From Syntrophaceae bacterium (lineage in GTDB: Bacteria > Desulfobacterota > SM23-61): 62,922 nt of DNA. The notes under the pieces were generated by a model. That model ran no database searches. It had not been told where the DNA came from and saw nothing but the letters and a program-made list of their open reading frames with translations. The translations under genes and the position numbers were made by a program. This document shows positions 1-62,922 of this stretch, one piece after another; position 1 is the stretch's first letter, and each line of letters begins with the position of its first letter. The DNA is taken from the NCBI GenBank assembly GCA_013388675.1, contig JACAEW010000175.1, positions 1 through 62,922 on the forward strand, read 5' to 3'.

Positions 1-2
1 AT

Positions 3-458
3 GTAGACCACGTGATGGGCAACGAGGAGATGAAAAAGAAAACCGGCGCCCGGATCATCATCCATGAAGCGGATGCCCCTTCGCTGACGCGCATTCCCCG
101 GGCCATGCTGGCCATGTTCTGCGGGCGGCCTTCCCCTGCGGCAGACGAGACGGTCAAAGACGGGGATGTCATCCAGGTAAGCAGCTTGTCGCTAAAGGCC
201 CTTCACACTCCCGGCCACTCCGCAGGGTCTATCAGTATTCTCGGGGACGGGGTGGTCTTTACCGGCGATACGCTGTTCGTGGGGAGCGTGGGCCGGACCG
301 ACCTGCCCGGAGGGTCCTGGCCCCTCATGCTGCGTTCGATCCAAACCAAACTCTTGACGCTGCCGGATGAGACCATCGTTCTTCCGGGTCATAATTACGG
401 ACCCACGCCCACCTCTACGATCAAGAACGAACGCCTCCATAACCCTTTCCTCAGATAG
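3..458 (+). CDS. MBL-fold metallo-hydrolase (glyoxalase II-like), 5'-truncated by window edge
   Basis: Frame is open upstream of 12 (..VDHVMG = end of HxHxDH); motifs HTPGHS, FTGDTLF, GRTDLPGG, LPGH. Confidence 0.88.
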   Translation, partial: VDHVMGNEEMKKKTGARIIIHEADAPSLTRIPRAMLAMFCGRPSPAADETVKDGDVIQVSSLSLKALHTPGHSAGSISILGDGVVFTGDTLFVGSVGRTDLPGGSWPLMLRSIQTKLLTLPDETIVLPGHNYGPTPTSTIKNERLHNPFLR

Positions 459-712
459 CCCTCCGCGATACCCCCCCTCTTTCCTGGAGCAAAGGAATAT
501 TACCCTCATCCCTCCCCTGCCCTTCCTCCCATTTCATCCTGGCCTTCACAGGTCGGGTCAAGAAGAGGAGCCCCCGGTCATCGGGAAACAGAGCCAAATC
601 ATCCGGCCGGAACCATGCGCCGCTTCTTCAAAATTTTCAGGAGCCGAGATCGAGAAAGTTTCGTCGGTTTTATTGGGAATCGAGGGGAAGAATTAGGGCG
701 GGAGAAGGTTTT

Positions 713-1378
713 CTATTCGTCCACCCAATGAACAACCTTTTCGATGGGCACCCGCTCGCTGCGGAAATGATTGATGGGCGCCCGGTCATCGGGGTAGCCG
801 ACGGCCAGTCCGATGAGGATGCGATCGGTCTCGGGGATTCCGGTGTGTCGGCGAATCACGTCGGGATACAGGACGGACACCGCCAGCAAGCAGGTCCCCA
901 GGCCCCTCTCGGCGGCCAAAAGGGCGATGTTCTGGGCCAATAGGCCGGCATCGAAAATGGAATAGGCGCTCAGGGTTCGATCCTGGTGCAGGTAGATCGC
1001 CTGGGGAGACCCGAAAAAGCGGAACATGTTCAGCCGGTGGGCATCCCTCTTCACCCGGTCTCCCCGTTCGATGCCGATCTCGGCGAAGAGCCTTCTTCCG
1101 CTTTCCTTGTATCTTCGGTCCATCTCTTCCGGCCAGCCCTTGGGCATTTCCACGTCCGGGCTGGCCGCCCCTCCGGCCAGGACCCTGCGGACACATTCAT
1201 CGATTATGGACCGCAGGGTTTTCCCCCCCACGATGGTCGCCTTCCAAGGCTGCGTGTTGCCCCACGAGGGAGCCCGCCATGCCTGTTGGAAAATCTCCTC
1301 CAGCGCTTGCCGGGGGACAGGTTCTTGGCGGAAGGCGCGGATGCTTTTCCTTCTCTCGATGGCTTCCCTGAGCTCCAT
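713..1378 (-). CDS. nitroreductase family protein
   Basis: RKSIRAF, APSWGNTQPW, AQNIALLAAERGLGTC, LAVGYPD motifs. Confidence 0.92.
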   Translation of the reverse strand: MELREAIERRKSIRAFRQEPVPRQALEEIFQQAWRAPSWGNTQPWKATIVGGKTLRSIIDECVRRVLAGGAASPDVEMPKGWPEEMDRRYKESGRRLFAEIGIERGDRVKRDAHRLNMFRFFGSPQAIYLHQDRTLSAYSIFDAGLLAQNIALLAAERGLGTCLLAVSVLYPDVIRRHTGIPETDRILIGLAVGYPDDRAPINHFRSERVPIEKVVHWVDE

Positions 1379-1456
1379 TCCCTGAAATTCCTTCTTCTCC
1401 TCTTGAGTTTATCGAGGGAACTGTAATAATATAACATAAAAACGGGGAGCGGAGTC

Positions 1457-1675
1457 ATGACCCGATTTCAGGGGAAGGAAACCTGCTGGGAGCGGATGCG
1501 ATGCGGCCGGGAGCGACGGGAAGCTTGTCCAGCCTACCCGGATTACGGGCGTCTCTGCTGGCCCATAGCCGGAACCAAGTGTCCCACCGGGGCGACGGGA
1601 ACCCATGCTCAAAAGATCGGGGATTGCGAGTCCTGTGAATTTTTTACATCCGTCGTTTTTGACGGGCTAGATTAG
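1457..1675 (+). CDS. small Cys-rich 'two-CW' domain protein
   Basis: CW-x4-C...CPA...CW...GTxC...CxxCxFF pattern; GGAG RBS just upstream; same pattern as C-terminus of 23851..24234. Confidence 0.8.
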   Translation: MTRFQGKETCWERMRCGRERREACPAYPDYGRLCWPIAGTKCPTGATGTHAQKIGDCESCEFFTSVVFDGLD

Positions 1676-1691
1676 AAGGAACCGGTTCTTC

Positions 1692-2678
1692 ATGCCGGCC
1701 AATCTCCCCCCCCAGTACAAAGAAGCGGAAGACCGCTACCGGCAGGCCAAGACCACTCCCGAAAAGATCCTGGCCCTGGAGGAGATGCTGGCCATTATTC
1801 CCCACCACAAGGGGACGGACAAGCTCATCGGCCAGCTCCGCAAGCGTCTTTCCCAGCATAAAGAGGAATCCCAGCGACGCTCATCCACCTCCCGGCAGGT
1901 CGACCCCTTTGTCGTGAAAAAGGAAGGGGCCGCACAGGTGGTATTGATCGGATTGCCGAACTGCGGAAAGTCCCAAATCCTTGGCTCCTTGACCAATGCC
2001 GTCCCGCTTATCGCCGATTACCCCTTCACCACCCGGACTCCCCTTCCCGGGATGATGAAATTCGAAAACATCCAGGTCCAGATCGTCGATTCTCCCCCCT
2101 TCATGGATGAATTCGCGGAAACCGGGCTGGCCAACCTGATCCGCAACGCCGATGCCCTGGTCATCGTCCTGGACCTGACCGAAGACTGCACCACGCAGAT
2201 CGAGTTGATCCGGGAGGAGCTGGATCGCCGCCGGGTCCGGGTTTTAAAGAAGGGAGAAGAGAAGAAGCCGGAGATCGGCCAATACCTCAAGAGGGCGCTC
2301 CTGATCGGAAACAAGGCCGACCTGAAGGAGGCCCGGGATCATTGCCGGGAGCTGCTCGATCGTTATTCGAAGGAATACCCTGCCCTCTGCATCTCTGCCA
2401 AAGAGCACCAGAACCTGGAGGAGGCCAAAAAAGAGGTTTTCTCCGTCCTCGACATCGTCCGGGCCTACACGAAGGCGCCGGGCAAGGCCCCCGACCGGAA
2501 TGATCCGGTCATCCTTCCCAAGGGGAGCAAGGTCCTGGATTTCGCCTCCCAAATTCACAAGGACTTCGCCCAGAAATTAAAATTCGCCCGCATCTGGGGA
2601 AAGGACAAATATGACGGCCAGATGGTCCCCCGGGATTATGTCCTGAAGGACGGGGATGTGATCGAGCTGCATATTTGA
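1692..2678 (+). CDS. OBG-superfamily DRG-like GTPase with C-terminal TGS domain
   Basis: MPANL N-terminal helical region, GLPNCGKS (G1), YPFTT (G2), DSPP (G3 variant), NKAD (G4), TGS ending LKDGDVIELH. Confidence 0.88.
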   Translation: MPANLPPQYKEAEDRYRQAKTTPEKILALEEMLAIIPHHKGTDKLIGQLRKRLSQHKEESQRRSSTSRQVDPFVVKKEGAAQVVLIGLPNCGKSQILGSLTNAVPLIADYPFTTRTPLPGMMKFENIQVQIVDSPPFMDEFAETGLANLIRNADALVIVLDLTEDCTTQIELIREELDRRRVRVLKKGEEKKPEIGQYLKRALLIGNKADLKEARDHCRELLDRYSKEYPALCISAKEHQNLEEAKKEVFSVLDIVRAYTKAPGKAPDRNDPVILPKGSKVLDFASQIHKDFAQKLKFARIWGKDKYDGQMVPRDYVLKDGDVIELHI

Positions 2679-2681
2679 AGG

Positions 2682-3872
2682 TTAGGACAGCTTCGTCGAG
2701 CTCACCGAGGGCAATAGCTGCTGCGGCTCTCCCAGGATGAATTCTCCTTTTTGGACCCAGCCCTTCAGGATCTCGGCGATCTTGCGGGCCTTGGGGTAAC
2801 TGGAAAGAGGCGTGGTGGGAATCTCTTTTCCGTTGAACTTGATCTTGCCGCTTTTCAGTTGCTTATAGTTGACTTCTCCCAGGCTCTGGGTGGGGCCGCC
2901 CTCCGGGTAATCCTTGCTGTAGTCTACGACCTGCGTGTAGATCTCCTCATCCTTGACCGCGGTGAATTGGGCGATTTCTTCGTTCAGCAGGGGGATGGGG
3001 ACCCCGATGCCCACGATCATGGTGCAGCCGTATCCCTGGAAACTGGCGCCGACCAACCACTCCGGGCTCATCTGTTTCAAATCTCCCAACACCGCAAGGG
3101 TTCCGGCTCCCCCCCGGGGGACCTGGTTCGGACCCCGCTTCACGTTGGGGTTGTGCTGGGTCCCCCGCCAGACGACAAACCACTGCCCGCCCCCGAGGAA
3201 GATCCTCGTCCCCACGCCGATCGTCCGGTAGAGGGGATCGTTCATCAGGGGGCTCAACTGGCCGGCGCTGCAGTAGTTGGCATTTGCGCCGGCGGGCCGA
3301 AGGACCCCCATGTAGGTGTAAATGGTTTTATCCGAGAGGTTGACCGCGCAATTGTAGTTCTGGTAGGCGTTTCGGGGGTTGAAGATAAAAGCCTCCTGGA
3401 GCGTCTTGAGGGTAATCTCCTTCTCCAGTTTTTTCCGCGGGTAGCAATCCGTCCCGTAGGCCTCGGCCCGCAGGAGGACCGATTTCCCGGCGACCAGGTC
3501 TTGGATGACATGCCCCCCGCCGTATTTGAACTCTCCCGGATACACTTTGTTCAATGGGTCGTCCTCGGCCGGCTCCGTGACCCCTAGGTAGATATCTACG
3601 GCGGCGATACCGGCATAGGCCGGCACGTTGTTCAGCCAGGCCCTGGCCGCCTTGATCCGCGGCTGGGTGTGGCCGAAATTCATGAAAGCCCCCGAGGAAC
3701 ACATGGGCCCGAAGGTGCCCGTGGTCACAACGTCCACTTCCAACGCGGCCTTGACCGGCCCTTTTTCCTCCACGATTCCGATGATCTCTTCTGCCGTGAC
3801 CACCACCGCTTTGCCTTTGCGGATTCTTTCGTTGATCTCGGCGATGCTTTTATTGACCTTGTAGGGACTCAT
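2682..3872 (-). CDS. DUF39 homocysteine biosynthesis protein (L-aspartate semialdehyde sulfurtransferase-like, MA1821 family), no CBS domain
   Basis: VDVVTTGTFGPMCSSG, YGGGHVIQDL, YGTDCYPR, NPRNAYQNY, KTIYTYMG motifs; SAM-I riboswitch upstream. Confidence 0.9.
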   Translation of the reverse strand: MSPYKVNKSIAEINERIRKGKAVVVTAEEIIGIVEEKGPVKAALEVDVVTTGTFGPMCSSGAFMNFGHTQPRIKAARAWLNNVPAYAGIAAVDIYLGVTEPAEDDPLNKVYPGEFKYGGGHVIQDLVAGKSVLLRAEAYGTDCYPRKKLEKEITLKTLQEAFIFNPRNAYQNYNCAVNLSDKTIYTYMGVLRPAGANANYCSAGQLSPLMNDPLYRTIGVGTRIFLGGGQWFVVWRGTQHNPNVKRGPNQVPRGGAGTLAVLGDLKQMSPEWLVGASFQGYGCTMIVGIGVPIPLLNEEIAQFTAVKDEEIYTQVVDYSKDYPEGGPTQSLGEVNYKQLKSGKIKFNGKEIPTTPLSSYPKARKIAEILKGWVQKGEFILGEPQQLLPSVSSTKLS

Positions 3873-3889
3873 TTTTCTTGGCTCCTTAT

Positions 3890-4027
3890 TTATGATCTCC
3901 TCGCCTCTGGACTTCGGTCGGCTTTTTGCCGATCCTTCCGCGGCTTTCTTTTGAGAGGAGGTTGGATATTTGCCGTTGACCCGAATAAGCGCATATCTCC
4001 CGGCGCCATGTCACTTTCCGGACCCAT
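3890..4027 (-). CDS. putative 45-aa small ORF between SAM riboswitch terminator and DUF39 gene
   Basis: AGGAGGT RBS then ATG; MGPESDMAPGDMRLFGSTANIQPPLKRKPRKDRQKADRSPEARRS*; no recognised homology. Confidence 0.3.
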   Translation of the reverse strand: MGPESDMAPGDMRLFGSTANIQPPLKRKPRKDRQKADRSPEARRS

Positions 4028-4055
4028 CGCCCCCACCTCCTCTCCTCTTGGCAAT

Positions 4056-4091
4056 AAAAAAAGCCCCTTCCTGGTCGATAAGAAGGGGCTT
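4056..4091 (-). terminator. intrinsic terminator, expression platform of SAM-I riboswitch 1
   Basis: AGCCCCTTCT-loop-GGAAGGGGCT followed by U-tract; contains CTTATC able to pair with the P1 3' strand GATAAG (antiterminator). Confidence 0.85.
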
Positions 4092-4111
4092 GAAGGTTCG
4101 GTTCATCCCAC

Positions 4112-4222
4112 CTTATCTTCCAAGGTATTCCTACCTTGCTGGAGTTAGCACCAGCATCCCGCCTCCGGCAGGACCGGTTGCTGTGGCTTCTTCGGGCCAG
4201 TCCCTCCGCCACTCTCGATAAG
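4112..4222 (-). ncRNA. SAM-I (S-box) riboswitch
   Basis: Minus strand CTTATCGAGAGTGGCGGAGGGACTGGCCCGAAGAAGCCACAGCAACCGG...GGTGCTAACTCCAGCAAG...GGAAGATAAG matches S-box core. Confidence 0.95.
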
Positions 4223-4235
4223 ATGCTTTTTGAAT

Positions 4236-4265
4236 ACTTTATTTAGACCCGATCCTCTTTGTCAA
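4236..4265 (-). promoter_or_regulatory. sigma70-like promoter of riboswitch/DUF39 unit, overlapping an IscR-type-1-like inverted repeat
   Basis: TTGACA-18-TAAAGT on minus strand; CCCGAT-N7-GTCAAG on plus strand. Confidence 0.55.
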
Positions 4266-4285
4266 GAAAAAACTTGCCCTCCGGT

Positions 4286-4750
4286 TCACGTCCAGGCCCC
4301 CGTCTGGTGATCCATCGGCTGAAGGACCTTCAAGTCCCGGGCCATCTGGCACATGCCCGCCAGGGACACTGAATTTAAGTAATCGGTTAGTCGCCGACCG
4401 GCTTCGGTCCAGACGACCTGGGCGGGGCATTTCGATTCCCAGCGGCACTTTCTCCGTCCTCTGGCCGGACGGGCGCAGAAGATGGGCTCGATCGTTTCCC
4501 CCATGGCCCGGATGATGTCGCCCACCGAAATCTCCTCCGGTTTGCGCGAAAGGCGATACCCGCCCCTGGGGCCGCGAATGCTCTTCACGATCCCGGCGCC
4601 CTTCAGTTTATGGAAAATCTGCTCCAGGTAGCGCGGGGTCACTCCCTGGCGATGGGAAATATCTTTGACGGAGACGGGACCGCCTTCGGAATGAAAGGCG
4701 ATGTCGAACAGGGCGCGAACTCCATACCGGCTCTTCGTGGAAAGTCTCAT
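4286..4750 (-). CDS. Rrf2 family transcriptional regulator (IscR-like, three Cys)
   Basis: MRLSTKSRYGVRAL, YLEQIF, SIRGPRGGYRL; C-x9-C-x5-C in C-terminal half. Confidence 0.93.
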   Translation of the reverse strand: MRLSTKSRYGVRALFDIAFHSEGGPVSVKDISHRQGVTPRYLEQIFHKLKGAGIVKSIRGPRGGYRLSRKPEEISVGDIIRAMGETIEPIFCARPARGRRKCRWESKCPAQVVWTEAGRRLTDYLNSVSLAGMCQMARDLKVLQPMDHQTGAWT

Positions 4751-4777
4751 GGTGGCCTCCCCATCGATATGGAGTTC

Positions 4778-4806
4778 TTATACAGAACCTGATCAAAAAT
4801 GTCAAG
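4778..4806 (-). promoter_or_regulatory. sigma70 promoter of Rrf2 gene with overlapping putative autoregulatory site
   Basis: TTGACA-17-TATAAG; CCTGAT-N7-GTCAAG resembles the IscR type-1 box. Confidence 0.65.
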
Positions 4807-4814
4807 TTCGAGGT

Positions 4815-5015
4815 TTAATCGGCCACCGTGTACCCGGCTTCCTCCACCGCCTGGCGAACGGCCGCCCGGGATACATTTTGGGTATTTGCAAAGGTCGCCT
4901 CTCCCTTGGCCAGGTCCACTTTCACTTTCTCCAGCCCCGGGATCTTTCCCAGGGCCTTGGTGACCGCCATCACGCAGTGCTGGCAGGTCATCCCTTGGAT
5001 TCTAATCTTTTCCAT
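4815..5015 (-). CDS. copZ: heavy-metal-associated (HMA) copper chaperone, CopZ-like
   Basis: 66 aa, GMTCQHCV motif, AVEEAGY end. Confidence 0.88.
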   Translation of the reverse strand: MEKIRIQGMTCQHCVMAVTKALGKIPGLEKVKVDLAKGEATFANTQNVSRAAVRQAVEEAGYTVAD

Positions 5016-5071
5016 CCTTTTCTCCTTTGCCGGGACAGATCCCGGCTCATGGGAATTTTTTCATGATCTTT

Positions 5072-5551
5072 TCATTTCACATCGTAGTGGATGCCTGCGG
5101 TCCTCTTCTGGTCACCCGTCGTAACGAGAAGGAGGATCTGGTATTTTCCCTTCCCGGCCAAATTGAAGTAGGCCTGATAGCTCTTCATGCCATCCTCATA
5201 CTTGAGGGGTTTAATTTGATCCTTCCCCTTGGGATCGATGACCTTCATGCCGACCTGGGCGTCGATGACTTCCTTGCCCTTCTGATCCTTCAGCGTTACG
5301 CTGATATTGTGGGTGGTATCGGGTTCCAGGTCTTCCTTCATTTTCAACTCCTGGAGCATCTTCTTGTGCTCTTTATTGTTCATGATCGCAAAGGTGATTC
5401 GCATTCCCTCGACCAAAACTTCCCGGGTGTCCATCTTCATCCCATGGCCCTTGGCCCCTCCGCCGTGGACATGTTGCGCCCCGGCTGGGGGAATGAAAAC
5501 CCATGGACCCGCGATCAAGACTGCCAGGAAAACAGACATCGCTTTCTTCAT
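5072..5551 (-). CDS. periplasmic His/Met-rich protein, probably YtkA/Ig-like metal-binding protein
   Basis: Signal peptide, QHVHGGGAKGHGMKM after it, beta-rich C-terminus (HNISVTLKD...DAQVGMKVIDPKG...GKYQI); follows cusA. Confidence 0.7.
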   Translation of the reverse strand: MKKAMSVFLAVLIAGPWVFIPPAGAQHVHGGGAKGHGMKMDTREVLVEGMRITFAIMNNKEHKKMLQELKMKEDLEPDTTHNISVTLKDQKGKEVIDAQVGMKVIDPKGKDQIKPLKYEDGMKSYQAYFNLAGKGKYQILLLVTTGDQKRTAGIHYDVK

Positions 5552-5588
5552 ATTCCCTCCTCTATCTTACCCGCAGCGGGTTTTAAAG

Positions 5589-8500
5589 CTACGATTCAAT
5601 TTCCGGCGGTTTCAGCTTTCCTTTCTTCAAAGCCCGCTCTTTCATCAGGGCAAAGATAACCGGCATGATGACGAGGACCTGGATGGTAGAGGTTACCAAT
5701 CCCCCAATGATGGGGGCGGCGATGGGCTTCATCACATCCGCCCCGACACCCGAGGACCCCATGATCGGGACCAGGGCGATCATGGTCGTCCCGACGGTCA
5801 TCAATTTCGGCCGAAGACGCAGCACGGAGCCTTCCACCGTGGCTTCATGAATATCCTGCCGGGTCACTCCGCCCTTCGCCAGCCGCTGGTTCAACGCCTC
5901 TTTCAAGTAGATGACCATCACCACTCCGGTTTCCACCGCCAACCCGTAAAGGGCGATGTATCCCACCCAGACGGCGACGCTGAAGTTGTAGCCCAGGAGA
6001 TATTGAAGGATGAGCCCCCCGGTCATGGCATAGAGAACGGCGAGCAGGACCAGGATCGATTCCGAAATGGAATGAAAGGTCATAAAGAGAAGGAGGAAAA
6101 TGACAAAGAAAACGACGGGCAAAAGGATTTTCAATCTCTCCTTGGCCCGGAGCTGAAATTCGTACTGGCCGCTCCAGGAGAGCGAATAGCCTGGGGGGAG
6201 CTTCAGTTTTTCCCCGATCACCCGCCTGGCTTCTTCCACGTACCCCCCCATATCCCTTCCCGTTACATCGACATAAACGTAGCCCGTGAGCAGGCCATCT
6301 TCATTCCGGATCATGGCCGGGCCTTCGGTCAGGGTGATGTCCGCGAGCTGTGCCAGGGGAACCTGGGCCCTGGGGCCTGAGCCCCCTCCGATTCCCCGCC
6401 TGTCGCCCATCGCGCTCCCTCTTTCCGCACCGTCCATTCGGAGAGGCACCAGGATCCTCTTGACCTTCTCCAGGTCATCCCGCAGTTCCCGGAGGTAGCG
6501 GATATTCACGGGGTACCGTTCTCGCCCCTCGATTGTCCGGGTTACATTCATTCCTCCCAGAGCCGTCTGAAGGACATCTTGAACATCCCCGACCGTCAGC
6601 CCGTAACGGGCGATTTTATCCCGGTCGATCCTGATGTCGGTGAAATACCCGCCGGTTACCCTCTCCGCATAGACGCTTCTCGTGCCGGCAACCTCCTTTA
6701 AGATCGTTTCGATATGGATGCTCAGTTCCTGGATGGTAGGGAGATCGGAACCCGACACCTTGATTCCCACCGGCGTGCGGACCCCGGTGGTAAGCATATC
6801 GATTCTCGCCCGGATGGGCATGGTCCAGGCATTCTGCAATCCCGGGAATTGCATCTTTCTGTCCATCTCTTCCACCAGCTCTTCGTAAGTGATCGTCCGG
6901 TGCGTTCCCAGGACCTTTCCGGCCGCCGGCCTCATCCACTCCGGCATCCAAGAATAATCCTTCTCCACCTTGCGCCACTCCTCTCTTGGTTTCAGGTGGA
7001 CGGTCGTCTCCATCATGCTGAGGGGGGCCGGGTCGGTGGAAGTCTCCGCCCGTCCGGCTTTCCCGAAAACCGCCTGGACTTCCGGAAAACTTTTCAAAAT
7101 CTTGTCCTGGACGGCCAGGAGCCTTCCCGTCTCGGTAACCGAAATTCCCGGGCTGGTGATGGGCATGTAAAAGATCGTTCCCTCGTAGAGGGCGGGCATG
7201 AATTCACTCCCGATCTTGAAAAAGAGCGGAACGCTCGGGGGAATCACGAGAAAAGCGAGGAGGAGCGAGGTTTTTCGGTATTTCAAGACCCAATGGATCA
7301 CCGGCTCGTAGAACCGCCGGAAAAACGAGGAAACCGGGTTCTCCGCCTCCGGCCGCAGCCGTTTCCCCTTCAGGAACAGCGTCAGCAGGGCGGGGACCAA
7401 GGTGATGGCCAGGATGGAGGAGGCGGCCATGGCGAAAGTCTTGGTGAAGGCCAGGGGCCGGAACATCCTTCCCTCCTGGGCCTCGAGGAGGAAAACGGGA
7501 ATAAAAGAGATGATGATGATCAGCAGGGCAAAGAAGATGCCCCGCCCCACCTGCTGGCAGGACCGGACAACGGTGGAAAAGCTTTTCCTTCGATCTTCTT
7601 CTGTGCCTTCGGCAAGATGACGGTAGCCGTTCTCGACCATGACGATCGAGGCATCCACCATCACCCCGATGGAAAGGGCGATTCCCCCCAGGGACATGAT
7701 GTTGGAAGTCAATTTCAGGTAATACATGGGGATGAAGGAGAGAATCATGGCAATGGGGAGGGCGAAAATGGGGACCAGGGCGGAGCGAAAATGGAGAAGA
7801 AAGACGATAATCACAAGGCTTACGACGATGATTTCCGTGAGGAGGGTCTTCTGGAGATTCTTAATGGAGAGATCGATCAATTCGGAGCGGTCATAAGTCG
7901 GTACGATTTTAATCCCCTTGGGCAGTCCGGGAGCGATCTCTTCGATCTTGGCTTTGACCCGCTTGATTACATTCAGGGCGTTTTCGCCGAAGCGCATGAC
8001 CACGATCCCGCCAGCCACCTCGCCCTGCCCGTTCAGTTCCACGATCCCCCTTCGAATCTCCGGGCCCAAGGTTACGTGGGCGACATCCCGCAAAAGGATG
8101 GGGGTGCCCTGCCAGTTCGTCCCGACAACAATTTTCTCGATATCGGAAACATTTTTGATATACCCCCGCCCTCGCACCATATATTCGCGCCCGCCGAATT
8201 CGAGAAGGCGCCCCTCCACGTCATTGTTCGAGGCGCTGATCCGGGCCATGACCTCCCGGAGGGAAAGGTTGTAGGCGGACATCCGATTGGGGTCAAGGTT
8301 GACCTGGTATTGCTTCACAAAACCGCCCACGCTCGCCACCTCGGCGACCCCTTCCACGCTGGCCAGCGCATAACGAAGGTACCAATCCTGAAGGGTCCTC
8401 AGGTAGGCGAGATCGTGCCGGCCTGTTTCGTCGACGACGGCGTAGGTATAGACCCAGCCGACGCCGGTGGCATCCGGACCGATCACCGGGGTTACGCCCG

Positions 8501-8867
8501 GAGGGAGTTGACCGGTGATCTGCTGCATGTACTCGAGGACTCTCGGCCTCGCCCAGTAGATATCCGTTCCATCCTCGAAAATCACGTAAACGTAGGAAAA
8601 CCCGAAATCGGAAAATCCCCTCACCGTTTTCACCCTGGGCGCGGAAATCAGGGCGCTCACGATGGGATAAGTGACCTGGTCCTCGACCAGGTCGGGGCTT
8701 CTCCCCTCCCACTTCGTATAGACGATCACCTGAACATCGGAGATATCGGGCACGGCGTCGAGAGGGATGTTCCCGACCGCATACACGCCGCCGAGGGTTG
8801 CCAGAAAGATGACAGCAAAGACCAGAAACCGGTTCCTCGCGCAGGCTTCGATAATTCTTTCAATCAT
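5589..8867 (-). CDS. cusA: CusA/CzcA family heavy-metal RND efflux permease (Cu(I)/Ag(I) type)
   Basis: 1092 aa; LDAVPDISDVQV, GPDATGVGW, RLRPKLMT; Met-containing motifs SEFMP, PLSMMET, WTMPIRARIDM equivalent to the CusA Met triad. Confidence 0.95.
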   Translation of the reverse strand: MIERIIEACARNRFLVFAVIFLATLGGVYAVGNIPLDAVPDISDVQVIVYTKWEGRSPDLVEDQVTYPIVSALISAPRVKTVRGFSDFGFSYVYVIFEDGTDIYWARPRVLEYMQQITGQLPPGVTPVIGPDATGVGWVYTYAVVDETGRHDLAYLRTLQDWYLRYALASVEGVAEVASVGGFVKQYQVNLDPNRMSAYNLSLREVMARISASNNDVEGRLLEFGGREYMVRGRGYIKNVSDIEKIVVGTNWQGTPILLRDVAHVTLGPEIRRGIVELNGQGEVAGGIVVMRFGENALNVIKRVKAKIEEIAPGLPKGIKIVPTYDRSELIDLSIKNLQKTLLTEIIVVSLVIIVFLLHFRSALVPIFALPIAMILSFIPMYYLKLTSNIMSLGGIALSIGVMVDASIVMVENGYRHLAEGTEEDRRKSFSTVVRSCQQVGRGIFFALLIIIISFIPVFLLEAQEGRMFRPLAFTKTFAMAASSILAITLVPALLTLFLKGKRLRPEAENPVSSFFRRFYEPVIHWVLKYRKTSLLLAFLVIPPSVPLFFKIGSEFMPALYEGTIFYMPITSPGISVTETGRLLAVQDKILKSFPEVQAVFGKAGRAETSTDPAPLSMMETTVHLKPREEWRKVEKDYSWMPEWMRPAAGKVLGTHRTITYEELVEEMDRKMQFPGLQNAWTMPIRARIDMLTTGVRTPVGIKVSGSDLPTIQELSIHIETILKEVAGTRSVYAERVTGGYFTDIRIDRDKIARYGLTVGDVQDVLQTALGGMNVTRTIEGRERYPVNIRYLRELRDDLEKVKRILVPLRMDGAERGSAMGDRRGIGGGSGPRAQVPLAQLADITLTEGPAMIRNEDGLLTGYVYVDVTGRDMGGYVEEARRVIGEKLKLPPGYSLSWSGQYEFQLRAKERLKILLPVVFFVIFLLLFMTFHSISESILVLLAVLYAMTGGLILQYLLGYNFSVAVWVGYIALYGLAVETGVVMVIYLKEALNQRLAKGGVTRQDIHEATVEGSVLRLRPKLMTVGTTMIALVPIMGSSGVGADVMKPIAAPIIGGLVTSTIQVLVIMPVIFALMKERALKKGKLKPPEIES

Positions 8868-8875
8868 TTGGGTCT

Positions 8876-10102
8876 CTACTTTCCATGGGCCCCGTGGTCC
8901 ATTCCGGGCATGCCCATTCCGGCCGCCGCTTCTTTGAATCTCGACTCGGAGTCGATGAGGAAGTTGGCGCTGGTCACGACCCGTTCTCCTTCGGTAAGGC
9001 CTTTCAAAACGACGTAATAACTCTCGACCTTCGGACCCAGCTGAACTTCCCGAGCCTCGAAGTACCCCGACCCCAGGTCAATGAAGGCAACCTGCCGCAT
9101 CCCGGTATCGATGATGGCTCCCTCGGGCACCGCCAGCTTGGTTCCCAGGGGGACCTTGATCTCCACGTTGGCATACATTTCCGGTTTGAGAAGTCCCCTG
9201 GGGTTAGCGAACTCGAACCTCACCTTGGCCGTGCGGGTCGCTGCGTCCAAATAGGGATAGATATAAATGACTTTCCCCTTGAAAGTCTCTCCGGGATAGT
9301 AGGAAAGCTGAATGGTCCCTTCCTGTCCCGGCCGGATGAGGGGGAGCTCGTATTCATAGATATCCGCATAAAGCCAGACTCCGGAGAGATCGGCCAGCTT
9401 GTAGAGAGCCATGCCCGGGGTGACGTTCATCCCTTGAAAGACGTTTCGTTCCAGCACGACTCCGCTGAAGGGAGAATGGAGGGTGAGGGTTTTGCTGACC
9501 TGGCCCCTTTCCTCCAGGTTCTTGATCTGATCATCGGTGATATCCCAGAGCTTCAAGCGGCGCCTGGCCGATTCCACCAGCGTTTCGCGGCCCCCCAAGG
9601 CTTTGGCCGTCCGCAGGGCAAGGAGATACTCCTCCTGGGCCGAGACCAGGTCGGGACTGTAAATCTTCAAAAGGGGCTCGCCCCGGTTGACGTACCTCCC
9701 GGTGAAATCGACGTAGAGGTCCTCAATCCAGCCGCCGATCTTGGGGGACACCGTGGTCAGTCTCTTTTCGTCGTAATCGATTCTCCCCACGGTGCGGATC
9801 ACCTTGTCCAGCCGCCGCTTCTCCACTTTGCCCATCCTGACACCGATGAGCTGCTGACGCTCGGGAGAGATCTCCACGGCTCCCGCAGGAAGCTCCAGGG
9901 CTTTGCCTTCCTTCTGGATCGCCTCCATGGTGAGGCCTTTCATCGCATCCATCTCCTGCCGGTCGTGGCCTTTAGCGGATTCGGCTTGGGGGGCTTGGAA
10001 CTTCGCCTTCCCCGCAGCGGGGCCGCCCTCCTTGCCTTTGTTGCAGGCGAAGACCAGCACGGCAATCAACAAGACCAGCAACCATCCCGTTCGATTCTTC
10101 AT
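8876..10102 (-). CDS. cusB: CusB-like RND periplasmic adaptor subunit
   Basis: Start MKNRTGW with lipobox-like VFAC; GWIEDLYVDFTG, YSPDLVSAQEEY, NFLIDSES; Met-rich C-terminus. Confidence 0.92.
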   Translation of the reverse strand: MKNRTGWLLVLLIAVLVFACNKGKEGGPAAGKAKFQAPQAESAKGHDRQEMDAMKGLTMEAIQKEGKALELPAGAVEISPERQQLIGVRMGKVEKRRLDKVIRTVGRIDYDEKRLTTVSPKIGGWIEDLYVDFTGRYVNRGEPLLKIYSPDLVSAQEEYLLALRTAKALGGRETLVESARRRLKLWDITDDQIKNLEERGQVSKTLTLHSPFSGVVLERNVFQGMNVTPGMALYKLADLSGVWLYADIYEYELPLIRPGQEGTIQLSYYPGETFKGKVIYIYPYLDAATRTAKVRFEFANPRGLLKPEMYANVEIKVPLGTKLAVPEGAIIDTGMRQVAFIDLGSGYFEAREVQLGPKVESYYVVLKGLTEGERVVTSANFLIDSESRFKEAAAGMGMPGMDHGAHGK

Positions 10103-10188
10103 TTTCCAACCTCTGCCAATCGAGTGCATCGTGAGGGTGAGGAGTGAGAATTTGAATGTTCCAACTGGCCCCTCACGCCTTACGGTTT

Positions 10189-11736
10189 TTATTTCCACGA
10201 CCCTCCCATGACTTCCTCCAGCTCCGCTTGAGCGATCCCCACTTCGCTGCGCCTCAACTCCCGAGCCAGATTGTCGATAAGCCACCCCGAATAGGACATG
10301 ATCACATCGGCAAAGGCTACATTTCCGGTCTCGTAGGCCCGGGTGGAAACTTCCAAGGCGGCCCAGGACAAAACGACCACCCGTTCATTGTAAAGGGCCT
10401 CCTCCCGCCTGGCCCGGTCAAGACGAAACCAGGCCTCCCGCACTTTGGAAATGGTTTCGGCCTCCGCTTTTTTTAGCTCTTCCCGCAGCGCGGCGAGTCT
10501 CTGACGGGTTTCGCGCAGGTAAGCATCCTGGGTTCCGTACCACGGGTTTCGAGGGAGACCGGCCCCGGTAGAAGCCGGGGTCCTGACCGGGAAGGGTTCC
10601 TTCATCCTCATCGTTCCCGTTTGGGCGATGGTCTCATTGGGAAAAAGGGAGAGGTTCAGCGTGTAAAGGGGGTAGATCATGTTTTCGGCCATCTCGATCA
10701 TGCGCTCCATTTTCCCGATCATGGCCCGCATCTCCCTCAATTCCTGCCTTTTCTCCAGGGCGACGGAATATAAACCGTCAAGAGATGGGACTTCCGGAGA
10801 GGGGACGCGGTGTACGGGAGAAGCAACCACGGTCCCGGGCGGCAGGTCGAGGATTTCCAGGATTTTGACTTTCCAGTTCGCCTGTTGTTCGCCGATCGTC
10901 TTCAGCTCTTCCGCCATTTTCTCCCTTTCAATCTGAACCTTGATCAGGTCCTGGAAGCTCGTCTTTCCCGTTTCATAGCGGGTCCTGGCCGCGGATTCCA
11001 GGTGAATGAGGAGGTCGAGCATCTCTGCGGTGATCTTCTGCGCCCGAATGGTGTAAAGGAGATTCCAGTAGGCCTGGCGGGCTTGGGTGAGGGCCATTCT
11101 CCCGGCCATCGCTTTCCGTTCTGTTGCCGCCTTTACTTCCTGCGTCACGACTTGGCCCTTTAAGGCCAGGACCCCGGGGAAGGGAAATTTCCATTCCATG
11201 GATTCCCCCTCCCCGGTCATCGGGCCGATCCCGGTCATCAGGGTTTTCGTGAATGCCGTGTACTGCCTTATGATTTGGTCCAGGTTCGATACCTGGCTGT
11301 AGGCCTCTAAGGAGGCCCGCAGGTTCCTCTCCGCCGCATTCACTCCCGGATTGCGTAACCACGCTAAGATCTCCAAATCCTCAAGGGAAAATTCTTTCCC
11401 CAATATTTCTGCCGCCCAAGAAGGGTCCTTGGCGGCGGGTAGAAGAACGCCGAAGCGCGTGGGATTGGGCCGGTAAAAGCCGTTTTCTTTCTCCGGGGTC
11501 TTAAGGACCTCCTCCCATTTTCTCTTCTTTTCCTGGAGCTTCTGCACTTCTTGGTCAAAGTCCTGGTTCGTTGGATCGGGGGGGATCGAGGGCACCGGAG
11601 TGGGCCTGGAGTACTCTTGATAAAGAGGGGACGGCTTATAGGAGTCCCATCCCTTTCGGAGATCATGGTATCCGCCGCAGGCCTGGATGAAGACCATCAT
11701 TCCCCCGGCCAACAGGAGCCATCCCCCTTTTTTCAT
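10189..11736 (-). CDS. TolC-family outer-membrane efflux protein, lipoprotein with long N-terminal extension
   Basis: Lipobox-like IQAC; FPFPGVLALKG, RYETGKTSFQDL, AYETGNVAFADV OEP-repeat features. Confidence 0.82.
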   Translation of the reverse strand: MKKGGWLLLAGGMMVFIQACGGYHDLRKGWDSYKPSPLYQEYSRPTPVPSIPPDPTNQDFDQEVQKLQEKKRKWEEVLKTPEKENGFYRPNPTRFGVLLPAAKDPSWAAEILGKEFSLEDLEILAWLRNPGVNAAERNLRASLEAYSQVSNLDQIIRQYTAFTKTLMTGIGPMTGEGESMEWKFPFPGVLALKGQVVTQEVKAATERKAMAGRMALTQARQAYWNLLYTIRAQKITAEMLDLLIHLESAARTRYETGKTSFQDLIKVQIEREKMAEELKTIGEQQANWKVKILEILDLPPGTVVASPVHRVPSPEVPSLDGLYSVALEKRQELREMRAMIGKMERMIEMAENMIYPLYTLNLSLFPNETIAQTGTMRMKEPFPVRTPASTGAGLPRNPWYGTQDAYLRETRQRLAALREELKKAEAETISKVREAWFRLDRARREEALYNERVVVLSWAALEVSTRAYETGNVAFADVIMSYSGWLIDNLARELRRSEVGIAQAELEEVMGGSWK

Positions 11737-13076
11737 CGCTCCACCACCCCCGGCGTTCTTCCTGCCTCGTTTTCTTTTTTCTGAGTTAAACTCACGCCGG
11801 AAAGACTCTCAAGCTGGGTCAAATTTCGGCCGTAATCCGCCTTGGCTCTGGCCAGGGACAATTGGAAGTTATAAAAGACGCTTTCCGTTTCGATAAAGTC
11901 AGAAAAACTGCCCTGTTTTTCTCGAAACCACATTTCGGCAATTTCCATGGATCTGGCCGCCTGGGGCAGGAGTTGATCCCGGTAAAGCTGGATCAGTCTC
12001 TCGGAATTCTTCAGGCGAAAATAGGCGTTGCGAATCAGGGCATGGGTCTCGTTGATCTGAGCCGTTTTCATCGCCAGCGCCTTTCGCTCCTCGGCCCGGG
12101 CTTCTTCCTTTCGACCCTTGTTCTTATTGAACCAGAGGGGGATGGTAAGCCCAATTTGGATTCCCAACGTGTCCCGGAATTCTGGAGGGACATTATCCGG
12201 ATTTCCTTTTTCATAGGAAGCTCCCAATTTGAAATTGGGGAGGGATTCATATTTGGCTACGCCCTGCTTGGCTCTCGCTTTATGAATCTCGCTTTCAACC
12301 AGTCGGATCTCTTCCCGATGTTTTCGCGCCAGTTCGTATATCTCTTCGAGCTGGTAAATCAAGGAAGGAAGGGGTTCCGCCTCCAGGAGCCTGATCTCGG
12401 AACCCGGCGGCCGGTTGAGGAGAGAGTTCAATTGGGCCTTTTCCGTTTCCTCCAGCTCCTCCAGAAGAATCGCATCATACTGCAACTGGGCGGCTTGAGA
12501 TTGGGCTTTGACCACGTCGAAATATTGGGCTCGATCCTGGGCATAGGCGGTTTCCCCCACCTTGCGAATGTGTTCCAAAATATCCCGATTCAAGGCCACC
12601 ACTTTTTTTGCCTCTCGAATGTAAAAGAGCTCATAGTAGGACTCCCGAATTCCCACCAGGGTATCCCGCAGCGCCTTATCGAGCCCCAAACGGGCCGTAT
12701 CGATTTCGGCCTTGGCCACTTCTCCCAATCGCGACAGCTTCCCCGGGAAAGGAATCATTTGGGAAACCATCACTTCATACGAGGTCATGAACGGCTTGGG
12801 ATAGGCCGTCAAACCGATTTCCGGGTCGGGATAAGCGGTCTCCACCCGGTATCGTTCAATGGTCCCTTTCCAGGCATGGCGAGCCGATTGAATCAGGGGA
12901 TTGGTTTTGTAGGCATAGGTAAAGAGATCGGACATAGAAGCCCCTTCGATTAATTTCTTTTCCAATTGTTCCAACCCAGCGGATTCCGCCGCCCATCCCG
13001 AAGAAGTAAAGCACCACAAGCCCCAAATCACCATCCATGCCGCCCAAATTGTCCGATGCCCCCTTTGGGCCCTCAT
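11733..13076 (-). CDS. TolC-family outer-membrane efflux protein
   Basis: Signal peptide; YPDPEIG, QMIPFPGKL, IGLTIPLW, two OEP repeats; start uncertain (13076 vs 13172). Confidence 0.88.
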   Translation of the reverse strand: MRAQRGHRTIWAAWMVIWGLWCFTSSGWAAESAGLEQLEKKLIEGASMSDLFTYAYKTNPLIQSARHAWKGTIERYRVETAYPDPEIGLTAYPKPFMTSYEVMVSQMIPFPGKLSRLGEVAKAEIDTARLGLDKALRDTLVGIRESYYELFYIREAKKVVALNRDILEHIRKVGETAYAQDRAQYFDVVKAQSQAAQLQYDAILLEELEETEKAQLNSLLNRPPGSEIRLLEAEPLPSLIYQLEEIYELARKHREEIRLVESEIHKARAKQGVAKYESLPNFKLGASYEKGNPDNVPPEFRDTLGIQIGLTIPLWFNKNKGRKEEARAEERKALAMKTAQINETHALIRNAYFRLKNSERLIQLYRDQLLPQAARSMEIAEMWFREKQGSFSDFIETESVFYNFQLSLARAKADYGRNLTQLESLSGVSLTQKKENEAGRTPGVVER

Positions 13077-13162
13077 CCCTTTCCCCCATTCTTTTGGCAG
13101 ATCCATTCCATCCAGCGTTCTCCGCAACAAATTTGCGGTCCCTGCATTCTTTCCGAGGAAAG

Positions 13163-13969
13163 TTAGACCCATGGATTAATTCCTTTCCCCGAGCGATATG
13201 GGCTGATATTTTCTAGCGGGGGGTGCGGAGCCACCGTTGCCGCTTTCTTATCGCTCTTCTCCAGACCTCGACCGTTTCCCCCTTTCAGCCCATCTGACTC
13301 CTTTCCCGCCAGGAGCCCATCGGATAAGCGGAGGATTCTTTTGGCATACCGGGCGCATTCGGGGTTGTGGGTGACCATGAGGATGGTCATCCCCTCCGAA
13401 TTAAGAGTCCGGAGGAGTTCCATGATCTCCCGGGTGGTCTTGGTGTCCAGGTTTCCGGTGGGCTCATCCGCCAGAAGAATGGGGGGCCGATTTACGATGG
13501 CCCGGGCGATGGCGACCCGTTCCTGTTCCCCCCCGGAAATCTGGCTCGGAAGCCGGGTCCCCTTGCCCCCCAGACCGACCCGCGCCAGGGCTTCTTCCGC
13601 CAGGGTCCACTTCTCCTTTCTCTTCATTTTCAGGGGCGCCAAAGGAAGCATCACGTTTTCCTGAACCGTTAAGTAAGCCACCAGGTGGAAGCTTTGAAAG
13701 ACGAACCCCAGGTGCTTCCTCCTGAAGTCGGCCCTCTCTTCCGAGCCCAAAGAGGTAACATCGATGCCGTTTACCCCGTACCTGCCCGAAGTGGGGGTGT
13801 TGAGAGCTCCCAGCATGGACAGAAGAGTGGATTTCCCCGAACCCGATTCCCCCATGACCGCGATCCATTCGCCCGGGGAAACGGCAAAGCTGATCCCCCG
13901 CACCGCCAGGACCGCAGCCGCTCCCTCGCCGTACTTTTTCACCAGGTTATCTGCTTGAATGATAGCCAT
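13163..13969 (-). CDS. ABC transporter ATP-binding protein (LolD/MacB type)
   Basis: GESGSGKST, ISGGEQER, LLADEPTGNLD, VTH. Confidence 0.95.
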   Translation of the reverse strand: MAIIQADNLVKKYGEGAAAVLAVRGISFAVSPGEWIAVMGESGSGKSTLLSMLGALNTPTSGRYGVNGIDVTSLGSEERADFRRKHLGFVFQSFHLVAYLTVQENVMLPLAPLKMKRKEKWTLAEEALARVGLGGKGTRLPSQISGGEQERVAIARAIVNRPPILLADEPTGNLDTKTTREIMELLRTLNSEGMTILMVTHNPECARYAKRILRLSDGLLAGKESDGLKGGNGRGLEKSDKKAATVAPHPPLENISPYRSGKGINPWV

Positions 13970-13979
13970 TCCCTTCCTC

Positions 13980-15137
13980 CTAAAGGGCCTTCAAAGCTTC
14001 ATTGGGGTCCAGCCGGGCCGCCCATCGGGCAGGATAATAACTGGCGGCAAGGCCCAGAATGATGGCCATCGCCAGGGCGCCCGCGGCCAGCAGGGGGTCC
14101 AAGGGGATCGCCACATGATGGCCGGCACTGAAGAACGGCAGGGCGATCCACGCCGCCCCGAGACCCACTGCGTATCCCAGCAACCCGGACCCTACCGACA
14201 CGATTCCCGCTTCCAGCAGAATGATGCGCATCACATGGCTGCTGCGAAACCCGATGGCCCGGAAGATACCAATTTCGGCAGTCCGTTCCCTCACGCTGCC
14301 CATTAAGGTTACTAAAACCACCAGAGCCCCGACCAAGGCAACCACCGTGGACAGGGCGTAGGCCGCCTTGCGGAAGTGCTCCAGCGTCTCCATCCGCCCC
14401 TGGACGACCTGCTTGATGGCCATCACGTTGGCCCCGGGGATGACCTCGGAAATCTGGCGGACCATCTCCTCAACCGGGCACCCGGCGCAAAGGGCGGTCA
14501 CCTCGGCCATGGAGACCCGTCCCTGCTTACCCAATAGAGACTGGGCCGTGTCCAGGCGGGTGAAAAGAATCTGGTCGTCCTGGGAGCCCGTGGAATCGAG
14601 AAGGCCCGATACCGTCAGTCGTTGCCCCTTGACCTCGATGGGACTGCCCACTTGGAGCCCCAGCTTTTTCGCCGCCTCCGAACCCAGGAGGACGCCGTCC
14701 TTTTCCGGGATCGCGCCCTTGAAGGTCCACCAGGGGCGAAGGTATTGATAGACCTTAAAATCCATGCCCGCAACCATGACCCGGCGGCCGGCCACTTCTG
14801 CGGCCCCCAAAACCATGGGGCCTACTGCGGCCACGTTAGCCGCATTCTGGATCGTACGAATCCGTTCCAGCTCCTCCTGCCGGATCTCCTGCATGTCGAA
14901 AGAAACCCCGCCCAAGGAAAGCCCCCCGTAGGTTAGGGAGAGGTTTTCCGTCTTGGGCACAATCAGTATGTTGGCCCCGTACTCCTCCAATTTCTGATTG
15001 ATGTCCTGGGTCAGGGCTTCCACCAGGCTTAAGAAAGCCACCACCGAGGAAACGCCCACTAGGAGGCCTATAAGAATGAAGGCCGCCTTGGCTTTCCTTC
15101 TTCTTAAATTCTTTACGGCTATATCCCTCAGGGTCAT
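13980..15137 (-). CDS. MacB/FtsX-family ABC permease with periplasmic CxxC
   Basis: One N-terminal TM, periplasmic core, three C-terminal TMs; ERTAEIGIFRAIG, YPARWAARLDP; LCAGCP. Confidence 0.92.
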   Translation of the reverse strand: MTLRDIAVKNLRRRKAKAAFILIGLLVGVSSVVAFLSLVEALTQDINQKLEEYGANILIVPKTENLSLTYGGLSLGGVSFDMQEIRQEELERIRTIQNAANVAAVGPMVLGAAEVAGRRVMVAGMDFKVYQYLRPWWTFKGAIPEKDGVLLGSEAAKKLGLQVGSPIEVKGQRLTVSGLLDSTGSQDDQILFTRLDTAQSLLGKQGRVSMAEVTALCAGCPVEEMVRQISEVIPGANVMAIKQVVQGRMETLEHFRKAAYALSTVVALVGALVVLVTLMGSVRERTAEIGIFRAIGFRSSHVMRIILLEAGIVSVGSGLLGYAVGLGAAWIALPFFSAGHHVAIPLDPLLAAGALAMAIILGLAASYYPARWAARLDPNEALKAL

Positions 15138-15140
15138 TTC

Positions 15141-15629
15141 TCAGCCTTTCTTGGGAAAGTTGAAGTATCTTTTTCCTTCCAGGATGTCTTTCACCTGGAT
15201 CACCACTTTATCTCCCATCAACTCCCGCCTCAACGGTGCCGGGTTGCAACCTCCCCGCAATTCTCCCACGCGGTTCGTGGCGAATCTTCTCCCGCAATTC
15301 ACGCAAATCATGAAGTCCCCTTTTTGCTTGTACCCTTTCCCCTCCGGCCAGCACACATCGCAGGCATCAAAAGCCGCCCGGATCACGCCGTCAGGGCTTT
15401 TCAGGATGAAGTACTTAATGGTGATTCTCTCGCCGGTTTGGTGCTCAAAGAAGCGGGCTTTCCCGTCCTGGAAGGTTTGAACCGGGTAGCTGACCTCGGT
15501 AAGGTTACCGGCCGCTGAAGCCTCCCGGGCCCCCCCATTCCAGAGGGAGCCCGCCAGGATTGCCAAAATGAAGAGAGGGACCCAGACTCCCCTCAGCGCC
15601 TTCCTGTTTCTCATAAAGCCTACCTTCAT
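15141..15629 (-). CDS. DUF2318 (FtrD-like) exported Cys-rich/Fe-S protein
   Basis: AFDACDVC, ICVNCGRRF, GGCNPAPL; N-terminal hydrophobic segment; AGGAGG RBS. Confidence 0.88.
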   Translation of the reverse strand: MKVGFMRNRKALRGVWVPLFILAILAGSLWNGGAREASAAGNLTEVSYPVQTFQDGKARFFEHQTGERITIKYFILKSPDGVIRAAFDACDVCWPEGKGYKQKGDFMICVNCGRRFATNRVGELRGGCNPAPLRRELMGDKVVIQVKDILEGKRYFNFPKKG

Positions 15630-15656
15630 GAATCCATTCCTCCTTTGGTTTTCGGG

Positions 15657-16625
15657 TCAGGAGTTTTCCCGGACCCCTCCATTCTCGTAGGTATAAGATT
15701 TAATCGTTTTTCCGTCTTTTTGGATGTCGATTTGGAGATGGCATCCATAATCGATAACCCGGGCGGTAATCTCTTTTTGCCCGGGGTGATTCTTTAAAAA
15801 ATCTTCGAGGGCCGCCTTTTTGGCTTCTTCTTTCGCAAGGGCCGAATCGCCGCGTGATGAAGGGGGCATCTTACCGCGGCCCTCGCCGGATTTCGGACCG
15901 CAACAGCTTCCCCTGATCGCTCTACCCCAAACCGTTTGCTCGAAGGTTGCGGATACTTCGACCCGGGCATTCCGGCGGGCTTGAACCAACCAGGAATCAG
16001 GCCTTTTCTCGGAGTCGATTTTTTTTGATCCCCTGGCATTTTTTATCGCGTCGATTAAGAGAATAGTTTTGAGCTGATTTTGGAGGTCCTCTTTTCGCCC
16101 TCCGGCCCATTCAAGTTTTTTTAAAAAATCATCCGCCGTCCCAAAAACCTCCCGGGCAACTTTTTCCATCTCCCGCTGGACCCTTTCTTCGGATACCCGG
16201 ACCCCCAGCCGTCGGGCTTCCTGGCCGATAAGTTTTTCGGCGATCAAAACTTCCAGCACCTCTTCCTTCAAATCCTCCAGGATTCTCTTCCCTCTCTCGC
16301 CCGAGAAAACCTTCCTTCCTTGCTGGCGCTCCAGCATGCCCCGAACGCTCCGGAAACGGTCTTCGAATTCGACCTGGAGGATGGCTTCCCCGTTGACAAC
16401 CGCCGCCGGCTTTCTCCCTCCTTCCGCAAAAAGGAACCCCGGCAGGGAAATCCCCCCATGCCATAAAAGCAATCCGGCCAGAAGGAGGAGCACACCCGAG
16501 AAGACAAGGCTGAAGAGCCAAAGGCCTCGGGGCTTGAAGCCTCTCCATTCACGCCGGCACTGGGGGCAATAAATTTCCCCCTCCTCCACCTGCCTTCCGC
16601 AATGTCGACAATCCTGAACCCCCAA
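15657..16625 (-). CDS. membrane protein: N-terminal zinc ribbon, TM, SurA-N-like domain, C-terminal GSCCG / DYGCH domain
   Basis: CRHC-x10-CPQC; TM; AAVVNGEAI...LIAEKLIGQEARRLGVRVSEE; first gene after sigma54 promoter (TTG start). Confidence 0.75.
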   Translation of the reverse strand: MGVQDCRHCGRQVEEGEIYCPQCRREWRGFKPRGLWLFSLVFSGVLLLLAGLLLWHGGISLPGFLFAEGGRKPAAVVNGEAILQVEFEDRFRSVRGMLERQQGRKVFSGERGKRILEDLKEEVLEVLIAEKLIGQEARRLGVRVSEERVQREMEKVAREVFGTADDFLKKLEWAGGRKEDLQNQLKTILLIDAIKNARGSKKIDSEKRPDSWLVQARRNARVEVSATFEQTVWGRAIRGSCCGPKSGEGRGKMPPSSRGDSALAKEEAKKAALEDFLKNHPGQKEITARVIDYGCHLQIDIQKDGKTIKSYTYENGGVRENS

Positions 16626-16658
16626 AAGTCACCCCCGGATAGATTTCCCTCTTCATTC

Positions 16659-16675
16659 AGCAAGGAGGGTGCCAG
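16659..16675 (-). promoter_or_regulatory. sigma54 (-24/-12) promoter of the metal-export operon
   Basis: CTGGCACCCTCCTTGCT (GG-N10-GC) about 35 bp upstream of 16625. Confidence 0.85.
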
Positions 16676-16761
16676 TGCGCGAGCATAGAGGTTAATCCCT
16701 TAATATTTTTAAAGATTTTTATTGGGCCTGGGTATCTGCGGAGGTTCAGCGCCGATTTGGA

Positions 16762-16820
16762 TGCGATTTTTTTTCGCAGGCTAAGTTCATAGGACAGGGG
16801 GATTGGGAATTTTTCCCGCA
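16762..16820. promoter_or_regulatory. putative enhancer (UAS) sites for the NtrC-family regulator
   Basis: TGCGA-N7-TCGCA (16762-16778) and TGGGA-N7-CCGCA (16804-16820), 42 bp apart; AT-rich IHF-like stretch near 16693-16720. Confidence 0.55.
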
Positions 16821-16871
16821 GGAATCGATTGGATGGGATTTTTATCGAAAATACACGATCCGGGAGAAAGA

Positions 16872-18248
16872 CTATTTCATCGGCGGGGATTCCATGCCAT
16901 ATTCCTTAAGCTTGATCTGGAGGGTCCGGCGATTGATTCCCAGTATTTCGGCGGCACGGGAACGATTCCCGCCCGTGTCTTCCAGCGTCTTGAGGATGAG
17001 GGCCCTTTCAACCTCCCCCAGACTGATATTCAAAGGGAGATGGATCCCGGATTCCTCTTTCCCGGGGGAAAGGGCCTGCACCTGGGGAGGAAGGTCCACG
17101 GGGGCGATGACCTCCCCCCGCGACATAATGACCGCCCGTTCCATGCAGTTTTCCAGCTCGCGGATATTGCCGGGCCAATCGTATCGCACCAGCAGGTCGA
17201 GGGCCCGGGGAGAAATTCCCTTTAGCTCCTTCTTATTTTTCTCCCGGTACAGGCTTAAAAAGTGGGCCGCCAAAGCCGGGATATCATCCCTTCGGGCCCG
17301 GAGGGGAGGAAGCAGGACGGGAACGACATTGAGCCGGTAATAGAGGTCTTCCCGGAAGCGCCCTTCCTTAACTTCCCTGCCCAGGTCTTTGTTCGTCGCC
17401 GCAATCACTCGAACATCCACTTTGACTGTTCGGGTCCCGCCCAGGAGTTCGAACTCCTTCTCCTGCAGGACCCGGAGGATCTTGGTTTGGGTGGTAGGGC
17501 TCATCTCTCCCACTTCGTCGAGAAAAATCGTTCCCCGATGGGCGAGCTGGAACCTCCCTTCCCTCCGGCTGATGGCCCCGGTGAAGGCGCCCCTCTCATG
17601 GCCAAAAAGCTCGCTTTCCAGGAGGGTTTCCGGCAGGGCCGCGCAGGAAACCTTGATGAAAGGCTGGCTGGCCCGCCGGCTGTTATGATGGATCGAATTG
17701 GCCACCAATTCTTTCCCCGTTCCGCTTTCCCCCAGGATCAGGACCGTGGCATCGGTGGGAGAGACCTGGGCCAGCAGGTCGAAGAGCTCTTTCATCTTCT
17801 GCCCCCTGCCGATGATCCTGGAGAAGTCGAAACGGTCACCCAGCCGTTCTTTCAGAACCAGGTTTTCCTCCCTTAGATGGTAGTGCTCCAGGGCCTTTTC
17901 GATGAGGATTTTCAGCTCGTCCAGGTCCAGCGGTTTGGTCAAATATTCGAAAGCCCCGGCCTTGAGCGCCTCCACCGCCGTTTTTACCGAGGCATAAGCG
18001 GTCATCATCAAAACGGGAACGAAGGGGCTTATTTTTCGGATTTCGGTCAGCGTTTCAATCCCGTCCATGGTGGTCATGCGGATGTCCAAAAGGACCAGGT
18101 CGAAAACCTCCTGTTCAACGGCCCGGACCGCCTCCGGACCGTCCGATGCCTCCGCAACCTCATAGCCCTCGTCCTGCAGGACCGCGCGAAGCATCATCCG
18201 GTGGCTTGCCTCGTCATCCACAATCAAGATCCTGATTACTCGGTTCAT
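16872..18248 (-). CDS. sigma54-dependent response regulator (NtrC/ZraR/AtoC family)
   Basis: REC (ILIVDDE, LLDIRM), GESGTGKE, GAFTGA, WPGNIREL, Fis HTH. Confidence 0.96.
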   Translation of the reverse strand: MNRVIRILIVDDEASHRMMLRAVLQDEGYEVAEASDGPEAVRAVEQEVFDLVLLDIRMTTMDGIETLTEIRKISPFVPVLMMTAYASVKTAVEALKAGAFEYLTKPLDLDELKILIEKALEHYHLREENLVLKERLGDRFDFSRIIGRGQKMKELFDLLAQVSPTDATVLILGESGTGKELVANSIHHNSRRASQPFIKVSCAALPETLLESELFGHERGAFTGAISRREGRFQLAHRGTIFLDEVGEMSPTTQTKILRVLQEKEFELLGGTRTVKVDVRVIAATNKDLGREVKEGRFREDLYYRLNVVPVLLPPLRARRDDIPALAAHFLSLYREKNKKELKGISPRALDLLVRYDWPGNIRELENCMERAVIMSRGEVIAPVDLPPQVQALSPGKEESGIHLPLNISLGEVERALILKTLEDTGGNRSRAAEILGINRRTLQIKLKEYGMESPPMK

Positions 18249-18312
18249 CGCCGCTCTCCAAGGAAAAAAATCGCTTCCTCCTTCGATCTACAACCCGGCA
18301 GGTTTTTTTCCA

Positions 18313-20058
18313 TTAGAATGGCAGGGTCACGAAAAAGGTCGTCCCCGCCCCTTCCTGGCTTTCCACCCGGATTCCTCCCCCATGACTTTCCACGATCTGA
18401 TGAACATTGGCCAATCCCAAACCTGTGCCTTTCCTTTTGGTGCTGAAAAAAGGCTCAAAGACCTTTTCCAGGTCCTCCCGGGGGATTCCCCGTCCCGTGT
18501 CGGCAATGGACACCTGAACCCGCTTTTGTCCCTCTTCCTCAACCCGGTTCATCGTGATCCGAAGGCTGCCCCCTGGGTCCATGGATTCCAGGGCATTCAA
18601 CAACAAGTTGAGAAAAGCCTGGGAGAACTGGTCCCGATCGATCGGAACAAGAGGGAGACCGGGTTCTAAGATTTTTTCCACCCTCACCTTCTTGGCGGTC
18701 AACTCCGGCTGCAGGAGGTTCAGGGAAAGGTCCAGGATGCTCTCCAGCGAATGCGGCTCCCGACGGGGCTCTTTGGGCCGGGCGAAATCCAGCAGTTCGG
18801 TGATGACCCGGTTCAGCCGGTCCACCTCTTTGATCATGATGGATGCGTATTCTTGGTCCTTTTCCTGCCCCTTGAAGCGTTGGTGGAAGAACTGAGCAAA
18901 TCCCCGGATGGAACTCAGGGGGTTTCGGATTTCGTGGGCCACGCCGGCAGCCAGCCGGCCCAGGGAGGCCAATCGCTCCCCCCGCCGGACTCTTTCCTGA
19001 AGCTCCCGAATCTCCCGCAGGTCGCGCAGCAGCAGGACCGATCCCAGCTCCTGTCCGTTCTCGTCTTTCAGGGGGGCCGCGCTCAGGCTGAGGGGAATGA
19101 GCTTTCCCGAAGGCTGCTTCACGTCCATATCCCGGTCGCGGACGATCCCCCCGGGCTTTTCCCCTTGGAGTAGATATTCCACCTTAGGCCCCATGACCTC
19201 GGCGATTCCCCGGCCTTTGAATTCCCTTTCCGCCCCCCCCAAAAGATCCGCCGCCCTTCGGTTCAGGGTCACGATTCTTTTCTGGCCGTCTATGGAAATC
19301 AGGGCATCGGCCATGCTTTCCACAACGTTCTCCGTGTAGGTTTTCATCCGCGCCAGGGAGCGATCCACCAAATAATAATTCTGCACAATAAAGATGAAAT
19401 AAAGCGCTCCGCCCCCCAGGATCACCAGGATCCCCCCCATGAGAAGGGCATGATGAATATCCTGTTGCCGCGCCCCTTCGAAGGCTCCCGGTCGAAGGCC
19501 GACCAAGATCACTTTGTCCTTCGCCCAATCCTGAAGGGGCTCTTCCCGGGGACCCGCTTTTTCCTCCCCCTCCCGAATCAGGGCCAGGGGGTTCCGGTAG
19601 GCAAGCGGACGAAAAGGCGTGATCACCTCGAAGGTCCTTTCCCCCCCGGCGGCCTGCCGATAGCGGGTGATCAGCCCCTTCTCCCTCAACAAAAGAACCA
19701 GGGAGGAGGCGTCCCCAACTCTCTCGGCCGTTTCCCCGGAAAGACCCGAGGCCGCAACTTCTCCATGGCCGTCAAAGAGAAGGATGCGGGCAACCGCGGG
19801 CTCCCGTGAAAGCTCTTCCACGATCCTCCGGATTCGGGACACATCCGGGCGCGAAGAAGGCGAATCCGCCCGCGCTCCAGCTTCCACGGCGCGGATGATT
19901 ACCAAGCCCTCCCGCAAGAGAGAGTTTTCCGCTCTTTCCCGGTCCCGGTCGATATTCCGGTATGTGGAAATGGCAATGACCACCAGCAGGGTAAGCACCG
20001 TGGCCACAATGATCAGCGCGGGCAGGTAAAGGGATTTATAGGGTCGTCCCGTTTTCAT
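18313..20058 (-). CDS. membrane sensor histidine kinase with PAS domain (ZraS-like)
   Basis: Two TMs around a periplasmic domain, [28 protein letters not shown]. Confidence 0.93.
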
Positions 20059-20138
20059 TCGGAAACCCTTCTGGGAAATCGCTCCGACCGATTATCCCCA
20101 TCCCCTTGTGGGCGGATTTCTTTCATACGGCCAAATCC

Positions 20139-20295
20139 GATGACTGCATAAAAAGTAAAGAATACTCCCTCCCCTTTGATGGGAGAAGGTTGGGGGGGTG
20201 ATGAACAGAAGAATTTCAATGCCCTATTAACCCCCCTCCCCTTCATCCCCTTCCACCAGGAGAGGGAAAATTTTCTATTAACGAAAGGGTCAAAT
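20139..20295. repeat. degenerate non-autonomous intergenic palindromic element (MITE/REP-like)
   Basis: CCCTCCCCTTTGATGGGAGAAGG...CCCCCTCCCCTTCATCCCCTTCCACCAGGAGAGGG nested hairpins; GATGACTGCATAAAAAGT left end. Confidence 0.4.
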
Positions 20296-20394
20296 TTCGG
20301 ATTATTAAGAAGTATGGAGGTAATTCCATTATAACTGGGAATGGAGATTCTTAAAATAGATTCGCGGGGTGAAAGGGGCGCGGATATTCTTCGA

Positions 20395-20988
20395 CTATTG
20401 GGTTATCACGAAGATCGCACTCAAGGCGAAAAAATTCGGCCAGAAGGGAACTTTTTTCCTTCTGCCCAAGGAATGGACCTCCTTGACTTTCAGGTTCTTC
20501 GCGTGGCAAAAGTCCTCAAAATCACGAATGCTTAAAAAGCGGAGGTTGGGGGTGTCGTACCAGCGATAAGGAAGGGAGGGAGTAATGGGGGCCCTTCCCC
20601 CGAAAAACAGCATCCAACGGGCCTTGAAGTAAGCAAAATTGGGGAATCCCACGATGATTTCCTTCCCGATGCGCAAAGCCTCATGGATGAGCGAGTCAAT
20701 CTTCTTCACTTCCTGCAGGCTCTGGTTCAGGATGACGTAATCAAAAGAACGGTCCGGATATTCCGTCAAACCCGCCTCAAGGTCCCCATGAAACACGCTC
20801 AAGCCTCGCTTCACGCATTCATAGATGGCCGATTCGTTCAACTCGATTCCCTGGACTTGGGCCCCTTTTTCCCGCGCCAGGAGGTAGAGAAGGTCCCCGT
20901 TCCCGCACCCCAGGTCCAGGACGCGCGATCCCGGTTCGATCATCCGACAGATGGTCCGATGGTCGAGGCGAATCCCTTTAGGTTTCAT
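20395..20988 (-). CDS. metW: methionine biosynthesis protein MetW
   Basis: [32 protein letters not shown]; overlaps metX stop. Confidence 0.93.
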
Positions 20989-22129
20989 CGCTGCCCGCTA
21001 CCCGGTACCCGTTGAACGTTTTATCCAAGAAATGCTGAATCAGGGTTGTCTGCTCCTCTACTTCCAGGAGAAAGGCGTCATGACCGTAGGTCGAGGGCAA
21101 TTCGCAGTAAGTAGCATCCGCCTGTTTCATTTTTAGCTCCCGCACGATTTCCTGCGACTGGGAGGATGGGTAGAGCCAATCCGACTTGAAGGAGATGACC
21201 AGAAAGCGGGTGGAAGGCACTTTGCCGTTCGGAATCAGCCGTCCCCCGGAAAGGTCGAAGTAATCCATGGCCTTGGTGATGTAAAGGTAGGAATTCGCGT
21301 CGAAGCGTCGCACGAAGTTGTCGCCCCGATGGCGTAAATAACCCTCCACCTCGAAATCGGCGACAAAATCGAAGTTGTACTGCCCGTTTCGAAGCTTGCG
21401 CGAAAACTTTTCCTCCATGGACTGATCGCTCATGAAAGTGATATGCCCGATCATGCGGGCCACGGCCAGCCCTTTCTCCGGCTGCCCCTGCTCGTAGTAT
21501 TGGCCCTTTCGCCAGGCGGGATCGGCCATGATCGATTGCCGCACCACCTCATCGAAAGCGATCTGCTGGGGGGAATGCTTCAGGGCCGTGGCGATGGGAA
21601 TGGCCGAGCGGACCCTCTCTCCGTGGGAGGCCACCCATTGAAGCGCCTGCATGCCCCCCATGGACCCCCCGGTTACGCACAGAAGCTTATCAATTCCCAA
21701 ATGGTCCACCAGGTGCCGTTGCGCTTCCACCATGTCGGCGATGGTGATAACCGGGAAATCCAGAGCATAGGGCTTTCCCGTCCGGGGATTCAGGGAAGAA
21801 GGCCCCGTGCTTCCTTTGCATCCCCCGAGAACATTCGAGCAAATGACGAAAAAGCGGTCCGTGTCGAAGGCTTTGCCCGGGCCGATCATGACATCCCACC
21901 ATCCGGGCGTTGAATCCCCCTCGTGGTAACCCGCGGCGTGGGCATCGCCGGAAAGAGCGTGGGCCACCAGGATGACATTAGACTTGTCCTGGTTCAAGGT
22001 CCCGTAAGTTTCATAGGCCAGGGTGACCGGGCCCAGCGTGCGTTGGCATTCCAAAACCAGCTCCTTCGGCGGTTCCGCGAAAGTATAGGATTTTGTCTTC
22101 ACCCTCCCGACGTTTCCCTTGCGATTCAT
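20978..22129 (-). CDS. metX: homoserine O-acetyltransferase
   Basis: [31 protein letters not shown]; alternative TTG start at 22141. Confidence 0.95.
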
Positions 22130-22176
22130 TCGATCTTGCAACTCCCGGGGATGGAATTATGGGAATCCTTCAGCCG

Positions 22177-22203
22177 GTAGGGGCGACTCGGCGGCTCGCC
22201 CCT
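22177..22203 (+). repeat. GTAG-type REP-like hairpin between metY and metX
   Basis: GTAGGGGCGACTCGGCGGCTCGCCCCT: GTAG tetranucleotide plus AGGGGCGA/TCGCCCCT stem. Confidence 0.5.
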
Positions 22204-22227
22204 CCACCGCCCCTCAAAGGGCCGGGA

Positions 22228-23586
<1,359 letters not shown>

Positions 23587-23597
23587 TCACCCCCGGC

Positions 23598-23632
23598 AAA
23601 AAAAGCCCCTTCTTGGCTTTTCAGAAGGGGCG
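23598..23632 (-). terminator. intrinsic terminator, expression platform of SAM-I riboswitch 2
   Basis: GCCCCTTCT-loop-AGAAGGGGC followed by U7. Confidence 0.85.
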
Positions 23633-23646
23633 ATTTCTCTCCCCCG

Positions 23647-23758
23647 CCTTATCTTCCAGGGTAGGCTCACCTTGCTGGAATGAGCACCAGCATTCCCTCT
23701 CATCCGGAACCGGTTGCTGTGGCTTCTTCGGGCCAGTCCCTCCGCCCCTCTGGATAGC
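23647..23758 (-). ncRNA. SAM-I (S-box) riboswitch
   Basis: Minus strand CTATCCAGAGGGGCGGAGGGACTGGCCCGAAGAAGCCACAGCAACCGG...GGTGCTCATTCCAGCAAG...GGAAGATAAG upstream of metYXW. Confidence 0.94.
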
Positions 23759-23850
23759 AGGCTAGGTTACCCAACGAATCCTTGTAGGTTCATCCCCGTT
23801 TTTTTCCCGGATGAAGTCCCTCCCGGAAGTTGCCTTTCTGGCTCCCGAAG

Positions 23851-24234
23851 CTATTTCCCCTTCACGGCCCGCGAAAAAATTTCGCATTTTCTGCAGACCT
23901 TCATCTTTTGGGACCAGCTTCCCTGGCTCTTTCCCAGGCAGATGGTCCCGTTGATAAACCAGCACCACTGGCCCAGATTGAATTCCCACGCCGGGCAAGC
24001 TTCCCGACGTTCCGATGAGCAGCCCCGAATATCCCAGCAGGGACGGGATTTGCGGGTCCCCGGCTGCCGGCTGGATAGCAAGAAGAGGGCCTGGCGTTCG
24101 ATATGCACGGGCACCTTTCGCCATCCCTGTTCAAAGCTCTGAACGGCCTTCAGGGAGGTGCCCAGGAGCTGGGCCATCTGGCTTTGGGTCTTCTGGAGTC
24201 TTTGCCTCAGGGATCCGAACTCTTTCGCGTCCAA
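23851..24234 (-). CDS. XRE-type HTH transcriptional regulator fused to Cys-rich 'two-CW' domain
   Basis: LRQRLQKTQSQMAQLLGTSLKAVQSFEQG HTH; CWDIRGC...CPAW...CWFINGTIC...CRKCEIF. Confidence 0.85.
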   Translation of the reverse strand: MDAKEFGSLRQRLQKTQSQMAQLLGTSLKAVQSFEQGWRKVPVHIERQALFLLSSRQPGTRKSRPCWDIRGCSSERREACPAWEFNLGQWCWFINGTICLGKSQGSWSQKMKVCRKCEIFSRAVKGK

Positions 24235-24268
24235 CCGCTCTCCGAATCGAAAAATAAAAAACTGCCTG

Positions 24269-24303
24269 TTGATTTATGTACCACATTGTGGTATTCTGAG
24301 TCA
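24269..24303. promoter_or_regulatory. overlapping divergent sigma70 promoters with perfect palindrome TACCACA-T-TGTGGTA (24279-24293)
   Basis: Plus strand TTGATT-17-TATTCT; minus strand TTGACT-18-TACATA; palindrome lies almost entirely within both spacers, reaching the first bases of each -10. Confidence 0.7.
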
Positions 24304-24345
24304 AGGAATTTTTTGGGGGCAAATAACGGAGGAGAAATTATACCC

Positions 24346-24645
24346 ATGGACAAGAGGCCGATGGAAAGGGCGAGGGATTTTTCCTTCGAACGAATCTCGG
24401 AGCCCAGGCCCTTTGACCGGGAACTGAACCTCAAGGGGAAAATCTGCCCCTATACCTTCATCGAATCCCTGCTTACTTTGGAGGAGATGGAGCCCGACGC
24501 AGTCCTGCGGGTCATCGTGGACTATCCCCCGGCGGTCTATGACGTTCCGCGAAGCCTAAAGAATGAGGGATACGAAATCCTCGAAGTGAGCCCTTTAAAT
24601 GAAACCGATTGGGCCATCGTGGTCAAAAACAAAGAATTGGAATAG
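24346..24645 (+). CDS. TusA/SirA-family sulfur carrier protein
   Basis: ELNLKGKICPYT motif, VLRVIVDYPPA; GGAGGAG RBS before ATG 24346. Confidence 0.88.
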   Translation: MDKRPMERARDFSFERISEPRPFDRELNLKGKICPYTFIESLLTLEEMEPDAVLRVIVDYPPAVYDVPRSLKNEGYEILEVSPLNETDWAIVVKNKELE

Positions 24646-24651
24646 GACCGG

Positions 24652-25452
24652 ATGAAATTTTCCGAAGAACAGGTCCAGCGTTATTCTCGTCAGATCATCC
24701 TGCCCGGAATTGGCGGAAAGGGTCAGAGAAAACTGGCCGAAGCCCGGGTATTCATCATGGGCGCGGGCGGGTTGGGTTCTCCCGCAGCCCTGTATCTGGC
24801 GGCGGCGGGTGTGGGGACCATCGGGCTGGCGGATTTCGACCGGGTGGAACTCCATAACCTCCAGCGGCAGATCCTGCACCGAACCGCGGATGTGGGCCAG
24901 CGGAAGGTCGAATCCGGCCGGAAGACCCTGGAAAGCCTGAACCCGGAAGCGAAGGTTCGAACCTATTCCGACCGCGTGACTTCCGCCAACGTTCGAGAGA
25001 TCCTCCGCGATTACGATCTGGTCCTGGACGGCAGCGACAACTTTCCCGCCCGCTTTTTGATTAACGATGCCTGCTTTTTCGAGAAAAAAACCCTAATCTC
25101 CGGGGCCATCCTGCGGTTCGATGGCCAGCTCAGCACCTTCAAACCCCACGCCGGAGGACCCTGCTATCGTTGCCTCTTCCCCCAACCTCCCCCGCCGGGC
25201 ATTGTCCCGAGCTGCCAGGAGGCAGGAATTCTCGGGGCAGTAGCGGGGACGATCGGCGTCCTGCAGGCGAACGAAGCGCTCAAGGAAATCCTGGGGATCG
25301 GAAAATCCATGGCCGGAAGACTCCTCCTGTTCAATGCCTTGAGTTTATGTTTCGACGAAGTGAAGCTTCTGCCCAACCCCACCTGCCCCCTTTGCGGCCA
25401 GAACCCCACCATTCGAGAGTTGATCGATTACCCCTTAAGCTGCCAACCTTGA
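24652..25452 (+). CDS. MoeB/ThiF/HesA-family adenylyltransferase (E1-like), no rhodanese domain
   Basis: RYSRQIIL, GAGGLG, NLQRQ, DGSDNF, CYRC, SCQEAG, CPLCG. Confidence 0.93.
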   Translation: MKFSEEQVQRYSRQIILPGIGGKGQRKLAEARVFIMGAGGLGSPAALYLAAAGVGTIGLADFDRVELHNLQRQILHRTADVGQRKVESGRKTLESLNPEAKVRTYSDRVTSANVREILRDYDLVLDGSDNFPARFLINDACFFEKKTLISGAILRFDGQLSTFKPHAGGPCYRCLFPQPPPPGIVPSCQEAGILGAVAGTIGVLQANEALKEILGIGKSMAGRLLLFNALSLCFDEVKLLPNPTCPLCGQNPTIRELIDYPLSCQP

Positions 25453-25662
25453 TTCCCGGGATGGGTTTTCTCAAACCCCTTCTCCCGGCCCTTGGTCAAG
25501 CGAAACATTCTCCCTGCAACGTCCTCCCTTATCAAATTCTTGGTTCCGGGATCGAAGCCGATCGACAGCGCAATAGCCTCCGGGTAACGAAAGAGATTGA
25601 AAGGGGGGCCCATTGGTGGTATTCTGGCAAACGAATTCATGGCATGCAAGGGAGGTATTCCA

Positions 25663-26754
25663 ATGCTCCGGTTACGAATCAAACTTCTCGCTTTGTCGGC
25701 TCTGCTATTCCTGGGTATCGGTCTCTGTGAGCAGGGAACCGCTCAAACCCTGACCGAAGACGAGAAGAACAACATCACCATCTACCAGAAAGCCAGCCCC
25801 AGCGTGGTGAACGTCATCAGCACGGTGATCACCCGGGATTTCTTCTTGAACCCCATTCCGCGGGAGGGAAGCGGGTCCGGCTCCATCATCGATGCCCGGG
25901 GCCACGTCCTGACCAACAACCATGTGATCCGGGACGCCCGGAAGCTCGAAGTGACCCTTGCCGATGGAAGCAAATGGCCGGCCAATCTGGTGGGAACCGA
26001 CCCGGACAATGACCTGGCGGTGATTAAAATGGATGCCCCCACGGACAAACTGAGACCCCTTCCCCTGGGGGATTCGCAAAAGCTCCAGGTGGGCCAGAAG
26101 GTCCTGGCCATCGGAAATCCCTTCGGCCTCGGCCTAACCCTGACCACGGGGATCATCAGTTCCCTGGGCCGGAACATCCGCTCGGAAGTGGGAACGATGA
26201 TCGAAGACCTCATCCAAACCGATGCTTCCATCAACCCGGGAAACTCCGGGGGCCCGCTCCTGAATTCGCAGGGCGAGATGATCGGCATCAACACGGCCAT
26301 CATCAGCCCCACGGGGGCCAGCGTGGGAATCGGCTTTGCCATTCCGGTCAATACCGCCAAGCGGATAATTCCCGAGCTGATCGCCAAGGGGTACGTCAGT
26401 TACCCGTGGGCCGGAGTTTCGGTACAACCGCTCTTTCCGGAATTGGCCCGGTTTCTCAAGCTGAAGGTGGAGAGGGGGGCCATGGTAATTGACGTGACCG
26501 CGGGCGGACCCGGGGAGAAGGCGGGCCTCCGGGGGGGGGACCGGACGATCCAGGCCCGTAACCTGCAGGTTATCGTGGGGGGGGACGTGATTACCCAAGT
26601 GGATCAGCGCGAAGTGAAAGACGCCGACGACCTGATCAAATACATCCGCGAGCGCAAGCCGGGGGATGCGGTAACGCTGAGAATCCTCCGGGACGGGCAG
26701 TTCAAGGATATCAAAATGACCCTGGCGGAGAGACCGAGAACGACCCGGAGGTAA
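25663..26754 (+). CDS. HtrA/DegP-like periplasmic serine protease with one PDZ domain
   Basis: Signal peptide; TNNHV, DLAVIK, QTDASINPGNSGG; GGAGG RBS. Confidence 0.93.
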   Translation: MLRLRIKLLALSALLFLGIGLCEQGTAQTLTEDEKNNITIYQKASPSVVNVISTVITRDFFLNPIPREGSGSGSIIDARGHVLTNNHVIRDARKLEVTLADGSKWPANLVGTDPDNDLAVIKMDAPTDKLRPLPLGDSQKLQVGQKVLAIGNPFGLGLTLTTGIISSLGRNIRSEVGTMIEDLIQTDASINPGNSGGPLLNSQGEMIGINTAIISPTGASVGIGFAIPVNTAKRIIPELIAKGYVSYPWAGVSVQPLFPELARFLKLKVERGAMVIDVTAGGPGEKAGLRGGDRTIQARNLQVIVGGDVITQVDQREVKDADDLIKYIRERKPGDAVTLRILRDGQFKDIKMTLAERPRTTRR

Positions 26755-26760
26755 CGGGCT

Positions 26761-27513
26761 TCACCTCATCGAAAACCCTCCGTTGATGGAAATGGTTTGC
26801 CCCGTGATCCAAGAGCACCGGTCGGAGCACAGGAAAACGATCATGCTGGCGATATCGGCGGTCTCCCCCAGGCGCTTGATGACGTACATTCTCAGCCATT
26901 TCTCTTCCACCTCGGGCGTCAGGTACGAAGTCATGGGGGAGTGCACAAAGGCGGGGGCAACGGCGTTGACCGTAATATTGTCCCGCCCCAGGTTCTTGGC
27001 CAGGGACTTGGTTAGGGCGATCACCCCGCCCTTCGAGGCCGCATAAACCTCCAGGCCCTTTTCTCCCGAAACCCCGGCCTCCGAGGCGAGGTTGACGATC
27101 CTCCCGCTTTTTTTCTCCCGCAGGATGGGCATTACCGCCCGGGAACAAAGAATGGTGCCGACGAGGTTGATGTCGAGGACCTTCTGCCAATCCTCCCGCC
27201 TGGCCGTCTCCAGAGGATTGAGGCCTCCCCCGATTCCCGCGCTGTTGACCAGAAAATCGATGGTCCCGAAATGGGCCCTGGCTTCCTCGGTCATTCGGCT
27301 CACCTGGTCTTCCCGGGTCACGTCGCACACGATTCCCTGAACTTCCCCTCCCCTTTCCCGCAGCGACCGGACCGTCTTCTCGATTCGGTCGCGATTCAAA
27401 TCGATAACCAGGACTCTGGCCCCTTCCTCGACAAAAAACTCCGCCGTTTTTTCCCCGATACCCGAAGCTCCCCCGGTAATGAGAGCTACTTTCCCGTTGA
27501 GGTGCAGGTCCAT
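26761..27513 (-). CDS. SDR family NAD(P)-dependent oxidoreductase
   Basis: TGGASGIG, NSAG, YAASKGG. Confidence 0.93.
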   Translation of the reverse strand: MDLHLNGKVALITGGASGIGEKTAEFFVEEGARVLVIDLNRDRIEKTVRSLRERGGEVQGIVCDVTREDQVSRMTEEARAHFGTIDFLVNSAGIGGGLNPLETARREDWQKVLDINLVGTILCSRAVMPILREKKSGRIVNLASEAGVSGEKGLEVYAASKGGVIALTKSLAKNLGRDNITVNAVAPAFVHSPMTSYLTPEVEEKWLRMYVIKRLGETADIASMIVFLCSDRCSWITGQTISINGGFSMR

Positions 27514-27858
27514 TTCTCCCCCCCTGAAAATCTTTGGCCCTTTCCCAGGGCATCGGCCGCAAGAAGAATCTCAGCCTATGTTTTCGTACCAAACCCATTC
27601 TTGGATGTCAATGGCCGTTGAAAAAAAGGCAGATTTTGGATACGATTAAAAAAAGTTTGATCTTTTGCCGACGGTCGAATCCCTTTTCGATTTCCTCTTC
27701 CAACAGGGAGAAAAGACCGGGGGTTCATTCCATCACCCTAGACACTCTGTTTTGCCTACAAAAATCGGAGGCCGGCAAGGATTTCTAAGCCGGCGATTCC
27801 GAATGATGAATGGGGTAAGTCAAACGAGCTTTTTTTCGTTCGATTGGAAAGAAGCCAA

Positions 27859-28653
27859 ATGTTACCGGGATCACCCTTCATATTCCTTGGCTCGAAAGCC
27901 CCCCGTATATTGCCGCCGCTCCATCGGGGCTACACCCTGATCGAGATCCTTATCGTCCTGACCATTCTGGGCGGGCTCGTGGCCATTGCCAGTCTGATTT
28001 ACTCGGAGTATCGAATCAAAGCGAGTGAAACGGTCGCCCAGGAAGATTTGCGGCAAGCTTACACTTCGGCCGTGAACTTTTTCAACGATTCTCCCCGAAG
28101 CGTCCTCACTCGGGGCGACCTGGATAAATACGGGTTCCGAAGCTCGCCCCGAACGGAAATCCGGGTCGTGGACGGCAGGCTGGACCGCTTGCTTCTTGTC
28201 GCTCGCTCCACCCATCCGGGGTCAAGAGTGTTCATGGTTGAGGGACCGGTAAGCGTTCTCGCCGGGGGCAAGGACCCTTTGGGTCCCGTTGACGGGCCCG
28301 GGGGTTCGGGGCATAGCAGTTCGTCCCCCGGGGCCCCCGAGGGAACGCAGGATAAGACCGTTGCGGGCGCATGGATTCAACCGCTCAATAAAAGCGGGCG
28401 GGACCGATGTAATGAAAAAGCCAAAACGGAACTGATAGAGGCTTTCGGTGCGGCCCAAAAATTTTTCCAGGCCGACCCCGGAGGTTCGATCACGAAGGAT
28501 ATCCTTATCAATTTTGGATACCGCCCCAGCGGAGAAGTCAACCTCTGGGTCATCAACGGCGCCCAAGCCACCCTCGAATTATCGGCCACCTTCAACATTC
28601 CCGGGGCTTCAAATTTCAAGATCGATTCCGCAGGCGCCATCAGGGAAGGTTGA
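27859..28653 (+). CDS. type IV pilin-like protein with tandem-duplicated globular domain
   Basis: G|YTLIEILIVLTILG prepilin motif; two similar ~75-aa segments separated by a G/S/P linker; start uncertain. Confidence 0.78.
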   Translation: MLPGSPFIFLGSKAPRILPPLHRGYTLIEILIVLTILGGLVAIASLIYSEYRIKASETVAQEDLRQAYTSAVNFFNDSPRSVLTRGDLDKYGFRSSPRTEIRVVDGRLDRLLLVARSTHPGSRVFMVEGPVSVLAGGKDPLGPVDGPGGSGHSSSSPGAPEGTQDKTVAGAWIQPLNKSGRDRCNEKAKTELIEAFGAAQKFFQADPGGSITKDILINFGYRPSGEVNLWVINGAQATLELSATFNIPGASNFKIDSAGAIREG

Positions 28654-28774
28654 AAGACCTTCTTCCCATCCATCCCTCCGGAATTGCCCGGAGAAATGGG
28701 GGGGTGCTGATTCGCCGAGCCCAATTCCCCGCCGGTCCAAACCCGAAGGGAGGTCCTTACTGCCTTTCAGGGGG

Positions 28775-28803
28775 TTGACATCCAGCGCTTCCTTACATAA
28801 ACT
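28775..28803 (+). promoter_or_regulatory. sigma70-like promoter
   Basis: TTGACA-17-TAAACT upstream of AGGAGG RBS and 28848. Confidence 0.55.
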
Positions 28804-28847
28804 TCGGGAATAGCACGTCCGAGATTGATTCCTCCAAAGGAGGCACG

Positions 28848-29978
28848 ATGGGGAATCCCAGGGATTTTATCGGCGGATCAAAATGGAATTTAGATACCCC
28901 TTGTTTGGTCATCGACCAGGATGTCCTCGAGCAAAACCTACAGAACATGCAGGCTCACCTGGCCTCCTTCGGCAAGGGACTGCGCCCTCATGCCAAGACT
29001 CACAAATGCTCAATCATCGCCAGACAACAAATGGCCGCCGGGGCGGTGGGAATCTGCGTGGCCAAAGTATCGGAGGCGGAAGTCCTGGTGAAGGCCGGTT
29101 TGCGGGGGGTTCTGATCACCTCTCCCGTGGTCACCGACCAGAAGATCGTCGCCCTCATGGAATGCCTCTTTCGCGACCCGGACCTCATGGTCGTCGTGGA
29201 CCATCCCACCAACGCCCGCATGCTGAATGAAGCGGCCCGAAAGCAGGGCAGCCGTCTTTCGGTGCTGGTGGATTTGGACCCGGGCATGGGGCGCACCGGC
29301 GTGCCTTTCCGGGAGGGCCTCGCCCTCGGCCAATGGATCCACAGTCTCCCGGCCATGCGGCTGCGGGGGGTCCAGTGCTACGCCGGGAGTGTTCAACACA
29401 TCCTCAACTTCGAAGAAAGGAAGGACGCTTCCTTGGGTTGGATGGGTCAGGCGGCCGAGGTGTTTCGTCAATTCCGGCAAAACGGGCTTCCCGCCGAGGT
29501 TTTCTCCGGGAGCGGAACAGGGACCTACGAGATCGACTGCCAGGTCCCCGAGCTCACCGACCTCCAGGCCGGGTCCTACACCCTGATGGATACCGAATAT
29601 CTTCAAATCGGCTGTTCCCGGAACCCCCAGAAATTCGAAAAATTCCCCCCCGCCCTCACCCTCCTGACTGCGGTAATCAGCTCCAATCATCCCGGCTATT
29701 TCACCGTGGACGCGGGGTTGAAGGCCCTCTACCACCATGGGGGGATTCCCTCGGTCATTCACCCCCAAGGTCTCGGCCTGACCTACGAATGGCGGGGAGA
29801 TGAACACGGCAAGGTCTCTCTTCCGGCCCCCGGAAAAAGGTTCGAAATCGGGGAAATCCTGGAACTCGTCGTTTCCCACTGCGACCCGACGGTAAACCTT
29901 TTTGATTATTTTTACGTCGCCCGGGGTGAAACGGTGGTGGATGTATGGCCCATCGATCTGCGCGGTAAGTGTCAGTAA
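28848..29978 (+). CDS. DSD1-family PLP enzyme (D-threonine aldolase / D-serine dehydratase-like, alanine-racemase fold)
   Basis: LDTPCL, LRPHAKTHK, GRTGV, GSGTGT, DEHG, HCDPTVN. Confidence 0.9.
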   Translation: MGNPRDFIGGSKWNLDTPCLVIDQDVLEQNLQNMQAHLASFGKGLRPHAKTHKCSIIARQQMAAGAVGICVAKVSEAEVLVKAGLRGVLITSPVVTDQKIVALMECLFRDPDLMVVVDHPTNARMLNEAARKQGSRLSVLVDLDPGMGRTGVPFREGLALGQWIHSLPAMRLRGVQCYAGSVQHILNFEERKDASLGWMGQAAEVFRQFRQNGLPAEVFSGSGTGTYEIDCQVPELTDLQAGSYTLMDTEYLQIGCSRNPQKFEKFPPALTLLTAVISSNHPGYFTVDAGLKALYHHGGIPSVIHPQGLGLTYEWRGDEHGKVSLPAPGKRFEIGEILELVVSHCDPTVNLFDYFYVARGETVVDVWPIDLRGKCQ

Positions 29979-29990
29979 GCGGGAAAAAGA

Positions 29991-30578
29991 CTAAAAACGT
30001 GGAATGGAATCATTCCACCAGGAAGGCAAGATACCATGGTTCTTTTTCTTTAATTCCGCCTCCAGAGTTATGACCTGCCCCCCGAACCGGTTGAACTCTT
30101 CCCACGCTTTTTTCTTCCCTTCCCGGTCTCTTCTCGAAGAGGCCTCCAGGTATCTCCGGTAAGCCCGTTCGAATTGTTCGAGGTAGTAGGCTTTCTGCCT
30201 TTGGTAATACTCGGCGCTGCCCTCGCGGAGGCCATCGGGGAAGGAGGATCCTTCCGCCGGGGGAACCTTTCCCGTCGGGTTCAGCGCAGCCCGTGGCGCC
30301 GCCGGGGCATTCTCCGGCTTCCGGGTAAGCGTATGTTCTTCTCCATCGGCAAAGCGGCCCGGGGATTTCCTTTCCACCTCCGTGATGGAGAGCAAATCCT
30401 TCTTGGGCAGGGAAACGACTCCGCCCGGCCATTGAAATTTGATTTCTTCCTTTTCCTCCCAGAATCGGGCGGTCTCCACCGTTCGGCCATTCTTCAGCTG
30501 AAGGATATAATCGGCCAACGCAGCAAGAGGGAAGAAAAAGGTCAGGAGAATAACTAACGCGGCGGATAACCCCCTCAT
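29991..30578 (-). CDS. secreted hypothetical protein
   Basis: Signal peptide ending ALA, LQLKNGR beta-hairpin N-terminus, helical C-terminus; ATGA overlap with upstream gene. Confidence 0.7.
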   Translation of the reverse strand: MRGLSAALVILLTFFFPLAALADYILQLKNGRTVETARFWEEKEEIKFQWPGGVVSLPKKDLLSITEVERKSPGRFADGEEHTLTRKPENAPAAPRAALNPTGKVPPAEGSSFPDGLREGSAEYYQRQKAYYLEQFERAYRRYLEASSRRDREGKKKAWEEFNRFGGQVITLEAELKKKNHGILPSWWNDSIPRF

Positions 30579-31861
30579 TTCTTCTCCTTTTTTACTCCTC
30601 CCGATCGCCCCAGGTCCCCTTCGGGTGATTCGGAGAAGACCTCCCTTCTCCCCAGGCTTACCGGCGGGAGATGATTCGTCTGATCGTGAACCGCACGGCT
30701 GCAGAAAAGGATGTTCACACCGCCTTCCACCAGGCCCAAGGAAGCCATTCCTCCCGCCATGACTGCGCCGGTCACGTTTTTATCGCCGCCGCCGGTAAAG
30801 GTAATCGATCCGGTGACGAGGATGATCCCGTACCATTGAAACCCGCCGTGAACGAGAAAGTCGCCTTCAACGGCAAGGACCCCGCACCCGCGCGAACCCG
30901 CGCAAAGCCTCACGTAGGTGCCGTTGGTGTTGAAATAAACTATATTTCGGAACGTGCGGTCCGAAGGGTCGTGCTGGGTGCGTCCTGCCGCAGGGACCCC
31001 CCAGTCCCTGCTTGGAAGGGTGGCGCTGTTCACGTTGTACTGGAAGTTGGCTCTTTTCTTGAACCGGTTCACCAGGTATTGAACATCGATATTCGAGGGC
31101 GAATACTCGACTATGGCCGAAGGGAACCCTCCCACGGAGGGGTTCCCGTTCAATCTCACCCCCTCCATGCTGAGGACCCCGGGGAGAGGAAGGTTTCCGC
31201 AGCGGTCGAACCCTTGAACGAAGGTGGAAGCTCCCTGGATGCTGGTCTCTCTTTTGGCGTAAAGGGCTGCCAAGGCGTTGATGCGCGGCGCCAGTGCCGC
31301 TTCGATCTGCAGCCTTTGGGGGGTGGCGCCGTTCTCCCCGTACGCTTCTGAGGTGATGACGTAAATGCCCTCTCCCTCGGCCGTATTCTCTTCCGGCCGG
31401 CCGTCCTTATCGCTATCCCCCCATTTTAAGACCTTTCCGGAGCCATCGACCTTGTGACGGATAGTCACCACATAATCCAGGGCCGAATCCCGTCGATCGT
31501 ACCGGTAGTGGTTGCGGTTGTGGCTTTGATACCCCTTCTCGATGGTTTGGGCCTCCGTGCCGATGAAGGCCGTCCAGTTTGGGTTGGAGGGATCGGGGTC
31601 ATGAATGGATAACCCGCTGGCCCCGGCTTGAAGTCGGGACCGGGCGTCCAGGAGACCGGCCTCCGCCGCGCGATATAAATTCTTCTCCCCCTTTTTTCCC
31701 GGGGCGAAGCGCATTCCTAGGGATGGGTCTTTGCTCCGCGCGGTGGAATGAACCACCGAGCAGACCATGGAGCCGAAGCCCAGCAGGACCAAAGAAAGGA
31801 CAAAGAGAGCGGCCAGCATCTCGATGGGAGTGAACCCTGATCTTTTATACGGATTCTTCAT
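30575..31861 (-). CDS. minor pilin-like protein, PilV-type N-terminus joined to PilX-like body
   Basis: SG|FTPIEMLAALFVL; NLYRAAEAGL; C-terminal GxGVLAVEGD/GIILVTG/GAVMAGG beta repeats. Confidence 0.7.
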   Translation of the reverse strand: MKNPYKRSGFTPIEMLAALFVLSLVLLGFGSMVCSVVHSTARSKDPSLGMRFAPGKKGEKNLYRAAEAGLLDARSRLQAGASGLSIHDPDPSNPNWTAFIGTEAQTIEKGYQSHNRNHYRYDRRDSALDYVVTIRHKVDGSGKVLKWGDSDKDGRPEENTAEGEGIYVITSEAYGENGATPQRLQIEAALAPRINALAALYAKRETSIQGASTFVQGFDRCGNLPLPGVLSMEGVRLNGNPSVGGFPSAIVEYSPSNIDVQYLVNRFKKRANFQYNVNSATLPSRDWGVPAAGRTQHDPSDRTFRNIVYFNTNGTYVRLCAGSRGCGVLAVEGDFLVHGGFQWYGIILVTGSITFTGGGDKNVTGAVMAGGMASLGLVEGGVNILFCSRAVHDQTNHLPPVSLGRREVFSESPEGDLGRSGGVKKEKK

Positions 31862-31946
31862 GGATTTCTCATCCCCGGGCAGTTCTCTGCGGCCCGTCAA
31901 GATAAACCCGTCTTGTTTTCCGCTTTGATTTTTCGGTAAAGGGAGC

Positions 31947-31963
31947 AGCAATTTCAATGCCAG
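31947..31963 (-). promoter_or_regulatory. sigma54 promoter of the pilX-like gene
   Basis: CTGGCATTGAAATTGCT (GG-N10-GC). Confidence 0.7.
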
Positions 31964-32301
31964 AGGATTATCCTGTTGCCCGGAGGAAGAGTTGTTTAGG
32001 GGAAGTTCCTAAGGAAGGGAAGTTGAAATCCCTCCAAAGGTTTAACGAGGACTACCTTCTCCTAGAAAAGGCGGGGGGGAGATATTTCTGGGAGGCCTTC
32101 GTCCAAACAAGTGAAACTTACAAGGGGGCGGATTTCAAACGGTTACCTGGAAACAAGGGAGGGGCATGAATGTCGCAACTGGGGAAGTTGAATCTTTTCC
32201 GGCACGCGCAAGGGCATTGAAAAGGGGAACTTTTTCCGATCCTTTGCGGGAAGGTCCACAAAGGGGGGGGTGGGGGGGGGAAGGGTGACCCCTCCGGGGC
32301 A

Positions 32302-32517
32302 TCACTCCCGGGGGTCTTTGCGAGGCTTCATCCGGTCCACATGGTCATACACATTTTTGAAGATATCGATCCACCGGGCGCGGAACTTGTCGAAAAAAAG
32401 CCGTTCCCCTTTAGAGGCTAAAAGCTCCTCCAGCATGATGTAACATGAAGTGAGGTTTGAAGAAATGATGATCTTTCGCAATTCATCGGTCTCTGCTGAC
32501 AGGGGTTTTAGCTTCAT
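32302..32517 (-). CDS. small hypothetical protein
   Basis: 71 aa, AAGGAGAGG RBS, AT-rich upstream region. Confidence 0.6.
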   Translation of the reverse strand: MKLKPLSAETDELRKIIISSNLTSCYIMLEELLASKGERLFFDKFRARWIDIFKNVYDHVDRMKPRKDPRE

Positions 32518-32824
32518 CTTTTACCTCTCCTTCGCGCGGCTCGTGGGGAAAATGAAATGGAAAATGGGGAAAAAGAGGAATCCCCAAAATTCCTTTTGAA
32601 TCAGATTTTTTTTATTAAACAACAAAAAACCATTTTGATCAAGGGAAGAAATTTTTTTCGGGAGAAGTTTCTACCCTCCGCCGCCGAGTCCTTGCCCGGA
32701 TTCCGGGAGGAAAAAAAGGATTGCCGACCGGCATGAATTTCCTACCTTAAAAAATAGGGGATGAGTTATGATGAAAATAGCAATCATTCCAGGAAACCAC
32801 TACCCCACATGGAAAGGAGACCTT

Positions 32825-33802
32825 ATGGCCCATTTTTACACCGACAACTCCCTCTCCATCGGAAACACCCCCCTGGTCCAAATCAACCGGATGAACGCTC
32901 ATGGAAAAGCATTGGTGTTGGCCAAAATTGAAGGGCGAAACCCGGCCTATTCGGTCAAGTGCCGGATCGGGGCAAGCATGATTTGGGATGCCGAACAAAA
33001 AGGCCTTCTCCGCCCGGGAATGGAAATCATCGAGCCCACGAGCGGCAATACCGGAATCGCCCTGGCCTTCGTCTCCGCCGCCCGCGGATATCCTCTCACC
33101 GTCACCATGCCCGAGACCGTCTCGCTCGAGCGCCGGAAGGTGCTGGCGGCCTTCGGGGCGCAAATCGTCCTTACGCCCGGAGCCAAAGGCATGACCGGCG
33201 CGGTCCAGGAGGCGGAACGGATTCGGCAATCGAACCCCAGGGCCTTCATGCCCCAGCAATTCCAGAACCCGGCCAACCCGGACATTCATTTCCGGACCAC
33301 CGGGCCGGAAATATGGGAACAAACCGGGGGCCGGATCGACGTGCTTGTTTCCGGCGTGGGCACGGGGGGAACCATTTCGGGAATCTCCCGGTTTATCAAG
33401 AAAGAAAAAAAGCACTCCCTCCTTAGCGTGGCCGTGGAGCCCCGGGAAAGCCCGGTCATCACTCAGCGTCTGGCCGGACAAGAACTCAAACCGGGACCCC
33501 ACAAGATTCAGGGCATCGGCGCGGGTTTCATTCCCGATACTCTAGACCTTTCTATCCTAGACCGGGTCGAGCAGGTGAGCAGCGATGAGGCCATTGACCA
33601 TGCCCGCAGATTGGCCCGGGAGGAAGGGATCCTTGCGGGAATCAGCTGCGGAGCGGCTATGGCCGCGGCCCTCCGCCTGGCCGCCGAAAAGGAATTCGTC
33701 GGGCGCACCATTGTGGTCATTCTCCCGGATTCCGGAGAAAGATACCTGAGCGGAGTTCTTTTCGAAGGACTTTTCGACGAAAAGGGGTTGCCGAAGAAAT
33801 AA
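32825..33802 (+). CDS. cysK: cysteine synthase A
   Basis: [49 protein letters not shown]; AAGGAG RBS. Confidence 0.96.
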
Positions 33803-33916
33803 GGCCTTGGCGAAGGCGGCATGGGGAAAAGGGTTTTATTCCTCCGCGATCCGGGGATTCGAACCCGGAAGGGAAGGAAGCCAGGATTTGGCGCCCAGGT
33901 CTTGAATCCTGCCAAG

Positions 33917-35089
33917 TCACACAACCGCTCCCTCTCCCAGGGGACGGTTTTCCAAAATCCTCCGGGGACTGAAGCAGGCCAAATCAAGGGTGGGCGTCTT
34001 TTTTAGAATCAACTCGGCCAGGTGCCGGCCGGCGGCTGGAGCCTGCTGCAGGCCATGGCCGGAGAAGCCGTTGATCAGGAAAAACCCATCCAATCCTGGC
34101 CAGGCGCCGAGGATCGCGTTGCGGTCCAGGCGATTGACTTCGTAAAGGCCGGCCCAACCCCGGACCAATTTCAGTTTCTCGAAGGCCGGGACGATCGGCA
34201 CCAATTCGGGCCAAAGCTCTTCGGTAAATCGCTTCCACTCCCAGCGGAATCCAAACCCTGTTTCGTCCTCCTCCATGGATTTTCCAACGAGAAGAAGTCC
34301 CCCTGTCTCGGAACGAAAATACAGCCCGGAAGGGGCAATAACCAGGGGAAGCGGCCGATCAAAGGATTTTTCGGGCTTGACGGCAAAGACCTGCCGATTG
34401 ACCGGAGAGAGGGGAAGCTCAAACCCGGCCATGCGCGCCACTTCAGCGCCCCAGGGCCCGGCTGCATTAACCACAATTTCCGAATTCAGCACCCCCCCGG
34501 AAGCAAGGCCAACGCCGGCGACTTTTCGGCCCGATTTCTTCACCTCCACGGCTTCCTCGGGGAAGTAGCGAGCGCCGAGGGAGATGGCCTTTTTGCGAAA
34601 TCCCATGAGGACCCCGTAAGGGTCCAGGTATCCATCCTTGGGCCCAAAGGTCCCTCCCACGAAACCATCGGCCCGGAAAAGGGGGAATTCTCTTTGGATT
34701 TTTTCGGGGGTCCACCACTCCACTTCACCGCCCAATCCCTTTTGCAAAGCCAGGCCTTGCTCCGCGGCCGCCCTTCCCGGTTGATCTATCAAGAATAAAT
34801 ATCCGGCCCTGCGATAATCGATCGAAGGCCTCTCGCCTTCCACCGCCATATCCTCTTCAAAACGGGAAAAGAATTCCTGCCCGTAAAGGGACATTAGGAT
34901 GTTCTCTTTCAGGCTGAATTGGATTCTGACCCCGCCCAGGGACAAAGAGGTGGAAGATCGGGTGTAAGTGGGGTCTCGTTCCAATACGCCAACCTTGAGT
35001 CCCGTCTCGGCGGCCAAAAGATGATAGGCCACCGACGACCCCATCACCGCACCACCGATAATGAGGACATCAAAATGATTGGTTTTCAT
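33917..35089 (-). CDS. FAD-dependent oxidoreductase (DAO / sarcosine oxidase beta-like)
   Basis: IIGGAVMG, GGVRIQFS, NAAGPW, GFSGHG. Confidence 0.9.
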   Translation of the reverse strand: MKTNHFDVLIIGGAVMGSSVAYHLLAAETGLKVGVLERDPTYTRSSTSLSLGGVRIQFSLKENILMSLYGQEFFSRFEEDMAVEGERPSIDYRRAGYLFLIDQPGRAAAEQGLALQKGLGGEVEWWTPEKIQREFPLFRADGFVGGTFGPKDGYLDPYGVLMGFRKKAISLGARYFPEEAVEVKKSGRKVAGVGLASGGVLNSEIVVNAAGPWGAEVARMAGFELPLSPVNRQVFAVKPEKSFDRPLPLVIAPSGLYFRSETGGLLLVGKSMEEDETGFGFRWEWKRFTEELWPELVPIVPAFEKLKLVRGWAGLYEVNRLDRNAILGAWPGLDGFFLINGFSGHGLQQAPAAGRHLAELILKKTPTLDLACFSPRRILENRPLGEGAVV

Positions 35090-35323
35090 GGGATTCCTGC
35101 GCCGCCTCCGTTATGGCCAAATAATGCCCGGTTCGTTTCCTATTTCCCGGTCAGCCGGGCCAAAAAAGGACCGCTTTGGAGCATCCTTAAAAAATGCTTC
35201 CACCAGCCCAGTATAGCATTTCTCCGGGGGAAGAAAATCCGAATTCCCGGGGGGGCTGGAGATCGTATGGATTTGAAGCTCATCTAAACAATGAAAGGGG
35301 TTTAATGGATTAGAAGGGAGGGA

Positions 35324-35698
35324 ATGAAGATGGAAAAAATGCAAGTGAAGAGCCTGAACACCCCGGAAGAGGTCAGGACCTTTGACAAAGGAAAGCTCGA
35401 ATTGGTCAAAGTGAATGGAGCTTTGATCGGAAGGGCCGTTTTTCAACCCGGATGGAAATGGTCCGAATCGGTAAAGCCCATCGCCAAGACCAAAAGCTGC
35501 GAAGCTCCCCATTTCCAATACCACCTTTCGGGAACCCTAAGACTGCGCATGGATGACGGTACTGAAAGGGACCTGAAAGCGGGCGACGTTTCCTACCTGC
35601 CCTCGGGCCATGACGCCTGGGTGGTTGGAAACGAGCCCGTGGTGGTCGTGGATTTTCAAGGCATGGTCGATTATGCCCGGGAGGCCGCGAAAAAGTGA
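35324..35698 (+). CDS. cupin domain protein
   Basis: QPGWKWS, SCEAPH, PSGHDAWVVG. Confidence 0.88.
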   Translation: MKMEKMQVKSLNTPEEVRTFDKGKLELVKVNGALIGRAVFQPGWKWSESVKPIAKTKSCEAPHFQYHLSGTLRLRMDDGTERDLKAGDVSYLPSGHDAWVVGNEPVVVVDFQGMVDYAREAAKK

Positions 35699-36840
35699 TG
35701 GACCGCCTCAAGAATCCGGGCGGCCCGATGGCGGTAAGTATGGTTAGCCAAAATTCGGTTCCGTGGAGCGGGTGCGTTCCGCTTATGCTTTGGGAGGGAA
35801 AGGATTTCTTTTTTCCTTTCCAGAGCTTCGTTTATGGTCCTGAAGGAAAAGACTGCATCCTCCAAGTCAAAAAATTCATTCAGCTCCGGAGAATGCTCGG
35901 CGAGCACCGGGACAGAGCATGCGGCGGCATCAAAAATTCGTTGGGTCAGCCCCGTCCTGCTCTGGGCCTGCCGGGTCTCCAGGACAAAAGAGCTTGCGTT
36001 GTAAATCCTGCTCAAGCCTGGCCCATAGAATGCTTCCCCGCAATAAATATTTCCCGCAATCTCTTTCCATGCCCGGTTTCCGAAAACCCCTCCCCCTTCA
36101 CCGATCACCGCTGAAACGATCTCCTTTCTTTTTATCCGGCCGAGTGCGTGAGCGGCGCTGTGTGCCCATAGGCACGCAAGGGGATTCTCCGGCAAAGAAA
36201 CCGAAGGGATTCCTTTTTTTTCCTCCAAGAAATTTCCGATGAGTTTATGGCCGACCTGACTTAAGTCACTTTTCCATAACTTCCATAGGGCTAAAATCTC
36301 TTCCTCGAAGCCCGGGGAATTCATGATCGCCTCATCGAGAATCCGATTCGGATGGGCCGTGGACCCCACAAATACTCCGCCGGGAAAAAGCATCGGGGAG
36401 TGGTCGGCCCCCGGGGTCAACACCCCGGGGTCCGAGGCCAAGGGAAGGTGGATGGGGGGGATGCCCTTCCATGAACCCCGGGCACCGATTTCCCGGGTCA
36501 ATTCTCCATCCCAACAAAACACGATCGTCCGGTTTGGTTCGCAGCACTCCGGAAAAGCGAACCCATGGGGATCGTCCACAAACCAAATTATCCAATTATT
36601 TTTTAATATTATATGTAAATCATTAATTATTTCTCTCATTTTTTCATCGCGGGGCAGGTCGAGGGAAAAGAGACACGACCGCCCTTTCGAGGCAAGAGGC
36701 TTCAGGGTCCGTATTTCTCTGAGCCCCTTAGGGAAAGGGAGATTTATAACTTCCTGCCCGAGGGAACGGAAGGCTTTCACCATGGAGGCATGAATAAAAG
36801 GAATTACGTATCCCTCGGGTTTTAAGGCCAGGATTCGCAT
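35671..36840 (-). CDS. CgeB-like glycosyltransferase
   Basis: WFVDDP, HLPLA, FVGS, RIFDAAAC, HTYRHR motifs. Confidence 0.8.
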   Translation of the reverse strand: MRILALKPEGYVIPFIHASMVKAFRSLGQEVINLPFPKGLREIRTLKPLASKGRSCLFSLDLPRDEKMREIINDLHIILKNNWIIWFVDDPHGFAFPECCEPNRTIVFCWDGELTREIGARGSWKGIPPIHLPLASDPGVLTPGADHSPMLFPGGVFVGSTAHPNRILDEAIMNSPGFEEEILALWKLWKSDLSQVGHKLIGNFLEEKKGIPSVSLPENPLACLWAHSAAHALGRIKRKEIVSAVIGEGGGVFGNRAWKEIAGNIYCGEAFYGPGLSRIYNASSFVLETRQAQSRTGLTQRIFDAAACSVPVLAEHSPELNEFFDLEDAVFSFRTINEALERKKEILSLPKHKRNAPAPRNRILANHTYRHRAARILEAVHHFFAASRA

Positions 36841-36901
36841 TCGGGTGCGCCTCAAAATTGTTTTTGGGAAAAGGTTCGAGGATTGGGGGGACCGGTCCCG
36901 C

Positions 36902-37891
36902 CTACACGATCAAGCATTCCGGCGGGCGTCCTTCCAGGATATCCCGGGCCTGCCTGGCTACGGCATCGGAAAGTCGATCTCCCGCCTCCTGGCTCAGCGC
37001 TCCCATGTGAGGAGAAAGAATGACATTCTCCAACTGGGTTAAAGGATGTCCTGAAGGCAGGGGTTCCTCTGCGAATACATCCAGCGCCGCCCCCTTAACC
37101 CGCCCCGTTCGTAACGCCTCGATCAAAGCCCCCTCTTCGATCACCTTTCCCCGGCAGGTGTTGACCAGGACCATTCCCCGCTTCGCCCCTGCAAAGGCGC
37201 GGGAGTCGAGTATTTTTTCGGTGGCTGAAGTCAGCGGCACATGAAGGGTGACCGCGTCTGCCCTGGAAAGAAGCTCCGTGAGGGAGACGAATTCCACTCC
37301 CATTTGAACATAAAGTTTAGGATCAATAAATGGATCATAAGCGATTATTTTCATTTCGAAACCTTTTGCAATTCTGGCGACCCTTAGGCCGATCTGCCCC
37401 AGGCCGATGATCCCCAGCGTCTTCCTCCATAATTCCTGCCCCGATGCCCACTCGGGCAATGCCCGCCCGGCCTTGACCCATTCCCCGGCCCTCACCCATG
37501 GGTCGGCCCGGTGAATCTGGCGCAGAAGAGAAAGGAGCAGGCCGAAAGCCAGCTCCGCCACGGCCTGGGCATTTTCCCCCCGGCAGTTACAGACCTTGAT
37601 CCCCCTGCCGCTCAAGGCATTGGCATCAATATGATCGTATCCTGCCCCGTAGGCGATCACTCCCATCAGCCCCGGTGTGCGGCTTAGCACCCGAAGGTTC
37701 ACCGGGACATACTCCGAGACAATGACTTTCACCAAAGACGATCCTCCGATCTTTTCCGCCAGGTCGGATTCGTCTTGGGCTTCGGCCCACGCATACCCTC
37801 CCAGAGAAGAGAGCGCATTCAGGGCCTTCCCCGACATATAAAAACGGTCGGCCAGAACGACGGGAACCGAAAGGTCCAAATTACCGGGCAT
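36902..37891 (-). CDS. D-2-hydroxyacid dehydrogenase family (SerA-like catalytic part)
   Basis: GAGYDHID, GIIGLGQIG, LHVPL, NTCRG, LDVF..EP, SPH. Confidence 0.92.
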   Translation of the reverse strand: MPGNLDLSVPVVLADRFYMSGKALNALSSLGGYAWAEAQDESDLAEKIGGSSLVKVIVSEYVPVNLRVLSRTPGLMGVIAYGAGYDHIDANALSGRGIKVCNCRGENAQAVAELAFGLLLSLLRQIHRADPWVRAGEWVKAGRALPEWASGQELWRKTLGIIGLGQIGLRVARIAKGFEMKIIAYDPFIDPKLYVQMGVEFVSLTELLSRADAVTLHVPLTSATEKILDSRAFAGAKRGMVLVNTCRGKVIEEGALIEALRTGRVKGAALDVFAEEPLPSGHPLTQLENVILSPHMGALSQEAGDRLSDAVARQARDILEGRPPECLIV

Positions 37892-39494
37892 GGTAAACGA
37901 TCCTCCCTCCCACCACGGTCATGGTCACTCGAATTTCAGGAATCCTCTCCGCCGGCGTCTCCAGGGGGTCCTTATCCAGGACAACCAGGTCCGCGGCCTT
38001 TCCCTCTTTCAGCGTACCCCTTTCCCCCTCTTCGAAGGAGAAATAAGCGGCCTCGCGCGTGTAGAGGGAGACTGCCTGTTCCGCATTCAGGCACTCCGGC
38101 GGTCCGAATTCCCGGTTTTTTGCGGTCCTGCGGCATAGGGCATCCCGGAGTCCGATCAAAGGGTTGGGCTCGGCTACCGGGCAATCCGAAGAAAGGCCCA
38201 AGCGGATGCCTTTCTCAAGGAGCGTTTTGAAACGATAGAGAGACTGGGAGCGGACCGGCCCGAAGGCTTCCATGAAGCCATCCCCCAGGAGGGAGAGAAA
38301 ATTCGCCTGGCTCGAAATGTACAGACCCAGCTTGGCCACCCGGTCGATCTGGCCTTCGGTGAGGTTGCCCGCGTGCACGATCTGGTGACGAAGGGGGTTT
38401 CCCCTCTTCATCGTCCTTTCAAAGGCCCGAAGCAGCATCTCCAGCGCGCGGTCCCCCTGGGCGTGGACCGAAATCTGGTATCCCGCCCGGTCGAATTTTT
38501 CCACCTCCCGGTTGATTCCCCTCTGGTCATAGTTCAGGATTCCCCTGCCAGCCCCGGGGGGAAATTCGTAGGCCTTGGAAACGGCCGCCGTACGGTTGCT
38601 CATTCCCCCGTCCAGAAAGATTTTGACAGCCCCCACCTTAACCCATTCTGTCCCGAATCCCCGCTGGATGCCCGCGGCCAGCATGGGCTGCGCCCATTGA
38701 TTCAGGATGAAGGCGTAAAGGCGGAACCGTAATTTCCCCGCCGATTCGGCATCCTGGTAGGCTCGCAGGGTTTCCGCATCGACGAAAGGATCATGGGCGC
38801 CGACGATTCCCAGGCGGTGGAACCGGGAGGCACAGCGGGACACCATCTCTATTCTTCCCTCCCGGCCGTAATCCGCCATCATCCGGGAATAAATGGACGG
38901 GGTCGCGAAGAAAAGGGGCCCCATGAAGGCGGATTCGCTCAGGATCCCGTTGGGGTTTCCTGTCCCGTCCCGGTGGATAACGCCCCCCGGGGGATCGGGG
39001 GTTTTCTTCGTGATGCCCAGTTCTTTCAAGGCCAGGGAGTTGACCACGCACCCGTGAACCGAAACATGGACCAAGCAGATGGGATGCTTTGGGGAGGCCC
39101 GGTCCAGGTCCTCCCGGGTCAGGTCTTTTTGATCGTCGAGGAGATAGGGGGCATATCCCCACCCCATGATCCATTTCCCGGGCTTGGTTTTCCTGGCCTG
39201 CGCCCGAAGAGCTTCCACCACGTCCTCCCCTTTCCGGCACCCGGCCGCAGGGCGGCAGTCCGCCTGGTCGGTTAGAAGGGCATACAGGCAGAAATGATTG
39301 TGGGTGTCGATAAACCCCGGGAGCATAGTCTGTCCTTGCAGGTCGATCACCCGGGTCTCGGGCGTCGCAAGCCTTTCCAGCTCCTCTTTTCTCCCGACCT
39401 TCAGGATTTTCCCGAATTGAACCGCCAGCGCCCCCGCCCTTGGCATGGCCGGTTCCATGGTAAGGATGTTCCCGTTCCGGAAAAGAGTTTCCAC
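37881..39494 (-). CDS. amidohydrolase 3 family (YtcJ-like)
   Basis: PGFIDTHNH, KIFLDG, HAQGD, SSDCP, GTLKEGKAAD. Confidence 0.9.
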   Translation of the reverse strand: METLFRNGNILTMEPAMPRAGALAVQFGKILKVGRKEELERLATPETRVIDLQGQTMLPGFIDTHNHFCLYALLTDQADCRPAAGCRKGEDVVEALRAQARKTKPGKWIMGWGYAPYLLDDQKDLTREDLDRASPKHPICLVHVSVHGCVVNSLALKELGITKKTPDPPGGVIHRDGTGNPNGILSESAFMGPLFFATPSIYSRMMADYGREGRIEMVSRCASRFHRLGIVGAHDPFVDAETLRAYQDAESAGKLRFRLYAFILNQWAQPMLAAGIQRGFGTEWVKVGAVKIFLDGGMSNRTAAVSKAYEFPPGAGRGILNYDQRGINREVEKFDRAGYQISVHAQGDRALEMLLRAFERTMKRGNPLRHQIVHAGNLTEGQIDRVAKLGLYISSQANFLSLLGDGFMEAFGPVRSQSLYRFKTLLEKGIRLGLSSDCPVAEPNPLIGLRDALCRRTAKNREFGPPECLNAEQAVSLYTREAAYFSFEEGERGTLKEGKAADLVVLDKDPLETPAERIPEIRVTMTVVGGRIVYHAR

Positions 39495-39560
39495 AATTTC
39501 CTCCGATTTTGGTTTTCTTTTTTTTAAAATATTTTTATCGATTCCATGGGGAAAGGTTCT

Positions 39561-42170
39561 TTATTCGCTCTCGGACGAAAGGCGGTTTTTCATGTCGCTC
39601 AGGATGTTGAGGGCATCCAGGGGGGTGAGGCGGTTCGGATCGACCCTGCGCAGGGTTTCGCGGATCGGGTCGGGGGGAGACTGGAAAAGGGTTCGCTGGT
39701 GGGTTTCCCAGGATATTTTCCTCTTCTTGGAAATCGCCAGTTTGGGAACTCCGGCATCGGTAAACTCGCCTTGTTCGAGATTATGCAAGACTTCCTTCGC
39801 TCTCTCGATCACCCCTTCCGGCAGGCCGGCCAGCCGGGCCACCTGGATGCCGTAGCTCCGGCTGGTTCCCCCTTCCACCAGCTTGCGGAGAAAGATCACC
39901 CGGTCATTCCATTCCTTCACCGCCACGTGATAATTCTTGACCCGCGGCTTGGTCATGGCCAGCTCGGTGAGCTCGTGGTAGTGGGTGGCAAAGAGCGTTT
40001 TGGGCTGGAAGGGGCAACTGTCATGGAGATACTCGGTTACCGCCCAAGCGATCGAGAGGCCGTCGAAGGTGCTCGTTCCCCTGCCGATTTCGTCGAGGAG
40101 GATCAGGCTCCGCGGGGTGATGTTTCGCAGGATGTGGGCCACCTCCTCCATTTCCACCATGAAGGTGCTCCGTCCGCGGACCAGGTCATCCGTGGCCCCC
40201 ACGCGGGTGAAGATGCGGTCCACCAAGCCGATGGTGGCCTCTTTGGCCGGGACGAAACTTCCCATTTGCGCCAGGATAACGATCAGCGCCGCCTGGCGCA
40301 TGATCGTCGATTTTCCAGCCATGTTGGGCCCGGTGATGACCAGGATTTGCCGGTCCTCTCCGTTCAGGAAAAGGTCGTTCGGAACAAAACGTTCATCGAG
40401 GGAGATGCGCTCCAGCACCGGATGCCGGCCCTCAGTGATGAATAAACTGTCCCCTTCATCCACCCGGGGACGGTTGTAGCCGTACCGCTCGGCCACCTCG
40501 GCCAGGGCGGCAAGGGCATCCACTTCCGCAATGGCCTGGGCGCTGATCTGGATTTTGGGAACCTCGGCCGCCACCTTCCTGAGCACTTCTTGGAAGAGTT
40601 GGTATTCCAGGGCTTCGCTCTGTTCCTCGGCCTGGAGGACCTGCGTTTCGTACTCTTGAAGTTCCGGGGTGATGAACCGCTCGGCGTTCGCCAGGGTCTG
40701 CTTGCGCATGTAATGGGAAGGAACGGAGGAGAGATTGGCCTTGGTGACTTCGATGTAATAACCGAAAACCCGGTTGAAACGGACCTTCAAAGAAGATATT
40801 CCAGTCCGCATTCGCTCCTTGGCCTCGAGATCGGCGATCCATCCCTTTCCTTCCCGTCCCAGGTCCCGGTACCGGTCCAAAGGGGCATTGAATCCCTTTT
40901 TGATCAGCCCCCCTTCTTTCAGCGACAAAGGGGGGGCATCCTCGATGGCCCGGCCCAGAAGGTCCCGGATGGAGGGAAGATCGTCCAGGCGTTCGAGGCA
41001 CCCCTTGAACCCATCATACTCCATGGGCGAAAGAAGAGTTTTCACATCGGGGATAAGGTTCAGCGAAGTTCGAAGGGCCACCAGGTCGCGGGCATTGGCC
41101 ACTCCCAGGGAAATCCTCGCCGAGAGTCTCTCCAGGTCCTTGATCTGGCGCAGGGCCTCCCGGAGGGCCTTCCTGGGCAGGTCCTTTTCCTTCAACTCGG
41201 CCACTTTCTCCAATCGGTCCTCGATCTTTTCCATATCCATCAGGGGGGCTCCCAGCCACCGCTTGAGCATCCGCCCTCCCATGGCCGTAACCGTTTCATC
41301 GAGGATGTCCAGCAAGGAACCTTTCCGGCTGCGGGCCTGAAGATTCTCGAAGAGCTCCAGGTTTCGCCGGGTTGTTTCGTCCAAAACCAGATAGTCCTGG
41401 ACCTGGTAAAACTCCAGCCGGGAGAGATGAACAGGAGAGGCCTTCTGAGTCTCTTGAACATAGAAAAGAATGGCCCCTACCGCTCGGAGGGATTCCTTTT
41501 TCCCCTCCGGAAGGGAAAGGCCCAAGGAGAGGATTCGTTCCCGGGATCGATCCGCCTCAAAGACCTCCGGGGGCAGGGAGCTGTAAAGGGCCTGGGGATA
41601 AGCCTTCATCAGGCTTTTCAAAGGAGTCTGCCCTTTGGCCGATTCGGCGACCAGGATTTCCTTGGGGGCGATCCGCAGAACCTCATCCCGCAGGGATTGA
41701 ACGGTATTCACTTCTGCCGCGAGGAAATCGGCGGTGGAGGCATCGAGGATGGCCAAACCGAAATGTTCCTCCCCCAGGGAAATGGCCATCAGGTAATTAT
41801 TGGCCTTAGGCTGGAGGAGGTCGTCCTCCAGGACCATTCCGGGGGTTACAATTCTTATAATTTCCCGGCGGACGAGCCCCTTGGCCTGGGAGGCCTCTTC
41901 CATCTGTTCGCAGACGGCTACCTTGAATCCCCGGTCAACCAGCTTTTGAATATAACCCGTGGCCGAGTGGCAAGGGACTCCGCAGAGGGGAACAGAGTCT
42001 TCCTTGCTCTTATCCCTCGAAGTTAAAGCAATATCTAAGATCTTTGAAGCTATCTGCGCGTCCTCAAAAAACATTTCATAGAAATCACCCATGCGATAAA
42101 AGAGAATAGCATCCGGACATTTGCTCTTGGTTTCCAAATACTGCTGGATCATGGGGGTGACATTGTTCAT
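39561..42170 (-). CDS. mutS: DNA mismatch repair protein MutS
   Basis: TPMIQQY, RMGDFYEMF, GPNMAGKS, DEIGRGTS, ATHYHEL. Confidence 0.98.
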   Translation of the reverse strand: MNNVTPMIQQYLETKSKCPDAILFYRMGDFYEMFFEDAQIASKILDIALTSRDKSKEDSVPLCGVPCHSATGYIQKLVDRGFKVAVCEQMEEASQAKGLVRREIIRIVTPGMVLEDDLLQPKANNYLMAISLGEEHFGLAILDASTADFLAAEVNTVQSLRDEVLRIAPKEILVAESAKGQTPLKSLMKAYPQALYSSLPPEVFEADRSRERILSLGLSLPEGKKESLRAVGAILFYVQETQKASPVHLSRLEFYQVQDYLVLDETTRRNLELFENLQARSRKGSLLDILDETVTAMGGRMLKRWLGAPLMDMEKIEDRLEKVAELKEKDLPRKALREALRQIKDLERLSARISLGVANARDLVALRTSLNLIPDVKTLLSPMEYDGFKGCLERLDDLPSIRDLLGRAIEDAPPLSLKEGGLIKKGFNAPLDRYRDLGREGKGWIADLEAKERMRTGISSLKVRFNRVFGYYIEVTKANLSSVPSHYMRKQTLANAERFITPELQEYETQVLQAEEQSEALEYQLFQEVLRKVAAEVPKIQISAQAIAEVDALAALAEVAERYGYNRPRVDEGDSLFITEGRHPVLERISLDERFVPNDLFLNGEDRQILVITGPNMAGKSTIMRQAALIVILAQMGSFVPAKEATIGLVDRIFTRVGATDDLVRGRSTFMVEMEEVAHILRNITPRSLILLDEIGRGTSTFDGLSIAWAVTEYLHDSCPFQPKTLFATHYHELTELAMTKPRVKNYHVAVKEWNDRVIFLRKLVEGGTSRSYGIQVARLAGLPEGVIERAKEVLHNLEQGEFTDAGVPKLAISKKRKISWETHQRTLFQSPPDPIRETLRRVDPNRLTPLDALNILSDMKNRLSSESE

Positions 42171-42238
42171 CGGTGACGGTCCTCGCCCGTTTTATCCACG
42201 TTATCGTACTCATGGGGAAAATTCAACCGGGGAACATC

Positions 42239-42317
42239 CTGGTGCGGGTTGCTCGTCGCTGGTTGCTGGCTAAGATACAATTTTTTCACCCGGAAACATC
42301 CAACCGGGAACCAGCAG
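42239..42317. repeat. degenerate heptamer tandem inverted repeat
   Basis: (TGGTTGC)-like units facing (CCAGCAA)-like units between mutS and the CBS gene. Confidence 0.5.
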
Positions 42318-42418
42318 CCGGTTGCCGGAATAAATCCCTTGACGTTCATTTTCGGATTCAATAAACTTAGCTGAGATTTACAGATGCCATACCATAACAG
42401 CGGACAGGAGGGATCCCT

Positions 42419-43063
42419 ATGCTGGTGCGGAGAAAAATGAAGAAGGACTTGGTTACCGTAACCAAGGACGAAAGAATGACCGTCGCCAAGAAGCTGCTGA
42501 AAGAAAAAAACATCCGCCATCTGCCGGTCGTGGACGGCAAAAAATTGGTCGGATTGGTTACCAACATGGATATTCGCAAGGCCGAGGCTTCACCCGCCAC
42601 TTCCCTGGAAATTCGGGAGCTTCACTACCTCCTGGACAAACTGACGGTGGGAGAGATCATGACCCGCAACGTCATAACCATATCCCCGGATATTTCCCTG
42701 GAAGAAGCGGCCATTCTTCTTCATGACAATAAAATCGGCTGCCTTCCGGTGGTGGAAGACGGCAATCTGGTGGGAATTCTAACCGAGAATGATGTTATGG
42801 AAGTCCTGATCGAGGTCATGGGGATGAAGGAAAAGGGGAGCCGGTTGGAAGTTCTGGCGGACGACAAGCCCGGAGCCCTTGCCGATATCACCCGGATCAT
42901 CAAAGAGCACAACGTCAATATCACCAGCGTCGTCACGGATACGGCCGATGAACCCGGCAAGCGGCTGGTGGTCTTTAAGCTAAAAACCTTCTACTTCGAA
43001 CCCATCAAAAAAGCCCTTGAAGCGGGGGGCTACCCCGTCCAATACGCCAAAATCGAGAAGTAG
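42419..43063 (+). CDS. CBS-pair plus ACT domain protein (AcuB-like)
   Basis: IRHLPVVD, ASPATSL, IGCLPVV, DDKPGALA. Confidence 0.9.
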   Translation: MLVRRKMKKDLVTVTKDERMTVAKKLLKEKNIRHLPVVDGKKLVGLVTNMDIRKAEASPATSLEIRELHYLLDKLTVGEIMTRNVITISPDISLEEAAILLHDNKIGCLPVVEDGNLVGILTENDVMEVLIEVMGMKEKGSRLEVLADDKPGALADITRIIKEHNVNITSVVTDTADEPGKRLVVFKLKTFYFEPIKKALEAGGYPVQYAKIEK

Positions 43064-43162
43064 TCCGCCTCCGGGGAGGAGGAAGAAGCCCCTGGCCTCT
43101 TCCCTCCCCTGCCTTCCTTCCCGCCCGCTGAAAAGCGAGACCCTTGGCAGGAAATCGTTAAA

Positions 43163-43459
43163 TCAGTTTTCATGGTTCCTTCTCTCTTCGATGATGCGGT
43201 TTCGTTCTTTTTCCAGGTCGGCGATGGCTCTGCGGCACTGCCGGACCCGGGAATGGAGTCCGATTTTGGAAAAGAAGGCCCACAACCCCGAAAGGATCAG
43301 TCCCAGGAGAAGAAAAAGGAGCGCCCAGAGAAAGAGGGGAAGAGGCGGGGTCTCCAAGCCGAAGTAGTACTTGAGGGCGACGGGCGTATCGTTCTGGATG
43401 GCGAACCCGATTCCCAATACCAAGAGGAGAAAAAAAACGCTCCCGCGAGCCAGACCCAT
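43163..43459 (-). CDS. LapA (DUF1049) family membrane protein
   Basis: FAIQN motif, two TMs, C-terminal coiled coil. Confidence 0.82.
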   Translation of the reverse strand: MGLARGSVFFLLLVLGIGFAIQNDTPVALKYYFGLETPPLPLFLWALLFLLLGLILSGLWAFFSKIGLHSRVRQCRRAIADLEKERNRIIEERRNHEN

Positions 43460-43470
43460 AATCCCTCCGC

Positions 43471-43962
43471 CTATTTACCGGTCTTGCGAAAGAAGGGCGA
43501 TAATCTTCGGTAGGTTTCCTTCAGGTGTTCGGGAATGACCCGTACTTCTCCTACAGCGGGCATGAAGTTCGTGTCCCCGTTCCACCGCGGCACGATGTGA
43601 AAGTGGAGATGATGGAGGACCCCTGCCCCGGCCACCCGCCCGAGGTTCATTCCCACGTTGAAACCGTCGGGATGAAAGGCTTTCTTCAAAATTTCGATCG
43701 ATTGGCCCAAGTGGAAGAGAATATCCGTCATTTCCGTTTTTTTTAAGTTTTTCACCTGGTCAACGTGGCGCACCGGAGCCACCATGAGGTGGGCATAAGA
43801 ATACGGATACCGGTTGAGCATCACCAGGGCGCGGGGAGTCCGTCGAAGAATCAGCCTTTCCCGGTCTGAACGGCCATCCATGGGGCAGAAGATACATCTC
43901 TGCTCCTTCTTATCGGCGAGTATGTAGGTCATTCGCCATGGGGCGAAGAGAAGTTCAACCAT
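43471..43962 (-). CDS. HIT family hydrolase (Ap4A phosphorylase-like)
   Basis: FAPWR, CIFC, GFNVGMNLG, HLHFHIVPRW. Confidence 0.93.
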   Translation of the reverse strand: MVELLFAPWRMTYILADKKEQRCIFCPMDGRSDRERLILRRTPRALVMLNRYPYSYAHLMVAPVRHVDQVKNLKKTEMTDILFHLGQSIEILKKAFHPDGFNVGMNLGRVAGAGVLHHLHFHIVPRWNGDTNFMPAVGEVRVIPEHLKETYRRLSPFFRKTGK

Positions 43963-43980
43963 TCCTCTCTCCCTCGACGC

Positions 43981-44457
43981 TCACAAGTAGATGATTTGCC
44001 CCGAAATCGCTTCTCCCAGGCTCAAAAGGCCCACGCTCCTGGGGCTCCTCCCCCTTCCCCCGTCGAAGGCCCCGGGGTTGAAAAAAAGCACCCATCCCCG
44101 CTCCCTTTGGGAGGCCGCATGGGTGTGGCCGTAAACGATGCAATCCATCTTCGCAAATTCCTTGGCGACCCGCTCCTCGATTCCCTGGGGGGCCCCCCAT
44201 CCGTGGACCAAACCAATGCTGAATTTGCCCGTCCGCAAAACTCGCTGGCTCGGAAGCTGCCGGCGAACCGGTTGGGCATCCATGTTCCCGCAGACGGCCA
44301 AAAGGTTCTTGCCGGCGAAGGCTTCCAGGACGGCCAGTTCGGTTAGGTCTCCCGCGTGCAGGATGGTGTCCACCCCTTTGAAGGGCCCCGCCAGAAGGGC
44401 TTTCAATTCCTGGCTCGGCATCCCCAAATGAGTATCGGAAATCACGCCGATGTGCAT
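43981..44457 (-). CDS. YfcE-type metallophosphoesterase
   Basis: ISDTH, HAGD, GNMD, GHTH, NPG. Confidence 0.92.
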   Translation of the reverse strand: MHIGVISDTHLGMPSQELKALLAGPFKGVDTILHAGDLTELAVLEAFAGKNLLAVCGNMDAQPVRRQLPSQRVLRTGKFSIGLVHGWGAPQGIEERVAKEFAKMDCIVYGHTHAASQRERGWVLFFNPGAFDGGRGRSPRSVGLLSLGEAISGQIIYL

Positions 44458-44555
44458 CGCCTTGCTTCTTTCCTTTTTCCCGGACCCGGTTCCCGACGGC
44501 ACCTATTATATTCCTTTCCCCCGCAAAAAAAAAGGAATTAGTTGAAGGATTCGGA

Positions 44556-45314
44556 TCAGCTTTTTAATTCGGTCAATTCGATCTCTCCCCAGGCAGCCAT
44601 TTTGTCCCCCGCGATGATCACCGCACCGGCCACCCCCGCAATTTCTTTCGCCCGGTCCAATCCCTCCTTCAGGTCGGCGGAGGAGCGGACCCGGTTGCCC
44701 ACTGCCGTGGCCGCCGCGTCGGCCAGGGCCGCGGAGGAGGAAAGAATGCAAACCGCGTCGGCCCGGCCGAGGCTGAGGGACGGGCCCACCGTTCCCGACG
44801 AGGTACACACTCCCCAGCCATCTTCGGAGGCAGGAACCAGAAGGCCCACCCGGAGGCTGAAGGAAGACTTTCCCGCAAAGATTCCCACGGGCACCCTCCG
44901 GGGGGCGCGGAGAAAAATGTCCCCCCCGTTTTCCACAATAATTTCGGGCGACTCCTTCAACAGGTCCCGTCCTACCGCTTCGGCGAGGGCTCCCGCCACT
45001 GCGGCCATGGGCCCCACGCCTGCGGCCTGGCTCGCCCGGATCATGGGTTGAACGATCGGCGGCGCCCAGTCGTCGGTGGGCCAGGGGGTCAGGGAGTCAA
45101 GGAAGGAAGGATGAAGGTGGATGTAGGTTTCAAGCTGATGCCGGTGGTGGAGGATGGACTGCCGGGCAGGCTCGGCCAGGTTGCGTGCGGCCTTGATGTA
45201 AAGGTCGGTCTCCTTCACCATCACCTGAAAGGAAACCAGTCCTGGATTGAAAAGAAGGTTGCGGTATTTTCTTTCTTGATAGGATTCTCCCCGGCCCCCG
45301 GACTTTTCCCCCAC
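44556..45314 (-). CDS. UPF0280 / COG2122 ApbE-like protein (MA1715 family)
   Basis: VKETDL, VGPMAAVAG, ENGGD, CTSSGTVGPSLSLG, ADAAATAVGN. Confidence 0.88.
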   Translation of the reverse strand: MGEKSGGRGESYQERKYRNLLFNPGLVSFQVMVKETDLYIKAARNLAEPARQSILHHRHQLETYIHLHPSFLDSLTPWPTDDWAPPIVQPMIRASQAAGVGPMAAVAGALAEAVGRDLLKESPEIIVENGGDIFLRAPRRVPVGIFAGKSSFSLRVGLLVPASEDGWGVCTSSGTVGPSLSLGRADAVCILSSSAALADAAATAVGNRVRSSADLKEGLDRAKEIAGVAGAVIIAGDKMAAWGEIELTELKS

Positions 45315-45324
45315 GGAAGGACTC

Positions 45325-46284
45325 CTATCCCCCGAGCACCCGGCCCATATAACGGTATTTTTCGTACCTTTTCTGCAGGAGCTGTTCCCCGGGGGTTTGC
45401 TGGAGGTCCTTCAAGTGACGGGCCAGAGATTCCGCCAGGGTGCGGGCCATCCCTTCTCCATCCCGATGGGCCCCCCCCAGGGGCTCGAGAAGAACTTCGT
45501 CGATGACCCCCAGCTCCAGCAGGTCGATGGCCGTTCCGCGCAAAGCCTCCGCCGCCTTTTCCTTTTCCGTTTCCGCCTTCCAGAGAATGGCCGCACACCC
45601 TTCGGGGGAAATCACCGAATAGGTGGCGTTCTCGAGCATCAGCAGGCGGTCTCCCACGCCCAAGGCCAATGCACCCCCGCTCCCTCCCTCCCCGATGATC
45701 ACGGAGATGATGGGGGTACGCAGGGTGGCCATGGCTTGAAGGTCTTCGGCGATGGCCAGGGCCTGGCCCCTTTCCTCCGCCCCCTGGCCGGGATAGGCTC
45801 CCGGGGTGTCGATCATGGTGATCAGCGGTTTTCCGAATTGTTCGGCCAATTTCATGAGACGAAGGGCCTTGCGGTAACCCTCCGGGTTGGGCATGCCGAA
45901 GTTGCGGGCCATCTTTTCTTTAACCGTCCGGCCCTTCTGATGACCCACAACCATGACCGGAATCCCCTGGAACCTCGCCAGGCCCCCCACGATGGCCGGA
46001 TCGTCCCCAAACTTCCGGTCCCCGTGCAACTCCAGAAAATCGGAAAAAACCCGTTCCACGTAATCCAAAAACGTGGGACGATTGAAATGCCGGGAAAGCT
46101 GCGTCCGCTGCCATCGGGAAAGGTTGGAATAGACCTTGGCCAGGGCTTTTTGAAGCTGTTTTTCCAGACTGGCGACCTCTTCGGCGATCCGGGGATGGGG
46201 ATGGTAGGAAAAGGTTTTCAGCTCGGCAATCTTCTTGTCGATTTCGGCGATGGGTTTTTCGAAGTCCAGGTAATACAGAGCCAT
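45325..46284 (-). CDS. accA: acetyl-CoA carboxylase carboxyltransferase alpha
   Basis: LDFEKP, ELHGDR, NFGM, DTPGAYPG, GEGGSGGAL; follows dnaE. Confidence 0.97.
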   Translation of the reverse strand: MALYYLDFEKPIAEIDKKIAELKTFSYHPHPRIAEEVASLEKQLQKALAKVYSNLSRWQRTQLSRHFNRPTFLDYVERVFSDFLELHGDRKFGDDPAIVGGLARFQGIPVMVVGHQKGRTVKEKMARNFGMPNPEGYRKALRLMKLAEQFGKPLITMIDTPGAYPGQGAEERGQALAIAEDLQAMATLRTPIISVIIGEGGSGGALALGVGDRLLMLENATYSVISPEGCAAILWKAETEKEKAAEALRGTAIDLLELGVIDEVLLEPLGGAHRDGEGMARTLAESLARHLKDLQQTPGEQLLQKRYEKYRYMGRVLGG

Positions 46285-46302
46285 TCGGATTGACCCTACA
46301 GC

Positions 46303-46403
46303 AAGGGGAAAGGGCGAAAAGGAGAATAGGCGAAAGGGGGGATTCGCGGCTTCCAAGCTTTGTCGTTTCCCTTTCGCCGTTTCGCCCCTTCCCCTTTTCG
46401 CCC
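46303..46403. repeat. octamer tandem inverted repeat
   Basis: AAGGGGAA/AGGGCGAA/AAGGAGAA/TAGGCGAA facing TTCGCCGT/TTCGCCCC/TTCCCCTT/TTCGCCC between dnaE and accA. Confidence 0.65.
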
Positions 46404-46410
46404 GTCGTTT

Positions 46411-49400
46411 CTAAGCCTGAAAACTCACGGCCTCGTAACCCAGCAGGTCCCGGATCCGGTGGACCAGTTGATCGGTGGAACTCAGCTTCCATTCTTCCCC
46501 CAGGTCGATGACCGCCTCTTTCTCGCCCGGGAGAATCAAATGCAAGTAGGCCGGGCAGTTGCCGCGGCAATCCTGGAAGATTTCCCGCAGGGTCTCCAGG
46601 TCCTCCCGGCGCAGCCCTTCGGAGAGCAACCGGAGATGGACGCTGGTGGTCAGCTTGCCCACGGCCTGTTCGAAGGGCAGGACCTCGCTGGCGATGATCT
46701 TTACGCTCTCCTCTCCGGCGTCCACTCTCCCTTTGATGAAGATGGGGTCTTCGCTCTTCAGGAGGAGGGAGGAATTTTTATAGAGCTCGGAAAAGATGAT
46801 GACCTCCACCATCCCATTCAGGTCCTCCAGGCTGACGAAGGCCATGCGGTCTCCCTTTTTGGTGTTGATCTCCTTCAGGGAGTTGACTACCCCCCCGATG
46901 AGCACTTCCTGGCCGTCGGCCGCCTCTTGGACCTTGACCGTGTCCATGGAAGTGAATCGCTGCAGGGTCGGGGCATAACTGCTCAAGGGGTGGCCAGTCA
47001 GGTAGAAACCCAGGGTTTCTTTCTCCGCGGCCAACCGCTGGCTTTCAGGCCAAGGGGGCACATCGGGAAGGCGCGGCTCGTTTTTACGCCTCCCCCCCTG
47101 CATCCCCCCGAACATGGCGATTTGATGGTTGGCCCGCTCCCTTTCCACTCCCTGGGCCCATTCCATGGTCTCTTCCAACCCGGCCAGGAGCTGGGCCCGG
47201 GAAAAGCCCAGGCTTTCGAAGGACCCGCTTTTGATGAGGCTCTCGATGACTCGTTTATTGACCTTGCGCAGGTCCACCTTCAGGCAAAAATCGGCCAGGG
47301 AGGTAAAATTTCCCTTCTCCTCCCGGGCCGAAAGGATCGATTGGATGGCGGCCTGGCCCACGTTCTTCACCGCGGCCAGGCCGAAGCGGATCTTCTCCCC
47401 CACCACGGTGAAGTCTTGCTGGCTTTCATTCACGTCCGGGGGGAGAACCTCGAGTTTCTTCTCCCGGCACTCCCCCAGGTGGCGCAGGATTTTATCCGAG
47501 TTCCCCATTTCCGAAGAGAGGAGCGCGGCCATAAATTCCACGGGATAATGAGCCTTGAGGAAGGCCGTCTGGAAGGCCACCAGGGCATAGGCGGCGCTGT
47601 GGGATTTGTTGAAACCGTACTCGGCGAACTTGGCCATGAGGTCGAAAAGCTTCTCCGCCTTCTTCGCCGGGATTTTGCTCTTTTGCGCGCCTTCGATGAA
47701 GTTTTTCTTCTGCATGGCCATATCATCGGGGTTTTTCTTTCCCATGGCCCGACGGAGGATATCCGCCTGGGCGAGGGTGAAGTTGGCCAGCTGGGTGGCG
47801 ATTTTCATCACTTGTTCCTGGTAGACGATGACTCCGTAGGTTTCTTCCAAGACCTCCTTCAGCTCGGGCACTTCGTAGGTGATCGCGGTCTTGCCCTGCT
47901 TGCGCTTGATGAAGTCATCCACCATGCCGCTCTTGAGAGGCCCCGGACGGTACAGGGCCAGAAGGGCGACGAGGTCCTCGAAACGCTCGGGAAGAAGGCG
48001 CATGACCAGGTCCTTCATTCCGGAGCTTTCCAGCTGGAACACCCCCGAAGTGTCCCCGGAGCTGAGAAGGTCATAGGTTTTTTTATCGGTCAGGGAAATC
48101 CGGCGCAGGTCCAGCCTCTCTCCCCGGGAGGCTTCCACCCGCTTGAGCACGTCTTCGATCATGGTCAGCGTTTTCAGCCCCAGAAAATCGAACTTGATGA
48201 GTCCGATCTTCTCCACGTCCTTCATGGCGTACTGGGTCATGATTTCATTCTGCTGACCCCGGTAAAGCGGCACCACTTCGACCAGGGGGCGGTTGCTGAT
48301 CACCACCCCGGCGGCATGGGTGGAGGCGTGGCGGGGCAAACCTTCCAAGGCCTGGGCCAGGGTTAAAAGCCTTTTCACCTCCGGGTTGCTTCTGGCCAGC
48401 TCATTCAGGCGGGGTTCCTGTTGCAGGGCCTCCTGGAGGGTGATGTTTAACGTGTTGGGGATCATCTTGGCGATGCGGTCCACTTCCCCGTAAGGCATGT
48501 CCAGGGCCCGGCCCACATCCCGGATTACGGCCCGGGCCTGCATCTTCCCGAAGGTGATGATCTGGGCCACATGATCTTGGCCGTACTTATTGCGGACGTA
48601 CTGGATGACCTCCTCCCGGCCCTGGATGCAAAAATCGATGTCGATGTCCGGAGGGCTCACCCGTTCGGGGTTCAAGAACCGCTCGAAGAGGAGCCCGTTG
48701 ACCAGCGGGTCGATTTCGGTGATTCCCAGACAATAGGCGGCCAGCGATCCGGCGCCGGAGCCCCGGCCCGGTCCCACGGGAATTCCCTTGGATTTGGCAT
48801 ACCGGATGAAATCGGAAACGATCAGGAAATACCCCGAAAAGCCCATCTTCTGAATCATGCCGATCTCTTTTTGCAGGCGCTGCCGGTAAAACTCAACGCC
48901 CATGGGAATCGGTTGGCCGCGGGATTGCAGCTCGGCCAGCCGGTCTTCCAGGCCTTTTTGCGCGGTCCTTTCCAAAAAACTATCCAGGGTCTCTCCCGGG
49001 GGGACCTGAAACTGGGGAAACTGGAGTTCGCTGAGCTTCAAGTCCAGGTTGCACCGCTCGGCCACTTCGATGGTGTTCCTCATGGCCTCCGGGCAGTAGG
49101 AAAAGAGCTCCGCCATCTCGTCTGCCGAGCGGAAAAAGAACTCGTTGGTGGAGAATTTCATCCGGTCCGCGTCTTTCAGCGTTTTTCCGGTCTGGATGCA
49201 GAGGAGGATTTCGTGGGCTTGGGCATCCTCCTTTTTCAAATAATGACAATCATTGGTGGCGACCAGGGGAAGCGAAAGTTCCCGGGCAATCTGCATCAAG
49301 CCATGGTTGACCTTTCGCTGTTCCGGGATCTTGTTCTCCTGTAATTCCAGGTAAAACCGCCGGTCGGGGAAGATGGACTTGAAGTCATCGGCCGCCCGGA

Positions 49401-49875
49401 GGGCCCTGTTGAAGTCTTCCCCGATGAGGTAAAAAGGGACCTCGCCATGAAGACACGAGCTCATGGCGATGAGCCCCTCGTTGTTCGCCTGGAGGAGCTC
49501 CTTATCCACCCGCGGCTTGTAGTAGAAACCCTCCAGGTGGGCCAGGGAGACCAGTTTCATCAGGTTTCGGTATCCGACCAGGTTTTTAGCCAGGAGGATC
49601 AGGTGGAAGGAGGCTTCGGACGGGCCTTTTACGTTTTTATCGAACCGGCTTCCCGGGGCCACGTAGACTTCGCACCCGAGGATGGGCTTGAGGCCGGCTT
49701 TCTCGGCTTGCTGGTAAAATTCGATGGCTCCGAACATGGTTCCATGGTCGGTCATGGCCAGGGCGGGCATGCGGTAGGTTTTGGCCCTCTCGAAGAGGTC
49801 CTCCAGCCGGATGGCCCCGTCCAGGAGGCTGTATTGGGTATGAAGGTGAAGATGAACAAATTCCGAATGTCTCAT
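46411..49875 (-). CDS. dnaE: DNA polymerase III alpha subunit
   Basis: FVHLHLHTQYSLLDG, GRGSGAGS, PDIDIDF, KFDFLGL, YGFNKSH. Confidence 0.98.
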   Translation of the reverse strand: MRHSEFVHLHLHTQYSLLDGAIRLEDLFERAKTYRMPALAMTDHGTMFGAIEFYQQAEKAGLKPILGCEVYVAPGSRFDKNVKGPSEASFHLILLAKNLVGYRNLMKLVSLAHLEGFYYKPRVDKELLQANNEGLIAMSSCLHGEVPFYLIGEDFNRALRAADDFKSIFPDRRFYLELQENKIPEQRKVNHGLMQIARELSLPLVATNDCHYLKKEDAQAHEILLCIQTGKTLKDADRMKFSTNEFFFRSADEMAELFSYCPEAMRNTIEVAERCNLDLKLSELQFPQFQVPPGETLDSFLERTAQKGLEDRLAELQSRGQPIPMGVEFYRQRLQKEIGMIQKMGFSGYFLIVSDFIRYAKSKGIPVGPGRGSGAGSLAAYCLGITEIDPLVNGLLFERFLNPERVSPPDIDIDFCIQGREEVIQYVRNKYGQDHVAQIITFGKMQARAVIRDVGRALDMPYGEVDRIAKMIPNTLNITLQEALQQEPRLNELARSNPEVKRLLTLAQALEGLPRHASTHAAGVVISNRPLVEVVPLYRGQQNEIMTQYAMKDVEKIGLIKFDFLGLKTLTMIEDVLKRVEASRGERLDLRRISLTDKKTYDLLSSGDTSGVFQLESSGMKDLVMRLLPERFEDLVALLALYRPGPLKSGMVDDFIKRKQGKTAITYEVPELKEVLEETYGVIVYQEQVMKIATQLANFTLAQADILRRAMGKKNPDDMAMQKKNFIEGAQKSKIPAKKAEKLFDLMAKFAEYGFNKSHSAAYALVAFQTAFLKAHYPVEFMAALLSSEMGNSDKILRHLGECREKKLEVLPPDVNESQQDFTVVGEKIRFGLAAVKNVGQAAIQSILSAREEKGNFTSLADFCLKVDLRKVNKRVIESLIKSGSFESLGFSRAQLLAGLEETMEWAQGVERERANHQIAMFGGMQGGRRKNEPRLPDVPPWPESQRLAAEKETLGFYLTGHPLSSYAPTLQRFTSMDTVKVQEAADGQEVLIGGVVNSLKEINTKKGDRMAFVSLEDLNGMVEVIIFSELYKNSSLLLKSEDPIFIKGRVDAGEESVKIIASEVLPFEQAVGKLTTSVHLRLLSEGLRREDLETLREIFQDCRGNCPAYLHLILPGEKEAVIDLGEEWKLSSTDQLVHRIRDLLGYEAVSFQA

Positions 49876-49898
49876 AAAAATTGCCTTACATTCAAACC

Positions 49899-49974
49899 GC
49901 ATAATGCATAGGGCAGAGAGCATAGCTTTCAGGGGGTTCCTTTAGTCCCTCACGCTATGCGCTTTGCTCTATAC
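49899..49974. repeat. heptamer tandem inverted repeat
   Basis: GCATAAT GCATAGG GCAGAGA GCATAGC facing GCTATGC GCTTTGC TCTATAC between guaA and dnaE. Confidence 0.6.
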
Positions 49975-49990
49975 AGGGTGCGCTTTTCCC

Positions 49991-53098
<3,108 letters not shown>

Positions 53099-53113
53099 GG
53101 AGGACGAGCCCTG

Positions 53114-54088
53114 TCAGGAAACTCCCAGCTCGGCCATTCCTTCGAGGAGAATTCCTTCCAGCAAACCCGAGTCGATCACCTCCAGGGCGGATCGTTCGAA
53201 AACCTCCAGGAGACCCAGGAAGATGGCCGATCCGGCCAGGATCAGGTCCTCCCTGCCCTTTTCCAGGCCCGGCACTTGGCGTCTCCTTTCCAGGGACAAG
53301 GAAGAGAGGCGGCGGGACATTTTTCTGAGCCTGGGAAGGGAAATTCGGTGTCCGGTGACCTTTCGGGGGTTGTAGGCGGAAAGGGACAGGTCGATGGCCG
53401 CCAGCGTGGTCGCCGTGCCCGCGGTCCCCGCCAAGTGGGAATGGAAATCAGGGGCCATCCATCCGTCTTTCTCCCATTTTCTTCGAACCCGCTGAAAAGC
53501 GGCATACGCGAACCGGTTCAGGGCCTCCATCCCGGCAGGGCTTGGCGGGTCCACCAACGGAAATCTTTCGGCCAGCCCCACGGCCCCCAGGTTAAGGCTC
53601 ACCGTCTTCCGGATCGTCTGTCCCTCCAACCAGATCAACTCGGTGGACCATCCCCCCACGTCAGCGATCAGGCGGGGGGTGGTTTGATCCTTGAGGAACC
53701 CCCGAACTCCCCGGACCATAGCCCGAGCTTCCTCCCGACCCGAGAGAATTCGCAGGGAAAGGCCGGTTTTCTCCTTCACGGCTCGGACAAAAGCGTTTCT
53801 ATTTTTGGCTTCGCGCAAAACCCCCGTCCCCACCGCGAAAACTTTTTTCACCCCCTCCCCCTCCAGGATTCGGGCAAAGGCCTGGAGGGCCCTCAGGGTT
53901 CTTTCCATGGAGAATTTGTTCAGCTCCCTCCCGGGGGAAAAATCTCCCCCCAGCCGGGTGATGATTCGCTCCACCCGCAAAGGTCGGAAGGTCGGACCGG
54001 ATAAAGGCAGGGCTAAAAGAAGGCGGACGGTATTGGACCCTACATCGATGGAGGCCAGTCGAGCCAGAGGGGCAAGGGGGGGCATCAT
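53114..54088 (-). CDS. Ppx/GppA phosphatase family
   Basis: [29 protein letters not shown]. Confidence 0.9.
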
Positions 54089-54981
54089 CCCTTGAGATGC
54101 CAGTAATAGAGGAAATTCAGAGGGGGGGCGCTCTCTCTCAGGCTTTCCACGATCCGCTGCACGGTGTCCTGGATCAAAAGGTCGAACAGGGAGAACCTCT
54201 TTTTTTCCGGATAAAGAACTTCGGGCTCTCCCCGGATTCCGGCCATCTGAGCAGCCAGGGAAATGGCATCCTCCAGGTTCCCCAGTTCATCCACGAGACC
54301 CAGGGAGCGGGCCTGGTCTCCGGAGAAAATCCTTCCATCCGCCAGTTCCCGTACTTTTTCCAAAGGAAGCCTGCGGCCTTCGGCCACAGCCTGGATGAAC
54401 TGTTCATGGACGCTGTCGATGACTCCCTGAAGGAGCTTGCGGTCTTCCGGGGTCATGGGGCGGAGCGGGGAGCCCAGGTCCTTGTGCTTGCCGCTTTTCA
54501 CCACCACGGAGCGAAGTCCAAGCTTGCCCAGGAGCTCTTCCACGTTGAGGCTCTCCACGATCACCCCGATGGAGCCAGTGATCGATCCGGGATTGGCCAT
54601 GATGCGGTCCGCGGCGCAGGCGATGTAGTAGCCCCCCGAGGCGGCCACCGACCCCATGGAGGCCAAAACCTTTTTCTCTTTCTGGGCCTTTTTCACCTCG
54701 GCATGAATCTCTTGGGCCGGGCCCACCCCCCCGCCGGGCGAGTCGATGCGCAGTACAATGGCTTTGATTTTCTCGTTTTTCCGAAGCTTGACCAGCTTCT
54801 CCACGACGGGTTGGGGGTCGAGGATGACCCCCCTAACCTCGACGATGGCGATTTTTTCCCCGCCCCAGAAGCTATCTTCGCGGCTGGTAAAGTAGGACAG
54901 AACCCAAATGCTTGCCAGGAAAAGGCCCAGGAGCACCCCCAAGACCGTGAGTCCCAGCAAAATAGGGTGTTTTTTTTTCAT
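54085..54981 (-). CDS. sppA: signal peptide peptidase SppA (36K type)
   Basis: IDSPGG, AASGGYY, TGSIGV. Confidence 0.94.
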   Translation of the reverse strand: MKKKHPILLGLTVLGVLLGLFLASIWVLSYFTSREDSFWGGEKIAIVEVRGVILDPQPVVEKLVKLRKNEKIKAIVLRIDSPGGGVGPAQEIHAEVKKAQKEKKVLASMGSVAASGGYYIACAADRIMANPGSITGSIGVIVESLNVEELLGKLGLRSVVVKSGKHKDLGSPLRPMTPEDRKLLQGVIDSVHEQFIQAVAEGRRLPLEKVRELADGRIFSGDQARSLGLVDELGNLEDAISLAAQMAGIRGEPEVLYPEKKRFSLFDLLIQDTVQRIVESLRESAPPLNFLYYWHLKG

Positions 54982-54988
54982 CTCCCGA

Positions 54989-56779
54989 TCACGATTCCTT
55001 TGAACTGTTGGCCTCGCGGGCCCTCCTCTCCAGCCCTTCTTTCAGCATCCGGCCAAAATCGGAAGTATCGTCCTCATAGGCGGCTTGGGTTTCCTTGCGG
55101 GTTTGCTGGGTCTGGTATCGCTCCACATCTTTTATGCTCAGGCCGATCTTATGTCTCCTCGGGTCCACGTTGATAACCACCGCCTGGATTTCGTTTCCGG
55201 CCTTGACCACGTCCTCCGCCTTCTCCACGCGCTGATGGCTGATCTCGGAGATGTGCACCAGCCCTTCGATCCCCGGCTCCAGCTCGACGAAGGCCCCGAA
55301 CTTGGTCACGTTGGTGACTTTCCCTTTGACCATCTGTCCCACGCGATACCGATGATGGATGTCGTCCCAGGGGTTTTTCTGAATCTGTTTGATTCCCAGG
55401 GAGAAACGCTGGTTCTCCCGGTCAATGCTCAGGACGATGGCTTGAACCTCCTGGCCTTTTTTGAACATCTCCGAGGGATGCTTCAAGCGCTGGACCCAGG
55501 AAACATCGGAAATATGGACCAGGCCGTCGATTCCTTCGTCGATGCCGATAAAGATTCCGAAATCGGTGATGTTTTTAATCCGACCCTGGATCTTGGTCCC
55601 CACCGGGTAGCGCTCGGCGATCGTGTCCCAGGGGTTGGGACTCGTCTGCTTCAACCCCAGGGAGATGCGCTTCTGGTTGGGGTCCACGTCCAGGACCATC
55701 ACCTCCACTTCATCGCCCGCCGAGAGGATCTTCGAGGGGTGGCGGACCCGCTTGGTCCAGGCCATCTCGGAGACATGGACCAGCCCTTCGACCCCATCCA
55801 GGAGCTGTACGAAGGCCCCATAGTCGGTAATCGAGGTGACCTTTCCTTTGACCCGGCTTCCCACGGGGAACTTGGCGGCAATATTCTCCCAAGGGTCCGG
55901 TGTGGTCTGCTTCAGCCCCAGGGAAACCCGTTGGTTTTGCCGCTCGAACTGGAGCACCTTGACCTTGATCTTCTGCCCCGGAGCGAGAATATCCGAGGGT
56001 CGATTGATCCGTCCCCAGGACATGTCGGTAATATGCAAAAGTCCGTCGATCCCCCCCAGATCGATGAAGGCGCCGTAGTCGGTGATGTTTTTCACCACCC
56101 CTTCCACGATCTGGCCCTCTTCCAGGACCTCGAGGGTCTTCTGGCGGATGGATTCCCTTTCTTTCTCCAGGAGGATCCGCCGGGACAGGACCACGTTTCC
56201 CCGACGACGGTTCAGCTTGATGATCTTGAATTTATAGGTATGGCCGATGAGTTTTTCGAGGTTGCGGATGGGACGGATATCCACCTGGGACCCCGGCAAA
56301 AAAGCCAGAACTCCGATATCGACGGTCAGTCCCCCCTTGATGCGCGAAATGATCTTGCCTTCGATCACCTGATCCTCGTTCCAGGCGCGGCTGATTTCCT
56401 CCCAGAATTTGTGTTTGTCGGCTTTTTCCTTGGAGAGGGTCACCATTCCAATTTCCGATTCTTTCCTCTCCACAAACACGTCGACCTCGTCCCCCACTTG
56501 CACCGCCACCGTTCCGTCCTTCTGACGAAATTCGTTGAGCGCGAGCTGGCCTTCGGATTTGAAGCCGATGTCAACGGTCACAAATTCCGGCCCGACATGG
56601 ATCACCCGGCCATGAACCACTTCCCCCTCGGCAATTTCATGCAGGCTCTCCTCGTAAAGCTCCTGAAAGCTTTCCCCTTCGTCGGGTTTCCCTTTGATTT
56701 CGGTGGATTCTTCCACCGCTTCCGTTGGAGGCCGATCCTCCGGTTGGGTTGCTGAATACTCTGCCTCTTTCTCAACCAT
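54989..56779 (-). CDS. rpsA: 30S ribosomal protein S1
   Basis: Six S1 repeats (FLPGSQVD, DYGAF, GLVH); follows cmk. Confidence 0.97.
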   Translation of the reverse strand: MVEKEAEYSATQPEDRPPTEAVEESTEIKGKPDEGESFQELYEESLHEIAEGEVVHGRVIHVGPEFVTVDIGFKSEGQLALNEFRQKDGTVAVQVGDEVDVFVERKESEIGMVTLSKEKADKHKFWEEISRAWNEDQVIEGKIISRIKGGLTVDIGVLAFLPGSQVDIRPIRNLEKLIGHTYKFKIIKLNRRRGNVVLSRRILLEKERESIRQKTLEVLEEGQIVEGVVKNITDYGAFIDLGGIDGLLHITDMSWGRINRPSDILAPGQKIKVKVLQFERQNQRVSLGLKQTTPDPWENIAAKFPVGSRVKGKVTSITDYGAFVQLLDGVEGLVHVSEMAWTKRVRHPSKILSAGDEVEVMVLDVDPNQKRISLGLKQTSPNPWDTIAERYPVGTKIQGRIKNITDFGIFIGIDEGIDGLVHISDVSWVQRLKHPSEMFKKGQEVQAIVLSIDRENQRFSLGIKQIQKNPWDDIHHRYRVGQMVKGKVTNVTKFGAFVELEPGIEGLVHISEISHQRVEKAEDVVKAGNEIQAVVINVDPRRHKIGLSIKDVERYQTQQTRKETQAAYEDDTSDFGRMLKEGLERRAREANSSKES

Positions 56780-56907
56780 TCCTATACCCCCCAGACTTTG
56801 TTCCGGTCTTCCGGACACGAATTATAGCATATTGAAAAAAAACCACAACCATAATTCCAGGGCCCTGAGATACGGGACTCCCGCTGGCTCCCCGCTGAGG
56901 CGGGCCT

Positions 56908-57579
56908 CTACCTCGAAAGAGAGGTCTTCCCCAAAATCTTCAGCATTTTTTCCACCACCTCCTCCGGGCTAAGCCCGGTCGAATCGATCCGGTAGGCATC
57001 CTCCGCCGGTTTCAACGGGGCCAGGTCGCGGGAAGAGTCCTGATCATCCCTCTTTCTCACCTCCCCTTCCACCTCCTCCAGGAACGCCTCTTTTCCCCTG
57101 GCCTTCAGTTCGCGAAAACGTCTCAGAGCACGCTCCCTCGGATCGGCGACCAAAAAGAACTTGGCCTCGGCCCGGGGAAAGACGACCGTCCCCGTGTCCC
57201 GCCCCTCGGCCACCAACCCTCCTTGAGAAGCCATGCCCCGCTGAAGAGCCACCATAGCTTCCCGCACCGGCCGTTTCAGGGAAACGGCGGAGGCCATCCA
57301 ACCGACCTCCGGTTCCCGGATCCTTTCGGTGACGTCCTCGCCTTGGAGAAAGACCCGTTGCCCCCGGGGGTCTTCCGCAAAGGAGATGGAGATTTTTTTG
57401 CAGAGCCGATCCAGGGCCAATTCATCGGTCGGGTCGATCTTCTCCCTCAGAGCCTGAAGGGCCACGGCCCGGTACATGGCTCCCGTGTCCAGGTAAAGCA
57501 AATTCAGCCGGCGGGCCAGCCGCTGGGCGACCGTGCTTTTCCCCGCCCCCGCCGGGCCGTCGATGGTGATAATGAGCAA
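56908..57579 (-). CDS. cmk: cytidylate kinase
   Basis: IDGPAGAGKST, DTGAMYR, EGRD. Confidence 0.96.
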   Translation of the reverse strand: MLIITIDGPAGAGKSTVAQRLARRLNLLYLDTGAMYRAVALQALREKIDPTDELALDRLCKKISISFAEDPRGQRVFLQGEDVTERIREPEVGWMASAVSLKRPVREAMVALQRGMASQGGLVAEGRDTGTVVFPRAEAKFFLVADPRERALRRFRELKARGKEAFLEEVEGEVRKRDDQDSSRDLAPLKPAEDAYRIDSTGLSPEEVVEKMLKILGKTSLSR

Positions 57580-57783
57580 TTTTTCTCTCCTGCGAAGTTC
57601 CCTCCCGCTGCCGCTTGACCCGCCGGGCCGCTTCGGGATTTTATTCCTATCTACCTCATTCCGCCTAAAAAATCAATGGGTTTACCCTTTGCAAAATCAC
57701 CTTGGGACGGTATAATACGAAAAAACCGGAGGAAGCATCATCCTTTTCTTTCATTCCCGGCGCTCAGCCGGGCCTTTTTCCGA

Positions 57784-58779
57784 ATGAACGGTCTCGTCGA
57801 TCCCCATAATCGTAGGTTAAATTACCTGCGCATATCCATCACCGATCGGTGCAACCTTCGATGCCGCTACTGCATGCCCAAGGAGGGAGTGTCCCAATTC
57901 GGGCATTCGGAAATTCTTTCTTATGAAGAGATTACCCGCCTGGCCGGATTGGCCGTAAAACGGGGCATCGATAAAATCCGGATCACCGGGGGGGAACCGC
58001 TGGTCCGCAAAGGCGTGAGCGGCTTGATTCAAAAACTCTCCCTGCTTCCGGGGGTTCGGGACCTTTCCATGACCACCAATGGAGTTCTTCTCCGGGAATT
58101 CGCCCGGGACCTTCGCCGGGCGGGGTTGAAGCGCCTGAATATCAGCATGGATTCCCTCGACCCCCGCAAATACCGGGAGATCACCCGGGGGGGCGAGCTG
58201 AATCGGGTATGGGAAGGGATCGAGGCGGCCCGCCGGGAGGGAATTCACCCCATCAAGATCAACGTCGTGGTCATCGCTGGGTTTAACGAGACGGAGATCG
58301 AAGACTTTGCCCGCCTCACTCTGAAGGAGCCCCTTCAGGTCCGTTTCATCGAATTCATGCCCATCGGGGAGGGAAGCGAATGGAAACCCGAACACTGTAT
58401 CTCCTGGCGGGATATGAAGGAGCGGATCGAAAGGATCTCTCCCCTCCTTCCCCTGGCCGAGGGCGAAAACGGGCACGGCGGGCCCGCCCGCCTTTTTAAA
58501 TGGGTTCCCTCGGCGGGAGAGATCGGCTTTATCAGCCCGGTAAGCGATCATTTCTGCGGGTCCTGCAACCGCCTCCGTCTTACCGCCGATGGGAAACTCA
58601 GGACCTGCCTTTTTTCCGATGCGGTGACCGATCTGAAACCGCTTCTCCGGTCGGGCGCTGCCGACGATGATTTGGAGAAAAAGCTGGACGAGGCCCTCTT
58701 GACCAAGCCCCTCCACCACGGCCCCATGGGGGGGGTCATGAAGAGATGCCATCTTCCCATGGTCAAGATCGGAGGGTGA
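57784..58779 (+). CDS. moaA: GTP 3',8-cyclase (Moco biosynthesis radical SAM)
   Basis: CNLRCRYC, TGGEP, FCGSCNRLR, C-terminal IGG. Confidence 0.96.
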   Translation: MNGLVDPHNRRLNYLRISITDRCNLRCRYCMPKEGVSQFGHSEILSYEEITRLAGLAVKRGIDKIRITGGEPLVRKGVSGLIQKLSLLPGVRDLSMTTNGVLLREFARDLRRAGLKRLNISMDSLDPRKYREITRGGELNRVWEGIEAARREGIHPIKINVVVIAGFNETEIEDFARLTLKEPLQVRFIEFMPIGEGSEWKPEHCISWRDMKERIERISPLLPLAEGENGHGGPARLFKWVPSAGEIGFISPVSDHFCGSCNRLRLTADGKLRTCLFSDAVTDLKPLLRSGAADDDLEKKLDEALLTKPLHHGPMGGVMKRCHLPMVKIGG

Positions 58780-58791
58780 TCTCCGGCGATT

Positions 58792-60339
58792 ATGAGGCTT
58801 TCCAACCTTTTCCTGGCCGCCCTGTCCGGTTTCCTCCTGATCCTGGCCTTTCCCCAGTTCGACTTCGAGATCGTTGCCTGGGGGGCTCTCATCCCCCTTT
58901 TCTGGTCCATGCGCCGAGCCACTCCCGTCCAGGCCGCTCTTCTGGGTTTTGTGGCCGGGTTTTCTTTTTTCACCGGCCTCCTCCCCTGGATCTACAACGT
59001 TCTGACCCAATATGGCCACCTGCCCGGGGGGGTGAGCGTTTTTTTCCTCCTCCTTTTAACCGCCTACCTGGCGCTCTATTTTTCGGCCTTTGCCTTCGCC
59101 CTGCGATGGGTTAAAGGGCGGGTGGAAATTCCCGAAACCCTTATCGCGCCTCCGCTCTGGGTCTCCCTCGAGTACATCCGGGGTTTCTTGTTTTCCGGCT
59201 TTCCCTGGGAGCTCCTGGGATACTCCCAATATCTCACCCTTCCCATGGTGCAGATCGCCGACATTACGGGAGTGTATGGGGTATCCTTTCTGATCGTTCT
59301 GGTCAATGCGGCCGGCTACCGCCTGCTCGAGGCCTGCGTCGAACGGGAATGGAAACCCGTCCGCCGGGAGTTGATAGCCGCGGCTCTTTTCCTGATGGTT
59401 TCGGGCACCTACGGCTACTGGCGGCTGGCCGGGATGAGCCCGGAAAACAAGGGAGGAACGGCGGTGCGGATTTCCCTCATCCAGGGGAACATTCCTCAGG
59501 ATGTGAAGTGGGAGCCCAAGTTCCAGGAAGAAACCATGCGGATTTACACCGACCTTACCCTGCGCGCCCAGGTCACTCAGCCTCACCTGATCATCTGGCC
59601 CGAAACCGCAACTCCTTTCTTCTTCCAGGACAGCTTTCCCCATCAATCCCGGATCCTGGATTTGACCCAAAGAATGAAAGCTCACCTGCTTTTCGGCTCC
59701 CCGGCCTACGACCGGAAGGGAAGGGAAACCCTCTATTACAACAGCGCCTTCCTCATCTCCCCGGAAGGGAAAGTGGCTGGCCGGTACGACAAGATTCACC
59801 TCGTTCCCTTCGGAGAATACGCCCCGCTGGCCGGGCTTCTGGGTTTCACCCGGGATATCATCGGGGCCATGGGGGATTTTGCCGCCGGGGAAGAGATAAA
59901 GAATCTTTCCATCCCTCAAGGGAAGTTTGGAATGCTCATCTGCTACGAAGTCATTTTCCCCGACCTGACCCGCCGGTTCGTGGACCGGGGAGCCCGGTTT
60001 CTGGTCAACATCACCAACGACGCCTGGTTCGGACATACGGCCGCCCCCTACCAGCACATCTCCATGGCTGCCCTGCGGGCGGTGGAAAACCGGGTTCCCC
60101 TGGCCCGTGCGGCAAACACCGGGATTTCCGGGTTCATTCACCCCAGCGGTCGAATCCTCCAGGCTTCGGGAATCTTTACAAAAGCAACCCTTTTCGATAA
60201 CATATACTTACAGGACCGATGGAGTTTTTATACCCAATTCGGCGACCTTTTCACCTATCTCTGTCTTGGGTACACCCTCCTGTTCTTGATTTACATCCGT
60301 TTTGGAAGGGAAGACCGTGTGGAACGAAATCGAAAATAA
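58792..60339 (+). CDS. lnt: apolipoprotein N-acyltransferase
   Basis: GFPW, QGNI, WPE, KIHLVPFGEY, ICYE, NDAWF, ANTG. Confidence 0.96.
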   Translation: MRLSNLFLAALSGFLLILAFPQFDFEIVAWGALIPLFWSMRRATPVQAALLGFVAGFSFFTGLLPWIYNVLTQYGHLPGGVSVFFLLLLTAYLALYFSAFAFALRWVKGRVEIPETLIAPPLWVSLEYIRGFLFSGFPWELLGYSQYLTLPMVQIADITGVYGVSFLIVLVNAAGYRLLEACVEREWKPVRRELIAAALFLMVSGTYGYWRLAGMSPENKGGTAVRISLIQGNIPQDVKWEPKFQEETMRIYTDLTLRAQVTQPHLIIWPETATPFFFQDSFPHQSRILDLTQRMKAHLLFGSPAYDRKGRETLYYNSAFLISPEGKVAGRYDKIHLVPFGEYAPLAGLLGFTRDIIGAMGDFAAGEEIKNLSIPQGKFGMLICYEVIFPDLTRRFVDRGARFLVNITNDAWFGHTAAPYQHISMAALRAVENRVPLARAANTGISGFIHPSGRILQASGIFTKATLFDNIYLQDRWSFYTQFGDLFTYLCLGYTLLFLIYIRFGREDRVERNRK

Positions 60340-61415
60340 GATTCCTCTTCTGGAAGAGAAGGTTCAGGCCCTCCGAGGTCATCTTTGACTTAGACGCCAA
60401 GATCGCCCGCCTTGCCCAGATCGAGCAGGAAACCCTCAAGCCTGATTTTTGGAACGACAACGAAGGAGCGCAGAAGATCCTCAAGGAGAGGACTGCGCTG
60501 CGGGGGGGAGTCGAACTCTGGGAAAAGCTGAAGGCCGAGCTGGAGGAGGCGAAAGGGTACTTCGAGCTGGCGAAGGAAGAAAACGACGAGGAAACCCTGA
60601 AGGAAGTCGCGGCGAGAATCGACCGGGTGGAAAAGGACCTCCAGGCGGCGGAGTTCAAGCGGATGCTGGGAGGGGAAAACGACCGGAACAACGCCATCGT
60701 TTCCATCCATTCCGGAGCCGGAGGAACGGAGGCCCAGGACTGGGCCAGCATGCTCCTCCGGATGTACTTGCGCTGGGCCGAACGGAGAGGCTTTCGGGCT
60801 GAAGTGATCGACACCCTGGCAGGGGAAGAGGCCGGGATCAAGAGCGCCACCTTCGAGGTCACCGGAGAGTACGCTTACGGCTACCTCAAGGCGGAGGTGG
60901 GAATTCACCGGTTGGTCCGCATCTCCCCCTTCGACGCGGGCAAACGCCGCCATACCTCTTTTGCTTCCGTGTTTGTGTACCCGGAGATCGAAGAGGACAT
61001 TGTCGTCGAGGTCAAGGAAGAAGACCTCCGGGTGGACACCTTCCGGTCCAGCGGTGCCGGCGGGCAGCACGTCAACAAGACCGAATCGGCGGTGCGCATT
61101 ACCCACCTTCCCACGGGCATCGTCGTCCAATGCCAGAACGAAAGATCCCAGCACAAAAACCGGGCCATGGCCTTGAAAGTCCTGAAATCGCGCCTTTATG
61201 AACTGAAGCTCCGGGAGCAGGAAGAGAAGGCCGAAGCCCTCCACAGCGCCAAAAAAGACATCGCCTGGGGAAGCCAGATCCGGTCCTATGTCCTTCAACC
61301 TTACCGGCTGGTCAAAGACCACCGAACGAACTTTGAGATGGGCAACGTGGACGCCGTGCTCGACGGGGAGTTGGACGAATTTATCCAGGCCTACCTGCTG
61401 CAGAAAGCCGGTTAG
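60317..61415 (+). CDS. prfB: peptide chain release factor 2, programmed +1 frameshift at CTT TGA C (60383-60389)
   Basis: GTG start gives MWNEIENKIPLLEEKVQALRGHL then TGA; +1 frame continues DLDAK; internal SD GAGGT 3 nt before CTT; SPF and GGQ motifs. Confidence 0.96.
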
Positions 61416-61612
61416 AGCGCCTCAAGTGCGCTCAAGTGCCTTAAGGGCCTTGAGTTGAATTACCTTTTGAGCTGTCGGTCGGATTTTTCCCTCGGAGGGT
61501 TAATCGAATCCGAATGCCGCTTGGGAATCCGATTTTAAAATGGAAGCTTTCGGCGCGAAGCTTTTTTTATTTAAGGCACTTGAGCGCCCTTGAAGCATTT
61601 GAGGCACTTTGA
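61416..61612. repeat. 9-10-mer tandem inverted repeat element with 17-bp perfect core
   Basis: GCGCTCAAGTGCCTTAA (61428-61444) / TTAAGGCACTTGAGCGC (61571-61587) plus degenerate flanking units. Confidence 0.75.
61544..61568 (+). terminator. putative intrinsic terminator downstream of prfB
   Basis: AAGCTT-TCGGCGCG-AAGCTT followed by T-tract. Confidence 0.45.
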
Positions 61613-62365
61613 GTGGAACTTACAGTTCTCGGCTCAGGTACTTGTATTCCCACAATCGACCGCGGTCCTTCGGGCCTGGCCCTTTCCTTTGGGTCCCACC
61701 TGATCCTCTTCGATGGCGGCGGGGGCAGCCTTCGACCGATGCCCAGGCTGGGCTTGGATTTCCGGAAGATCGGCTTCCATTGCATTACGCACTTCCATCC
61801 CGACCATGCCATCGACCTGATCCCCCTTCTCTTCGCCCTGAACTACACCGTGGATTTCCGGCGCTCGGAGCCGCTCCGCCTCGTGGGGCCTGTCGGCCTG
61901 AGGGATTTTTATGAGAAGATGAGGGAAATCTTCGGCCACTGGATCGAAGCCCACACCTATCCCCTCACCTTCCATGAGGCGGGCGAATCGAGAATCGACT
62001 TCCAGGATTTCTCCGTCGAAACGCTTCCCATGGCCCACGCCGACCGCAGCATCGGATTCCGCGTGGAGGCGAACGGCCGCTCCCTGGTCTATTCCGGGGA
62101 TACCGACTACTGCCCGAATATCGTAAGGCTCGGGAAGGAATCGGACCTTTTGATCCTGGAGTGCTCCTTCCCGGAAGAAAGAAAAAAGGAGGGGCACCTC
62201 ACTCCCCGCCTGGCCGGCCGGATCGCCCGCGAAGCCAGGGCGAAAAGGCTTCTTCTTACCCATTTTTACCCCGTCTTTCAGAGTCACGATGTGCGGCGGG
62301 AGTGCGGCGCAGAATATTCGGGTGATATTCTTCTGGCGACCGATGGAATGAAGGTCTCCATCTGA
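61613..62365 (+). CDS. MBL-fold hydrolase, RNase Z/BN-like
   Basis: LTVLGSGT, THFHPDH, YSGDT, ECS, GHL, THFY. Confidence 0.88.
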   Translation: MELTVLGSGTCIPTIDRGPSGLALSFGSHLILFDGGGGSLRPMPRLGLDFRKIGFHCITHFHPDHAIDLIPLLFALNYTVDFRRSEPLRLVGPVGLRDFYEKMREIFGHWIEAHTYPLTFHEAGESRIDFQDFSVETLPMAHADRSIGFRVEANGRSLVYSGDTDYCPNIVRLGKESDLLILECSFPEERKKEGHLTPRLAGRIAREARAKRLLLTHFYPVFQSHDVRRECGAEYSGDILLATDGMKVSI

Positions 62366-62556
62366 TCGTGCTGGAAAACCATTTGGCAAAAGGGCATTGA
62401 CAGCCATTTATCGCCCGCCTCTATTTGAACTTTTTTTTTCATTTCTCCACTCAGGGAACCATCCAAGGAGAGGCAGAATTGTTTGGGATGAGCGAATGTT
62501 TCAGCCCAACGGGAAAATAGGGAAAAACCAGGGAAAAGTTCCGGGAGGGATTGCCT

Positions 62557-62922
62557 ATGATCCGTCAGTTCCATCATACCGCTATCAGCGTGAGCGATTT
62601 AGACCGTACCATTCATTTCTACAGGGATCTTTTGGGCATGAAGCTGGAATGGCGGATCGACCATCGTCGAAGTCCCGCTCTGGAGAAAGTGGTGGGCCTG
62701 AAAAACGTGGATGTTTCTTACGCCATGCTCAGCGGCTGGGGAGGAAATATCGAAGCGTTTGAATACCATTCCCCGGCGGGGCGTCCCTATCCGGAAAAAC
62801 GTCCTGTCTGCGACCACGGGATCACCCACATGGCTTTCCAGGTGGAAAACATCGACGAACTGTACCAAAGGCTGAAAAGCCAGGGCGTCCGCTTCAATTC
62901 CCCTCCCCAGATCGTGCGGGAC
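62557..62922 (+). CDS. VOC / glyoxalase family protein, 3'-truncated
   Basis: GGGAGG RBS; MIRQFHHTAISVSDLDRTIHFYRDLLG...IEAFEY...GITHMAFQVENID; open to window end and absent from the ORF track. Confidence 0.88.
   Translation, partial: MIRQFHHTAISVSDLDRTIHFYRDLLGMKLEWRIDHRRSPALEKVVGLKNVDVSYAMLSGWGGNIEAFEYHSPAGRPYPEKRPVCDHGITHMAFQVENIDELYQRLKSQGVRFNSPPQIVRD

Follow-up and report, generated by a model that had tools for sequence, protein, structure and literature searches.

A predicted operon joining a cysteine-rich DUF2318-ABC module to a CusBA-type pump behind a sigma54 promoter in a Syntrophaceae bacterium

Results

Layout of the locus

Within the 62.9-kb window (the whole stretch of DNA that was analysed, 62,922 nucleotides from a bacterium of sulfate-reducer type), open reading frame and profile searches place ten tightly packed genes on the minus strand at 4815-16625, downstream of a sigma54 promoter and separated by gaps of -10 to +86 nt, as calculated from the gene coordinates. 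In order of transcription, the features are as follows.

18313-20058, minus: histidine kinase, AtoS/ZraS-like; PAS, HisKA, HATPase_c (Pfam); two TM segments
16872-18248, minus: NtrC-family sigma54-dependent response regulator; REC, AAA+, Fis-type HTH; Sigma54_activat E 6e-72
16762-16780 and 16804-16822, minus: two A-rich repeats, candidate activator-binding sites; direct repeat, 42 nt apart
16659-16674, minus: sigma54 (-24/-12) promoter TGGCACCCTCCTTGCT; exact consensus match
15657-16625, minus: g1, SurA_N-like + Zn-ribbon; SurA_N_2 E 7e-15; Zn_Ribbon_1 E 8e-4, below cut-off (Pfam)
15141-15629, minus: g2, DUF2318/FtrD-like; PF10080 E 2e-30 (Pfam)
13980-15137, minus: g3, type VII (MacB/LolC-like) ABC permease; MacB_PCD + FtsX (Pfam)
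13163-13969, minus: g4, ABC ATPase, LolD/MacB-NBD-like; ABC_tran E 8e-35 (Pfam)
11733-13172, minus: g5, outer membrane factor OEPa; OEP PF02321, 132 bits (Pfam)
10189-11736, minus: g6, outer membrane factor OEPb; OEP PF02321, 38.6 bits against a cut-off of 22
8876-10285, minus: g7, CusB-type membrane fusion protein; HlyD_D23 E 6e-85 + HlyD_D4 (Pfam)
5589-8867, minus: g8, CusA-type HME-RND pump; TIGR00914 (CusA/CzcA), 1125 bits against a cut-off of 701
5072-5551, minus: g9, secreted CrdA/YtkA-like protein; YtkA E 2e-4, below cut-off; weak YtkA/FixH match
4815-5015, minus: g10, CopZ-type cytoplasmic metallochaperone; HMA E 3e-15; TIGR00003 62.4 bits against a cut-off of 62
4286-4750, minus: Rrf2/IscR-like regulator, eleventh gene; Rrf2 E 3e-38 (Pfam)
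4061-4091, minus: intrinsic-terminator-like hairpin; 12-bp stem, then T run

The ten genes are presumably co-transcribed, and the Rrf2/IscR-like regulator is possibly part of the same transcript; it lies 64 nt past CopZ (motif MTCQHC), with no terminator between. The first strong minus-strand terminator after CopZ is the hairpin at 4091-4061, whose stem (12 pairs) is the longest among the minus-strand terminator-like sites between 4000 and 20400, in a scan that overall returned sites at chance level (26 found versus 24 expected). The longest-ORF starts of g5 and g7 probably lie too far upstream, with the likely true starts at M33 (13076) for g5, as judged from its signal peptide, and at M62 (10102) for g7. 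Because a 4380-nt contig of run X1 (10614-14993) and a contig of run X3, from a separate study (12829-13321), both span the ABC/OEP junction, and because orthologous loci keep identical gene order across it, the junction is not an assembly artefact.

The original prediction, ten co-oriented and closely spaced genes behind one sigma54 promoter with an NtrC-family two-component system upstream, was recovered in all its features, including the Sigma54_activat regulator and the PAS/HisKA kinase. Profiles confirmed the gene identities, with two amendments: the eleventh gene is added, and g9 is CrdA/YtkA-like and not a CusF.

Promoter and two-component system

The element TGGCACCCTCCTTGCT lies 33 nt 5' of the g1 start codon and is the sole zero-mismatch match to TGGCAC-N5-TTGCW in the window, where matches with two or fewer mismatches occur at chance level (16 found versus 18 expected). 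It is kept in three orthologous loci along with the A-rich upstream repeats; across the alignment of four orthologous upstream regions, TGGCA and TTGC are invariant, and the repeat core TG.GAAAAAAA..GCA is likewise kept in 4/4. The repeats may serve as binding sites for the activator. More widely, 10 of the 38 loci scanned have a sigma54 promoter (at most one mismatch) 48-92 nt before the module's first gene, and a sigma54 regulator falls within the fetched stretch at 13/50 and 12/47 module loci of the two samples described below.

Kinase and regulator share their domain architecture with ZraSR-ZraP and AtoSC, which are their best NCBIfam matches, although all scores are below the equivalog cut-offs (AtoS 353 and ZraS 327 bits for the kinase; AtoC 566 bits against 714 and ZraR 516 bits against 760 for the regulator). 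In its translation, the periplasmic part of the kinase is devoid of Cys and poor in His and Met. Kinase orthologues with 59-69% identity hold the same position at L052, L063 and L085. An analogy may be drawn with ZraP, since here too the gene activated first, g1, codes for a chaperone-like protein of the periplasm.

The Cus half

Genes g5-g10 form a self-sufficient CusCBA-type tripartite Cu(I)/Ag(I) pump. The only CusA-type gene of its genome, g8 scores 1030 bits against E. coli CusA and 540 bits against ZneA, and is Met at all three positions aligned to the E. coli CusA Met triad (M573, M623 and M672). Its partner g7, the only membrane-fusion protein of the operon, has a lipobox (LVFAC) and a Met/His-rich C-terminal tail in translation. 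OEPb carries a lipoprotein-type signal (…IQAC) and is 24% identical to OEPa. The His/Met-rich N-terminus of g9 is accompanied by structural neighbours in the 'CrdA family' and YtkA clusters (TM 0.60/0.72), which together with the weak YtkA profile match led us to reject its assignment as CusF; g9-like genes also lie 3' of CusA in L047, L052, L054, L183-185 and L191.

The pump thus resembles E. coli CusCFBA in its three-Met site, its CusB-type adaptor (HlyD_D23 + HlyD_D4) and its outer membrane factors, but two OMF paralogues replace the single CusC, a CrdA/YtkA-like protein stands in for CusF, a sigma54/NtrC-type system takes the place of the OmpR-type CusRS, and the operon adds CopZ and a four-gene ABC module. 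The CrdA-CrdB-CzcB-CzcA system of Helicobacter pylori reportedly encodes an HME-RND pump together with CrdA, a small secreted copper protein. The Atlas structural neighbour cluster of g9 bears the corresponding name ('copper resistance determinant, CrdA family'), whereas gene order, regulator, paired OMFs and ABC module all differ and the Pfam YtkA match of g9 is below cut-off.

OEPb orthologues always adjoin OEPa and CusBA, and the OEPa-OEPb pair accompanies CusBA with no DUF2318 module near at L193, L196, L197 and L198, the first of these in a complete genome with no PF10080 match. For the nearest CusA orthologues (79-81% identity), the genetic setting is a plain OEP-CusB-CusA-YtkA operon with no adjacent module, and therefore the pump does not need the module.

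The ABC module

Upstream of the pump genes, g1-g4 (module A) form a separate conserved unit of which little is known, with the order DUF2318-FtsX-ABC kept in most of 74 neighbourhoods from 67 genomes. From its translation, g1 would place a Zn-ribbon in the cytoplasm and, after one TM segment, a SurA_N-like chaperone domain, a CC motif and a small C-terminal domain with a conserved GCH in the periplasm. The small DUF2318 protein g2 (162 aa) has an N-terminal anchor or signal followed by a periplasmic domain with C90, C93, C109, C112 and C128, spaced CxxC-x15-CxxC-x15-C. Its model (pLDDT 85) matches Rieske proteins in all of the top 45 rows of the fold search (best Z 9.6, to T4moC ferredoxin over 101 of 109 residues), and DUF2318 is modelled as a Sec-exported, all-cysteine Rieske fold. 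In Rieske [2Fe-2S] ferredoxins, the ligand loops have the same 19-residue spacing as in DUF2318. The ligands differ, however, being CxxC...CxxC plus a fifth invariant Cys in place of CxH...CxxH, and export looks Sec-type, with a Tat motif in none of 65 DUF2318 proteins.

The permease g3 has four TM segments and a periplasmic domain with C217-x-x-C220-P; in its model the CxxC lies between a strand (210-215) and a helix (222-232), at the helix N-terminus. Foldseek returned LolCDE (LolE) and MacB (E about 1e-17), and no HMA profile similarity was found in g3. The ATPase g4 ends in a tail of about 45 aa and scores 226 bits against LolD, below the NCBIfam cut-off.

The periplasmic cysteines singled out by the original prediction proved to be invariant in the permease (CxxC in 48/48 sequences) and in DUF2318 (all five in 65/65), and the g1 CC motif recurs in 9 of the 10 proteins aligned. 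The Fet-type (iron) permeases used for comparison have no such CxxC.

Linkage of the module to copper genes

CusB/CusA genes lie within the fetched stretch at 15 of 50 single-permease module loci in the phylum sample, from five GTDB families (f1, f22, f51, f57, f63), and at 6 of 47 in a second scan, one of these from Acidobacteriota; by our own estimate (20 kb in about 3.5 Mb), about 1% would be expected by chance. The predicted linkage is therefore recurrent, and it comes in differing gene orders (module-OEP-CusBA, module-kinase-regulator-OEP-CusBA, OEP-CusBA-HMA-module and module-CusBA) in no fewer than five families plus a second phylum. CusA/CzcA-type matches occur in 51/67 DUF2318-positive versus 88/233 DUF2318-negative genomes, which are related and hence not independent. 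In L091 and L093, both lacking Cus genes in the fetched stretch, an Rrf2 gene likewise follows the module.

Other neighbours point towards copper as well. The gene 5' of DUF2318 encodes an HMA domain at 25 of 72 loci, a CopA fragment at two and a multicopper oxidase at one, and the HMA-bearing relatives share the SurA_N domain and CC motif of g1. Among 95 upstream genes, 17 encode small secreted Cys-rich proteins with a common C-terminal tail. CopA with YHS and HMA lies near an archaeal module locus, DUF3347 and a multicopper oxidase near one from Bacteroidota, a NosL homologue (L041) or its cluster mate (L045) after CusA, and SCO1 close to DUF2318 (L097), with its cluster mate directly downstream of DUF2318 in L096. 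Copper-regulated genes listed in the available portion of a metagenomic study on the CsoR regulon include those for DUF2318 membrane proteins (PMC4938975).

Obligate coupling of module and pump is not supported, given the 35/50 module loci without Cus genes in the fetched stretch, the module-free loci of the closest CusA orthologues, and relative L065, in which OEPa and the cus block have a separate exact sigma54 promoter. Within family f12, sulfur and tRNA-thiolation genes surround the module, which lies on a different contig from the Cus operon (CusA 79-81% identical) or about 14 kb from it, and in monoderms the module adjoins BlaI/BlaR1-like genes with no pump. The operon unites two cassettes, each of which is also found without the other. 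The suggestion of two export routes is not supported: paired OEPs accompany CusBA without the module, module-plus-Cus loci with one OEP are common, and the operon has one adaptor. No description of this gene arrangement was found in the literature searched, in line with the proposal that it is undescribed.

Discussion

We judge the chances to be about even that this two-cassette fusion is a copper/silver envelope-defence operon, switched on via sigma54 by the ZraSR/AtoSC-like two-component system, in which module A handles thiol-bound copper. Judged from gene context, the likeliest role of the module is ATP-powered handling of such copper where the inner membrane faces the periplasm. Its core would be a type VII ABC 'mechanotransmission' engine with an invariant periplasmic CxxC, partnered by the Sec-exported, all-cysteine Rieske-fold DUF2318 protein and the membrane-anchored SurA_N-like chaperone with its CC motif. 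Either thiophilic Cu(I)/Ag(I) or proteins damaged by copper may be captured at these thiol sites; periplasmic conformational changes powered by cytoplasmic ATP hydrolysis would then strip the metal or hand it over, to be expelled by the Cus pump, with g9 as a periplasmic metal carrier replacing CusF. Metal binding, the direction of transfer and contact between module and pump are all putative here.

Known systems offer partial precedents. Like MacAB-TolC, LolCDE, HrtBA, FtsEX and YbbAP, g3 combines four TM helices with a periplasmic Porter/Sabre-type domain, and, in an arrangement shared with LolCDE, the ATPase has its own gene; unlike these systems, module A has no MacA-type adaptor of its own and pairs an invariant periplasmic CxxC with a constant Cys-rich Rieske-fold partner. 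We know of no type VII ABC member that acts on free metal ions, and none was found in the literature searched. In nitrous oxide reductase maturation, a cytoplasmic ABC ATPase of the NosDFY-NosL machinery powers periplasmic Cu(I) hand-over from a chaperone, but its permease, NosY, is of the ABC-2 type and NosD folds as a beta-helix; the likeness is one of concept, with no sequence relation and no nos genes in the operon. Among systems that combine DUF2318, FtsX and an ABC ATPase, Campylobacter jejuni FetMP-FetABCDEF alone has been studied. According to the accessible parts of its descriptions, it shares two CxxC and a fifth Cys in DUF2318 and the adjacent genes for MacB-type permease(s) and ABC ATPase (PMC10783030, PMC6083913), but FetA spans the membrane eight times and carries both DUF2318 and YHS domains, there are two permeases without CxxC where the present operon has one with it, and Fur-regulated iron uptake contrasts with a copper-efflux context that is without FetM/P19 or thioredoxins.

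A possible but clearly less probable reading is that module A, instead of carrying metal, serves redox chemistry or thiol maintenance in the periplasm, with DUF2318 as a Rieske-like electron or disulfide relay and the ABC engine supplying or gating reducing power, as proposed for FetBCD. It might keep envelope cysteines reduced, repair copper mis-oxidation (a task that suits the SurA_N chaperone domain of g1) or reduce Cu(II) to Cu(I) for CusA. Indeed, the modelled Rieske fold and strand-CxxC-helix arrangement, the latter at a helix N-terminus as in thioredoxin-type sites, would fit electron or disulfide chemistry and metal binding equally, and in the portions available the equivalent Fet motif is read as Fe-S-like or redox CxxC pairs (PMC6083913, PMC10783030). 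Thiol-redox partners at other loci (DsbA-like in L144, CcmH-like in L117, HMA-DsbD_2 in L094) agree with this. Yet Pfam searches find no thioredoxin or CcdA/DsbD-type gene within the operon, the HMA domains of the partner proteins point to metal binding, and since Tat signals are missing throughout the DUF2318 set, export of a pre-assembled Fe-S cluster seems unlikely. To our knowledge, no type VII ABC system transfers reductant across the membrane.

We regard it as unlikely that the cassettes are merely co-regulated neighbours, with module A acting under the same envelope stress on another substrate, such as a Cys-rich secreted peptide, a lipoprotein or a membrane-embedded toxic compound. The loci without Cus genes, the separate promoter in L065, the distances in f12 and the pump-free monoderm loci would all suit cus adjacency by shared regulon or chance lineage fusion instead of a common pathway, and the small secreted Cys-rich upstream proteins could be substrates; against this stand the recurrence of CusBA linkage in differing gene orders and the HMA, CopA, multicopper oxidase, NosL and SCO1 neighbours, which indicate copper. 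Very improbable, in our view, is a Fet/P19-type iron-uptake accessory or a Bce-like 'flux sensor' reporting to the adjacent kinase. DUF2318, FtsX and ABC ATPase do constitute the FetABCD core in the accessible text (PMC10783030), longer DUF2318 proteins are mostly FTR1 fusions (18/21 matches), and the sigma54 regulators near the module in both samples could accompany a sensor. But FTR1 and P19 were not found in the organism's own genome (estimated 100% complete), the operon has one permease, bearing the CxxC that Fet-type permeases lack, DUF2318 is here a single-anchor protein and not an FTR1 fusion, and the histidine kinase is of the PAS type, unlike the intramembrane sensors of the BceS kind.

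For the copper-defence reading, we have counted on the opposing side the 25/50 sampled module loci whose fetched stretch lacks Cus, HMA and YtkA genes alike, the sulfur context in f12, and the role in iron uptake that the available text gives to FetA-D, the sole relatives studied (PMC10783030). All support for the copper function proposed for module A comes from its gene context. The module recurs beside copper genes in many microbes, and its putative part in copper handling is one not described before.

Results

Gene order and regulation of the cluster

The 13 consecutive ORFs of the cluster were searched with Pfam and NCBIfam. The original prediction's description of the cluster was confirmed: its gene families, its promoter and its close spacing. 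The ten genes that follow the promoter are numbered g1 to g10 in transcription order.

Features of the cluster in the window
18313-20058, minus strand: histidine kinase (PAS, HisKA, HATPase_c)
16872-18248, minus strand: response regulator, sigma54-dependent activator
16659-16674, minus strand: sigma54 element TGGCACCCTCCTTGCT, sole exact consensus match in the window
15657-16625, minus strand: g1, SurA_N with weak Zn-ribbon
15141-15629, minus strand: g2, PF10080 (DUF2318/FtrD-like)
13980-15137, minus strand: g3, MacB_PCD and FtsX permease
13163-13969, minus strand: g4, ABC ATPase
11733-13172, minus strand: g5, outer membrane factor (OEP)
10189-11736, minus strand: g6, outer membrane factor (OEP)
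8876-10285, minus strand: g7, CusB-type adaptor
5589-8867, minus strand: g8, CusA/CzcA family (1125 bits)
5072-5551, minus strand: g9, weak YtkA/FixH
4815-5015, minus strand: g10, CopZ
4286-4750, minus strand: Rrf2/IscR-like regulator (Rrf2 match)
4091-4061, minus strand: first strong minus-strand terminator, past the Rrf2 gene

The g1 start codon lies 33 nt downstream of TGGCACCCTCCTTGCT, and the intergenic gaps from g1 to g10 range from -10 to +86 nt; since the first strong terminator is found only past the Rrf2 gene, this eleventh gene may be co-transcribed. Public DNA runs of two studies include contigs that span the ABC/OEP junction, and relatives keep the same order. Contigs of two such runs (X1 and X3) also carry a joint that omits 110-118 nt at 13380-13499 in the ABC ATPase gene, its shorter side being 21 letters, for which a conserved ABC motif of another organism is the likeliest cause. 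The source genome (353 contigs, completeness estimated at 100%) holds one DUF2318 gene and one CusA-type gene, with CopA-type ATPases encoded elsewhere; related contigs are labelled as Desulfobacterota (Syntrophobacterales, Desulfobacterales and 'Deltaproteobacteria' MAGs).

Four orthologous upstream regions, 55% identical elsewhere, retain the -24/-12 element and a pair of A-rich upstream repeats (16762-16780 and 16804-16822), and a sigma54 promoter with at most one mismatch precedes the first module gene in 10 of 38 scanned loci. One relative (L065) has an exact sigma54 promoter before OEPa (the g5-type gene) as well, so the two cassettes are separately promoted in some relatives; in the window, no internal sigma54 site was found before the Cus cassette at up to two mismatches on the coding strand. 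AtoSC and ZraSR give the best scores for the kinase and regulator, yet all scores fall below the curated equivalog cut-offs. Judging by gene content, monoderm loci have the same module with different regulatory wiring: two (L137, L143) place a BlaI/CopY-family repressor and a BlaR1-like M56 peptidase directly upstream of DUF2318-FtsX-ABC, and in a third (L130) only an M48 peptidase and a Zn-ribbon protein lie upstream.

A CusBA pump with paired outer membrane factors

From its sequence, the Cus half (g5-g10) looks like an ordinary Cu(I)/Ag(I) pump. We take the three-methionine periplasmic Cu(I) site of E. coli CusA to be M573, M623 and M672. The g8 protein has Met at all three CusA metal-site positions (phmmer alignment, chain 3t51_A), is placed in the CusA/CzcA family of RND proteins by TIGR00914 (1125 bits against a cut-off of 701), and reaches 1030 bits to E. 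coli CusA versus 540 to the zinc pump ZneA. The adaptor g7 matches HlyD_D23 (E 6e-85) and HlyD_D4 (E 1.5e-8), with only 154 bits versus 390 for the CusB subfamily model NF007303, and the outer membrane factor family PF02321 is found in two cluster proteins. Compared with CusCFBA, the cluster lacks CusF (no family match among the 13 cluster proteins) and an OmpR-type CusRS, its regulator being an NtrC-type sigma54 activator; as these are accessory features, the pump core still qualifies as a CusCBA-type HME-RND system. The secreted g9, with its His/Met-rich N-terminus, has structural neighbours in clusters labelled CrdA family and YtkA; given this likeness, and its position downstream of CusA in relatives, g9 is probably the stand-in for CusF. 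The last gene, g10, encodes a cytoplasmic CopZ. Two motifs of soft-metal type were also noted, a Met/His-rich tail …GMGMPGMDHGAHGK at the CusB C-terminus (8876-8920) and HVHGGGAKGHGMKM, with which g9 opens after its signal peptide (5440-5480).

The two outer membrane factors, OEPa (g5) and OEPb (g6), are old paralogues with 24% identity, one carrying a signal-peptidase-I-type signal and the other a lipobox. OEPb orthologues occur in 20 of 301 phylum genomes, and all six further OEPb loci that were fetched contain OEPa-OEPb-CusB-CusA. One of these (L193) is a complete single-contig genome without any PF10080 match, and in two others (L196, L197) the OEPa-OEPb cassette and the DUF2318 module sit on separate contigs; tblastn maps show a single OEP in many loci with both module and Cus genes, and the window operon encodes only one adaptor. 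The assignment of one TolC to each transporter is thus not supported. The earlier interpretation is thus partly supported: the linkage of module and cus genes recurs in other genomes (see below), and the reading of the two TolCs as two export routes is rejected, since the pair travels with CusBA without the module and there is one adaptor only. A simpler idea would be that the pair gives the Cus pump a hetero-oligomeric exit duct or an alternative one. OEPa-OEPb-CusB-CusA is in itself a conserved four-gene cassette of several families (window 10189-13172; L191, L193, L196, L197, L198), and such a conserved gene pair raises the question of hetero-oligomeric exit ducts.

The DUF2318-FtsX-ABC module

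The g3 protein is a type VII ABC permease with MacB_PCD and FtsX domains (model pLDDT 82), for which Foldseek returns LolCDE (LolE) and MacB at E about 1e-17. Its modelled periplasmic domain carries C217-x-x-C220-P with a strand before and a helix after. The surrounding motif, EVAALCxxCP, is kept in 48/48 single-type permeases of an unbiased sample and is a clear sequence marker of the permease subfamily; Fet-like loci instead have two permeases without the CxxC, in contrast to the single CxxC-bearing permease of the window. We dropped a reading of the CxxC loop as a cryptic HMA domain (profile comparison of the permease set, A1, with the HMA protein set, A5: probability 0.2%), and the remaining likeness is the local strand-CxxC-helix arrangement.

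DUF2318 itself (g2; PF10080, E 2e-30) has 162 aa and one N-terminal hydrophobic segment, and its five cysteines, CxxC...CxxC...C, are invariant in 65/65 sequences. The predicted model (pLDDT 85, about 95 over residues 45-160) has a Rieske fold, the top 45 rows of VIA-align all being Rieske proteins (Z 9.6, rmsd 3.2, 101 residues). This match became clear with the exhaustive aligner: sequence search of PDB chains brought up nothing but RING-finger rows at chance level (E about 1), and no Foldseek row had an E of 0.001 or lower, all its rows being Rieske proteins or related nitrite-reductase small subunits. The fold is shared with Rieske [2Fe-2S] proteins, whereas their ligands, CxH...CxxH, are replaced in DUF2318 by C90-x-x-C93 and C109-x-x-C112, with no His there. 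A Tat motif is present in 0 of 65 sequences, which casts doubt on a pre-assembled Fe-S cluster; we consider a thiolate metal site, or else a disulfide relay, more likely. Complex prediction for the permease periplasmic domain (residues 41-256, A1) with DUF2318 residues 45-162 (the DUF2318 set, A2) gave a score of 0.00 and a mark of 0.32, and was weighed neither for nor against binding. Among longer DUF2318 fusions, 18 of 21 matches were FTR1 fusions and none involved FtsX or HMA in this word-limited search, so the lack of such fusions weighs little. A 1132-aa 'eukprot' transcriptome protein (P0004), in which an ABM domain is joined to a PF10080 domain 62% identical to the window DUF2318, is probably a bacterial contaminant or mis-joined transcript.

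The gene directly upstream of DUF2318, scanned in 72 loci, encodes an HMA domain in 25, mostly in membrane-anchored periplasmic proteins (7 of them also SurA_N-like), a g1-like Zn-ribbon and SurA_N protein in 5, a CopA fragment in 2 and a multicopper oxidase in 1. A CC motif directly past SurA_N is common to the g1-type and HMA-type proteins (9/10 aligned); the g1 type has an extra C-terminal domain with a conserved GCH, for which there were no usable Atlas neighbours. A third type, 17 of 95 upstream genes, lies 170-410 nt upstream of DUF2318 and encodes small, Cys-rich secreted proteins that share a C-terminal tail (L044, L046, L049, L053, L058, L060, L061, L064, L080, L095, L099, L101, L104, L106, L108, L109, L112). 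These have 129-210 aa, 6-12 Cys, CC motifs and the tail P-x-Y-L-x4-S-L-L-[C/I]; they have no Pfam match and no counterpart in the window, and may be partners or substrates of the module.

Recurrent linkage of the two cassettes

PF10080 was found in 68 of 301 phylum genomes. We mapped the window proteins by tblastn onto 74 neighbourhoods from 67 other genomes; linkage counts come from these maps because a longest-ORF caller gave antisense ORFs as well as Pro/Arg-rich artefacts in GC-rich loci. The conserved unit is DUF2318-FtsX-ABC on one strand and in fixed order: 50 of the 74 are single-permease loci, 7 are Fet-like (two permeases, long DUF2318), and the others carry DUF2318 by itself or with different neighbours. 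CusB and CusA lie within the fetched stretch in 15 of the 50, from families f1, f22, f51, f57 and f63 (L037, L041, L045, L047, L052, L054, L055, L063, L065, L067, L069, L073, L076, L079, L085). A further locus (L048) has DUF2318 without ABC genes adjoining regulator-OEP-CusBA, and three more genomes have about 8 to 17 kb between the module and cus blocks. When named genome contigs were scanned next, by permease alignment, linkage was found in L111, L114, L116 (cus upstream of the module), L119, L125 (Pyrinomonadaceae, Acidobacteriota) and L148. About 120 loci were sampled in all.

The predicted joining of a DUF2318/ABC block to cus genes therefore recurs, in 15/50 loci of five families and in Acidobacteriota, and the differing gene orders of the lineages point to repeated association as opposed to one inherited accident. 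Module and pump need not be coupled, as Cus genes are absent from the fetched stretch in 35 of the 50 single-permease loci and the closest CusA orthologues (79-81% identity; L183-L185) stand in plain OEP-CusB-CusA-YtkA operons. The full arrangement, in which g1 comes first and the kinase and regulator genes precede it, is found in the window's own family only (L047, L052, L063, partly L054 and L085). Read from gene order, the window operon is a fusion of two cassettes. A CusA/CzcA-type match is present in 51/67 DUF2318-positive versus 88/233 negative genomes, relatives among them not being independent. In one genome (G197) the whole DUF2318-FtsX-ABC-OEP-CusB-CusA cluster occurs twice, on two contigs with near-identical maps (L069, L073). 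In the window, CopZ is followed by the Rrf2 regulator, with three clustered Cys, and then by a HcyBio homocysteine-biosynthesis gene (4061-4750 and 2682-3872); as Rrf2 and HcyBio flank the module in family f12 (L091-L093), the Cus cassette looks inserted between module and Rrf2.

Besides Desulfobacterota, Acidobacteriota, Bacteroidota, Chloroflexi, Actinomycetota and Bacillota, the module was seen in a methanogen-type archaeon, where its neighbours include CopA (YHS and HMA) and a DsbA-like protein. A Bacteroidota genome has it near DUF3347 and a multicopper oxidase, and a Blastocatellia genome near a multicopper oxidase and an OEP.

Discussion

The reading with the best support takes the operon for a copper/silver defence system made up of two functional parts. 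Of these, the Cus part would expel periplasmic Cu(I)/Ag(I). In all relatives of the ABC module that we know of (MacB, LolCDE, FtsEX, HrtBA), cytoplasmic ATP hydrolysis drives periplasmic movements, and the same would hold here; we infer that these movements may act on cysteine sites through which the permease, DUF2318 and g1 would bind thiophilic metal or proteins damaged by copper, with a plausible, putative hand-over to g9, CusB or CusA. The main rival is that the module serves thiol/redox maintenance, a role favoured by both the predicted Rieske fold of DUF2318 and the Fet literature. In passages of that literature, on the C. jejuni fetMP-fetABCDEF cluster, FetA-D is required under iron limitation, its biochemical role being unknown (PMC10783030, PMC6083913).

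The Fet system shares with the operon the DUF2318 domain with its CxxC...CxxC...C in g2. An iron role of the Fet type is unlikely: g2 is a single-anchor protein of 162 aa and not a multi-TM DUF2318+YHS FetA, there is one FtsX gene in place of two, and FTR1 (FetM; PF03239) and P19 (FetP; PF10634) have no match across the source genome, estimated to be 100% complete. MacAB-TolC shares the MacB_PCD and FtsX permease fold with g3 and differs in having a dedicated MacA and an ATPase-permease fusion, the operon having only a CusB-type adaptor (MacA model, 46.5 bits vs 342) and a separate ATPase gene; in stand-alone module loci, tblastn with the window proteins found neither a CusB-like adaptor nor an OEP. 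The front module of the operon is a variant of the type VII ABC systems, and its copper signature is consistent and comes purely from gene context.

In the literature searched, DUF2318 occurs in five papers, and we found no description of the single-permease CxxC subfamily or of its link to cus, in keeping with the earlier view of the system as possibly undescribed. DUF2318 genes are said in the 2018 paper of the pair PMC10783030/PMC6083913 to be 'almost always' in Fet-like clusters, whereas only 7 of our 74 Desulfobacterota loci are Fet-like. In a metagenomic CsoR-regulon study, DUF2318 membrane proteins are among the copper-regulated genes listed (PMC4938975), and the relevant part of a Geobacter cobalt paper describes a plain czcABC operon only (PMC7726332).

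An anchored CC-motif protein of HMA or SurA_N type usually comes before the triad of DUF2318, CxxC permease and ABC ATPase. We put forward, tentatively and as a somewhat improbable proposal, that this triad is a widespread, undescribed ATP-driven class that extracts or hands over thiol-bound Cu(I) at the outer face of the cytoplasmic membrane. If true, type VII ABC transporters would thereby gain their first role with a metal ion and, by homology, the part of FetABCD in Campylobacter and other pathogens might be to serve P19 at its copper site and not to export reductant. DUF2318, to our knowledge otherwise known only from the unexplained FetA-D of Campylobacter iron uptake, would likewise acquire a testable function. 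As far as is known, Gram-negative envelope copper efflux needs only the proton-driven CusCBA and the P-type ATPase CopA. An ATP-driven, cysteine-based periplasmic module found time and again beside such genes would be a third kind of player in copper efflux, one that could matter most in anaerobic, sulfidic habitats, in which thiols hold Cu(I) very tightly.
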